Positions 1 to 64,000 are shown, counted from the first letter of the stretch. The stretch: DNA of 64,000 nt from Owenia fusiformis (GCA_903813345.2 CAIIXF020000001.1:6386001-6450000); one strand, 5' to 3'. Notes: generated by a model from the letters alone, not told the origin. Numbers and translations are program-made.

Positions 1-169
1 AAGTGACTAGACCAAAGCAAGCATGTTTGAGATTTTAATGATTTTAAATAAATTACCACTTCATTATTTGCTTTTAGACATTCAATCAGTTTTATTTGTC
101 CAACAAACCATATTCACAATTGTTCAATCCAACGAAGATTAGGGGATAAGCTATAGAGACCCCTCCATT

Positions 170-690
170 TGTCCGTCCATCCATCCTTCAACTAGACAAC
201 ATCAACACCAAAGTGTAGCAAATCCCATCGAATAGCAATGGCTGGCATTTTTTTTACAAACAAAGCATGCAGCAAAAATGGCAGCCATTTTTCAAAATGG
301 CCACCTTCTACCAAAAGTGTCATTAGACAGTGTGCCACGCTTATAGTATTCACGCATCAAATATGAACAAAATCGCTCTACTACTTTTCGAGTTATAGTA
401 AAATACGTTAAAATGACGGCCATTTTTTCAAAATGGCTGCCTTCTACCAAAAGTGTCATTAGACAGTGTGCCATGCCTATAGTATTCACATACCAAATAT
501 GAACAAAATCGCTCCACTACTTTTCGTGTTATAGTAAAATACGTTAAAATGGCCGCCTTCTACCAGAAGAGTCATTAGACAGTGTGCCATGCTTATAGTA
601 TTCATATACCAAATATGAACAAAATCGCTTGACTACTTTTCGAGTTACAGCAAAAATCGTAAAATAATGAGTAAAGGCGGCCATAGTTCA
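170..690. repeat. Three ~130-bp tandem units preceded by a GTCC/ATCC microsatellite; Helentron/HINE (pearl-like) non-autonomous element remnant
   Basis: Unit 'aaaatggccgccttctaccaaaagtgtcattagacagtgtgcca...ccaaatatgaacaaaatcgct...ttttcgagttatagtaaaatacgtt' occurs three times (~295, ~430, ~547); 'gtccgtccatccatcc' at 171-186. Family label is inferred from architecture only. Confidence 0.55.
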
Positions 691-2178
691 AGTCTTTGAA
701 GCAAATGATTCTAAAAGTACAACATATCTTTGAAAAAATATCATTCTGTTAAGTGAAATCGTAAAAAATATTTTGCAATGTGTGAAATTGAATTAAAGCA
801 CATGATTCAATGAATAGTGGATGCTTCAATTCACTTATGTCTTCTAGTCTAGGCTTTGAATTCGGACTACCACCCTCGTTCATAGTCTAGAATCAGGACA
901 TATGTTAAATTTAATCATCTACAATGCATTGAGTCATTGGCTTAAATCCTATAATATAATATGCCTATCAATATAATATGTAATTATTTAAGTATCATCT
1001 CAATGCTTTAATTTTAATAGAATTATTTTAATATTTTACTAATATTAATATGTAGTTTGCATTACTGTTGATAAATAAATAAATGATTGCACTGTTCAGT
1101 AAAGAAATATAGCAATTGTATTATTTAAACTGACTATACACTATAGAAATGATTTTCATTGAAAAATCAAATCAGTACCAAAATTATGGTTACCCTGTAG
1201 TAGTGAAAGGCACATTAGAAATGAATATCACCCCCTTCAATCTATTTTTACAGGTTTTTATGATTATTTCAGATTTTTCTATAGTTTGCGTAACCAGGAC
1301 GGTGAATTTTCTTCATTTTTCATCAAACATTTCGTCTTACCAATATTTATTATATCTGTCAATTTTATCAAAATCGCGCCGCTACGTTTGAAAATAATTC
1401 AAATTATGTAGTTTTTCCCATTGAGCTCCATTATAAAAATGAAATTTTCAAACTTAATGTTTTAAAATTCTACGTGGTGAAAAGTTGCATATTGAGTAGT
1501 TAGTTAATGTTATGGTGTTAAAAATTCAAAACAAAAAGGAATAAAGAAAAAATGCCACAGAGAAGTCTCAATAGAGTCTCTTTAAATGTAATTTTAGGAG
1601 ACAGAAATTATTATTTTATTAATACATTACTTGTTTAATTTGATCATGAAATTTTTTTGGGGTGTCCATCGGCCATATTGGCATTTCCGAAAAGTTTGAA
1701 AAATAAAGTCTAGAAAGATTTGAGATTTTAAGGTATGTACGCTAAATCAGCTAAGTATTTGCAAAAATATACAAAGCTTATAGTATAAGGTTTATCAGAT
1801 TTAACATTTTTTGTAGTACCTTGTGTCATTGAAGAGTTACAGAGTCGGTAAATATTTGAATTTTTCATTTCATTCCATTTCGTCGAGTTTTGATGGGTAG
1901 ATGTTTTGCAGGGCTTATATCGTCATTAAGCATCTGTCAGCTCGTGCTTTTTTTGTTTCTTTTCAATTGAGAAGTATTTTTACTCCATATTGAGCGAGTT
2001 TGGGGGCTTTTTGAACAAGGATCTTGTAAAAAACTTTGTTTTGATTTCATTTTTTTTTCAGGTCTAGATGTTTGTTGGCATCCTTATAGATTCGTCTGTT
2101 GTGTGAGATTGGGGGAGGGCCGAAGGTCGTTAGGGCCCAAAAAGGACTTAATACAACTTCCTGTGGAAAAATCATGGC

Positions 2179-2395
2179 CAGGGTGCACTTTGGATTCTTT
2201 TTGCAAATTTAAAAAGTAAGCCACTGGATATTCTAGTTATTCAAACATTCTGAAGAATTATCAACCCTCAATTTATAGTCTAGGTAGACTGATGCATCTG
2301 TTGTGCAAGAATGAAATATGTTGATGATGTTTGGAATGAGTTATGTTTATCTGAAAATAGCACATGGTCATGAAATTTCATCAAAGTGCACCCTG
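2179..2395. mobile_element. Small MITE-like element with 14-bp terminal inverted repeats
   Basis: cagggtgcactttg (2179) ... caaagtgcaccctg (2395); no clear TSD. Confidence 0.45.
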
Positions 2396-3156
2396 ACCTT
2401 AATCTAGTATGCTACTGCTAGACTGTCTACTACTTTTTTCATGGCCTGACTGCGTTGGTAGAATTTGAAAGAGCTACCTGAAGATTGGGAATCTTATTTA
2501 CCTCATTTAGAAGGAAACCCGATCACCTTTGTTGCGTCAACCATTGAGCATTTAGCACTATTAATATTATGTAAGTATAAGTATGATGTACTTATCATAC
2601 TTCACATCATCATACATATCATATTAATTGTATGACTTGAACGAGACCAATGTTACTGCTACCGGGTGGAATCAGACCTACATGCTTTACTATTTATACA
2701 TGTTATTTCTGTTTTGAAAAATTCAATATGAGATTATAGTATTTGCGATTTTATCTTTACATCGTCATTTCAATCACCGTCAACAGTTTTCGAATAAGTT
2801 ACCTTGAAATATCAAGACGGCATGCTATTCTCATACTTATAGAACTTAATATTACTGTCATTCATCATTTATCAAGCAGTAAAAAATTAACTTGCATCAT
2901 GAGTGACAAAATGTTTCTACTTTCCTGGTGAATGCGTGAGGTGTATCAACAAAAAATTTGCTTTGGAGAGAAAATCTAAGTTTTAGGCCGTTTTAGGTCA
3001 CCTTACAAATCAAAAGCAATAGTAGATCATATATTAGGCTATTTAGAACACATTCATTCAAAATTTAGCCATAGTGCAGTGGCAAAAATAGTACAATTTG
3101 ACTCTGAAAACCCAAAAATTTTGGCGGACATTTTTCAAATTTCAAGGTCATCCACT

Positions 3157-6100
3157 ATGCTTACCGGCAGCATCATCTTGACCATCTTCCTTTGGAGATT
3201 CGTGTACTCAGACCATCATGTACTTACATCTGATCCAATAGATTATAACCTACTTTCACCTAATTTCATTGGTTTTGTACCACATAGTGAAGTTCCTTCG
3301 TGGTGCCAACTTTGTATCCGTCAAAATACAAGTGCTGCCCCTTTTCCTAGAGCCACTGGCTTCATCTACTATATATTGCTTGCCCTCTCAGGAGACACCC
3401 ATCAAAATCCAGGCCCAGTCAAATACCCTTGCGGCTCGTGCTCAAAAGCAGTACGCTGGAATTCGAAGGGAGTCTGTTGCGACCACTGCGATCAATGGTT
3501 TCATACTAAGTGTATCGGTATGGGTGATGAAATGTATAACCAGGCGGCAAATCACTCGTTTCAATGCGGTACATGCGGTCTCCCTAGCTTTAATTCTTCT
3601 TTATTCTCAAACTCATTTAATGGTATTGATACAGAATCCCTCAATTCCTCATCTACTTCCATACCAGGATCTCCCCTAAATGCATCTTCCCCCACTACAG
3701 CCAGGCCTCAACATCGAAAATATTCTCCACCCAATTGCTTACGAGTAATTAACATAAATTTCCAAAGCCTCACCGCCAAAAAGGCGTCTTTTCTCAATGT
3801 CGTTGATTCAATCAAACCTGATATCATCATAGGTACAGAGACATGGCTCAAACCTCAAATACTGAGCAGCGAAGCTATTCCACCAAACTTCGAAACATTT
3901 CGGAAAGACCGCCCGGATGGCCATGGGGGAGTGCTTGTTTCAATATCCAAGGCACTCATTAGCTCACAGATTCCCCTGCAAACCACAAGTGAGCTTGTTG
4001 CAGTCAAGGTGAAACAGCATAAGGCCAAACAACCCCTAATCATAGTTGGTGCTTATCGACCAACCAACAATGACATAGATAATTCCCAGGAGATGTGTCG
4101 TTGTTTAAGTACCCTAGCGTCTGCCCATCCGAACGCTACACTTTGGGTTGCTGGTGATTTCAATCTCCCAGATATAAATTGGCCTACAAACACCATTGAA
4201 GGCAACCAATATCTTAAGTCCATCAATGAGATTTTTCTTGGGCTTTTTCCGGACATTGGTGTCGAACAGCTAGTCGATTTTCCAACTCGTATGGCAAATA
4301 CATTAGATCTCTTTGCCACTAATCGACCAAGTTTGGTTCACAGCTGTAAGACCATCCCAGGCATAAGTGACCATGACATTGTCCAGATTGACACCAACAC
4401 ACAAGCAACACGTCAACGTCCGGTAAAGCGCCTGATATATCTCTGGAAGAGAGCAGACATGGACACCCTTAAAACCGATGTAGCAACTTTTGCCAAAAGC
4501 TTTTGTGAGAAGTGTGACATCTCCACTCCCATACAAGACCTTTGGGATGAACTTTCAAAAGCTTGTAACCGCTTTATGGCAAAGAGCGTACCATCTAAGA
4601 TGACGTCGTCACGCTTTGACCAGCCCTGGATAACAACAACTGTGAAACAGCTATCACATCGGAAGAAGCGTGCATACAACCGTGCCCGGAAATCCAAACG
4701 CTCGCAGGACTGGAACTATTATCGTTCAGTGAAGAACAAGTCCCAGCGAGAATGCAAAAAAGCATATAACACCTATTTGGATGGCTTGGTGGGTGACGGT
4801 TGTAACAAACGCTTCTTTAGCTTTATTAAGTCCAAGAAATGTGACAACTCAGGTGTGGCCCCTTTGAAGCGTGATGGCACAACATTCAGCTCAAGTAAAG
4901 CCAAGGCAGAGGTGCTCAATGACCAATTTGTGTCAGTTTTTACTCATGAGCCAGAAGGTGCCATTCCCAACAAAGGCCCTTCTCCCCATCCTAGAATGCC
5001 GAATATCAGTATTCATGTTGATGGAGTGCTCAAACAACTTAAGACCTTAAAACCACACAAAGCCACCGGACCGGACAACATATCAGCACAATTCCTGAAG
5101 ATGACAGCAAGTGAGATTGCACCAGCGATTAGCCTGATCTTCCAGGCTTCCCTTAATCAGGGCAAGATCCCAAAAGTCTGGAAAGATGCTAACATTGTAG
5201 CCCTTTTCAAAAAGGGTGATCGATCGTTGGCATCTAATTACAGGCCAGTCTCACTTACATCAATATGCTGTAAAGTTCTTGAACACATCATCTTCAGCGA
5301 GACAATGAAACACCTGGAAACAAACAAAATTCTCACCAACTTCCAACATGGGTTTCGGGCTGAGAGATCCTGTGAAACGCAGCTGATCGTAACCATCCAC
5401 GACCTTGCAAGAGAACTGAATAACGGAGATCAAGCTGATGCAATCTTGCTTGACTTCTCCAAGGCTTTTGATAAAGTCCCACACAGAAGGCTGCTCCATA
5501 AACTTCAGTTCTATGGCATTACAGGATCAACCCATGCTTGGATCAAAGACTTCCTCACAGATCGAACACAGTGTGTTGTCCTTGATGGTGAACAGTCCAA
5601 ATCAGCTCCAGTAACATCGGGAGTGCCCCAAGGGACTGTTTTAGGACCACTGTTATTCCTTGCATACATCAATGACCTGCCAGAGGCTGTAACTTCTACC
5701 ACTCGCCTCTTTGCAGATGATTGCTTGATGTATCGCAGAGTGAAATCTGAGATGGATGCGAAGAGACTCCAACAAGACCTGGACACTCTACAAAGATGGG
5801 AGGATTCTTGGTTGATGCGATTCAACCCAGACAAATGTGAGGTACTACACATATCCAAGAAAAGATCACCTCGTTTACACCAGTACTGCATCCATGACCA
5901 ACCGTTATGTGCAGTGGACACTGCTAAGTACTTAGGTGTAAACATCAGTAACACCTTATCTTGGAATCCGCACGTGTCTGCCATCACCAAGAAAGCCAAC
6001 TCCACCCTGGGCTTCCTCCGTCGTAACATCAGCTCCTGCCCCAGCAATGTGAGGAAACAAGCATACACCACCTTTGTTAGACCACAGCTGGAATATGCCT

Positions 6101-6519
6101 CTTCCGTATGGTCCCCTTACACGAAGAAGGCAATCGGGCAGGTGGAGGGAGTACAGCGACGAGCAGCCAGATTTATAACACAAGATTACAGACAAACCAG
6201 CAGCCCTACCACCATGCTGAGGAATCTGCAGCTGCCACCACTACAAGACAGACGTAATTTGACAAGAGTAGTCATGCTTTACAAGATAGTCCACCATAAG
6301 GTAGCCATTCCACCAGCGGCATACCTCGAGCCAGTAGGATCTGTGACCAGGGGTCACAACCTACGCTACCTTGTCCCATCCTCAAGAGTAGATTTACATC
6401 TTTACTCATTTTTCCCTGCAACCATACGACTATGGAACCTTCTTCCAGCAAATGTAGCCATGATCGATTCCCTGGAAATTTTTAAGAAGGAGGCAGGGAG
6501 TGTGATGCTTTCGTACTAA
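3157..6519 (+). CDS. LINE polyprotein: 2A-like peptide + PHD finger + APE endonuclease + reverse transcriptase (CR1/L2/RTEX-type non-LTR retrotransposon)
   Basis: Uninterrupted ORF; first ATG at 3157. LLALSGDTHQNPGP at 3376-3417; C4HC3 PHD finger CGSC...CCDHCDQWFHTKC...CGTC; APE motifs NINFQS, GTETWL, AYRP, GDFNLP, LDLF, SDHD; RT motifs YRPVSL, QHGFR, LLDFSKAFD, GVPQGTVLGP, FADD, KYLGV; C-terminal SFFPATIRLWNLLP. Confidence 0.95.
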   Translation: MLTGSIILTIFLWRFVYSDHHVLTSDPIDYNLLSPNFIGFVPHSEVPSWCQLCIRQNTSAAPFPRATGFIYYILLALSGDTHQNPGPVKYPCGSCSKAVRWNSKGVCCDHCDQWFHTKCIGMGDEMYNQAANHSFQCGTCGLPSFNSSLFSNSFNGIDTESLNSSSTSIPGSPLNASSPTTARPQHRKYSPPNCLRVININFQSLTAKKASFLNVVDSIKPDIIIGTETWLKPQILSSEAIPPNFETFRKDRPDGHGGVLVSISKALISSQIPLQTTSELVAVKVKQHKAKQPLIIVGAYRPTNNDIDNSQEMCRCLSTLASAHPNATLWVAGDFNLPDINWPTNTIEGNQYLKSINEIFLGLFPDIGVEQLVDFPTRMANTLDLFATNRPSLVHSCKTIPGISDHDIVQIDTNTQATRQRPVKRLIYLWKRADMDTLKTDVATFAKSFCEKCDISTPIQDLWDELSKACNRFMAKSVPSKMTSSRFDQPWITTTVKQLSHRKKRAYNRARKSKRSQDWNYYRSVKNKSQRECKKAYNTYLDGLVGDGCNKRFFSFIKSKKCDNSGVAPLKRDGTTFSSSKAKAEVLNDQFVSVFTHEPEGAIPNKGPSPHPRMPNISIHVDGVLKQLKTLKPHKATGPDNISAQFLKMTASEIAPAISLIFQASLNQGKIPKVWKDANIVALFKKGDRSLASNYRPVSLTSICCKVLEHIIFSETMKHLETNKILTNFQHGFRAERSCETQLIVTIHDLARELNNGDQADAILLDFSKAFDKVPHRRLLHKLQFYGITGSTHAWIKDFLTDRTQCVVLDGEQSKSAPVTSGVPQGTVLGPLLFLAYINDLPEAVTSTTRLFADDCLMYRRVKSEMDAKRLQQDLDTLQRWEDSWLMRFNPDKCEVLHISKKRSPRLHQYCIHDQPLCAVDTAKYLGVNISNTLSWNPHVSAITKKANSTLGFLRRNISSCPSNVRKQAYTTFVRPQLEYASSVWSPYTKKAIGQVEGVQRRAARFITQDYRQTSSPTTMLRNLQLPPLQDRRNLTRVVMLYKIVHHKVAIPPAAYLEPVGSVTRGHNLRYLVPSSRVDLHLYSFFPATIRLWNLLPANVAMIDSLEIFKKEAGSVMLSY

Positions 6520-6663
6520 GTGATGACGATTTTAAAACGATTTTAGACATTTTAATGCACACTCACACTACAATTGTATATACACCGCACGCAAGCACAC
6601 ATAGTACGAAATATCCTAAAGAGGAGTCTGTACTGTAATAGAAGAAGAAGAAGAAGAAGAAGA
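3157..6663 (+). mobile_element. Apparently intact non-LTR retrotransposon with short 3' UTR and (GAA)n tail; 5' boundary lies upstream of 3157 but is not resolved
   Basis: ORF as above; ~120-nt 3' UTR then agaagaagaag... at ~6640-6663; GC content higher than flanks; no TSD found. Confidence 0.85.
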
Positions 6664-7031
6664 ATGTCGAGTCTCACATCATACAAATTTAATTTTAGGC
6701 GGTCAGTCTGCATAGGATGGTATTATATAGTGACACTAAAAGGCTCAAATTTCATGTATGGTAGTTAATGATCTCCAGATGCCTGTCGTGTAGCAAGTCA
6801 AATACTGGACATGAAAGGGAGTGTGCTTAATTCAATGTCCCATGAGGGAATGAAACCCAGGACCTTCCACTCCATAGACTGATGCTCTTCACCTGAAAAC
6901 TTGTTTTCTTGTTTTCTTGGTGGTTCTTATTTTTGTATTGTACACTTATAACATATATTCTGATTACAAAAAAAACTAATTACAGTGAATATATTTGTAG
7001 GTTGGAATAATGGGGCAAAAATTAATTCAAA

Positions 7032-10000
7032 ATGACTGAGCCAGCAGAGAATGAAGCAGGTTGGACAACTTCCACATTCAGTTCTAGATCTGAACTTGAC
7101 AAGGCTTTTGATGAATATAAGGAGAAAACTGTTTCAAAATGGAGGAATGATTCTGTACAAACACAATTCCGTAAGTATTGGTGCAGTCTCCAGTTCTCAA
7201 TACAATTACAATGTACCTTTATCCTATCTTTTTTATGTATAGGAGGACTTGACATATATAAGATCAATACAAAAATTCTCTCTATCATATTCTATGTACA
7301 GAAAAGCAAATGCATTAGCGCTTCGCGTGCGGTGCGCTTCATGCATGGCCCATCCATATCCAAAAGTCCCTTGGCAGATCCTTCTGAAGCCCCTGTATTC
7401 AGTGATTTAGATACAAGCTCCCTGAAAATTTGAATCCAACTCTATTCAGTTCAGTTGTATAGCTATCAAAACGTGTTATCAGTGAAATGGCTAGTGATTT
7501 TAGTCCAAGTATATTTTTCACATTGATCACTGTTTCCATCTCCCTTGCAAAATAGGTCAACCATTAGAAGACATATTGGCTTCAGTTCTCGGCAAAGAGA
7601 GGTGGAATTTACGCTGGACCAACAATGCCGAAAAACTGGTAGTAGTTCCCTATGATGGCATTCCTTTCCTACATTGTGGGAAACGATCCTTTTGCTGCCA
7701 CCTTGGACCAGATAAAGACAAACACAAGAAAGAGAGAATGGTTGCAAAAAGACAAGAACGGGTAGGTGCATTCAATTTTAAAGGTTACTAACTGCAACTT
7801 AATTTTGACATATTAATGGCAATTATGCAATTTGCCAATTATCTGATTACGGAATTTGAAATTATTGAAAATATGACAAATAATAGAGCATTCACATTGT
7901 CAAATTCTCTTGATTCAAAAGTCTAAATTCACGTTTTTTTGGCCATTTTTGCATTGTCTAGTTACTTTTGATCATTAGGTTAGAGTCAAAAGTCAAATGA
8001 GAGTGCGGTATAAGGAAAACTGCTCCAAATCAACTCGCTAAAACACTTAAAATTTGTTGGGAATAAAAATTTGTTTGGATAGGATGAACAGCTTAAAGCA
8101 GATTTTAATTTTTGAAAAAGAAATATAAAGTATTTTTACACATCATTCAATATATGATCATTTTTCCACATTTCATTGGGATGCAAACATTGATCCAATC
8201 AAGACAACACTACATGTATTATAATGACTATTCAACCCTGATTCATGACATAATTTCAGTTGAACTGCTACACTTTACAGAATCCAAAAATATATTTTCA
8301 TGTTCAGGGACCAATTTTGAACTACAAGTATTATATATATTGCTGTCTATTGAAAAATAATCGGCCATGTTTTTCCAGTTTGCTGAACTTGATGACAATA
8401 ATAGGCCAAGCACTAGGAGACGACACACAAAGAAGATTGGATGCCCATCTAAAGTATATCAACTAAGAATTGTCAAATTTCCTGGATACAGTGTAAGTCC
8501 TCCCCTAGTACATCATTTACCATAACATTTCTTAAAGTCCCCATATCAAGTTTAAACTATTTTGGCTTATATTGTAGTCTTACCCACTGTTATCAAAATG
8601 TGAAAGTTTTTTTTAAATTTCAAAAAGTGATTTTTGAAGGATTTTTTGTTCGAAAAATCATGAATCGATTTAAAAGTTTCAAAAATTTTAATTTCAAAAT
8701 TTTAGTTCTCATAGAAACCAATGGTACAATAATATCTAAAACAATATAATCTTCCCTTTAACCTGGTTAGACAATCAACATTGGTTCATTTTTGAAGTTA
8801 GCATATTAGGAAAGATTGACATAGAAAAAAATTTCAAAAAGTTTTTGCTACCTGAGTGAGTCAGTGTAATACAAAAATATTTTCAAACTATACATGGGGA
8901 CTTTAAAGATATATTGTAGATTAAAAAAATGTTTGTTTCTTGAAAGCATGATAATAAACATTATATTATACCAAATACTTCCACATGGAAATGTAATTTT
9001 TGGATGGCAATATTTTATGCTGGTACATGTATTTTATCATTACTCTGCAGTAAAACCTGTCTAAGTGGAACACCTTTGGTACTTCTAAAATGTATTCCAC
9101 TTGGGAAACAGTCTACTAATAGAGGCTCATTTAAAATTAAGTGAGTTGGTCTTAAGATTCTGAAAAGTGTTCCACTGACAGAGGTGTTCCACTTCTTGAG
9201 GTGTTTCACTTTACAGGTTTTACTGTATTTGTAATATTTGGGTTTTCCTTAGCATATTTTGATAAGCATGATCTGTTTCTTAACATTTCCCTGTCGGAGT
9301 TTTTCTCTTTCATCAAGGAAACCATCCATTCATTTAACTTGTTGAATTGTGTATTTCAGGTAGAAAGGAATACTCCAACTGAAAGATATGCTGCTGCTAA
9401 AAGGTTCCGTAGGGATCTTACAAATGGGGGAGTTGAGATAGAAACTCAGGAATTGTTTTTTCTGAAAATTCCACCCGATCAGTTGCATCAGGGCCACCCT
9501 GTTGGGCTTCCCTATGTAAGTATTGTCCCATTAACAATATTGATCACTACTATTTCACCGTGTCTTATTTGAAGTACATGTATGTGCACCATAAGAGTTT
9601 GCCCAGAGGCTCAGAACAAGTTAGAGCTAATTTATTTTCTCCACCAAGTAGTGGGGCCATATTGTTACTGAATGTTAAATTTTTGTAATCATTTTCAATA
9701 GTTTACTAGATAGTGGCATTTTGTCATGCTAATGGCCTGTCTCATTTCAGGGACCTGTGTATGTGTTTTGTTTTAGAAACTGTGTGTGTCAACCCTGTAT
9801 ACTGAATGTATGTAATGAATTACAATTCTCCTAATGCTTTTCTTGATAGGCTATTTGGAAAATTATAGATTCCTCAAAAAATGGAGCGAAAACGTCCAGC
9901 AGTCCCAGCACCAAGAAAAAGTAGAAGCAAGAAAGCAAGAATGGAGAGGGAACAACAAAAACAAGAAAAACTCAAACAACAGCAGATGGTACATCAGCAA

Positions 10001-10138
10001 GGGCAACAACAACATTGGACAGTTTATCAACAACAACAATTGGCAGATAGAGCCATGTATCAAGAACAACAGGAATATTTTCTTCAAATTCCGGACACAG
10101 CAGATGATGTATTAAATGACGAAATTATATATGATGGT
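7032..10138 (+). CDS. CaRF/ALS2CR8-like (calcium-responsive transcription factor family) DNA-binding protein, spliced; last exon not resolved
   Basis: GT-AG exons in compatible phase: 7032-7170, 7556-7761, 8379-8492, 9360-9515, probably 9869-10138 (Q-rich). Joined peptide contains VPYDGIPFLHCG..FCCHLGPD, TKKIGCPSKVYQLRIVKFPGY and FFLKIPP..LHQGH, matching my recollection of CaRF-domain motifs (DGIPF; KKxxCPxxI...KFPxY; LPxxxxHxxH). Exon-5 acceptor is ambiguous (9850 vs 9869). Confidence 0.75.
8536..8902. mobile_element. Kolobok-like MITE (TTAA TSD, AG..CT termini) in CaRF-like intron 3
   Basis: ttaa|agtcccca ... tggggact|ttaa. Confidence 0.65.
9048..9225. mobile_element. Tc1/mariner-pogo-like MITE
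   Basis: TIR cagtaaaacctgt ... acaggttttactg|ta; internal gtggaacac/gtgttccac repeats; related copy at 44984-45137. Confidence 0.65.
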
Positions 10139-10214
10139 GTAAGTAGACTTTAATTACTTTACAATGTTAATATCCAAAATTGGTGAAAAAAAGTTGGTCT
10201 CTTCAGCATGTGGT

Positions 10215-10302
10215 CTTTGTACATGTACTGATTGCTACACTCATTTGTACATGTACTGAGTGCTACACTCATTTTGTACATGTACTGAGTGCTACACTCA
10301 TT
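10215..10302. repeat. Short tandem repeat, about 3 copies of a ~28-bp unit
   Basis: tttgtacatgtactgagtgctacactcat repeated three times. Confidence 0.8.
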
Positions 10303-12029
10303 TTGCCACCCTAGAATTGAATGTGCCATATTGAAGCTTATTTTCTTTTCATTAGCTTCTCTTGATATTATAAGCATATCTAGTTTATGAAAATTAATCC
10401 ACTTAAACTGATGAAAATTGAAGGTTAACAGAACTTTCTACTATATCTGCCATGTCATATGGCCTGAATTATCCACCTGATGGTAAAACTATCTCTGGTA
10501 CCTTAGTAATTATTTCACTGCTGTCAACTATTTCACTGCTCCAAATCATTTTGTTTATCTCTAATATAACCAGCTAACTGATAATTATTGAAATAAAAAC
10601 TATTCAAAAGATGGCAGTCAAGTAAATAACTAACCTTTGGGAATCACCTTGCATCTAGTTTCCTATAAATAACTCTCATCTTAAAGAGAGCTCATTGCTA
10701 AAAACATATTAACATTTCTGCTTCTACTCTTGAACTGAAGGATTGTACAGTATGTATCTAGCAAGTACTTGTCCATATTATTTTAACGCATTTCACATAA
10801 TGATAATTACTGTAATGGGTACTTTTCAAATCTTTTTTGAATCAAAGTACTATAGCACTTTATGGAGGATGTGTGAGCTACTGGAGGTGGTGTCGTTTTT
10901 GAAACCTTGTGAATGAAGGTGTTTTTCTTGGGATCTATATTGTAGGAAGGACTAGTAGTTAAGACAGATTTGATCAGGAATCACAATTTCTGCTCCATCT
11001 TGGTCTTGTTTTTTGATGAAATTTGCATTTTCAACAAGTTGGCAAAATCTTGATTTCCTGTTAAAATTCGTTGATAAAATATACATTTCTGTACATATGA
11101 GGATGTGTCTTTGGGAAATACAAAATTGCAATTAACTTATACTAATTACATATAAGTTGCATAAGTTGCATAATGTGAGTCCTTTCACTTATGAGCAAAA
11201 TCTCTCTATTAACTTCTCAATCTATTACGACTTGATTTCCCGCTAGCTTAAGATAGTTTGAATGGGCCAACATATCAACCACCTTCTTCAATTTTAGTTC
11301 TGTTTTATGCTGATTGGTGTTCCTGGCTTGTGTCCAGAGCAAACTGCTCTGCAAACATTTTCATAGATTGCAATTTTCCAATACAATGAGTTGAAAATAA
11401 TATTTCCATTTGCCTTTAACTTGAAATGAATCAAAAGTAGGGAGATCGAGTATACTTAAAACCTATTGTATAAAAAATTGAAAAGTCTAATAATGTTTAT
11501 TTCAGTTACTATTAAGTCTGATATATTACTGTACGTACATGTACTCGTTCTTAATATGATATTGCTATTCATGATCAGTTATCCTCAATACAGTGCACCA
11601 TGGACCTACATAACTCTTTGGAACTTATATCCTTTACAAAAACAAAGGAATAAAACTTGAAATACTGCATTTATTGGTTTTGTGTTCATAAAGTGTTCAT
11701 TGGTACATATGTAAGTTACCTTTTTGTTGTTTTGATAAGCGGGTTTACTTTGAAATGATGGAACTTCCTATAGACCAACATGTTTTTAGTATAAGTTCTA
11801 TAAGATATTGTTTCAGGTAAGTGGAAAGATCATGATGGCTGAGGTTTCTACTTCCATGTTATCGTGTTACTCAAATATTTTTAGCATGATTTATATTTTA
11901 TTACGAACAATGTACATTGGAACTTTACTGAGTTAAATATCAAAAAGAGAGAGATTTTCCCAATAGTTCAAGGAATATATTTTATTTTTCAGCTTACAAA
12001 AGGCCCAAAGTTTTTGTTTATAAATAATA

Positions 12030-13378
12030 CAAATCTTGATATTTCAGTTTACACAACAACTAATGTTTCACTTTGCAAAAGCTCCAATGTTTCAGTTTAC
12101 AAAATTCCTCATGTTTCACTTTGCAAAAGGTCCAATGTTTCAGTTTACTAAAGCCTTAATGTTTCAGTTTACAAAAGCCCTAATGTTTCAGTTTACAAAA
12201 GCCCTAATGTTTCAGTTTACAAAAGCCTTAATGTTTTAGTTTACAAAAGCCCTAATGTTTCAGTTTACAAAAGCCCTAATGGTTGAGTTTGCAAAAGCAC
12301 CAATTTTTATTCAGTTTGCAAAAGCCCTAATATTCCAGTTTGCAAAACCCCTAATGTCTCAGTTTACAAAAGCCCTAATGGTTGAGTTTGCAAAAGCACC
12401 AATTTTTATTCAGTTTGCAAAAGCCCTAATATTCCAGTTTGCAAAAGCCCTAATATTCCAGTTTACAAAAGCCCTAATGGTTGAGTTTGCAAAAGCACCA
12501 ATTTTTATTCAGTTTGCAAAAGCCCTAATATTCCAGTTTGCAAAACCCCTAATGTTTCAGTTTACAAAAGCCCTAATGGTTGAGTTTGCAAAAGCACCAA
12601 TTTTATTCAGTTTGCAAAAGCCCTAATATTCCAGTTTGCAAAACCCCTAATGTTTCAGTTTGGAAAAGCTCCAACATTTCAGTTTGCAAAAGCTTTAATG
12701 TTTCAGTTTACAAAAGCCCTAATGTTTCAGTTTACAAAAGCCCTAATGCTTCAGTTTACAAAAGCCTTAATGTTTCAGTTTACAAAAGCCCTTATGTTTC
12801 AGTTTACAAAAGCCTTAATGTTTCAGTTTACAAAAGCCCTAATGCTTCAGTTTACAAAAGCCCTAATGCTTCAGTTTACAAAAGCCTTAATGTTTCAGTT
12901 TACAAAAGCCCTAATGCTTCAGTTTACAAAAGCCCTAATGTTTCAGTTTACAAAATTCTTAATGTTTCAGTTTACAAAACCCCTAATGTTTCAGTTTACA
13001 AACGCCCTTATGCTTCAGTTTACAAAAGCCCTAATGTTTCAGTTTACAAAAGTCTTAATGTTTCAGTTTACAAAAGCCCTAATGCTTCAGTTTACAAAAG
13101 CCCTAATGCTTCAGTTTACAAAAGCCTTAATGTTTCAGTTTACAAAAGCCCTATTGCTTCAGTTTACAAAAGCCCTAATGCTTCAGTTTACAAAAGCCCT
13201 AATGTTTCAGTTTACAAAATTCCTAATGTTTCAGTTTGGAAAAGCTTTAATGTTTCAGTTTGCAAAAGCCCTGATGTTTCAGTTTACACAAGCCCTAATG
13301 TTTCAGTTTACAAAAGCCCTAATGTTTCAGTTTGCAAAAGCCCTAATGCTTCAGTTTGCAAAAGCCCTAATGTTGCAA
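12030..13378. repeat. 24-bp minisatellite (~55 units) with a higher-order block near 12250-12660
   Basis: Consensus ccctaatgtttcagtttacaaaag; explains the MFQFTKAL / NVSVYKSP pseudo-ORFs. Confidence 0.95.
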
Positions 13379-13717
13379 CTTGATTGATTATTCCCCATCT
13401 CAACTAATACAGTTTCATACTACAGTTCATATTGAAGACAGGCTAGTGATAGTCTGAATATTGGAGAAATGCATAAATGATGCACAATTGCAGTCTCACT
13501 AATTGAATGAAGTAGCAACTCAAGGGATTAACCTCTCATACTGTAAACCTTGGTTATTTCATAACATCTCATATTAACTCTGGCATTAGAAAAAAGTTAT
13601 TCTATAAACAATTAAGTCACCCAGAAATAAGTCAATATTTGATTTTAAGGTAACTTGTGTATTTTGAATATAATGGGATCTTTAGATGGGTTTAGATATG
13701 ATGTAAATGTTACTTAA

Positions 13718-14082
13718 AGGAACATTAAACTGTAGCAATGACTAAACATTGCAGTTTGATTAGTTTTTGGGACAAGACCAAATGAACGCATTGCTGATAA
13801 TTTCAAATTCTACTTTAGATATTTGATTTTAAATGATTTTTAATAATATTGAATGATTACATGTTCTATGTTTCCTTGACTCAAAATTTTACTTCCAGTT
13901 TATCGGAATAAAAAATGAGATTATCTTTCAATCATCTGTTAAACACGACTTAAAGGTTCAACAGTCAACTTTAAATGGAGCTAATGCATATTTTGAAAAA
14001 GAATCATCAGAGAAGGTTTAAATCAATGACATGCAATCATCTCTTAAGCCAGAAAAATATTTTTTAACCATTCAATGTTCCT
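13718..14082. mobile_element. Kolobok-like MITE (TTAA TSD)
   Basis: ttaa|aggaacatt ... aatgttcct|ttaa. Confidence 0.6.
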
Positions 14083-14836
14083 TTAATTCTGAACATATCA
14101 TTGTGAAATTCTACTGGTATCTAAATAATTGATTCTTGAAATAAGCCTGCTCTGCTGGCTGCAGGCAACAGATAAAACATAGGAATCATTCTATCAGAAG
14201 GAACTAATATATTATCATGGGAACGACCTTGAGTGGTTTTCCAGGGCCTCAAATTCCTTGATCTCAATGCAAACCATATATGATTCAAAGCCTGTCCATC
14301 TAGCTAACCCATATTTTTATGTTTATGGTCATTTAGGGTGAGGTTCTAGAACGACTAACTGTAAAAATGTTGAAACATCATTTCAACGTAACTATACGTA
14401 CACCATGGTGAGGTTTGGGTGTACTTATTTGAGCCGTGTTTTTTGCAAGTGGGCTTGTTATTTTAGCATTGGAGTGCCTTTGTACATACAAGTTCAATTA
14501 TCAGCTGATTTTAGAAAGGGTATTCAGTCTACGTTTTATCAGATATGAACAGTTTACAAATATCTATTGATCCGAAGTGAGAGTTCCAATATAGTACATC
14601 GATTCAACCAAACTGCTACTATTACAAGGCATTGCTGCATATTAGTGGAAGAATTTCATGTTCTAGGCACCACATTGCTTTTTAACAACGGGTGAGTTCA
14701 GTTAGATATGAAGTTTTATGTAGATTGTTGTTGCTTGCTTGTTTCTCTTGTTTATGATTTCTGCAGTATAGTATAACAAAAATGTATAAAGCAAATTGTT
14801 TTAAAAGAAGAATTGATGAATATGATTTGCTATCTT

Positions 14837-15355
14837 CACCGGTGATCCGCTCGATTACGCTGGTTACCGAAATGATTCGTTTCTGTAACAAAATGTCGGA
14901 ACGTCGAAGGTACAATTTTTCCCATTTCAAGCGTTGTAGGCAGAATCCCCACAACGTTTTTTCTCACAAACGTGTATCAGTATCATATTTTTTAGAAAAT
15001 GTACATGTTTGCGAAAAAATAGCTCAGAAGACAACAGAACCGTCGATTTAATTCCTCACTTAAGTTACAGAAATGGTGTGGGTTAAAAGTGCAGATCTTA
15101 ACGGTTTTTCGAAATACCGTTTCAGTAACTTAAGTGAGGAATTAAATTGATGATTCTGTTGTTTTCTGAACTATTTGTTTGCAAATGTGTACATTTTCTT
15201 AAACATATCTTACTGATACACTTTTGCTTTAAAAATGTCGTGAGAATTCTGCCTACAAGGTGTGAAATAAGGAGAAAAGAAAAATCGTAGCTTCGATGTT
15301 CCAACATTTTTTTACCGAAACGGTTGAACCAGAGTAATCGAGTGGATCACCAGTG
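14837..15355. mobile_element. Fold-back MITE with CAC..GTG termini and 5-bp TSD (Transib-like)
   Basis: atctt|caccggtgatccgctcgattac ... gtaatcgagtggatcaccagtg|atctt; ~240-bp imperfect inverted arms around a ~40-bp centre. Confidence 0.75.
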
Positions 15356-16799
15356 ATCTTCATGCATGTCAAAACTTTAATAATGATAGCTATGACTTGT
15401 TATACTTAGAGTAATGAGTACAAATTAAAAGGTACAAATTAATTGAAATGCTAGATTTGAATGCATATTTTATTTTGATTATAACAATTGTCCTACTAGA
15501 CTACATAAAGAGCTTTTATGACAAATATTATTGAAGGTGAAGCTAAGAATCAGATGCAGTAGATTTTAGGTTACAATATAATAAACTTAAATATAATCCA
15601 AATCCCAGGTTACTCCCTATATATCTTTTATTGACTCAATGACTATGTCATTTTAGGTAGTAAGCTAGGACACAAAAATGTTTTTACCAGTGAACAAATT
15701 GAAACTACTTGTTTCTTATGTATTTTTATGTGATACTTCAGAAATTTGTTGTCTGACGCGCCGTATCCGGGGCGAAAATTGCCAAAGTGGGGTTTTTGAC
15801 CCTAAAATAGAAAATAACAGGGGGTACTTTATTATCCTTGAATAACTTTTTCAGTTGATACTTAATCATCACAATAACATTACTGGAAGTTGTTAATATC
15901 ATTCTTAATTAGTATGCAAAGTTTCAATGATCTGTCATTAATGGTTGTCATGGAAACCATGATCTTTGTTGAAAAAGTCCATAATTTGGGTAAAACCTGT
16001 ACCTGTACATCATAAAGAATGTGCATTATTTTTCAAATCAACAGATATCAGAACATGTTAGTACTCTAAAAGTTATCAGGACAGTTCAGACATTTGTTTA
16101 AATATAATGCATATTGTTATTCACATGATTGGTAAGTGTCAAATACCATACAATTACATAGGTGATCAAAAGTGGGCGTCGCCCTTATAATAGTAGATGA
16201 TTACCATTCCCTTTAAATACAGATTTTAAGTTGACTTGAGATACAATTATAATGTACTTCTATTACCATAATCTATATCAAGCCATTCTGGTAGATACAT
16301 ATAAGTGTTGTAGGTATTACATCAAGCTAGGGATGGGGGGGGGGGGGGGTCAGGGGGGTTGGGTACAGTGGGGGGGGGTAGAGGTACCCAGCCTTATATA
16401 AAACTCATTTATAAAGTTTTAGTTTCATGTGGTAGATCTTTTGGATCTTGTTCTGATTTATCTCAATATATAGGATATTGCAATTTACATTATTGGAAAG
16501 TGTCAAAGACCATACAATTACAATACGAATGTGATCAAAGATGGGCTTTGCCCTCATAATGATAATAGACGACTACCATTTTCTATAAATATGGAGTTTA
16601 AGTCATGAGATACAATTATACTGGATTTCTATAACCTTAATTCATATTAACCATTTCTAGAAAACACATTTAAGTATTGATGTTATTCCATCAGGCTGGG
16701 GGAGGGGGGGGGCATTGTGGGGAGGGGGGGGGGCAAATCTAGTCAGCCTTAGTTATAAATCTCATCAACATAATTTTGGATCTTATAGGGTCAATCTCC

Positions 16800-18150
16800 T
16801 GGGTCATCTTCTGATTCTTCCCCTGGTGTCAAGATATCAACAATCTCTTGTGGTAGAATATCTGTTGTTACCCATTGAACTTCCAGGTTTTTTAGAATCA
16901 TTAAGTTTCCACCCATGCCCATCTGGTGCTGAAATATTAGCTTTTTCAAAATGGGCCATATGCCAGATAAGTGCCTGTAAGTTGGCCCTTGCTAAGTGAA
17001 GCATGGGGAGTCTTGACAAGGGGAGGTAGAGTAATATCTGTTCCTTCATAGTCAGTTATTGTTTTAGTATGGGGCCTAAACTTCTCTTTAAATAACACAT
17101 ATCTGACTTTGTTGATGTGGGATATTTGAGGTTTCCTATACTAGTATACAGTGTGTTTCATATGTATGCACCCCCTCTAAACATACATGTAGCATTGCCA
17201 CCGTATCATATTATATATCATTTTGTGCCTTATGGAAAGTTACATAGGATTCCAAAGTTTCAGAATCCAGGGGTGTCACTGACAAAAGTTATAATCTATC
17301 AAAGATTGTGGGTACCGGTCATTTAGACGGCAATTTCTGGTGATTTTGAGGACAATTTAAAGGACAAATTTAGTTTCCGTTTTGCACATTTCTTGCTATT
17401 GTCACCATGGCAGAGCTCAGTCCACATGTCTGTGGCAGTTATGCACAAAGATATATAGACAAGATTCATGCAGTGGCTTATAGGGAGGTCAGGAACCATG
17501 GGACCACCTTTATCACTAAAATTTGGTAGCAGACACAGTGAACAGATCACCGGACTGGCATAAAAATCCTTACAAAACTGCTTATAAATGACCCCCTACC
17601 CACATATTTTGTTGGATTGTATCTTTTTTCAGGGACACCTCTTTATTCTGAAACTTTCCAGTCACATGTAACTTTTCATAAGGAACAAAATGATATATAA
17701 CATGATAGGGTGGCAAAGCTACATGTATGAGTTAAATGTATGAGGTGCATACATATGAGACACCATTTATATGGTAAACCAACTTTTTCTACTTTACTGG
17801 TTGTTTCGTCATTTATGTCTGCTGAGAGTCCTAGTTCTTTGAATGTGTCTGTATGGTTCTCCCTTTTTGCCATTGTTTTGAAAGGTGTTACTTTGCCCCT
17901 CCGAACCATGGCACTTACAGTGCTACACCCAGTGAAAGCGTGAAGTGCTGGGAGGGCTTCACATATTTTGGTATGAAAGGATGAGAAGAGGCTTGGCAGC
18001 AACTTAACCAAAGAGAGAAATATAAGAGTCCCAAAAGATTGGAATGAGTTCTTGAAGAATGTTGCAAACAAGAAACAACTATGCCAGTTAATGTTAAATT
18101 ATTGGAAAAGACCACAATATGCTAAGAAAATGCAAGGCCAAGAAATGTAC
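16800..18150 (-). pseudogene. Frameshifted fragments of an Academ-type XPG-like nuclease region
   Basis: Minus strand: CEALPALHAFTGCSTVSAMVRRGK...KVEK (17970-17780), YRKPQISHINKVRYVLFKEKF...LPP, frameshift, CQDSPMLHLARANLQALIW...PDGHGW (17140-16890). Plus strand: YERMRRG, frameshift, PKDWNEFLKNVANKKQLCQLMLNYW (17972-18150). Confidence 0.75.
17149..17767. mobile_element. Tc1/mariner-like MITE inserted in the Academ coding remnant
   Basis: ta|cagtgtgtttcatatgtatgcacc ... ggtgcatacatatgagacacc; ~200-bp inverted arms; removing it brings the KVEK and YRKP transposase fragments together. Confidence 0.7.
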
Positions 18151-18385
18151 TGACTATGAGACACAAAATTATGTTGATGAGATTTATACCTAGGGCTAAC
18201 TACGTAGCATAGCCCACCCCCCCCCCCACCCATTCTATCCCCCCACTTCAAGACTTATATGTGTTTTCCAGAAATGCTAATATGAATTATGGTAATATAA
18301 CAGAAATACAGTATAATTGTATCTTATAAGTTATACTCCATATTTAGAATTTAGAATAGAAAGACATCATTTCTCATGATGAGGA

Positions 18386-20654
18386 ATGACAGGGAAATTG
18401 ATTTAATTTCCAGGTGCTGGAAATGTCAGGGAATGTTAAAATTGGGTCAAAAAGAGACAAAAATGTCCGGGAATTTTGAAACAGTAGATATGTCAGGGTA
18501 TTTTGTATCAATGTTGAAAATATAATGTTCCAGCAAAATGCATTTTAGGCTATGACAGGATATCAATGAAATTCAAATTCTAACATTCAGTTGTTTCCAC
18601 TAATTGGAAATATTTTCATTAGGGTTGATTGGATGACAATCTATCTGGTATTGTCTATTTGTAAGAACATTGTGAACATTATACTGAAACCGAACAATAA
18701 AGAATATACATGTACAGTATGTATAGATGGTTCAATACAATTAGGCTTTACCTTGTAGTAAGTTAGTCTTAGGCCATTCATAGTTAATTATTGGTATATG
18801 TTTCATGTTTTGTTGAGGGTTTAATCTGAGGAGGGTGGGTGGTGAAAAACAATAACGAATCTGTGTAAAACTGTATTTATATGAGAAGCTGTCTTACGTC
18901 AGTCTATTCACCTGCCCATCTGTCAAGGCAATAACTCAAATATCAGACTTTATATACTGATGCTTTGATTATATGGGGCCTCTGCTCAAAAAGACACTCA
19001 CCATTTTTGGTTCAGATTTATTTTGCAGATGGGCACATGACTCTGTTCAAGAAAAAAGCTTGTTGCTAATCAAAAAGTTAATGTTTTCAGATGAGGTAAT
19101 ATTCCTGATAACACAAATACCGATTATTTTATTTGGTATCATAGGACTATTCCGTATAGTGTCGCTACTAGAGAAGGAATTTCTAATATGGTGTCATGTC
19201 TTGGTGTGGATTTTCCCAAAGGGGTGAAGACAATAGTAATGCCAGGTTATTGTTATCATATAATGTTAACAATGATCAGTAGTTGACAAATTATACAGGG
19301 TGGTCCAAAAAAAATTGGAACATTTGTTAATTTAACGCAAAACCTTTATTTTTCTTCTAAAATGCACCAAACTTTCACTGATCATAGTTCAGTCACTTAT
19401 TTATCTGATGTAAAGTTTATAGGTGAAAACCACAAAGTTGATGTATTAAACCAGTCAATGTTGGATAGGACCCCCTTTTCTTAAATATACAATTGTCAAT
19501 TTCGCCGCTACTTTTTCAAGTATTCTTTATTTCAAAGCTTTAATGAAAATGTTGATTGCAACAAACATATTATAAAATCATATTCAGTTGACAAAAGGTA
19601 TTTACATCTGGGGTTTACCAGAAAAATATTGTGTTAATACCAAATTAAACAATACCAAAAATGATCATTTTCATTTAAGAGTAGGGAAGAAGGAACATGT
19701 CAGAGGTGAGCAATTGCATAACCCTCACAGCTACTCAAGTGACAAAAGCATTGTTCCCACTTCAGTAAAGGCAAAACTGACCAGTTATTCACAAAGCTTT
19801 ATTAAAAACCTACGCTAAGCACATATAATTATCATCTGTGTTATTGGAGACTCCTGTATGATACTGACATACATATTGGTATATCTAATTAATATTATTC
19901 ATATCAGAACAATAAAGGGGAGGGCCGGCTTCATTTACCAGTCAAATCAGACTGCCCTGACCTCTTTCTGGAAAATATTCAATCATTAATATATCCAACA
20001 ATATCCATCAGAATATGCTTGATACCTATCAATTTGGGTAAAAAATGTTGAATATTTTGCTAGATTTGATCTTCAAAGGCAAACAAATAGGAAGGTTGAT
20101 CAAACTGAATTTTTTAGTCAAGATTGCTTGGACAAAACAAACGAACAGCAACCTAATTGAATATTTACAAATCTGAGCCCCAGCTTCAACTTGTAATTCA
20201 GGAAAAGAGGGGTCATATCAAACATTGACAAGTTTAATGCATTAACTTTGTTGTATGCAACTATAAACTTTACATCAGATAGAAAAGTGACTGAACTCTT
20301 CTCAGTAAAGTTTTGGTGCATTTTAGAGAAAAAATAAAGATTTTGTGTTCAATTAACAAATGTTCCAATTTTTTTTGGACCACCTGTAGTTTGAAATGCT
20401 TAGAATGCACCATTTACAATGCAAATTTTTCAAAATTTTGGGAGGTGAACCACAGTATTCCCTTTTGGGTTTCGCTTCACAGTGATGCAAACCCAAAGAA
20501 TTTCACCCCCTTGACATTTACTGGGTACTGGGTAAAATGTTTCATTATAAGTCTTGTACAGTTGTTTGAGACTTTTTAGTAGGCTGCGCAAGAATTTCCT
20601 TTTTAGCCTGGAAATGTCAGGAAATTTTATTTTAAAAAAGGTGTATGAACCCTG
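18386..20654. mobile_element. Insertion splitting the right Academ TIR; right end gtgtatgaaccctg, left end truncated or unclear
   Basis: TIR homology stops near 18385 and resumes near 20655; recurring ggaaatgtcagg(g)aa motif near both ends (18419-18500, ~20610). Confidence 0.5.
19296..20386. mobile_element. Tc1/mariner-like non-autonomous element (TA TSD, ~130-bp TIRs)
   Basis: ta|cagggtggtccaaaaaaaattggaacatttgttaat ... attaacaaatgttccaatttttttggaccacctg|ta. Confidence 0.8.
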
Positions 20655-22332
20655 TTATTATGAAGGCAAAGCCCACTTTTAAACACTTTGTTTGTTGTAT
20701 TGTATGGTCTTATACACTTTCCAATAATGTAAATTGCAATATCCTATATATTGAGATAAATCAGAACAAGATCCAAAAGATGTACTTCATGAAATTAAAC
20801 TTTGTATATGAGTTTTATATAAGGCTGGGTACCTCTACCAACCCCCCCCCCCCCCCCATGTACCCACCATCCCTAGCATGATGTAATACCTACAACACTT
20901 ATATGTATCTACCAGAATTGCTTGATATAGATTATGGCAATAGAAGTACATTATAATTGTATCTCAAGTCAACTTAAAATCTGTATTTAAAGGGAATGGT
21001 AATCATCTACTATTATAAGGGCGACGCCCACTTTTGATCACCTATGTAATTGTATGGTCTTTGACACTTACCAATCATATGAATAACAATATCCATTATA
21101 TTTAAACAAATGTCTGAACTGTCCTGATAATTTTTAGAGTCCTAACATGTTCTGATATCTGTTGATTTGAAAAATAATGCCCATTCTTTATGATGTACAG
21201 GTACAGGTTTTACCCAAATTATGGACTTTTTCAACAAAGATCATGGTTTCCATGACAACCATTAATGACAGATCATTGAAACTTTGCATACTAATTAAGA
21301 ATGATATTAACAACTTCCCGTAAAGTTATTGTGATGATTGAGGATCAACTGAAAAAGTTATTCAAGGATAATAAAGTACCCCCTGTTATTTTCTATATTA
21401 GGGTCAAAAACCCCACTTTGGCAACTTTCGCCCCGGATACGGCGCGTCAGACAACAAATTTCTGAAGTATCACATAACAATACATAAGAAACAAGTAATT
21501 TCAATTTGTTCACTGGTAAAAACATTTTTGTGTCCTAGCTTACTACCTATTTACTTGGCATATCAGTCACTACAGTGTACAACAACCTAAACCATTCATT
21601 TCAAGGTCATACAAATATGATTTATTGAGCATATTTTCTTCAGGTAATTTCATTAAAAGGCAGCCAATATTTAATCAGCTTAATGTCGAAACGAATTTTT
21701 AAAGGATAAAGTATACTAGAAGAAAATTTAATCTAAACTTTTACTTCAAAAAGAATTACAATTTCTAAAATACAATTTCATCAACTATCTGTCATTTACT
21801 CTCAACTAACCATTTGTGTATTTACTGATTACTGTGATTTTAGCTGCATATAATTTAGTGCATACATCACAAATTTTAGTTGCACTTTGAAGATTCATTG
21901 TAGATGACAGATTTCAGACGGTTTCAAAATTTTCAGTTTTGTTCTAGAGAAATTCTTGTTAATTATTAGACATTCACACATAGCTAGACAAGGTGTATCC
22001 GATACCAGCCAATCCGCACACAGTATTTCATATAACTGCACTGCATTATATAACCAATAACTCACCCAAGGTCATTCGTTGAATTGTTGTCAAGGTGACA
22101 ACTTGACTCTACAGATTGAAATTGATCCTTTGTCAACTTAATCCTTGCAAAAAGTTTCACTGAAAATATGTTCAGGGCTTAAATCCTTGAACAATCTAAA
22201 TTTTAGTATATTTCTAAAATAATCATTGATATTGTATTTTAGACCCACCTTACCCTTTTATAGTCTGTGAGAGCTATATTTCTTACATAATATGTTTTCC
22301 AGATTATCTCAAGTGACATACAAGAAGGCATA

Positions 22333-25300
22333 ATGGATGAACATATAGAGAACTCTGAAAGTCTGGTGCGGCCAGACTTAGCTGGATACTGTCCAGCTTC
22401 AAATCTTTCTTTCAATGAGCATATAACCCAACTAAAAAAGCAAGGCAAAGAGGTGTATCATTTTGCCTTTGGCCAATCACCTTTTCCTATCATGGATCAT
22501 GCTCAGGAGGCTTTACGGGAACATGCTGGGGAAAATGCATATTTGCCAGTGGCTGGTGAGTACTATATGTACATGACATTGAAATTATATTTTATTGATA
22601 TGTTGCAAAAAGGTTATGCTTGTACATTTGCAGTTACTCTACTCCTTACTTTATATAAAAATATAATTTTAAAATCGCTTAAATCACATGCATTTTTGAG
22701 TTGAGAAAACTGTTTTGGGTTGCACATGAGTAGTTAGGTATAGAGGGTAACCATCCATTCACACACATTTCTGACAATTACTAAAACTGACCAAGTGCCT
22801 TTTGCATTGTCATATTTTAAAGGTATATGTGTAATATAAGTTTTAATTTCTTAGTTGCTTGAAGATCAATTTCATTCTGGTAAAAAGCACACAATAGACA
22901 TCAATTATGATTGCTTTCCAATGTTATGCTAAAAGTGGTTAGCCATATTAGATCAAATGAAATCATTTGGTTTGGCCAATGGTCAATATAGACAATTTCA
23001 ATACATCTAGAATTCTAATAAAACCAAGTATCAATCTACTTGTGGAAATGAATAATTCATTCAATACTAATTTATTGCTAATGAGAAACAGTTGGTAACA
23101 CTCGCTGGAATTACACCAGAAAAAATGAAAAAAGTGCTTTACAAAATCACCATCCTGATTACACCAACATTTCTAAAGGGCCTTAGGAATTTTATTTTGG
23201 AATTACACCTGTCATTTCTAAAACACCTTTCGTGCACTTTTAACGATGTAGATATGGAGAAAATACAGCAGATGTGTACATCTACAATAAATGTATTCTT
23301 TTTGCCATTAACATACCACAGTGTTTAAGACTTACCTCTGTATTCGTGCAAAGACAATCCTTAAACTTTTGCCAGTGATGTGAACTTACTTTCAATGTTT
23401 GAGATATAATTTGATGACCTATTGCATGTTTTGGGTCCCATGCATCATTTCCTGTATTTTTGGGGTGGGCCAAATGTGTAGCATTCGAAATACGGCTTAT
23501 TTCGTTTAGGGAAAATGGTAGAAACCTGGGTAAGGCATTTTACAAAAACCAATCGGTATAACACTACACTCCTAAAGCGCCTAACGATTTAAGGAGTTCT
23601 TTAGTGACAAGGGTGTTAGGAGTTATGGAAAAGTGCTTTTGTAAAACCACAATCGTGATTACACCTATTTTTCAAAATGGGTTAAAACCTTAGGTGCCTA
23701 CTTAAAACGCATAGTGTAATTCCAGCAACTGGGTGTGAACTAGAAGATATCTGTTAAGTACATAATATTTATTAAATCAATAAGATCATACCAAACCACT
23801 TGTTAATACCCCTTTAGTCTCATTTGTTGTGATGGAGTTCTTGACTTTAATTATGCTATTTGTCTCCATGTTAAAAATTCTGAACAATTTAGGAAGTTAT
23901 AGCATGGACTTGTAAATAGGTTATCCATATCCATAGTAATAATCAAATTTTAGGAGAATTAGCAAGGTGCTCCATCTATTAGTGATTATTTAATTGCGAG
24001 GGGAACTTTACTGATTTAAACTCATGTGCTAGGGTGACATAGCATGACATTGTGAATGTGTATTCATTGATTGTTTTGCGTCATTTCAGCTATTTTCCCC
24101 TTCATAGGGGAACAAAGTACAATCTCTTTTATCTCCATTGTTTGTTGTATTTCAAATTTCTCAAGTTAGGCCTGTATATAAGGTGACAAACTATTGCATA
24201 ATCAAACATAGTTCAATGTCGCATCAAGGTTATTAACTAATTACAAAGATAATGTTAATATTTTAAATTTCTTTGCAGGCTTAAAAGATTTACAAAAAGC
24301 TGTATGTCGGTTCCACTCTAGGTATGATTGGATGAATGAGTTACTTGATAACCAGGTGATCATCGGACCTGGAACTAAAGAGCTAATCTTCCTTCTTATG
24401 AATGTCTTCAATGGAGGTACACTCTCCTAATGTTTTGCCAATTAAATCTCATAGAATGAAATTTTGTCATTTTTTGTTCTCAGAGACATGGTTACATATT
24501 GTTTCTGCTATTGTTCTTGTGACTTATTCAGCAGTTGGCAACAGATTCAAGAGTCTTTTTGTAACATTAATTCCTTGTTACGAACATAGCTTTATTTTCT
24601 TTGCAAAATTGCAATGAAGAGTGGATATCAAGGTATCACTTGTATAGGTATTAATGATTTTTGAAGAAATATTCTCAGGCTAATATAACTGGAAAATTGA
24701 GAATTATTTCATGCCCATTGAAGGACCTTATCTATAACATCAAACATTTTGTAATTCTATAAGATAAAGTGATTCCTTGTTTTGTATAGTATAACATACG
24801 TATTTGTTTAATTACATTTGAATTGCAAAAATCTTATTTCCATTTGCAGTTGTACTTGTTGTGTCTCCCTCATGGACCACATATAAACCCCAGGTAACCC
24901 TATCCCATCATAAACCATACACCATACAGACCACACTAGAGGGCGAGTGGCGCATAACTCCAGAAGCTATAGAACAGGTAGGATCTGAAAACATCAAAGC
25001 TGGCCCAAAAGAAAGCAAATAGTTATTATGTTGATATATCTTGTGCATGCTCCTTATTAGTGTGTGGACCCAGTAAGTTAAAATGATTAAATGAAAAGCA
25101 TATGTCAGATCAGCCTACTTTAGTTATCCCATTGTTATATGGGGATATTTGGAAGTCATCTGTTCATTTGATTGTTTATCCATTTGTTCAAAGGTACACA
25201 CTTTATGAGTCCCAATTTTAGCTGTTATATAATAAATTAGAAGTAAAAATGTTTGTAAACTTTTGGTAGCTTTTGACCTACTCTAGGGAGTGACATATCT

Positions 25301-28300
25301 TCAAATATCTAACGTTTAAAAGTTCATCTGACCTAATTATTGAATGATGATACCTAATCATGCCTGTTGCACTGTTTTGCAGCTATTTGTTTCATTGTTG
25401 AAATGCTGATGTGATTGTTTGCACTAATATCAAAATTGTGTTTTTCCTTTCAGACTATCTTATCCAATAATCTGACTGGCAATAAACTGCTGATCTTGTG
25501 CAATCCTGATAATCCAAGTGAGTATGTCCCATCAAAAGGTCAATACAAGGTCATAAAGGATAGGGAAATAAAGAGCAAATGTATACTAACATGAATTGTA
25601 CACCCTTTACTGTAGTGTAGTGTTGTAAGTTTTGAAGTGTGCATTTTTAGGCATGGTTTGCCTCATAGACAACTGCGAGCTTGAAGAGCATACTCGCTTT
25701 AGCCTATATTATTGGTGCTATCAACACACCACAGTGTTTATGACTTGTACCTCTGTATTCGTGCAAAGACAATCCTTAAATTAATATTTATTATATTGCT
25801 TTTAGCGGGAACTAGTTATTCAGCCCACCACCTTGCATCATTAGCAACTGTCTGCAGGCGCCACAATATCATAGTACTTTCTGATGAGATCTATGCAAGA
25901 CTTCACTTCCAGCAAAGTCATGTGTCACTTGCTAAGGTACTTGAAAGTTATGCTTCTAAAATTAAGTTTCCGTATATAGAGTGGTCCAAAAAATGGGACA
26001 CTCGTCTTTCAAAAATAAATATATTTATTTTTGAAATATGAGTGTCCCATTTTTTGGACCACCTTGTACATGTAGTACAATGTACTTGTTTCAATCACTC
26101 ATGTGTTGATTTGGCAATTCAATTCATTGACTCGACTCCATTGAGATAAAGTTGCTGATCCATAAATTGTGCTTTTACAGGTTAAAGAACCCATGAGCAT
26201 TAAAGTGTCCCATAATTCATATGATTTCTGTCTCTTACTTCAGTACTATCCAGAGGGGACAATTCTTGGTTCAGGTTTGTCTAAATGGGCGAGTGCAGGA
26301 GGATGGAGGGTAAGTAATATTTAATGTTTAACTAACAAGGGCATATCCAGGATCTTAAACCTTTCTCCTTCAGTTCCACAGTTTTAGTTTAAAAAAAACA
26401 TCTGCAACAATTCTATATTTTTGTACATTTTAAGGCAGTTAGCTCACCTTCTTCATGTTTGTGCTGACAATCTCAGCTGACAGATCATTATCATTCAGTG
26501 ATCCTATAAGGTTAGAAATGCCTATGTTTTCTCAACAGTTCCTATAACATGTGGATACCCCTCCCTGTTCTATTACATGTGCTGTCTCAAAAATGTAAAG
26601 GCCCCTGGGTTAACTGTTTGTCTATTGAATATCTTTTGGAGGGAAAAAATGATCATTATTAATATAGATGTTTTTCTTCTTTTAATATTTATTTTATTTT
26701 ATAAAATTGCCAGATAGCATGTTCTGAATAGAAAAGAAGGGAATATTGTTACCTATTAAAAGAAAGTTAATTTTGCTGAAGTGCTACTGTTTGCTATGCT
26801 GTGCAATACTATACAAATATTTCATAATTTTGAGGTAAATACCTGTTCATCTTTCAATGATTCTAGCAAGGTGTATTCTGCGAAGCCCGAAAGGCCAGGG
26901 GAAATATTTGTTTTATAATTCACTGTTATATTCGGCACTCTCTTAAGCCCTGTATACACTGCAAATAGCATTTCAATTGTTTCAATTGTTTCAATCAATT
27001 CAATGGTTTCAATGCTTGCATCATTTCCTACGTTTCAATGCTTACATCATTTTGAACATTTCAATCGTTTCAATCGATTCGCCTTTGAAATCAATGTAAA
27101 GTTTCGCTGTTTCCGCCTGTTTCGCCGTTTAAAGCATTTCAATCATACGACCAATTCATAAAGAAACGGGCGAAATGATTGAAAAGAAAAACGAACATGC
27201 ACGTTTTTCGTTTCAAGCATTTCGCCGGGGCTTTTCAACCGTTTCAAGCATTTCAATCAATACGTCTCGAAAAATAAAATTACTGTTTTGCTGCTTTCGC
27301 CTGTTTCGTCGTTTCAAGCATTTCAATCAATTCGCCTAAACTGTTTTCACATTCTCTTTCATTTCAACCATTTCAAGCATTTCGGCCTTTTCGCCCCCCA
27401 TTTCAAGCAATTCGCTTGCCAGTGTATACACCCCTTTACTGTTTGGAGTGCCTTATTATGCCTTATTAGCTTATAAAAACAAGAATTATTAGAATTACAC
27501 TGGACGAAACGGCACTCCTTGTGAATACCCCAGTTGAATACGCCTTTTTTCTGACATCACAGGCATGGCCCCTGAATATGTCTCCTTATTGTTATGTCAC
27601 GTATAATGTATAGACCAATGAGAGTGGGGAATATGACAGTGATATAATAATTACTGTTAGGATGATGTGTTTATGTCTTACAGTTAGGATACCAAATATA
27701 TCCTCGAGAGCTGAATGAGTTAAAGGCAGCAGTGCGAAGTGCAGCTAGTCATACATATTCCTGTGCTGCAGCACCAATGCAGTATGCTGCTATTAAGGTA
27801 AATATACAATATATGAATGAGTTAAAGGCAGCAGTGCGAAGTGCAGCAAGTCATACATATTCCTGTGCTGCAGCACCAATACAGTATGCTGCTATTAAGG
27901 TAAATATACAATATATGAATGAGTTAAAGGCAGCAGTGCGAAGTGCAGCTAGTCATACATATTCCTGTGCTGCAGCACCAATGCAGTATGCGGCTATTAA
28001 GGTAAATATACAATATATGAATGAGCTAAAGGCAGCAGTGCGAAGTGCAGCTAGTCATACATATTCCTGTGCTGCAGCACCAATGCAGTATGCTGCTATT
28101 AAGGTAAATATACAATATATGAATGAGCTAAAGGCAGCAGTGCGAAGTGCAGCTAGTCATACATATTCCTGTGCTGCAGCACCAATGCAGTATGCTGCTA
28201 TTAAGGTAAATATACAATATATGAATGAGTTAAAGGCAGCAGTGCGAAGTGCAGCAAGTCATACATATTCCTGTGCTGCAGCACCAATACAGTATGCTGC

Positions 28301-31074
28301 TATTAAGGTAAATATACAATATATGAATGAGTTAAAGGCAGCAGTGCGAAGTGCAGCTAGTCATACATATTCCTGTGCTGCAGCACCAATACAGTATGCT
28401 GCTATTAAGGTAAATATACAATATATGAATGAGCTAAAGGCAGCAGTGCGAAGTGCAGCAAGTCATACATATTCCTGTGCTGCAGCACCAATACAGTATG
28501 CTGCTATTAAGGTAAATATACAATATATGAATGAGCTAAAGGCAGCAGTGCGAAGTGCAGCAAGTCATACATATTCCTGTGCTGCAGCACCAATGCAGTA
28601 TGCTGCTATTAAGGTAATATACAATATATGAATGAGCTAAAGGCAGCAGTGCGAAGTGCAGCAAGTCATACATATTCCTGTGCTGCAGCACCAATACAGT
28701 ATGCTGCTATTAAGGTAAATATACAATATATGAATGAGTTAAAGGCAGCAGTGCGAAGTGCAGCTAGTCATACATATTCCTGTGCTGCAGCACCAATACA
28801 GTATGCTGCTATTAAGGTAAATATACAATATATGAATGAGTTAAAGGCAGCAGTGCGAAGTGCAGCTAGTCATACATATTCCTGTGCTGCAGCACCAATG
28901 CAGTATGCGGCTATTAAGGTAAATATACAATATATGAATGAGCTAAAGGCAGCAGTGCGAAGTGCAGCTAGTCATACATATTCCTGTGCTGTAGCACCAA
29001 TACAATATGCTGCTATTAAGGTAAATATACAATATACAGTAGTAAGTGAATGCTGTAAAAAACTTTAATGATTATTTACAAAGTAAATAGGTTTTAATAG
29101 CATAGCGACATCTTTATTATCTTACCATAACTGATTATTAGCGCATGCCTGTTTTCATTCAATTTACACGTAGTCATAGTTGAGTAATCGCTTATAAAGC
29201 ATTATAGGCTAAGCTAGAAAATACATAAATTTAATTACAAATGTAAATACATGTAATATGGAAGAATAGCAGCAATTTGGATAAGAAATGGGAAATAGGA
29301 CAGGCTGGGGTCATGTGTCATTGTCTCAGTGAGGGAATAGTAGGCATAGTTAATACTTGCTTGGAGGCTCCCATAGAGAATTATGATTATGATCAGGGAT
29401 GCATGATACTTCAACATAGAGATGTGCATGTACATAAACTATGAAAATGCTTTCATGAATTCATGATTCTAAAACATCTGAATATGAATCATTTTTGTGT
29501 CATGTAAATGAACTATTTCAGCTCTTCGCCAATTCAGAAGCATGTGACGAATACATTAAAGCAACAACTAAGATTATGTCTACTTTGGGAAATTACTCTT
29601 ACAGGTGAGGGAACACCCCATTTACATAAAAATTGGGGCATTTGTTTATGGACTTATGTCACCACTAGACATATTTTTTGTTGACAGCAGTTGAATAAGG
29701 AAAAAAGAAAAAGTGTACCTTCGAGGTTCCGACATTTTGTAACCGAAATGAACTGTTTTGATAACCAGTGTAATCGAGTGGATCACAAGTTTAAATGCAG
29801 AGATTTCTTGGAAAATATTAATGCAAAACAGAGCTAATGTTGAAACCCTGTTGAAATATAATTGGTACATTAAATCGCCAACAATACCTTAATAATGATT
29901 CTGTTTTCCATATACCAGGGAACTGACATCAGTTGGTGTGAAGGCTGTGAGACCTAAGGCAGGGTACTACATGATGCCAGACTTTGAAGTGTGTAGGGCA
30001 GGGCTATTGAAGAAAGACTTGCACTCATGTGAGGATATGGTACAGTTGATGTTCAAAGAGAGTAAAGTTGCAGTAAGTGTTACTCTTTCTTAAAATCTTG
30101 CATTGGGTTCTAAATTAGAAAAATGCATATTTCCTTTCCATTCTGTTTTGACAAAAAATATGAAGGATTAGCATAAATTAGCAATGCCTAGTATAGTGTG
30201 ATGATATTCAATACATTTTATGAATAATACCCTTCAGCTTCTTCTTTTACACAAATGCACACAATTTTGTAGACTGGTGGTGATTTCTACAAACGTTTTG
30301 ACTAAGGTCACACAAAATTCTATATTCAACAATATCTCAAAACTATTGCTATTTTTAAGAATGTTGCAATTTTCCTTAATGTTGTTAAGAGTAAGTCAAG
30401 TAGGGAGAGCTAAATCAAGTGAGGTGATGCTTTTCTAAAAGCATAGAAAGAACATTGGATGTGTATGTGCATCAGTCTATAAAACTATGTATGGATTTTA
30501 GGGAAAATTAATTTATCTCATTTGATTTGTCAGGTAATGGCTGCTGGTCCAGCATTTCTACGTCCTGAGCATGAACTAACAACGAGGCTATGTTTCGTTG
30601 ATTTTGATGGCAAGCCTGCTCTTGAGGCTTATAGAGCCCTGGGACCTGACCCGACACTAGATGATAGCTTTATACAACAGTATTGTCCTAACGTGTATAA
30701 TGGCATTCAGGTATGGACCCTTAGTGAAAACTTGTATACATATAGTGAGGGAATACAATACAAGGGATTGCAGGTTTATTTTGGGGGTTTTATAAGGGGA
30801 TTTTGTAAGGTAATAAAAAACATTGCTGCATGTTTTAATGTCTTTTTAATGAGCGCAACGTCTACTGTTGGAGTAGCTCAGTCTTAATAGAAGATATGTC
30901 TATTGTAATTGTTGCTCATTTTATAAACTCAGTTTAGATATACTAGCCATGAGAATGCTTCCAACATTCAGGGTTATTGATAATTGGGCCCATTCTGTAG
31001 AATACATATATTATTAAGATGATCTTGTTCACTTCCAGGCCTTGAAGAAATGGGTAGTGAAGTATTCTGCTTGA
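22333..31074 (+). CDS. PLP-dependent class I/II aminotransferase, aspartate-aminotransferase-like (prokaryote-type subfamily), 11 coding exons, 437 aa
   Basis: Exons 22333-22555, 24279-24416, 24850-24977, 25454-25517, 25806-25936, 26244-26309, 27684-27797, 29522-29604, 29919-30072, 30534-30710, 31039-31074; all GT-AG and phase-compatible (1314 nt). Motifs FAFGQSPF, GPGTKELIF, SPSWTTY, CNPDNPTG, SDEIY, SGLSKWASAGGWRLG (PLP Lys), AGYYMMP, TRLCF. Confidence 0.92.
23100..23732. mobile_element. Degenerate MITE in aminotransferase intron 1
   Basis: gctggaattacac (~23105) vs gtgtaattccagc (~23715); internal repeated gattacacc. Confidence 0.4.
25977..26066. mobile_element. ~90-bp near-perfect hairpin; mariner-like mini-MITE
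   Basis: gtggtccaaaaaatgggacactc...ttcaaaaataaat|at|atttatttttgaa...gagtgtcccattttttggaccac; termini resemble the 19296-20386 element. Confidence 0.7.
26957..27424. mobile_element. CACTG-terminus (EnSpm/CACTA-like) MITE with TA TSD and ~10-bp periodic internal repeats, nested in an older element (~26913-27650)
   Basis: ta|cactgcaa ... ttgccagtg|ta; internal (tttcaa/tttcg)n periodicity; outer inverted pair tcactgttatattc / gaatatgacagtga. Confidence 0.6.
27712..29035 (+). repeat. 13 tandem copies of a 102-bp unit = 3' part of aminotransferase exon 7 + 5' splice site + first intron bases
   Basis: AAG|GTAA donors at 27798, 27900, 28002, 28104, 28206, 28308, 28410, 28512, 28614, 28715, 28817, 28919, 29021; one 101-bp unit after 28614. 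Confidence 0.95.
29690..29790. mobile_element. Solo arm of the Transib-like MITE family at 14837-15355
   Basis: gtaccttcgaggttccgacattttgtaaccgaaatg...aaccagtgtaatcgagtggatcac matches that element's terminus. Confidence 0.65.
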
Positions 31075-31865
31075 TCACCAGGGCCAGCCACAACACCTAA
31101 CCATGGGCTTTCAACTAATTGAAAGCCCATGGTCTAACTGCATCTATCATTATCTATGTATTGACACTACTTGGTGCTAATCTAATAATAGGATATAGGA
31201 TATTGAGAAGGAAATGGTGTATGCAGATGAATATGGATTACGTTCAATTCAAATCAAACATCAACATTGTCATTAGATTTTTGAAAAATATTGACGTAGT
31301 TTGAATTGACCTGTTATGTATTGAAAATCCTGCTAGTGACAATCAGAATTGTCTAGCATTGGTCTGTTTATCAAAGTTGATGTTGTGATTCTTGGGCATC
31401 AATTGATAAAAAAAACTTCACCCAGCTACACAACAGACAGTCAGTGAAAGTCAATCAACGAAGATTTATGTTCCCCGATTGTAGTTAAAAATAATGGAAT
31501 TTAACACTTACATTTTATTATTACATACACTGTATTTCGTATCTTCAAGGAATATACAAATGCTACTGTTTTTGGTATTTTAATATTACAATTAAGTGTA
31601 AAGTGTATTTTGGAGAGAAAGGAGAATTTGAAAGAGAATAACAAGTGGAGAACTAGTTCAATGAGAAGTGGAGAACTAGTTCAATGGGAAGAGTAGAGGA
31701 AAATTATCAGTGATATTATTTTACATAACTTTATTTATAAATGTTTTACAAGTTTAATTCATCCTATACGAGTAATATCGTAAAACTGTTGTATACAAGT
31801 TGTAAACTCCTGATAGAATGTTGCTCGTTGAATTGTTATCTAATTAAAAACACTGAAGACCTAGT

Positions 31866-32485
31866 ATCTAAATGTGAATCATCTTATAATGATGAATCTA
31901 AATGTGAATCATCTTATAATGATGAATCTAAATGTGAATCATCTTATAATGATGAATCTAAATGTGAATCATCTTATAATGATGAATCTAAATGTGAATC
32001 ATCTTATAATGATGAACCTAAATGTGAATCATCTTATAATGATGAATCTAAATGTGAATCATCTTATAATGATGAATCTAAATGTGAATCATCTTATAAT
32101 GATGAACCTAAATGTGAATCATCTTATAATGATGAACCTAAATGTGAATCATCTTATAATGATCATCCTCCTAAACAGGTATCCAGAATCCGTACCTCCT
32201 TCTTCCCCCTGCTATAACCAATTTGGAAGCGCCCGATTAAAATGAATCACGTGATCTTATTATGCGCAACGACTTATACATGATTTCTGTCGCAGTGTTG
32301 TGACAGCCAATCAGATTGCGAGTTCTTAATTGTGGAAAGGCTAACTGCTTATCGCAGGGGGTAAAAAGAAAGAATATATTCTGGATTTTGAAGCCCTGTG
32401 ATCAGAGGATGATAATGATGAACCTAAATGTGAATCATCTTATAATGATGAATCTAAATGTGAATCATCTTATAATGATGAATCT
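31866..32485. repeat. 30-bp minisatellite (10 + ~2.5 copies) downstream of the aminotransferase stop, interrupted by a MITE
   Basis: Unit atctaaatgtgaatcatcttataatgatga. Confidence 0.95.
32164..32411. mobile_element. 248-bp MITE with CAT..ATG termini and 8-bp TSD (P- or hAT-like)
   Basis: ataatgat|catcctc...atccagaat ... attctggat...gaggatg|ataatgat. Confidence 0.7.
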
Positions 32486-33795
32486 ACTTATCTACTAAAC
32501 TAAGGTTACAATGGCAGCTTTTGGAATCACTCTAGCTTCATTTTAATGAAAATACATAACCTATATAAAATATCCTTTAACTTATTAATTAGCTCTAAGG
32601 ATAAACTCAATATCAAAACCTGCCATTATATAATTGATTTATCTCATACATATTTTAATGAAAAGATTAAGATTTGGCAAGTCTAAAAAACATACATTTT
32701 CTCATACAGAATTGAAATATGTTCCTTGAGACTTTTAGTTATCTCTCAGATATCAACCTTACTATAAATGAGATAAATGTTTTATGTCTTCACCCTGAAT
32801 ATCTTGTAATATATTAAACTTATTGTTTGTTAAATATTTTAAATGTTTATTTTGAAATAAATTGGATATCAAAAATTGGATGTATCTTTGGTAAGAATCA
32901 CTTCACATAATATGTAAGATTGTACATGGTTGTTCAGCTGTTTATTGCATACAAGAAATTCTAGCACAAGAGGCACTTATACTGATTGAAACAGCCTTGT
33001 AGTATGGGACTCTTGATTTCATACAAATGTAGGGACTGTTGTTGATGGAAATATTGCAAACAATATTCACCAAACTCTGTATTATTCCATAATAACATTT
33101 TTTTCCCTGGGAAATAAACAGGGAATAGAATTGATATTCAAAAATCCTATATCAGTCAAAAATCCTGTATCAGATTCCATATTGAATCCCATATCAACCA
33201 AAATCCTTTGTCAGATTCCATATCAGAACTATTCCTGGGGATTTTTTTGATTTTTACAATTTTCATTCTGTTTTAAAACTTGTTAATAAAGTTGAAAATG
33301 TTGTATGATAAATCAAATTGTATCATTTTATGTCACCATCATTGGGTGATGACAAATCATACTTGAAAATGAATAAGTTTCAGAAAAATCATTATGGAAT
33401 AAATGGGTGATGGAATATGAATTTTTCCTGGGAAAATATGATATTTGCCTCGGAAAGTATCATATTGACACTCGGGCTGTCAACCTCAGTCAATATGATA
33501 TTTTCCTTGACTGATTTCATAATTTAACCTCTATCACACATCCTGTGTCCATTGATATTTCCAAGGTGATTTTAAATGGGAATTGTTTTGATATTCCAAA
33601 TGGTAAATGGAGCAAATGGATTTGAAAAAGAGAAATTACTTTTTTAACAACCCACAATCTCCCTCCCTTGAAACAAAATGCTGTTTGAAAGCCTTAACAA
33701 CACAATAAATAGTACTAGGCTAAATCTTAATTTACAGAATTACACATTTTGATGGAACTCAATCTTTGACTCAACCCCTAATATAGTGAAAATAT

Positions 33796-35647
33796 TCATG
33801 TAGGTTGAATATAAAAACCAGGAAGTTTTGACCTAATTCTTGGTTGTTTTTCCCAACCAAGAGAATGGTTAGGAATTTTTACTTTTCCCCCTCCTGGTTC
33901 ATGATTGTAATTGTCCAGAGATCCCACACGTGACTTTCCCTTCCACAGCATTGGCGATGTCCTTATTTGGATTTCACCACCACCTGGTTTATGGTATATA
34001 TTGTCCCTACTGCCAATTTTAGATTGCGCTAATTTGCTCGTTTGATTTTTACTTCTCACAGACTGAGGGACATAACCCATAGGCCTGTTGAGAGGTTTCA
34101 TCAATTTGGGAGTTTCATGTTGCGTTCTAACAGATTCCATCAAATATGGACTTCGCTGGTTATATCTAGAAATTGATTTATCATTGTTCATTTTGGTTGA
34201 CTGGTATAATGATCCATATGTTGGAGTATGACTGTTCCTTGTTTGGGCTTCACTTCTAGGACTTCCTTCATGCTCATAATTGTTTCTATTAGCAAGAGTT
34301 TTCTTTGGCCGTTTCCCTTTTCTTTTTAGGAGAAAGTTGGAATTGTATCCAGTTGTAGCACCAAGACTGTCATGGTTGGGAGGAACATTTGCATTGTAAG
34401 AGTTTTCATCATGTGATACATGGAGTGGACTCAGATGAACACCCTTGTGAGTGGTTTGTTTGTTATGTTTGGTCTTTTTAACTTCAACTTTGAACCCTTG
34501 CTTGTCTTTATATTGTTTAGGCTTATGTATCCTCGCTTCAGCTTTCTTAGATTTCACAAAATCACTTTCATCGATTATTTTTAATTCTTCCATATTTTTC
34601 ACATATGCTTCATAATCAAAATTTGGATTTGGTTCAGTTTTTGTGAAATAATCAACTCCTCTACTTAGTGGTCTCTGAGTTGAATACTCCAAGGCACCTG
34701 TATTAGAAGTCCTAAAAAATCCTGTAGATCCTTTCTTTGGTTTTTCATCCACCCACTCATTCATGGAATCTCCACTTATGTTAATGCTTGGGAGAGGCTT
34801 CCACTTTCCCCATCTCATAGTACCTTCAACATTGTTGATGTCCACATCTCCTCCCCCTGGTTTATAATGGATATTACCCAAAGATCCACATCTTGATTTT
34901 TTCTCCCATTTTGGTTTCTGGTCAAATATGGGCATGTTTCCACCCAAGGGCTTATGGTTGATATTATCCAGAGAACCAATTTTGGCTTCTTTCTTCCAAC
35001 AAATTCTGTTTTTCTCCAGAATAACATCCCCACCACCTGGCATGTGAGAGATCTTTTCAAGGGATCCAATTTTGGGCTTCGCTTTCCATTTCAATTTTCC
35101 TGGCTGAAACATAAAAAAACTTTTTACCATTTACATTTATCATTGCATGATATAAAATGATTATCAGCCATATATCTGAATGATAAATGAATTTGAATTT
35201 TTGATTGGAATCATGGAATAGTATAGACCAATTATAAGATCATTTCTAGTAATACCATCATCATTTTATTGGCTCTAGATATCACAAGTAAGCGAAGCAA
35301 ATGAGAGTTATCAACTCATCGATAAAAATGATATCACTCAAAATGATTTGATATTCTGGGGTTCGTTTTTCGTACGATCGTAACTTACGATTCCGAGAAA
35401 ACCATTTGTCTCTGTTTTGATGAACAATGACTTGCGACCAAATCGTAAGTTACGATGGTTTCAAAAACGGACCCCTGTATATAACGTACAAATGGATTAA
35501 TTGTTGAATCATGATTATCATTGAAAATGGGTATCTTTTAGAGTTGAACTTCTAGGTACAAACATTTTCTATTTCAAAATAAACAAGACATACCTTGCTT
35601 ATGTATCTGTATGTCTCCGGAGCAGTATCATCCTCCAAGTCAGACAT
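33796..35647 (-). CDS. Second tau/MAP2-family protein (453 aa): 3 N-terminal + 2 C-terminal microtubule-binding repeats separated by a long basic low-complexity linker
   Basis: Exon 35647-35594 (MSDLEDDTAPETYRYISK|gtatgt) joins in phase 0 to exon 35103-33796 (acceptor tttatgtttcag); repeats KIGSLEKISHMPGGG, KIGSLDNINHKPLGG, RCGSLGNIHYKPGGG ... KIGSRDNIYHKPGGG, RVGSLDNYNHEPGGG. Candidate non-coding upstream exon with GTATGT donor near 36548. The large exon could alternatively be a third last exon of the upstream tau gene. Confidence 0.75.
35359..35474. mobile_element. PIF/Harbinger-like mini-MITE (CTG TSD)
   Basis: ctg|gggttcgttttt...atcgtaacttacgatt ... aatcgtaagttacgat...aaaaacggaccc|ctg. 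Confidence 0.6.
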
Positions 35648-36686
35648 CCTAACAGTTTATGGCTGACCTTCCCCTATAATTTATATTTTGGTCATGTACT
35701 CTAGTTCTAATAGTAATTTGTTCCACTAGGTCGATGAAGAATTTATCCATTTTTAACAGTCATGAAGTTGTTTTTAATCACTCTTATTTTGAAATGGTCA
35801 TAACAGAAACTTTCTCAATTGATTTTTGTACATGGTACAGTTAATTTTGGTTTAGTAAACACATCTGTTTCGAGAACACAACTCTCTTATGAACTCATCA
35901 TCCTATCAGGAACAGATATTTCTTTTATTTTAACATTGTATTCAATTAATTTCCATAAAAAGTAGATGAAAACCTACTATACAAAAAATATGTATATCTC
36001 TAGTTTTCACACAGCATGTGTTTTTATATGCATGGTGTCACTGTATATTGATCTGGGCAAAGGTTTAATCCAAAGCAGGTTAATCTTTGCTTGTTGTTAA
36101 GGACATGGATTTATAACCTTTTGTGGGTGTTGTAGTGTAGTTCTATTAAATAAAGAACTGAAAGGGTTTGAATAAAGGGTTTTAATGCTTGACATTGATC
36201 GATTATTCAAATAGTTGATCCAATAATATATATACATTATTTATGAAAGTATATGCACAATGAAAGGGGGTTGCATTCATTTTAAATTACAAAACATTAT
36301 ATTCATACTAAACAATATATAAATATATAAAATATAAATATATGATTGAGCTTCTTTTGTTTGTTTTAACCCAGTGAAATTCATTAAAAGTCATTACCTT
36401 TTTTTGGAATTTTGAAATTAATTAAAACATTATAAAAATGAATGATACTATATTGCCCATGAATGGAATTCATTTATGTAACAGTTGAAAATCATTTTTA
36501 TTTTGCTGAATTGAAATAATGACAAGAATAAATCTAAATAAAACATACCTGTGATGTTTGCAATGTAAAGCAGCACTTCTCTTTACATTCACAATCTTCA
36601 AAGAGAAACTCTTGCTGAACTCTTCTCATTATGTGAAGATATCAAATTAATATCACTAATTAACAAATTACTCTGCGGCAAAGTGA

Positions 36687-36700
36687 GTTGCCATAGTTAC
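36687..36700. promoter_or_regulatory. RFX X-box-like motif upstream of the second tau-like gene
   Basis: GTTGCCATAGTTAC, ~140 bp 5' (minus-strand sense) of the candidate first-exon donor near 36548. Confidence 0.5.
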
Positions 36701-39533
36701 ATTAACAATCTATGATGTTGAAAACAGCTTCATTAAATACATGTTTCATCATTATAAAGCTCTTAGTAAAAATGTAGATGTTTTAATGGGGTGTGGGGGT
36801 TGAATTAACAAAATACAACATGGAATATCTGAAGACCATTTAGGAATGTATATAAGCAACTGTTTTTATCCAAATATCTTAGCTAGATTTCAAAATTTTT
36901 GCTTTATGCCGAGTCAAATGCAAGATAATAGAATTTGGTATCTATTATATTACTGATTTTGTTCCATTTTCATTGCAAGAAAACTGCAAAGTTTTCAGAT
37001 TCCTTTCGATTGGTAGAATAAATCCCCAATGTGTTATATTAAGACAACCAACCCTGTGATACCAACCAAAACCAAAATGTCGTAAAAGCCAAAACAATGA
37101 TCCTCGCAGCAGTGGCCAGAAATTCTTCCTTGTTTTCATCTAATTTTTCCCGTTCACTAATCAGATAATTCAATTAAAAACGTGTGATATTATTTCATGA
37201 TATTTATTTGTGTAGATAGATATTACTATATAAAATGTACAATCTATTAGTAAAACATATACAGTCATTCCCCACATGAGTGAAGCTATTTAATACTATC
37301 TGACATCCGTACAATATAGTGTTGTAAATACTCTAAAACTATCCAATAAATGTGTATTGAACTTAAAATTATATTGTAACATTTGTTTTTTGATTCATTA
37401 TTGTGCACTTTAAAATGAGATTTTGCCACTTGTATATGTATTTGAACTTTATCTATTTCCATGACAACATGTAGGTAAGAAATCACGAAAGCCAAAATTC
37501 ATTGGCTCACGTGCCATTTTTGTATTATCAAAAATGTTCAATCCTTCGATGTACAACTTTTAAAAATGAATTACAATATTTCTATGAAGTCACATATAGG
37601 ACAAATACAAGTATTATTAAAATAAAATGCACTAACATTAAGTTGTATGTACATATACAGCTAATAACCACAGTATTAAATATGAACATTGATACAACAA
37701 TACACAATTATCTTGCGCCACCAAGTCCATTTGTAATCCACCCTTCCCTTAACCCATAGATGCCAAAAGTTAGTAAAAGGAAGAGGGAGGGGGTCAGAAT
37801 TTGTAATGCAAGCCATTTGATGGTGGTTTCAAATCACTTGCTTTTCAAAATTTTCAAATATTTGTAGTTTATCCTCTTAAAATACATGAACATGGTGAAT
37901 ACATAATACAATGCACATTGATGTGTTTTATGAAAATTGCCTTTAATAAAATCTGAGAATATTGCATTTCACAATCGGAGTAAGGCAGTATTGTATCACA
38001 ATTCATAGTTTTGATTCATGTATTTTTGTATTGCTGGGAAAATCAAAATCAAATTGTATATATTACATAAGGTAGCAATCAAATGCATATACAAGCATTG
38101 TTCACATTTACATTACTACTAAAAACAGTAGAATCTAGGTACATGTACCCATTTAGTGTTATAGTTGTATTAATGAGACATGTGTTTTTATTAGGGTAAC
38201 AGTATCCTGTTTCAATTCTATCCGATCCACTATAGAGAAATCTATGAAAAAAATGCAAGTGAACATATAAGTGCAAATTACTCATAACAAAGACATTATG
38301 ACAAGACAGATAGTCAATCCTGAAGGAAAACATCGTATACATAGAAAAAATCATGCTTTGTATACAAAACAATGTCTTTAAAAACACGAAGAGGTAAAAC
38401 ATTGTAATCAATAATAAATCTAACATACATGTATGTATAAGTCATGTCATCTTCCCAAAAAAAAGAAAAAATATGGGATTTATTTATAATGTATACAACC
38501 ATACCATGTAAAATGGTGCAATAATATTTCCTTGACTTGAACATAATTTACAGTTGCTCTACATGGGGCTCTCAATAATTTTTTTCAACTCCATCATATA
38601 TATTTTTGCCCCATTAGATGCCTCTTTGATAAATCAGGTATATAAATGATCTCAGGCTAGGAGGTACGATGTCTGGAATTGTGTAACAACTCTGTGGCCG
38701 TGTAGATTCATCTCTATGATAAGTGTAAAACATTTAAGAACTCCAGATCATTTACTGCAGACAATAAATGAATTGGAGTTATTTCATGTTCAAAGGAGGT
38801 CTTCCACAAAAACATGAAAAATATATTTAGACATGTAATTACCCATTTTTGAGGACACCTTTTTTTACCCAGGACACCTTTCATTATTAGAGTAGTATTG
38901 TTAGAAATAGCACCATATAAAAGTCACTAACGCAGACCTCATGAATTAATATTTACTCTGAATTTTAATTAGCTAGCTACCTTAAGAACAAAAGTTCTGT
39001 ACTCTTTATGCACACACTAAAATATATGGTGTAAACTATTTGTCAGAATCAAGTGAACTCCTCAAAACCATGCCCTGAATTTGTTAAATGTTATAAATCA
39101 GTAAAATTCCCACAACATGACTGATCCCTTTTTCACCAATAGTTTTATCATTCAAGATCAATTTCAACACTCTCTGGTAAAATCCTGAGGAAAGCCACTG
39201 ATAAGCAAGATATCGGTCTGAAATTTTCTGCGTAGCTCTAAGCCAATCAGATCTTCTAATCCCAAAAATCCAAGATTGATATAGTCTTCAGAAATCGCAC
39301 TCAGTTCCAGGCTAGTATATTTGTGCGCATGCAGTATGTTCTTCATGAGCTTTGGTTTTCAAAAGCTTTTCTGAGTTTCAGAAGTCACTATAGAAATATT
39401 AATATGTACAGTTCTGAATTATTCTACCAGTTCAACTCCTTAATCCACGATTCTACCAATATTTCTCCATATTGTCCTAGTTATGGGGAGGTAAGTCACA
39501 ACACACTTTTACTGAGTGCCGAAATTCCTTGGC

Positions 39534-42500
39534 CTATTTGTCCCCATGGTCTGTTTTTGATGTGGCATTCTCATTGAATGACAGCCTTTTGGACTCAATC
39601 TGGAAATACAAATACACTGAATGTATCTTAAACAGAACAATTTAAAAAGTCAGTTGATTATGTTTCATGGCTCCAAACATTATGCAAACAATTTTTTAGA
39701 ATAATTCCTGAAATAATTAATTTGCTTATTTAAATTATCAGAACTTATCTCAGTCACTGACACCAACTCAAACAGATGAAAATGAAATGAACTCTTAAAA
39801 ACAATTGATACAAGTAAATGATATGTTAAAAATGATTGGCATTTAAATGTGCTACAAGCATAAACATGTGCGGAAACAACACAACGCAACAAGGCATTAA
39901 TATGCAAAATGTCACCATCTGTAATATGTTATAGACACCAACCAGCTAACACCATCCACAAAAAATGGTGGTGACATAAAATGATAGAGGACAAATCAAA
40001 CATGTGCCACAGCAGTTTGTAATTTTTGATCCATACAACACAATGAAACACATAGTGGAAATCAAGACATGTGGAAGTTAGAAGCAAAATGTTCACAGGG
40101 GTTTTGTTGTTAGATTAAATCCTCATTTCAAATATGTGTAAAACTAAGAAAACTTCCACTGCAGAAAAATATCACTCCGCGTAGACTTACGCTACCACTT
40201 GGATAACTTCATTCAACATCTCATGCAGTTTCTGCCCATATGGATCCACCTGTATTAATTGACCATCAGATCCCTAGTCTATATTCAAAACATCATCAAA
40301 ATGTTCAACGTAGCTTTAGAGAAACATTTTGCTTGGTATCTCTTTTATTAAATTAGTATTTTTCAGTTGCATAAGTGAACAGTTCTTCACGATCCTTATG
40401 AAGTTTGGTAGCTTTAAAATGTACATTTGTATTGCACATTGTCAACATCTGTTAGTAGACTACAGGCATTCTAGAAGCCCCATACATCACTTCAAGTCAA
40501 ACAACCTTGTTATTGGTCAACACTGGCCTGTCCTCTAGACATTTGACTATTGTATAACTGTTTTATGTAGTTGAGAATGGTTCAGAGTTTGCCCTTGGTC
40601 TAGCAGACTGTATGGGTGTTAGAAGTCTCCTCGATTTTTTAGTAAAATTGTCCTGAGATGAGCCAGCCCTTAAGCCAGCACACCAAATAGGTTTCTCATC
40701 AATTATCTTCACGTCACCTCCCCTGGGTGTATGGGAAGTATTGTCCAATGATCCAACTTTAGAAAGTTTCTTCCACTTTGTGATTTTATTATATATAGGT
40801 GCAAATCCTCCCTGTGGTTTATGTGAAATATTTTCTAATGAACCAACTTTTGACCAAGCGTTCCATTCAAGTTTCTCATTGGGAATTACAACATCGCCAC
40901 CTTTAGATATATGATAGATATTCTCCATTGAGCCAACTTTAGATTTAGCCTGCCAATTTAAAGGAACTGTCTCAATCTTTTTATCTCCACCAAATGGTAC
41001 ATGGTCAATATTATCCAAAGAGCCAACCTTTGATGTAGCATTCAACTTAAGGGGACTATCTTCAATTATCTTATCCCCACCGCCTGGAATATGCTTCACA
41101 TTGTCCAAAGAACCAACTTTTGGCAGAGCTTTCCACATGAGTTTAAGTTTCTGAATTGCCACATGCCCACCACCTGGGGCATGTACTAGGTTTTCTAGAG
41201 ATCCAATTTTTGAAGATGTACTCCATTTCAAAGGAACTGAAAATATCTGAAGAAAAAGCAGAATAAGACAGAAAAGAATGCATGCATGCAGTTGCTATAT
41301 AAGGTATATCCAGTTGATTTGTGAAGTAAAAAAGTTGGAAAATAAAAATGTTGAATGGCAGTCTTGTTTTCCTGTGGTGAATGAATACAATCATGTATAC
41401 AATGTAGTTTATATGTAGATGCACTCGGGGAGAAGCACATGCTATCTAGGTATCTAATAAGTGTCTACTACAACAAAAAGACTAAGCATTATGGAAGCAC
41501 AAAACTAGCAGGTTATTTCTGTATCATGTCTATCTATTATCTACATGCCAACCAAGGTTCAATCAAAGTATATCATCCTTTAAACACGGGAGAAGGATTC
41601 AGTGTATAGTACATCCCTTTGTTTGAAAGATGAAATAATTTGATTCAATGATTCCACATTACATCAATCCCTATCAATCCCTATTCCCCCACTTTGCAGT
41701 TTATAGCACAAACCATATGCCACATCATTTTATAATGAACATACACCGCTATACTATATGACTATGTAGCCATGTGTAAATTACCTTTTTATCACCACCC
41801 TTGGGTGTATGTGAGGCATTGTCTAAGGAACCAACTTTGGACTCTGCCTTCCAGTTTAGCTTCTGTGATTCAATCTGTAGGAGCACAATATAAATTAAAT
41901 TAAGAAACAATAGTATTACATGCACAATTAGAACAATAAAATAAATGTGCGCTATCATTACTGGAGATACATTCATTGTTCTATGATGATTAAAGAAAGA
42001 AATGAGGAATCGTTGATAGTATTTTTGACCCTTTTCCTCTTTATGCTAACCTTTCTTGATTTCAAATTTCGAATTGCCAGGCCTTATTTTGCATGCTATA
42101 TTCCAACGACTCTGTGTTTTAAGAATTCTTTTATGAACTCTTCAATGTGAACAGCTAAAGCCAAACTCCATTCGTCTCAACCAATATTGTGCATCAATTT
42201 ACCTTTTTATCACCCCCTCCAGGCGTGTGGTCAGTTTTAGAGCCCACCTTTGACTGTGCCTTGTCTTTAAAATCCAATTTTTGTGTTTCAATCTAAAAGT
42301 ACACAAATAACAAGATCAGCACTGTTGTATTGGTACATGTAAATGCTTTAATAAACATGTATTTACGTGAGAATGATTTGATGAAAAAGAAGAGATTATT
42401 TTATGATTTGTGTAAGAAACAATGATGTGCTTAATATTTCTATTAACTGATATGTGCATTTGGTTATCATTAACATTATACAATACTTGATAATGTAAAA

Positions 42501-45500
42501 TACAAAACTGAGATTTTCATTGTTACAGGTGAAAACTAGATTTGTACGAGGGGTGATCAAAAAGTTCTGGAGTCAGTCAATCAAACCTCAAAATGTTACA
42601 GCCACAGTATTCATTTGTAAAAATCTTATTGCTTTTGGTTTGACTGACCCACTAGTCTGCCTTTTCACCTTAAATGATGCATTACTGTGTTATCAGAAAA
42701 TGATCACTAATTTTGTTATAAAAGGTTTTAAAAGTTGGTCAAAAGTATGTATAACTTGTTAAGGAGAATAAGTTCACTTAGTCAAAACATGCTAGGTTAA
42801 TCAAAACAATTGTTAATATTATGTTGAATAAATTTTGATTTCAAAAACGTGAAATAATACATCGCAATCTCAATCAGGAATAGGTCAACACTACAACCTT
42901 TGATGTGTCGAAAAATTAAGCAAATATAGCTTGAGAAAATATCTGTGCAGAGAGCTTACTTAATTTGTGCATTGTGTATTATAAAGCATACTCTCTTCAT
43001 TGTGAACAATAAATGGAAATTACTGTGCACATCAAACATTTTAAAAGTAACATTTTTCTCATTTGCTTTATATGTTGGTAGAGGAGAACAGATTAATATT
43101 TATCTTTTCAAAGTGGTTCCCATCTATTCATATACAGCAATTGAAAAATTGGGAGTATTATGTGCTTTAATTCACTATTCGCTACAACATTCAGAACCTT
43201 AGAATATCTACAATCAAATAAACAACATAGAATTATACAGTGAATAAATTCCATATTCATCCCTAAAATCAAAAAATAAAGGAAATAAAGGAGACACATT
43301 TCTACAATAAATGGTGTTAGAGGAAGTGAAAATATGAAAATTTGAATATTATTAGTATGTCAGTGCTACCCACACAATAAACATGGTTATGTGTATTATG
43401 TGAAATTTACACAAGGTACATCACCGAAAAGTGTGTCATTTACTTTAACATCCCCACCACCTGGCGTATGGTGTGCGTTATCCAATGAGCCAATCCTGGA
43501 TGAGGCACCCTCTCGGAAACCAAGTCTCTCATTTAGTATTATAATATTACCGCCACTTGGTGAATGGTCCACATTGTCAAGGGAGCCAATCTTTGACTCA
43601 GTTCGCCATTCCAGTTTCTGACTAACTATCTAGCAAGCAAACCATGGTGCAACGCAATATTAGGCTAAACTAACTAAATGTCACGTTTAGCAGTGTTTGG
43701 ATTTGTGAAAGGTGAGGAAGTGGGGCTATTAATCATGGGTAATAAAATGTCTTTCTCAAATACCGTATTCACTGTTATTACCGCCCACTCTCTAATAAGC
43801 GCCCACCCCGCTTCACAAAGTTCAAGAAACATCGAGGAATCAACAAGAATTGAAGAATATATCAGGAAAAAAATATTTCTCAAAATCCAGGAGCGGGCGG
43901 TAATAGAGTACTTACCCTAAAACTGCTGTAAACACGACGCGTTTTGTAATTCTATGCATCCTCTCGATACATATCTATCGATGGGTGCTTCCCACACCAT
44001 ACCATGCTAATATTGTCTCCAAATAGTCCATAATGAATGAAGGAATTGTTCTTTATCGGCATTCAGAAATTTCAAAAGCTACTGCGCAGATGTTCTGCGC
44101 ATGTCAAGGTCGTGAACTTTCTGGTTTCTTTTTACTGTTTCTCGACTTTTACACGACTTTTGCACGAATAATGATGATCTCTCATCAAATTAGAAATAAT
44201 GTATAACTTTAGATCGATATCCAGCAGTCTCTAGTGGAAATATTGAAGGTAATCGGCGATAATGACAAAGTGGGCGTGCCGGAAATAAATTAGACATAGA
44301 CGGGTCTTCAACCACTGTCAATATTGTCTAAGCGATCTTTACCGTATTCTCTCCAATAACAGCACTTGTCATATTATTATAAAAATATGTTGAAGAAAAT
44401 GCATTCTTGTCAAGAAAAATTGCCATACATGAAATTCCTCGGGATTTCTGATTTCTTTCATACATGGGCGCTTATTAGAATGGTCTAAATAATGTATTTT
44501 CAATTTTCTAAACGCCCTGGGCGCTAATTACAGAGAATACGGTAGATAGAATATGTTTGATTCTTGGTCTGTTTTCAATAAATGCTGCAAGGACCTCATT
44601 TTTTGAAGAGGAAAGGAACAGCAATGTGGAAAACATTTGAATTATTTAATCTTGCCTTAATAAAGTGTAAAAGTCAAATGTGTGTTTCTCAAATGTAAGC
44701 TCAAAAATGTGAAATTATAAATAAATGAACAGTATTCTTTGAAACGATTTTGTATAAAAATTAAACTTGAAATGGACCTTAAAGGAAATAAATATTTTGG
44801 TCAGTGTATGTTCAAAGTGAGAACAACGAGTGCAGGTTACGTGCAGACATTTATTCCAGTGAAGTGAAGAAGCTAAATCATGACAGGGGATGAATGTGTT
44901 TTGATGGGTCAGTGAAATACAGGTATTGTATACAACTGCTACATAACTAGACAACAAAACAACTAAAAAATTATAGGTATATGCAGTAAATCTGTCAAGT
45001 GGAACACCTCTTAATTGCAGGTTTAAGTCCTGCTCCCATCAATCATGTAAACACGAACCTGTGTAAGTGGAACACCTACTAAGTGGAAAATTATTTTGAG
45101 GTACAAAAGGTATTCCACTCATACACAGATCCTACTGCACTATAAATTAAAACAAAAGGGTAAAACTAAAAACATATAAAAGTAAAAATGAAATAGTCTG
45201 ATACAGAAATCATGTGTAAATGGACATCAATGATGGTGTGGGAACAAATGACAAATACATGTACACAAGCGGCTTGATTGTGCGAAAAGCTGACAATATA
45301 AAATCTTACCTATCTTACTAATTAAAGTACATGTAGTGTAATCTCTATTCTCACTATGCCTTAATTCTTGACTACATATTATTGTATACAATTATACCTT
45401 CAAATCCCCTTTCATACAGTTAACACATTCTAAGCCAATCAAACTGAGACAATGAACAAAAATAATACCCAGTTTTACCTTCTTTTCACCACCACCTGGT

Positions 45501-48500
45501 TTATGTTTTGCATTTTCTAAACTGCCGACTTTGGAATTGACGGACCACTCAAGTTTCTCAGTTATGATCTAAAGTGATCAGTGTAAAAAGCAAGTTAATT
45601 AGTTTCTTGATTTTCTCTTATTACGAGATATTGTTGAAATAAGCTGCAATATTTCTGTATAAGCTTTCAATATTCATATGCCTAGTTCTTCATGATTTTT
45701 TGAAATATTTATATTTGAATTATTGGCTTGAGGGTTCAAACAGAAAAGCTTTTAAAAATAAAAAATAAAAATTCTGGTTGGTATTGTTCATAGTAATTAC
45801 ATATTCATTATTTAATAAACAGAAAAGCATTTCAAAAATTTATCCTTCTCTAGCACAGAATATTTTTTGTAGACTTTATTTTTTGAGAATTGATGGTTAA
45901 TGTGCTTATAAAATGTTACCTCTCATACTCTCATGATTTCAAAGATGTTTCAACATACAGAAAATCAACATACATCTATACATTCACTCATATGTTCTGC
46001 TACTAATCTGATTATTTGGACACAAAAATAAGGATTACCTTTTTCTCTCCCCCACCAGGTTTATGGTTTGAGTTATCTAAACTGCCCACTTTCGATTCAA
46101 CCTTCCAGTCGAGTTTCTTAGTTGTGATCTATTAGATCATGGAAAAGGAACCAAAATACGTCGGTTAGACTTAAGTAACTGTTGTGACTTGTAAAATGTT
46201 ATTCAAACTTTGTAGAATTAATATCCACAATTAAGAAAACTGACATATGTGCCTATTTATTTTCCTTCATAGAAAAATAGTCAACTTATCACATTCAACA
46301 TAGAAAGGTAATATTGAGGTATGAATCAATTCTACACCTTTCATTCTGTCAGACAAAAATCTTTGACAATCATCCATTAGAAGATAATTTATCATAGATT
46401 AATTTCACATTTTTTCATCCATTCATAGATGCTTACAGATTGGATAAATAAAAATAACTAAAATAATTATAAAATATTACCATCACTTCATTACCTTTTT
46501 TTCTCCACCTCCTGCTTTATGTTTGGCATTATCTAAGCTGCCGACTCGCGACTCAACTTTCCAATCGAGTTTTCGACTCTCAATCTGGATGATTGAAAAA
46601 GAAACCAAGAAACCTTGAAATTAGAGTTTTTTAACCTAAATATGGAAGATTAAAAAATAAATTGGAATACTTCTAAAGAATTGTAATATTTTTCCTGATG
46701 ATCTCCTATTGATTAGGAAATAAGTAGCTGTACATCACATACAAATGTAGTGTTTTCATCAATTTAGGTCCATGATGATGTAAACAATGTAGAACTGAAC
46801 TAAATTCTGACAATTGTGGGCCCATGTGCTCAAAATAGTAAAGTGACTCTTATCAAATGGACAAGAAGGGACAGAGATGAGGTGAGACTAAGTTTCGAAA
46901 AAATAGTCACATTTTTACAATATTTTTTCACTCATCATTCAATATGCCTATTTTTGAATAAAAATGTTATCTGGATCTGGGGACATCCCCTTTTTTAATA
47001 TTCATGAATTTGGACATTTCCGCATCTTAAATCTTCAATAACTTCTATTGTCAATTTTTCATAAAAATGGGAAAGGGAAACATTGATTGCAAGATTAACT
47101 GCTTCAAACATTCTCGTCATCTATCCCTTCTAAATCCTTTTTGCCCAATAAAGGTGGTACCACATCTATAAATATATAATATATTTATTGATATCTGTGA
47201 TCTAAAAATACTGCCTTTTAAGATGAAGTCTTTATTTCATTAAAAATATTTGAATGAAAATATGTTCAAATTAGATGAAAAGATTTACCTTTTTATCTCC
47301 ACCCCCTGCTTTATGATTTGTTTTAGATCCAACTTTGGATTCAGCTTTCCAGTTAAGTTTCTGGGATTCAATCTAGAATAAATATAGAAGACAGTATTTG
47401 AAACACTTTTGTAACCATGGTTCCTGCCATAGTAAAGGAATGTCAAAACTTGACAAAATATTCATGTCCCAGTATCTTAAACTGGGGGAGGGTGGCTATT
47501 TGCTAATGCCTCTTCTCTATAGTGTACATATTGGTTAATAATAAATCCATGTGAAGTGAATATATCCCATATTTTCACAATACGATATACATGATTTCAA
47601 CATGTCACAACATCATATGCTAATGGCTCTCAGGCCCGTAAGACACTTTTCTCCAAGGGGAGTGCGGTTTTTAGCTTACTAAAGAGAATATAAAATTGTC
47701 ATTTTTTTGCCGCGTAAATCAAATCGCGTAAGACAGAGGGGGGGGGTCAGTTACTCCCTATATTGGTTTGGAATTAACAAATGCAACTTCCAAACGTTCC
47801 AATTGTTTTGTGGGGGGTGTGAAGTGGTCCACTCCCTATAGAAAATTTTAGTTTTGAGATGCTATTTTGTGCTTTCTGGGCACTTTCAAAGTGTAAGTTT
47901 CTAAGTAGTACGCCACCACCACGGGAATAAGAGTTGAGTGAATAAAAAACCGAGCATTCAGGGGGGTCTGGTGGTTCTCCCCCAGGAAAATTGTGAAATT
48001 TGGTTGTATTTGGAGCGAATTTGCAACCATCTGGTACGCCTGTGCGTTATGAGTCAATACGAAAAATGTGAATATTTTCAAATTCTTTTGGGGGTGTCAA
48101 AGGGGATGAGAGGGTGAAGTGGGGTGGGGTGCCAGTAGGGGAGCAAGGGGTTGTCCCCCAGAAACATTGACCATATCAAGGTGCTATTTGATGATGTCTG
48201 GGCACTTAAAAAATGTCTGAGACAATACATGAAATTCAGAATATTTTCTTTTGTTTTGTGGGGGATGTGAGGGGTGGCTAACTCTCCTAGAAAATTTTAC
48301 AATTTAAAGATGATATTTGGTGCTTCTGGGCACTTTTAAAGTGTATTAGTCAATAAAAACATTGAAAAACAATCACATTTTTTTTCAAATTTTGGGGGTG
48401 TCAAAGGGGGGGGGGAGGGGTGCCACAGGGGGAGGTGGGGCTGGGGTGCCAGAGGGGGAGCAAGTGTTTGTCCCCCATATCAAAATTTACAATATCAAGA

Positions 48501-51500
48501 TGCTATTCGATGAAGTTTGGGCACTTTAAAAGTGTCTGTGCCTAAAAGTGCCTATTTCCCAAGAAAATTTTACAATTTTAAGATGCTATTTGGTGCTTTC
48601 TAGGCACTTTCAAAGGGTATGGGTCAATAAAAAAATTTGAAAAATCTCAATTTCTTTTTTTTTGGGGGGGGGGTGTTAAGGGAGGGGGGCTGCCAGAGGG
48701 GGAGGTGGAGTGGGGATGCCAGAGGGCGAGTAAGTGTTAGTGTTCCAGAATCATTAACTTTATCAAGGAGCTATTTGATGATGTCTGGGCAATTTAAAAG
48801 TGTCTGACAAATTCAGAACTTTTCCATTGTTTTGTTTGGGGTGTGAGGGGTGGCCCACTCCCCCTAGAAAATTTTACAATTTTACGACGCTATTTGGTGC
48901 TTTCTGGGCACTTTCAAAGTGTATGAGTCAATTAAAGAATTTGAGAAAATCACAATTTTTTTTGGGGGGGATCAAGGGGGGCGCCAGAGGGGGGGGGGGG
49001 GGGTTATGCAAGTGCAAGATGCAAGAGGGGGAGTAAGTCCCCCAGAAACACTAACTATATCAAGGATATTTGATGATATCTGGGCACTTTAAAAGTGTCT
49101 GAGACAAAACTCTAAAATAAATTTAGAACTTTTCCATTGTTTTGTGGGGGGTGTGAGAAGTGGCCAATACCGCTAGAAAATTTTACAATTTTAAGATGCT
49201 ATTTGGTGCTTTCTGGGTACTTTCAAAGTGTATGAGTCAATGAAAAAATTACAAAAAAAATATTTTTCAAAATTTTTTTTTCAAATTTATTTTGGGGGGT
49301 GACAAAGGGGGGTGCGGTCGCACCCATCGCACCCCCCCCCCATCTGACGGCCCTGGCTCTGAACCATCATTAACAATACCGCCAAACATGGTCCACAAAA
49401 AGTGGTGTGGTGGTGACATATACGCATAAAATGCCATATATCCCATGAATAAAACATTTCTTATGATTCTCCTTATGCTGATGGTAATGTGTGATATGAA
49501 TTAGCTTTCAAGAGGGTATATGGGTACAATATATTACATACCTTCTTGTCTCCTCCACCTGCTTTGTGGTCAGTCTTTGAACCAATCTTTGACTCTGCTT
49601 TCCAGTTAAGCTTTTGGGTTTCAATCTATAATATGGAATATCAAGGCATTATCATGCAAAATGTCATCACCTGCTATTTGTTGCAGCCGCCGAATGCCAA
49701 CCACTTAATGCCAAACACCAACCACTTAACCCTGAATGCCAAACACCATCCACTGTTGCGGCTTGCATTGACTGAAATCTTATTGAATTGGTGGGCTTTC
49801 TATCTCAGTTTTAGTTCTGGATTTCAGCAAGTTGCTAATTCATTTGATAATTGCTTACTTATCAGAAAGTTGAGAATAGGTTCTACTGCTTTATAAAAAT
49901 ATGTTTGTTTTTAAATGAGTACTCCAATGATTCCCTCATTACAATAAATGTTCTTTAACATACCTTCTTGTCTCCCCCACCAGGTTTATGAGTTGTTTTT
50001 GATCCTACTTTTGATTCTACTTTCCAATTCAGTTTCTGGCTCTCAATCTGGAAAAAGAAATGTGAACAATATTACATCTCCCAATTGTATAAATATATAA
50101 ACATCATATAGTATTATTTTAACATTTGCAGTAATAATTTTGGATGTTCTCTTTCGGCAGAAATAAATAGTAACAGTGGACATGATGTTATCATAACCAA
50201 AACTGACATATTATGGCAAACACACATGTTATGATTAAATACCTTAATACAATATTAATTACTTAAAAACTGACATTTCCTGGCTTTTATAGGGTATCCC
50301 AAAAGTAAGTTGCAGTTATTAATAATACTGAAATTACGCTTTGGCCACCTTGAAATGATATAGGAAAGGTTTTATTAATGAAAAATTATTTTTAGAAAAA
50401 TGTTAGACATGTTTTGATTATACTCATGTGTAAGATTATAAAGGTCAAATATCAAAATGCCATTTTTACCCAAAAATAATTGAATTTGGAGGGAAATTTG
50501 TTAATCAAATCAAAATCAAATAATTTTAATGATGATGGCAATGATAATTTCTAATAACTGGTGATGTGACCCTTTCGGGGGAGGGGGTTTTAATACCTTC
50601 TTATCCCCTCCACCAGCTTTGTGGTTTGTAACAGAGCCAACTTTAGACTGGGCTTTGGATCCAAAGTCCAGTTTCTGACTCTGAATCTAGAAGTAAAGTG
50701 CAAGTGTTAACATGTTAAATATAAAAGTGTTAACATGTTAAATATAAAAATGTTAACATGTTAAATATAATTAAAAAACACATACAATTTGTAAATGTTA
50801 ACTATACAGTGTACATGTTAGAGGGTATAGAGATGTCAAGAAATTCAACTTGTTTAATTTCTGTTCATAAATCAAATTCCATTTGTGCTCCAAAAAGTTG
50901 GAACAAGAAGTATTGTATGCGTGTTAGCACTTACAACACTGCTTAGTACTTGATTATGTCCATCAATACAAATATAGTGCTTTGTGCATATGAAAAACTG
51001 GGAGGAGTGGTAAAGTGTGAGATTAAGTGATCTTTATTATACGGTGCAGTATTATGATCATCATCATCTTCATCGATGAAACCCTATGGAGTGAATACAG
51101 TATTAGACGTATATTGATTAGCTTTGTCTATTATGTAGTCTCATTTGGTAAAACAAATAAATGTTAGATCAACAACATTGACAATCCAGTCAATGATTGT
51201 TATATTCTGGTATCTTTTTTAAAAGAATAAAGAAAAGAACATGACATAGAAGACAAAAAGCAGCAACAGACATTCTACAAGAGCTGCATACAAGCATTGA
51301 TTACCCAATGTCATCTTAGACTTTCGTGGCCTCGTTGGATCAATATACAAACCTTAAATCCCCCACCTCCAGGGGAATGTGTCATGTTGTCTCTTGATCC
51401 TATCTTAGATTGAGCATCCCAGCTGAGTCTCTTTGATTCTATCTACACAAATAGTGAAACAAAAGCAAACAAAAATAAATCACAAAACCTGTAAGCAATA

Positions 51501-54500
51501 AACGACTCTGCAAGATCATATAATGTCTTTTGAGCTGTTTCCTTCAAACATGATTTTTAGATCAAAGCAACTAAAGCAAATGACCCAGAGCAGAGATCTG
51601 AATGATTATTTTCCGAGCTTTAAAGAAAGGTGAATTTCCTCGTAAGAAAATAGATACCTGATCACAGTTACCAACAAGACCTTAACATATTGTGAGCGGT
51701 TGAGCTGGACATCCTGCCAAGCTTACTGATACAGATAGATATATGGCACATAGACCCGGAAGCTCACAATATCATGAGGTTTGGTTAGTACCCCTGCTGA
51801 TTATACAACTCAGAAGTAGTTTCAAAATAATCATTCAAATCACTGGGACCATATCACACTGATTTTAATAACACATAGTAAAAAGTTGTCACAAACATAA
51901 GCAAAATGGAAAAATTAACAGTTGAGGACATTTAAAGAGCGTCATGTTAAGGACACAAACAACAATAAAAATGCAATCAATAAATAAAATGATATCTTAA
52001 CCCCCTGAACGATACATCTTAAATAATCAATGTATCTCAACTCCCTAAATAATACATCTCAAATCCCTGAATGATATACCTTAACCCCCTAAATGATACA
52101 TCTTAACATCTTAAATAATAATTAATGTATCTCAACTCCCTAAATAATACATATCAAATCCCTGAATGATATATCTTAACCCCCTGATTGATACATCTTG
52201 ACATCTTAAATAATAATTAATGTATCTCAACTCCCTAAATAATACATATCAAATCCCTGAATGATATATCTCAACTCCATGAATGATATTTCCCAACCCC
52301 CTGAATGATATTTCTCAACCCCCTGAATAATACATTTCAACCCCATGATTGATATTTCTGAACACTCTGAAGGATATATCTTAACCCCCTAAATAAGACA
52401 TTTCAAATCCCAGTATGATATATCTCGATCCCCTGAATGATATTTCTCAACCCCCTGGACATAATGTCTTAACCCTTTAGATAATGTATCTCAACACTCT
52501 GAATGATATATCTTAATCCCCTAAATAATGTATTCAACCCCCTGAATGTTATATCTTAACTCCCCAAATATTGTATCTTGACATTCTAAATAATGAACCT
52601 TACTCCCCTAAAAATAATGTAAAACAACCCCCTTAATGATATTTCCCAACCCCCTGAATGGTATTAACCCCCTATATAACTCAAGGCCCTGAATGATATA
52701 TCTCAACCCTCTAAATAATGCATAGCAACCCCCTGAATCATATATCTCAACCCTCTAAATAATGCATAGCAACCCCCTTAATGATATTTCTCAACCTCCT
52801 GAATGATATCAACCCCTTATATAATTCATCTCAACCCCCTTAATGATATATCTCAACCCTGTGGATGATATAAACCCACTGGTTCATTTACCTCAACCCA
52901 CATGCAACATCTCTTCTCCCTACCTTCTTAGCTCCTCCCCCTGGAGAGTGTTTAGTATTCTCCTTGGAGCCAATCTTAGACTTTGCGTCCCAGCTAAGTC
53001 TCTTGCTATCAATCTAGTGTGATTATATATACAGAAGTACAGTATATTGGATATAATAATAGAGATATCTGGTCCATCAAACTAGAATATCATACTTGCC
53101 AACATTCAATCTGGAGAATTCCAAATAGTTTACGAAATGTAGCATCTAAGTTTTGTTTGTTTTTTGTTTTTGTTTGTTTGTATGTTTGTTTGTCCATTTG
53201 ATTCGTAAATGAGCCTGTATATAGCTCTATTGTATACTATATTTCAGAGAGTAATTAAGTAGGTTTTTATTCTCACATCATCATTGCAACACTTTGATAT
53301 CTGCATAGTTTACGATCTTTTACAGGCCATTTGCTTTCAAAAAGTAGCTTTCAACAAGCTGACTGTAAGGATGGTACTTTTGAAATAACAATCGCTTCTT
53401 ATTGGATAGAAATGTTTGAATGTTGGCAGGTTAACAATATCATATAGTAAAAGATATCACACAAAGAAAGATGATTAAAAAACAAATCTATGAAAACAAG
53501 TGCTTCATTTCAGTAAAAGATAAGTTGAATTGTTACTCAACTCAGAGCTTCTTAGTATTAAATATTTAAATAATTTTACTGAGATGAACTAAGCACAACA
53601 CTCTAAGAAAAGGTGCCCTCTATCAGAATGATAGTTAATCTAGATAATTTATACTAATTTAGGCTCTGTGTACTAAATGTGATACAACAGTATAAATTCT
53701 ACTGCAAAGGGAGAAGGTTAATATGTAAAGGTTCATTAAGTACTCGGAGGTATTGGATAAAGGGTTTATCTCGAGGGATATTTCTGTATTAGATGCCCTG
53801 ATATTTCAAGAAGGACATCTCAATTTGGTCCTTCAGCAGGGAGATATAATAATATCCCACGGGATAAACCCTATATCCAAAGCCTCCCGTTACATAACCC
53901 TTATATTCAAACTATTGGCCGTGCCCCTATGAGTAAATGCAGTGATCAGGATAATGAAATAACAACACACTAAACCAGGGCTTTTCAAAAGTGCCCATGA
54001 TTTATCTAATGAGAAAGTGAGTAAAACTATTATTTTATAAAATATGAGTCAAAATCCATCATTCCATCAGGTCAAATGTATTTGGGTCTGTTTCACTTAA
54101 GTCAATATTCTCATCAAGTCCCTTATAAGTTAGCTTACCCAAGTTGTCTATGGTGGCTTGGCAATTGTAACCCATGCAATGTCACTCAACAACAGGCTAT
54201 TATTCTCACCTTTTTATCTCCACCACCAGGCTTGTGTGTCGCATTGTCTTTAGAGCCACATTTACTTTGCACTTTGCTGACATCTACCTTCTTGCTTTCA
54301 ATCTTCACCTGAAACAGAATAAGATTTCAGTGAAGACACAAACACAACATTAAATAATAATAGAGGCATGGGAAAATAAATGGGGATAATCCTCGAGCTC
54401 AAAAGTTTGAACACCATACAAAAAGAGTGTTAATGGGTAAGTGTTCATTATTATACAAATAATGACTGTCATTGAGGGCAATAGTGTAAATTATTTCCCC

Positions 54501-57500
54501 CAGGGAATATTCTCTTAAATATACTATTCCCGAAGCCGCAGATGGTATTTAGCTAAAGAAAACATATTTCAAACATGATGTATAAAATTGATTTCAACAG
54601 TTAATTCAATAATTAGGGTAACGAATCAGGAGTAATCATTAGAGAATGACTTGTATCATAAACTAAATATGTGTGTTACTAATCTTGGATCACTTAAATC
54701 AAAAATAAATATATGAGAGCTATATTATCATCACATTCTTTATAGCATTAGTATATCTTATTGAATAGTAGTATAAATATTACCAAACTGACCACTTGCA
54801 GCTGTCAATGTGATTAAGGTCATTAATGACAGGTGATAAGATACTGAGGCATCTTTACTACCAACGCACTATGTTACTACTAATACAGAAATTGTACTTA
54901 AATGTGTTCCCTTACAGGCTTCATCATGATTTATAAGAAATATGGCAACATCTGAATAACTTTTCAAAACAAAACTTGTGCAAAATGGACCTCTAAATGC
55001 GCTCCTTAGTGATTTTCAAATTGTATAATGTCTTGAAAAAAAAAAAACTTTTTTCTTTGAACTTACAAAACAATTATTTACCCCATTACCATTTGTACGC
55101 CTAGGTTAATTAGAAAATGGGTAAACTGTAAACTTTGATTTCATCTATGATCTCATTGAACATTGAGCTCTTTCGTTTAGAGATGAGGTATACAATTTTT
55201 CCAGTCCCTCTATCCATAGAAGGGTCAACAACTAGTACTGAGTGTGCACTTTCTGGATAATGTTTCATCTGAAAAATATGTAGATGGTACCAACTTACAT
55301 TGCCACCTCCTGGGGTATGCTTGGCATTGTCCAATGAGCCTATTTTGGACCTTGGGGTGGTGGCCTTTCTTGGACTGGTAGCCTGGAACAAAGAAAAAAA
55401 ACATTGCAATGATGGCCGCAAGTTGATTGATTTCAAAAACTGAAAGGCAATTCTGTACTTGAAAGATCAAAAGTGTTAACTGTGACACTTCTTTACTTCC
55501 AGATCTTACTGATGACCAAAAGCGTTGCACGTTGATGTCTTGGAAAATCTGAATTAGATATCATCGGCCTCTTAATTCAAATGGAAATCTCAAGTTTTAC
55601 CTTGACAAAGTAAGGTCAAAGGATCAGAAAAATGCAATACAAAATACACCTACAGAAGGAGTAATATCAACAGCAAAAACTAAACCCTTCATATCTTATC
55701 AATATTTATTATGTATTAGATAAAGTGATAATCTCAAAGAGAACTTGGCCCTACCTTCTTGCCAGATCCCCCATCATCTATCCCACTGTCTGATGATGTA
55801 TCTAAAATGGTAAACAACATTCTGTTGATAGAGTTTAGATAAGAGATGAATAAGGAGAAATATTTCTTTATCTTAAATTCACTTCAGTAAAATTAGAAAT
55901 GTAAATCTTTAAATAATTAAAGATGCTCTACTTTAAATTCATTTGTTGAACATTACGTATCATCTCATGACAAATTGTCAAATTTAAAAGTTAAATCCCC
56001 AGAATACAGTATAGGAAACTGAGACTTGAGGATGAAAGTTGTTTGTCCTTAACATAGCATTCTCTGAACACAAGACGTTGTAATAGATGTATATGTGCAA
56101 TCCATGCAACTACAATAAAAATGATTAAAGATGATTAAAAATAAATATTCATTTATCATGTGATAAGTATCATTTATCATGTGATAAGTATTGTGCAAAC
56201 TACAACATGCAATGTAACTACAGTACTACATATACAGTGTATATATTTATTCATTGGAACATTTTACAACATGCATGTTTATCGAAAATATCTTGTGTAT
56301 ATTATCTATATGTTTGAAGGTGCATAATAAAAGAAAAATAAGGGCAATGTGAATGATGGTTAAATGATAAATACAGCTATATGTAAATATTATCATAGAG
56401 GAATAAATAATTATACTGTTTTTACTACATGTCATTGATTGGACCAAAATGTATATATTATTAATTTAAAATATAAGGTAAGAGATGCTAAATAATTTGT
56501 AATCATGGCCTAATATTTACTTTCCATGGGAATCTTTTGAGTTGGAATAATACTGGAATAGTACATGCACAATGATCATCAAATAAATAAAAAAAATTAA
56601 TAAATAAAATGTCTAAATCAATGACGCAAAAACAAAACATAAATTAACCTAGGAACACTAGATCAATATATCCTATATAAAAGCAGTAGCCATATTTGTA
56701 ATGAGCATAAAATAATTAATACTGGGTCATGGATCGATATGAAATTATATGAAGTGCACCATAATAATAACAAACGCATGTGTTTTAGCTATCCCTTTAT
56801 GGCAATATGCCATCTCTCGCATATTTTAGGTTATATATTCCCTGGAGTAAATCTTGCACCTGTTAACAAATGCATTTGGAATCACCTTTTGTGAGTCCAT
56901 TAAAAACAAAATTTGTTTCTATAGTATGAATATATTGTTCAAAATATGCTTTAAAGCAGGGATGTTTATATAGACATCCTTGTTTCAAGAAAGGCAGTTG
57001 TTTAGACCTAATATTTTCCAGAAATGGAGAGGATTAACTCATGAAAATTTTCAATTTATCATAGAGTAAGTAAGTAAGTAAGGTATTTATTCAATTTATC
57101 GTAGAAACCTATGCCCCAATCAGAAACTTTGGGGACTTCAACCTCAGAATCAACACCAAATGAATTTTTACCATCCAGGGGCCTACTATTATACTGTTCA
57201 TAGTAATGAATGTTCATAAGTCCATTGTTAAATTTAGGAATTGTGAATGTTCGAACAGCCCCTAGCTAAATATATTGTTATAAAATCAACAACAGAAGTT
57301 TGATTCTTATTGTTCAAATTATCATAATTAATCATTCATAAAGTAATTCCATACCCCAGCTTGTGGACTTTTCTGAATTATATTACCAAAGCATTGAATG
57401 TAGTCCCAGGATAAGTGAACTTATGAATCTCTTCAACTGAACATTATGTCACATACAGATGTGGAACCTCACACATATTTAATCCTAAATTAACACACTA

Positions 57501-60500
57501 AATAATTATATGTCCTGAATTTAGAAATTATTTAATATTATTTTTTCAAGTTTTCCTCAAGTTATAACATGACTGGATAAGTCATTAAATCAAACCATTT
57601 TCAGTTCTGCCATTTTGACATAAACAAACCTATTTGAATAATGCTCAACTTACCTTTGTGATCTTTATTCATCTTTTGAAGTAGCTACATCTATGCAATA
57701 TTATCCTTATAACGATGATTTTCTTAATCAGATCAATTATATAAATAATTCAAAATGTTTTCAGTATTGGACTTACCAACCATTGAACCATAACTGATTA
57801 TTTTTACAATTGATTTAGGAAAACATATGTTTTCCTTTCCCATTTATATCGTGAAAGAAAATGCCTGAGATGTGTGAATTGCTTTCTTTATTATAATGTT
57901 CCCCAGGGTCATATATCTCTCCCAGCTGAAAATCTCACTCTATTATCACATTAGTAATCCATACAATTCCTCTCAAGATCAAGTGTCTTTTTTCCTGTGT
58001 TCCAATATAATTTGAATTATAAATTCCACACCTAAGTTATACTTCAAACCTGGATATAGTTTCACTCTTAACTCAGTTTTGAATTTCAAAACTAAGCAGT
58101 AGAACTTTTTATCCCTAGTTCTATAATATATTTCTGCAGGCAAGGCTTTGATTGCCTTCAACTTCTATACAGTTGCCATGGCAACCAGGTAAACAGACTC
58201 AGGAAATTGACAGGTTAATTCCTTAGATGTAATTTATTATCAAAGTAATGATAAGGATATAATTAATATCAACTAAAATCGAATGAAAAATACTTCAAAA
58301 ATAATCAGGAAATCAGACAGAAAAATTAATACCCGTATCTTTAAATCAATTTAAGAATTGAATTAAGGTCATTTGTTGATGTGCAACCTAGATTGTGTAC
58401 CCATATGGAATAAGATATGATGTGCAAATCTTTAATATGTGTAGCATGCTGTTAGATTGACTGCTATATTCTAAACAAAATCAAATTTAATCATACATAA
58501 ATCAAAATTTGACAATCATTTTTAATAAAATGTTTTTTTTCATTTTACATGTTCAGTAAATGATTCTATTGTCAAATTCTGACTTGTTAGTTTGAAATTC
58601 AATGTGTATCATTTATAATGCAATAAACTCAGTACAACTGGCTCAGTATTAAAAATAATATATTTGGAAGATTTTCCACGAGTAGTGATGACTCAAGGTG
58701 CATTTGATATTACTCTTTTGTGACAGTATTTCCCTTGGGGGTTAACAAGATAACATCAAAACACCTGACCTGCCAAGTTGACCTCATAGTCATATTTTTG
58801 GCCATTTATCAATTACATTTTGGCTATATGTCAATTAGATCATTCTTAAATGATACACATGAATTTTGAATACAACTTCAAAAGCAATATCAAATAAAAA
58901 TAAAAAATCAGGATGGTGCACTAAAATATGAATCTGAAACAGAATGTGAAGCACATGCATAAATGTGAAACAAAATGTGAAACATGCAGTGTACAATATC
59001 TATGTAGCAGTTGCACCTTGTTTTCTGGGAGTTGCAGGTTTAGCTGGTGCAGTTGAAGGTCTACTAATCGTTCTTGTTGTTGTTGTTTTAATTGTTGTTG
59101 TTGCTGACTTTGTTCTCTCCCGAGGGGTGCTGTTTGTGGTCCTAGATGCCACACTGACCCCACTTGTTGTAGTACTAGATTTAACACTTGGGGACTTGAG
59201 TTTTGACTTTGTGGTGGTTGCAGGGGCGGTAGAGGGTCGGGGGGTTTTTGGACTCTCTTTGTCTTTGGGAGTAGATTTTGGGCTTGATGGAATTTTAGAG
59301 CTAGTGATCTTACGTGGACTACCTGTATGAGTTATCACCTGGGACTTAGGAGATTCTGTCTTTTTAGGGCTCGAGGGAGCACTTGTTTTTCTGGGACTCG
59401 AAGGAGCACTTGTTTTTCTGGGACTCGAAGGAGCACTTGTTTTACTGGGACTCGATGGAGCTTTTATTTTTTCAGGACTTTTTGATTTTGATTCAATAAT
59501 TTTGTCAGGGGTAGGTTGTTTGATTGGTTTCGTTTCGGTTTCGTTTAAATTTGGGGGAGTTTGATTTATCTGGACATCCTCTAGTTTAGGGGGTGGTGGC
59601 AGTTCCACATCTGACTCGGGAGAGATACTAACCATGGATTCAATTTGATCTGAATGAGTTTCAATGGTGGTTATAGTTTCAAAGGTTGAATTAGCATTTC
59701 TTTCAATGGCTGAAACTGTATTTGCTTCTCTTGTGTTATTTGTTTCAACTGTTGTGTTTTCTACAGATGTGCTAGTAGATTCAACAACAACAGACCCCCC
59801 AAGTAAATCTGGTAAAGATGGCATTGTATTCTCTTTATCGTGATCTGGGTCCACTGGAGCAACATATGGTTCAAATAAGTCATTAGGGGCTGCAAATGGT
59901 TCAAATGTGGATACATCTGGATTTTCAATATTACCTTGTGGAACAACTTGGTCTTCAATGGTTTCAGGGGCACTGGGCATAGAAAATGGATCAAAGTCAC
60001 TGAATTGAGACTGGGGAGGGTTTGTGTTTATGTCTTGTCTGTTATCAATGGGGGCTTGTGGTTGAGCATTATCAGAGAGTGCCTCGAGGTCAATCAGGGT
60101 GGTGGCATCTGTAGCGGGTTGCCCAGTATCATGATTAAGCTCAAAGCTAGCTGACTCAGGATTAGCCGCCTCCTGGCTGGGTGGCTCAAGGCTTGTCGGT
60201 TCTGACATTAACCCAGACATAGTAAATTGTCCACTCAAGTATGCACTATCGGCCGTGCCTGGGGGTGACTGGAAAGGTTCTGAACTCAATGGAGGAGCAT
60301 TCAGGTCAAAGTTCAGTAAATCATTTGCTGTTGCAGGTTGTTGTTTATTCGGTATCTCTGATAGACCATTTGTAAATGGATTTGTGGAATTATTTGAGAA
60401 GGGATTTGTTGAGGCATAATCACCATTCATGACTGGTGGTGAGACCATCACACCTTCATCTGTGCTGACATCTCCATTAATCTTATTCTCATCTAAAAGT

Positions 60501-60645
60501 ACATTGATGGACAGACCAAATACAATAAGGTTTTCAATATCATATGTAGACCTGCTAGAGACATAAAATAAGAATATACAGTAATCAAATGTAATACAAA
60601 ATAACATTAAATTATGAACAATTGCATGTATGTTATACCTGTCAT
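39534..60645 (-). CDS. tau: Tau/MAP2/MAP4-family microtubule-associated protein; long isoform ~978 aa with 15 repeats and a canonical tau-like C-terminus
   Basis: Exons: 60645-60639 (ATG ACA G; start inferred), 60492-59017 (projection + Pro/Ser/Thr-rich region; weak GTGCAA donor), 55801-55755, 55382-55299, 54308-54210 ([18 protein letters not shown]), 53013-52924, 51442-51353, 50686-50597, 50047-49964, 49625-49542, 47372-47289, 46584-46495, 46128-46039, 45568-45479, 43629-43444 (2 repeats), 42292-42203 ([14 protein letters not shown]), 41874-41785, 39599-39534 ([21 protein letters not shown], cf. tau IETHKLTFRENAKAKTDHG). All repeat exons are phase 0. Confidence 0.88.
40563..41246 (-). CDS. 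Alternative terminal exon of the tau-like gene encoding 6 further microtubule-binding repeats plus a degenerate seventh
   Basis: Acceptor tttttcttcag|ATATTT in phase 0; 227 codons with six K(I/V)GS(L/M)(D/E)N..H..xGG units; AATAAA (minus strand) at 40344-40349. Confidence 0.8.
   Translation of the reverse strand: MFSVPLKWSTSSKIGSLENLVHAPGGGHVAIQKLKLMWKALPKVGSLDNVKHIPGGGDKIIEDSPLKLNATSKVGSLDNIDHVPFGGDKKIETVPLNWQAKSKVGSMENIYHISKGGDVVIPNEKLEWNAWSKVGSLENISHKPQGGFAPIYNKITKWKKLSKVGSLDNTSHTPRGGDVKIIDEKPIWCAGLRAGSSQDNFTKKSRRLLTPIQSARPRANSEPFSTT
43763..43915. mobile_element. CCGTATT-terminus (pogo/Tc1-like) MITE with a degenerate right end
   Basis: ta|ccgtattcactgttattaccgccc ... gggcggtaatagag. Confidence 0.45.
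44342..44542. mobile_element. CCGTATT-terminus (pogo/Tc1-like) MITE, TA TSD
   Basis: ta|ccgtattctct ... agagaatacgg|ta. Confidence 0.65.
44984..45137. mobile_element. Degenerate copy of the MITE at 9048-9225
   Basis: cagtaaatctgtcaagtggaacacc ... tattccactcatacacagatcctactg. Confidence 0.55.
47631..49355. mobile_element. 1.7-kb non-autonomous element with CAGG..CCTG termini, 5-bp TSD and an internal ~300-bp G-tract-rich tandem array
   Basis: gctct|caggcccgta ... gacggccctg|gctct; unit marker agaaaattttacaattttaagatgctatttggtgctttctgggcac at ~47840, 48290, 48563, 48866, 49175. Confidence 0.75.
51600..51838. mobile_element. Palindromic MITE-like element
   Basis: tgaatgattatttt ... aaaataatcattca; inner pair atattgtgagc / gctcacaatat. 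Confidence 0.5.
51985..52900. repeat. Degenerate ~22-bp minisatellite in a tau intron
   Basis: Consensus aaccccctgaatgatatatctc, with ~90-bp higher-order copies near 52020-52270. Confidence 0.85.
53740..53893. repeat. ~150-bp hairpin (MITE-like)
   Basis: ggaggtattggataaagggtttatctcgagggatatt ... aatatcccacgggataaaccctatatccaaagcctcc. Confidence 0.6.
57654..57690 (-). CDS. 37-nt alternative exon of the tau-like gene: internal start (MNKDHK, ATG at 57672) or poison exon
   Basis: tattgcatag|ATGTAGCTACTTCAAAAGATGAATAAAGATCACAAAG|gtaagt; ends in phase 1, matching exon 55801; a further GTAAGT donor lies at 57776, 86 nt upstream. Confidence 0.5.
58172..58185. promoter_or_regulatory. Perfect palindromic RFX X-box
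   Basis: GTTGCCATGGCAAC, ~400 bp upstream (minus-strand sense) of the donor at 57776. Confidence 0.6.
59357..59462 (-). repeat. Coding 27-bp tandem repeat (APSSP[S/R/K]KTS x4) in the tau proline-rich region
   Basis: [36 protein letters not shown] in the 59000-60607 ORF. Confidence 0.85.
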
Positions 60646-60788
60646 CTCTAAGGTAAGGTAGCTCAGTATAATCTGAAGAATAAACATCAATGTTAAATAT
60701 AAATAGAATGCCTTCGAATAATATTGTTGTACCACTTCAACAATAGGAATGAAGTATTGTACTCTGTTATACTATATGTTGTCCTTAA

Positions 60789-61389
60789 AGGGGTATTCCT
60801 TGCAAGACCATCTCTCTCCTAATATGGTAGCTGTAACCATATACATACTTTGAAAGTTCATCAAAAAACAGAAAAATGTTTTGAAATGGTCAATATTGAT
60901 CACTTAAAAATGTAGTGCTCAATTCCAGTAGGCTGCCATCTTTTAAAATTTCACTCAGGAAGTGATGTCATCGACTCTCAACTTTGCATATAACATTAGG
61001 TAAGGAGCTATTAGAATTACTAAACCAGCTGAATATTTTTTTCAATTTGGTCTATGATTAAAATCCTTTTGATGATCTCTTCTTTAGTTCTAAGTCGACA
61101 ACTCCTGAAAATATTTTTACATAGAAGATAAGGGCTTCTTGTTTAGAAGTGATTTTATACTTCTTTCCTATACTGTAATAGACAAGGTTATAACAGGTGA
61201 GAGTCGATGACATCACTTCCTGAAAGAAATCTGAAAAGATGGCAGCTTACTGGGAATGAGTACTACATTTTTAAATGATCAATATTGACCATATGAAAAC
61301 ATTTTCCCGTGTTTTGCTGAATATGTAAAGTATACATATGATTGTAGCTACCATATCAGGAGAGAAATAGTCTGGCAAGGAATGTTCCT
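60789..61389. mobile_element. Kolobok-like MITE with ~190-bp TIRs (TTAA TSD)
   Basis: ttaa|aggggtattccttgcaagac...caggaagtgatgtcatcgactctca ... tgagagtcgatgacatcacttcctg...gtctggcaaggaatgttcct|ttaa. Confidence 0.8.
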
Positions 61390-62182
61390 TTAAGTCCCCA
61401 GGTCAAACATCTTATGCCATGGACTTGTATATTGGAATGTTATGTAGATCTTTGTGACTTTTTGCTATTTCTTTTAAACCTACCAAGAAATAATAGTATG
61501 CAGCTCAAAACAAAATTATTTTCATTTCACGTTTTAAAGCCTCGAACTTGCACATCAATTTTGAGAAAATTCTAGTTTAAAAAGCAATAAAACTATAATT
61601 GCTCAGCGCATGTTTAATTGTTCAGGTAAATGGCTATAAAAAGGATAATTTAAAACAATTATATTGATTCTACAATGTTCATTTGTAAAACAATAAGTAC
61701 TCCTTAAAATTTCCTAACACATGCTTCACATAAAGGTCCCTATGAAAGTAGCTATGAAAGCAGTTTCAGTAGACAAGATCAATAGCCAATTCTGCTTAAC
61801 TGCTACATTTCCCTCAATAGTTAAAAAACAGTGTTCGTCCTCGATCAATTAAGTTCTCGATATTGCTTTTGAATCATCCTTTGAAATGAATGAGTTTATC
61901 TACCACACTATCTATATACTAGTACATATTATAAGGATGTTAGGATGTCTTTATAAACTAGATCTGCTTCCCTTGCAATGGAAAGATGCTTTCTATAAAA
62001 GAAGTAATATTGTTTTTTCTAAGATTACATGAACAGGCTCAATACATTTTGGCCAAAAAGTACATCAAAACTGATCCTCCATTTGATCACATGAGGCCAA
62101 TTTTAAATGACAGATCATACTTCTCAAGGCTATATTATATGGTAGAAGAATCCTGTGAATGTCTACTTCTTGCATACCAGTG

Positions 62183-62549
62183 CAGGCCTGTCAACTGTCC
62201 CGCAATTTGCGTATTTGTCACGCATTTGCTGAAGATTTTGAAGTCACGCCAGTTATTTTTGCGTGACAGAAAATGTCACGCAAATACGCATTTTACCTGG
62301 TATTTGTCAAGCACAAATATTTCTGTAGAAAAATTTCTAAAAAAGATCGTCTACACAGCAAAAATACGAACGTCGGAAAAAAATGTACGCATTTCGTTCG
62401 GACTTATCACGCGAATTACGTATATGTCACGCATTCTGTTCGAAATTTTTCGTACCTACCCCCCCCCCCACCCCACCTCCACATTTTGAGGGGAGGTGTT
62501 CAACATTTCCAAGTCACTCATGTTAGGTGTTCCCAAGTTGACAGGCCTG
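62183..62549. mobile_element. MITE with 14-bp perfect TIRs and 6-bp TSD
   Basis: ccagtg|caggcctgtcaact ... agttgacaggcctg|ccagtg. Confidence 0.8.
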
Positions 62550-64000
62550 CCAGTGATTACTGATACTGATCAAAGCTGTGTTTTGCAGCTAGCAACATGC
62601 ATGCATCAAGACACATGCTGGGGATCATGGCTTATCATAATGCTAGCATACCATCACATTAGGATGACTCAGATCCCAGGGGAGAGTTAAAGCTACAGAA
62701 TGATTAGAAACGATAAGACTGGGATCAATAGCTCACTAGCCTGTAATGTTGACAAACCCTCTCTAGAAAATGAGACATACATGTACAAAGCAAACATGTA
62801 CCATTTTCACAAAAACATAGGTTCATACCCAACAGTTTGATTTCACTTCTTAAAGAGAGCTTCATCTACTAAACTCCAATAATCAGGGTGATGGGTTCAC
62901 TGTAGTCAACTCAGAAAATGGAAATATTAAAACCAAATCTTCACACTCGAAATACATAAAATGATAAGATTTTGAGGTGAACAAAAAGGATCAAGTCTTA
63001 TATAACTCCATTGTGTGACACAACCTTCTGCTGATTTTGATACATTGGGGGAGGGGGATATATAAGGACTTTGATGCATAACTATGCTATGCAACAGGAG
63101 AATCCCATAGTAATCGAATGACAAATGCTAAATTGAATTAAAAGGCCCAATTATCTATCTCCTAGATCTATAGTGAAAGTGGTTTCATTCATAATTTAGT
63201 ATGATGATTTAATTATCAGATGGTTGGTTACATTTAGTATTGGGCATGAGCCATATTGGAATGTCTGCTAATTACAACTTGGTTAAATCTATTCTTGGAA
63301 TTTTATTTCAAGCAATTCCGGTTCTCACTGATATCTTGAATAGAATATTTGAAATCATTGTATTTCTTTATCTGTAATCAATTCACGAAGAGAAATATTT
63401 TATGATCATAATTCATAGAATCATATATTGCTCAAAACATTTGTTGTAACAATATTGTGGCTTAGTAAACCATACTTCATTATACACTTCACACATTTCA
63501 TTGTTTTGTTGTTGAGCTTGTAAGTTATTAAATCACAGATCCGACACATAATAATTGTGGAAAACAATTATGGAAATTGTAATAATGATTGTAATTATTA
63601 TGATAATGGCTAAGATAATAAATATAATTTCAGAACTGATATCTGCAGTATTTTAAAACTGATTCATTCATTCTTTAGCTTTATTGTGCTAAGCCAACTG
63701 TGCTATAACATGTGTGCTGGGATAAGTGTGCCAACTGAGGATACATTGTTATTACACATTAAGTATTAGATTAGCAGCACCATACTATTTATATTTTACA
63801 AACAAAATCTTTTTGTCAAATTTGTACCTATTGCCTACAAGAAAATTGGAAAGATGAAAAATAGCTCCAAGTGCAACTGTGCAACTATTTTTGCTTCCAG
63901 TAAGGCTGTAATAAATCAAATCAATGTTTCACCTCAGGTTTGGCTTCCTGGGTTTAGCAGGCCTGCAATTATGTATAGTAGCCTTAACATGTCATCAGTA

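Follow-up and report, generated by a model that had tools for sequence, protein, structure and literature searches.

The X-boxes of invertebrate RFX targets are usually promoter-proximal. Among the true targets of dRFX, palindromic X-boxes are over-represented, an X-box upstream of an ATG is on its own 'not predictive' of dRFX dependence, and conservation of the X-box in related species is given as the predictive criterion (Laurencon 2007, PMC2375033). Here, we describe a locus of the annelid Owenia fusiformis that contains two genes of the tau/MAP2/MAP4 family (genes A and B) and an X-box (X-box 1) within gene A. Like the sites of the RFX ciliary regulon (DAF-19, dRFX, RFX1-3), X-box 1 is an ideal 14-bp palindrome that conforms to strict patterns, and candidate exon ends follow it at a distance of a few hundred bp; unlike them, it is intronic, and its putative target is a tau-family MAP gene. 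Our literature search found no X-box link to the tau/MAP2/MAP4 family, and no tau, MAP2, or MAP4 gene is mentioned in the main texts of two papers on RFX2 targets.

In vertebrates, the short forms of MAP2 and tau arise by splicing. Gene A resembles vertebrate MAP2c/MAP2b and small/big tau in having a long projection exon whose in-frame omission leaves a mostly microtubule-binding product, but it differs in its number of repeats (21, versus 3–5 in vertebrate MAP2/tau) and in the internal promoter that an earlier note on this DNA had proposed for it. In planarians, which are spiralians like the host of gene B, the MAP2/Tau paralogues Smed-MAPT-L2 and -L3 have few or no other domains and are testis-enriched (PMC6743461). 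They are at most putative orthologues of gene B, whose spacer has no match elsewhere; in contrast to the proposal made for this locus, that paper's account of these genes connects them with neither RFX nor an X-box, and their RNAi produced no sperm phenotype. MAP4, which has the same repeat family as genes A and B, binds the axonemal microtubules of the primary cilium and restricts the length of the cilium (Ghossoub 2013, as cited in PMC8724769, which also gives knock-down data). However, it is a ubiquitous vertebrate MAP, and the account of its ciliary role in PMC8724769 describes neither an isoform dedicated to cilia nor control by RFX. The claim of the earlier note that a ciliary or sperm role is not described for the tau family was thus too strong, and because testis-enriched tau paralogues and axonemal MAP4 have already been published, only the RFX link would be new. 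Finally, molluscs have many-repeat MAPs, such as a 10-repeat Crassostrea gigas protein (PMC8985376). As in gene A, PF00418 repeats are multiplied within one protein, but the genomic capacity of gene A is 21 repeats, and an annelid case is absent from that paper.

Two tandem genes of the tau/MAP2/MAP4 family

The window, that is, the whole 64,000-nt stretch of DNA analysed, contains genes A and B as a tandem pair on the minus strand. The genome measures 505.8 Mb, of which repeats make up 43%, and the public data for O. fusiformis comprise RNA-seq from 14 stages, which run from blastula to juvenile, and from nine tissues of the adult, among them testes, head, and prostomium, as well as ATAC-seq (PMC9977687). 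Both genes encode the C-terminal tandem 31-aa tubulin-binding repeats (KxGS ... PGGG) that define the family. In a Pfam profile search with a cut-off of 27 bits, gene A yielded 6 + 2 + 13 PF00418 repeats, all above the cut-off, and gene B yielded five PF00418 stretches (E 5.7e-43). In the explanation that we favour for the locus, gene A encodes a putative projection domain and up to 21 tubulin-binding repeats, and gene B is a diverged paralogue that lacks such a domain.

PF00418 matches also occurred among proteins named as those of Mucoromycota and Glomeromycota fungi. These fungi are not known to have cilia, and the repeats are therefore not bound up with axonemes.

In gene A, 21 PF00418 repeats, spread over 15 exons, come after a projection exon of 1476 nt:

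59017..60492, minus strand: projection-domain exon of 1476 nt, phase 1-1, with an open frame rich in S/T/P, acceptor ttttag/AT and donor CAAG/GTGCAA
55755..55801, minus strand: DTSSDSG exon, entered in phase 1
55299..55382, minus strand: exon with the first, partial PF00418 repeat (40.7 bits against the cut-off of 27)
41782..54308, minus strand: thirteen phase-0 repeat exons, located by tblastn and AG/GT borders
Minus strand, starts at 54308, 53013, 51442, 50686, 50047, 49625, 47372, ~46584, 46128, 45568, 42292, and ~41874: twelve single-repeat exons
43396..43629, minus strand: two-repeat exon with two PF00418 stretches, the two repeats at 43441–43629
40563..41246, minus strand: last coding exon, with six PF00418 repeats and the stop codon (E 2e-61)

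All 13 single-exon translations (the 12 single-repeat exons and the exon at 55299–55382) passed the PF00418 cut-off. The projection exon, with 492 codons, matched no Pfam family and joins the exon at 55801 in frame. It is symmetric (phase 1-1), and the next exon is entered in phase 1, so that the frame is kept when it is skipped, as in the MAP2c/big-tau type of cassette. A candidate N-terminal exon near 63 kb was a weak match (E 0.045 among 148 queries).

The gene A protein did not turn up in the protein searches. A search with the last exon against proteins of 427–2000 aa returned 13 proteins, none of them from Owenia, and the two-repeat exon, searched against proteins of 112–2000 aa, returned 240 proteins, with no near-identical match among the 120 listed. 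In a representative protein library, the best match was P0128, from another species, with at most 78% identity over single repeats.

A palindromic X-box in an intron of gene A

The intron that directly follows the projection exon, 3.2 kb in length, contains the motif at which the earlier note had placed a perfect X-box palindrome:

58172..58185, no strand assigned: X-box 1, perfect 14-bp palindromic RFX motif GTTGCCATGGCAAC, in the gene A intron between the projection exon and the DTSSDSG exon

The sequence GTTGCCATGGCAAC has one exact match in the window, which is also the sole match to GTNRCCNNRGYAAC (0.06 expected). When tested against four published X-box patterns (PMC2375033), X-box 1 agreed with the accepted consensus in its strictest versions, GYTRYY N1-3 RRHRAC and RTNRCC N1-3 RGYAAC. 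Markov models of order 0–5, for whose training X-box 1 was masked in the window, gave a chance expectation for the exact 14-mer of 0.6–2.4e-4 per 64 kb window, or about 0.5–2 per 505.8-Mb genome. An unselected origin of X-box 1 is therefore unlikely, and it is probably not a chance match.

Three other origins of the motif were considered and rejected. X-box 1 does not belong to a repeat element within the window, where its flanks occur once; none of 20 ORFs exceeded the Pfam cut-off as a nested protein gene; and there was no Rfam match that would indicate an RNA family.

The reading that we prefer, with a confidence somewhat short of even, is that X-box 1 is a genuine high-affinity RFX-binding element that acts on gene A from within the intron. 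RFX, bound between the projection exon and the microtubule-binding exons, would then serve in one of two ways: X-box 1 could belong to an internal promoter near 57.7–57.9 kb, as its proximal element, or it could be an intronic enhancer of gene A. In either arrangement, tau would additionally be expressed where RFX is present, for example in spermatids, ciliated epithelia, or ciliated sensory neurons. An RFX element at X-box 1 is plausible but unproven: the sequence shows a rare motif, the exon phases, two consensus donors downstream of the motif, and a phase-compatible ATG, whereas binding by RFX, a start of transcription, the cell types involved, and a connection with the axoneme are inferred.

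Candidate exons downstream of X-box 1

In the sense direction of gene A, two consensus GTAAGT donors lie 396 and 519 bp downstream of X-box 1, and they delimit two candidate exons:

57777..57843, minus strand: candidate upstream alternative exon, ending TGGTTG/GTAAGT, with an in-frame phase-1 ATG at 57843; motif-level only
57654..57690, minus strand: candidate 37-nt exon, cataG/ATGTAG...AAAG/GTAAGT, with an ATG at 57672

Much of what the earlier note had described here was recovered in the sequence. The GTAAGT donor that it had placed about 400 bp from X-box 1 begins at 57776, 396 bp away, and its 37-nt candidate exon with an ATG is present at 57690–57654, reads MNKDHK from the ATG at 57672, and makes a phase-1 join to the DTSSDSG exon at 55801–55755. 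The short isoform of ~490 aa that it had predicted has to be revised upwards, because the short product of all exons comprises 694–696 aa and 21 repeats. Stop codons precede the ATG at 57672 in all three frames, and the candidate 37-nt exon, if spliced after the projection exon, leads to a stop eight codons on. Its acceptor is weak, with a purine/AT-rich sequence. The last nucleotide of each candidate exon is a G in phase 1, which matches what the DTSSDSG exon requires. Nevertheless, an in-frame ATG near a donor is not informative, because a phase-compatible in-frame ATG is common at GTRAGT sites (minus strand, 5 of 18; plus strand, 6 of 38). The Owenia protein found, the annotated gene B protein, shows no MNKDHK start, and the protein searches returned no gene A protein that could show one.

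The same exon structure bears on a second reading, which is a real possibility, although we consider it only around one third probable: neither X-box-like motif is regulatory, the locus is an ordinary tau-family gene pair, any short form of gene A arises by skipping the projection exon, and gene B is transcribed from its own ordinary promoter. Because the projection exon of 1476 nt is symmetric and can be skipped in frame, a short form is possible without an internal promoter, and the projection-less form could equally arise in this way. The degenerate X-box patterns occur in the window at chance frequency (82 sites against ~78 expected, and 7 against ~6), an X-box alone is described as 'not predictive' (PMC2375033), and the motif was picked once the gene had been seen, among very many windows scanned. 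X-box-like 14-mers are also carried by a repeated element in the window, an inverted repeat, which, in a genome with 43% repeats, is a point against the RFX reading of X-box 1. On the other hand, a reading with no regulatory role has to accommodate an exact 14-mer expected about 1e-4 times per window and 0.5–2 times per genome, and the fact that two of the six consensus donors (GTRAGT sites) in 17.8 kb of gene A come just after X-box 1.

Gene B and the second X-box-like motif

The separate downstream tau-like gene reported in the earlier note is gene B, which corresponds to an annotated 383-aa O. fusiformis protein (P0001). Its genomic ORF has five repeats and lacks a projection domain, and it starts with MSDLEDDTAPETYRYISK at 35647, as does P0001:

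36687..36700, plus strand: X-box-like motif 2 (X-box 2), GTTGCCATAGTTAC (GTAACTATGGCAAC in gene orientation), with one perfect and one deviant half-site
36549..36680, minus strand: non-coding exon that may be the first of gene B, with CACAG/GTATGT as its 3' border; motif-level only
35594..35647, minus strand: start-codon exon of gene B (MSDLEDDTAPETYRYISK), 100% identical to P0001 residues 1–18 by tblastn
33796..35103, minus strand: main exon of gene B, with three N-terminal and two C-terminal PF00418 repeats and 98.9% identity to P0001 residues 15–368

The spacer of ~260 aa between the repeat blocks of gene B has no match elsewhere, and its homologues align over the repeats only. The X-box-like motif claimed for position 36687, ~140 bp from a candidate first exon, stood as to its location, with GTTGCCATAGTTAC at 36687–36700 and a GT donor at 36548 about 140 bp away, but not as to its quality. 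It has 3 mismatches to the palindrome over 14 positions, deviates at the 3rd/12th consensus position, and fits none of the four accepted patterns of PMC2375033. The window contains six sites with three or fewer mismatches to the palindrome, against 2.33 expected by chance; a single inverted repeat accounts, with its copies, for two of these sites. X-box 2 is thus probably a chance half-site, and gene B probably has no need of RFX input; the misfit of X-box 2 and the frequency at which such sites are expected also agree with a locus in which neither motif has a regulatory role.

The full model of the earlier note, in which both X-boxes are RFX-driven promoters of projection-less tau-like proteins for cilia or sperm flagella, the long form of gene A being neuronal, appears improbable. 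It can draw on the rarity of X-box 1, its nearby donors, and the phase-compatible exon ends, together with the one perfect half-site of X-box 2, which is ~140 bp away from a GT donor that precedes the gene B start-codon exon, and it would fit with the testis-enriched MAP2/Tau paralogues of another spiralian (PMC6743461) and with MAP4 on the axonemes of primary cilia. However, it needs X-box 2, which conforms to no published pattern, and the planarian MAPT-L2/L3 knock-downs had no sperm defect according to the RNAi results in PMC6743461. The occurrence of the PF00418 family in fungi also weighs against it. The flanks of the two X-boxes are dissimilar, and homology of the two regions was accordingly rejected. 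A two-X-box 'system' is therefore not established.

We similarly regard as unlikely that RFX binds X-box 1 as a silencer and so prevents expression of gene A in non-nervous tissue, as an analogue of the action reported for RFX1/3 at the promoter region of MAP1A in cells other than neurons (Nakayama et al., cited in PMC3245922): its intragenic position downstream of the main promoter and the existence of non-ciliary RFX targets (MARK3 and TUBA1A for RFX7, PMC9981735) would suit such a role, but the precedent is a mammalian gene of another MAP family, and any likely main promoter is over 4 kb away from X-box 1 (the weak candidate N-terminal exon being near 63 kb).

Implications for the tau family

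Returning to X-box 1 as an RFX element of gene A, its most far-reaching version is that, in this early-branching annelid, an RFX-controlled promoter within the gene produces projection-less tau with up to 21 repeats in ciliated cells or spermatids, where the protein would decorate axonemal or manchette-like microtubules. We give this version a low probability. If X-box 1 did drive a short tau in sperm or ciliated cells, the conserved RFX cilia programme would gain a protein of the tau/MAP2/MAP4 family, the ancestral RFX ciliary regulon would include a tau-family MAP, and 'ciliary tau' and 'neuronal tau' would be split at one locus. It would also mean a non-neuronal, possibly ancestral job for a family studied almost only in neurons. 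At present, the case consists of a single excellent motif in an unusual location.

The build of gene A is of interest in its own right. By regular-expression count, the maximum among 335 retrieved family members was 13 repeats per protein, versus 21 genomic repeats in gene A, and this arrangement, with 21 repeats and a cassette exon, goes beyond the repeat expansions reported for molluscs.

Tandem tau-like genes

All of the features relevant to the tau-like genes lay on the minus strand, where two tandem members of the tau/MAP2/MAP4 family were found, gene A upstream and gene B downstream, with the following main exons:

Principal exons of genes A and B
60492-59017, minus: gene A projection exon, 1476 nt, S/T/P-rich, phase 1 at both ends
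55801-55755, minus: gene A DTSS exon, reading (D) and 15 further residues; the projection exon joins it in frame
35103-33796, minus: gene B main exon, five PF00418 repeats flanking a spacer

In gene A, the Pfam family PF00418 (tau/MAP tubulin-binding repeat) had six matches to the ORF at 40563-41294 and two to that at 43396-43629; all 13 short exon translations submitted, from 55379 to 41782, had one match apiece, every one exceeding the 27-bit cut-off of the family. The short repeat exons, located by tblastn with homologues, each have AG and GT borders and are in phase 0. No Pfam family matched the projection exon, from which the open frame extends for 1179 aa. Gene A thus has the genomic capacity for 21 PF00418 repeats, whereas the most in any one of 335 retrieved family members was 13 (regular-expression count); mollusc MAPs with up to 10 are reported in an excerpt of PMC8985376. 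Protein searches found no Owenia gene A protein. Between 40563 and 55382 (minus), skipping any one of 12 single-repeat phase-0 exons (84-99 nt) would keep the reading frame, and the neighbouring repeat exons at 50047, 49625, and 47372 are near-copies of one another. The first coding exon of gene A may be an ATG-bearing ORF at 62969-63080 (minus), reading ...SPYISPSPNV...LDPFCSPQN; long homologues, those of sea urchin among them, have N-termini with a weak likeness to it (LDPFASP, DSFISPYNSP), the hit having E 0.045 in a set of 148 queries.

The best match of the gene B ORF at 33796-35130 (444 aa, minus), an 'unnamed protein product [Owenia fusiformis]' of 383 aa (99% identity, 80% query coverage), identifies the window as DNA of this annelid. 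The start of gene B at 35647, MSDLEDDTAPETYRYISK, agrees with this annotated protein. The spacer between its repeats matched no other protein in the database search. The annotated protein departs from the genomic ORF after ...VPQSVR (33796-34053 and 31839-31907, minus) and lacks two good tubulin-binding repeats that the genome continues in frame; its last 15 residues have no more than a loose match (65%), which falls within a 30-bp minisatellite. The ORF match list also included annotated PF00418 repeat proteins of Mucoromycota/Glomeromycota fungi (Helicostylum, Pilobolus, Rhizophagus, Gigaspora, and Syncephalastrum). Molluscs commonly have short PF00418 proteins (290-520 aa) made up of repeats alone.

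An RFX-site palindrome within gene A

The earlier note, whose observations are partly confirmed here, had proposed that two X-boxes, each under RFX control, would give rise to projection-less tau-like proteins for cilia or sperm flagella. The first, X-box 1, does lie at 58172-58185 (GTTGCCATGGCAAC), in the 3.2-kb gene A intron between the projection and DTSS exons. Nothing else in the window matches GTNRCCNNRGYAAC (0.06 expected), and Markov models (orders 0-5) fitted to the window after masking of X-box 1 predict 0.6-2.4e-4 copies per 64 kb, or approximately 0.5-2 per 500-Mb genome; the haploid assembly measures 505.8 Mb (PMC9977687, excerpt). X-box 1 is probably more than chance. X-box-like sequence in general is not: with the patterns of Laurencon et al. 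2007 (excerpt of PMC2375033), there were 82 sites for RYYNYY N1-3 RRNRAC (~78 expected), seven for GYTRYY N1-3 RRHRAC (~6), and one, X-box 1 itself, for RTNRCC N1-3 RGYAAC (0.4-0.9).

The GTAAGT donor claimed nearby begins at 57776, 396 bp downstream in the gene direction, and another begins at 57653, 519 bp downstream; only six GTRAGT sites occur in 17.8 kb of gene A, two of them directly after X-box 1. The proposed 37-nt exon is present as sequence (57690-57654); its ATG at 57672 opens the peptide MNKDHK, and its end, AAAG|GTAAGT, is in phase 1, the phase required for joining to the DTSS exon. It cannot be an internal coding exon, because stops precede its ATG in all three frames; joined after the projection exon, it leads to a stop eight codons on. 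The ATG itself means little, since 5 of 18 minus-strand and 6 of 38 plus-strand GTRAGT sites have an in-frame ATG. These downstream features suggest the proposed reading only weakly, and the all-exon short form would be 694-696 aa rather than the ~490 aa envisaged.

A repeat element in the window was rejected as the source of X-box 1, as its flanks recur nowhere else there, and a nested protein gene or known RNA family was likewise rejected: no Rfam family was found in the window, and none of 20 ORFs of at least 60 aa (from the X-box 1 intron, the intergenic stretch at 36.9-40.5 kb, and two upstream of gene A) passed the Pfam cut-off.

The second motif

X-box 2, an X-box-like motif, is present at 36687-36700 (GTTGCCATAGTTAC), as had been claimed, but it fits none of four published patterns in the excerpt of PMC2375033. 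Three of its positions depart from the palindrome, including the 3rd/12th, a consensus T in the excerpt of Chu et al. (PMC3245922). Six sites in the window have at most three mismatches to the palindrome (2.33 expected; 3 of 100 shuffles reach six); two of them lie on the arms of a single inverted repeat (705 nt, 96% complementary), so the independent excess is only slight. The regions around X-boxes 1 and 2 were compared and are unrelated. The looser pattern GTHNYY AT RRNAAC of C. elegans would presumably accommodate X-box 2 when it is read in gene orientation.

Explanations and known systems

Our leading but tentative reading makes X-box 1 a true RFX element that acts on gene A from its intronic position. 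What the sequence shows is the motif, its rarity, the phases of the exons, and the donors; we infer RFX binding, a transcription start, and the cell type: the motif would serve as an internal promoter element or enhancer in RFX-positive cells. Nearly as plausible is that both motifs are inert and that short gene A forms arise by skipping of the projection exon, whose phase is 1 at both ends. The full two-promoter model for cilia and sperm is unlikely. We consider similarly improbable a silencing role of X-box 1 through RFX, modelled on the MAP1A promoter, for which work by Nakayama in 2003 reportedly provides a precedent.

In excerpts of the sources, MAP4 is located along the axoneme of the primary cilium (Ghossoub 2013, cited in PMC8724769) and its knock-down lengthens cilia (PMC8724769); tau and MAP2 occur in mammalian testis (cited in PMC6743461); and two of three planarian MAP2/Tau homologues are testis-enriched, with no sperm defect after RNAi (PMC6743461). 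Not all targets of RFX factors are ciliary (PMC9981735, excerpt). MAPT is down within a large cluster in RFX2-knockout human neurons, where a direct site is not claimed (PMC10900739). Neither of two RFX2 target papers names tau, MAP2, or MAP4 genes in its main text, and our literature search found no paper directly linking an X-box to any of the three. Gene A would be a possible new member of a known RFX regulon, since only the RFX link would be new.

Other features of the window

Repeats and mobile elements
2980-6519, plus: non-LTR retrotransposon ORF, 1179 aa, intact-looking, with PHD finger, endonuclease, and reverse transcriptase domains
12035-13374: minisatellite, 24 bp x 55 copies
15654-16560 and 20657-21549: inverted repeat pair on either side of ~4.1 kb; 705 nt at 96% complementarity, with further arms
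27712-29036, plus: tandem array, 13 copies of a 102-bp unit, 97% alike
31866-32163: minisatellite, 30 bp x 9.9 copies

The inverted repeat, probably a mobile element or inverted duplication, carries the X-box-like 14-mer GTTGTCATGGAAAC on each arm. The plus-strand gene that contains the 102-bp array matches Aminotran_1_2 at 24822-26041; in the array, one frame is open for 321 + 151 aa, and the unit ends AAG|GTAAAT, resembling an exon plus donor.
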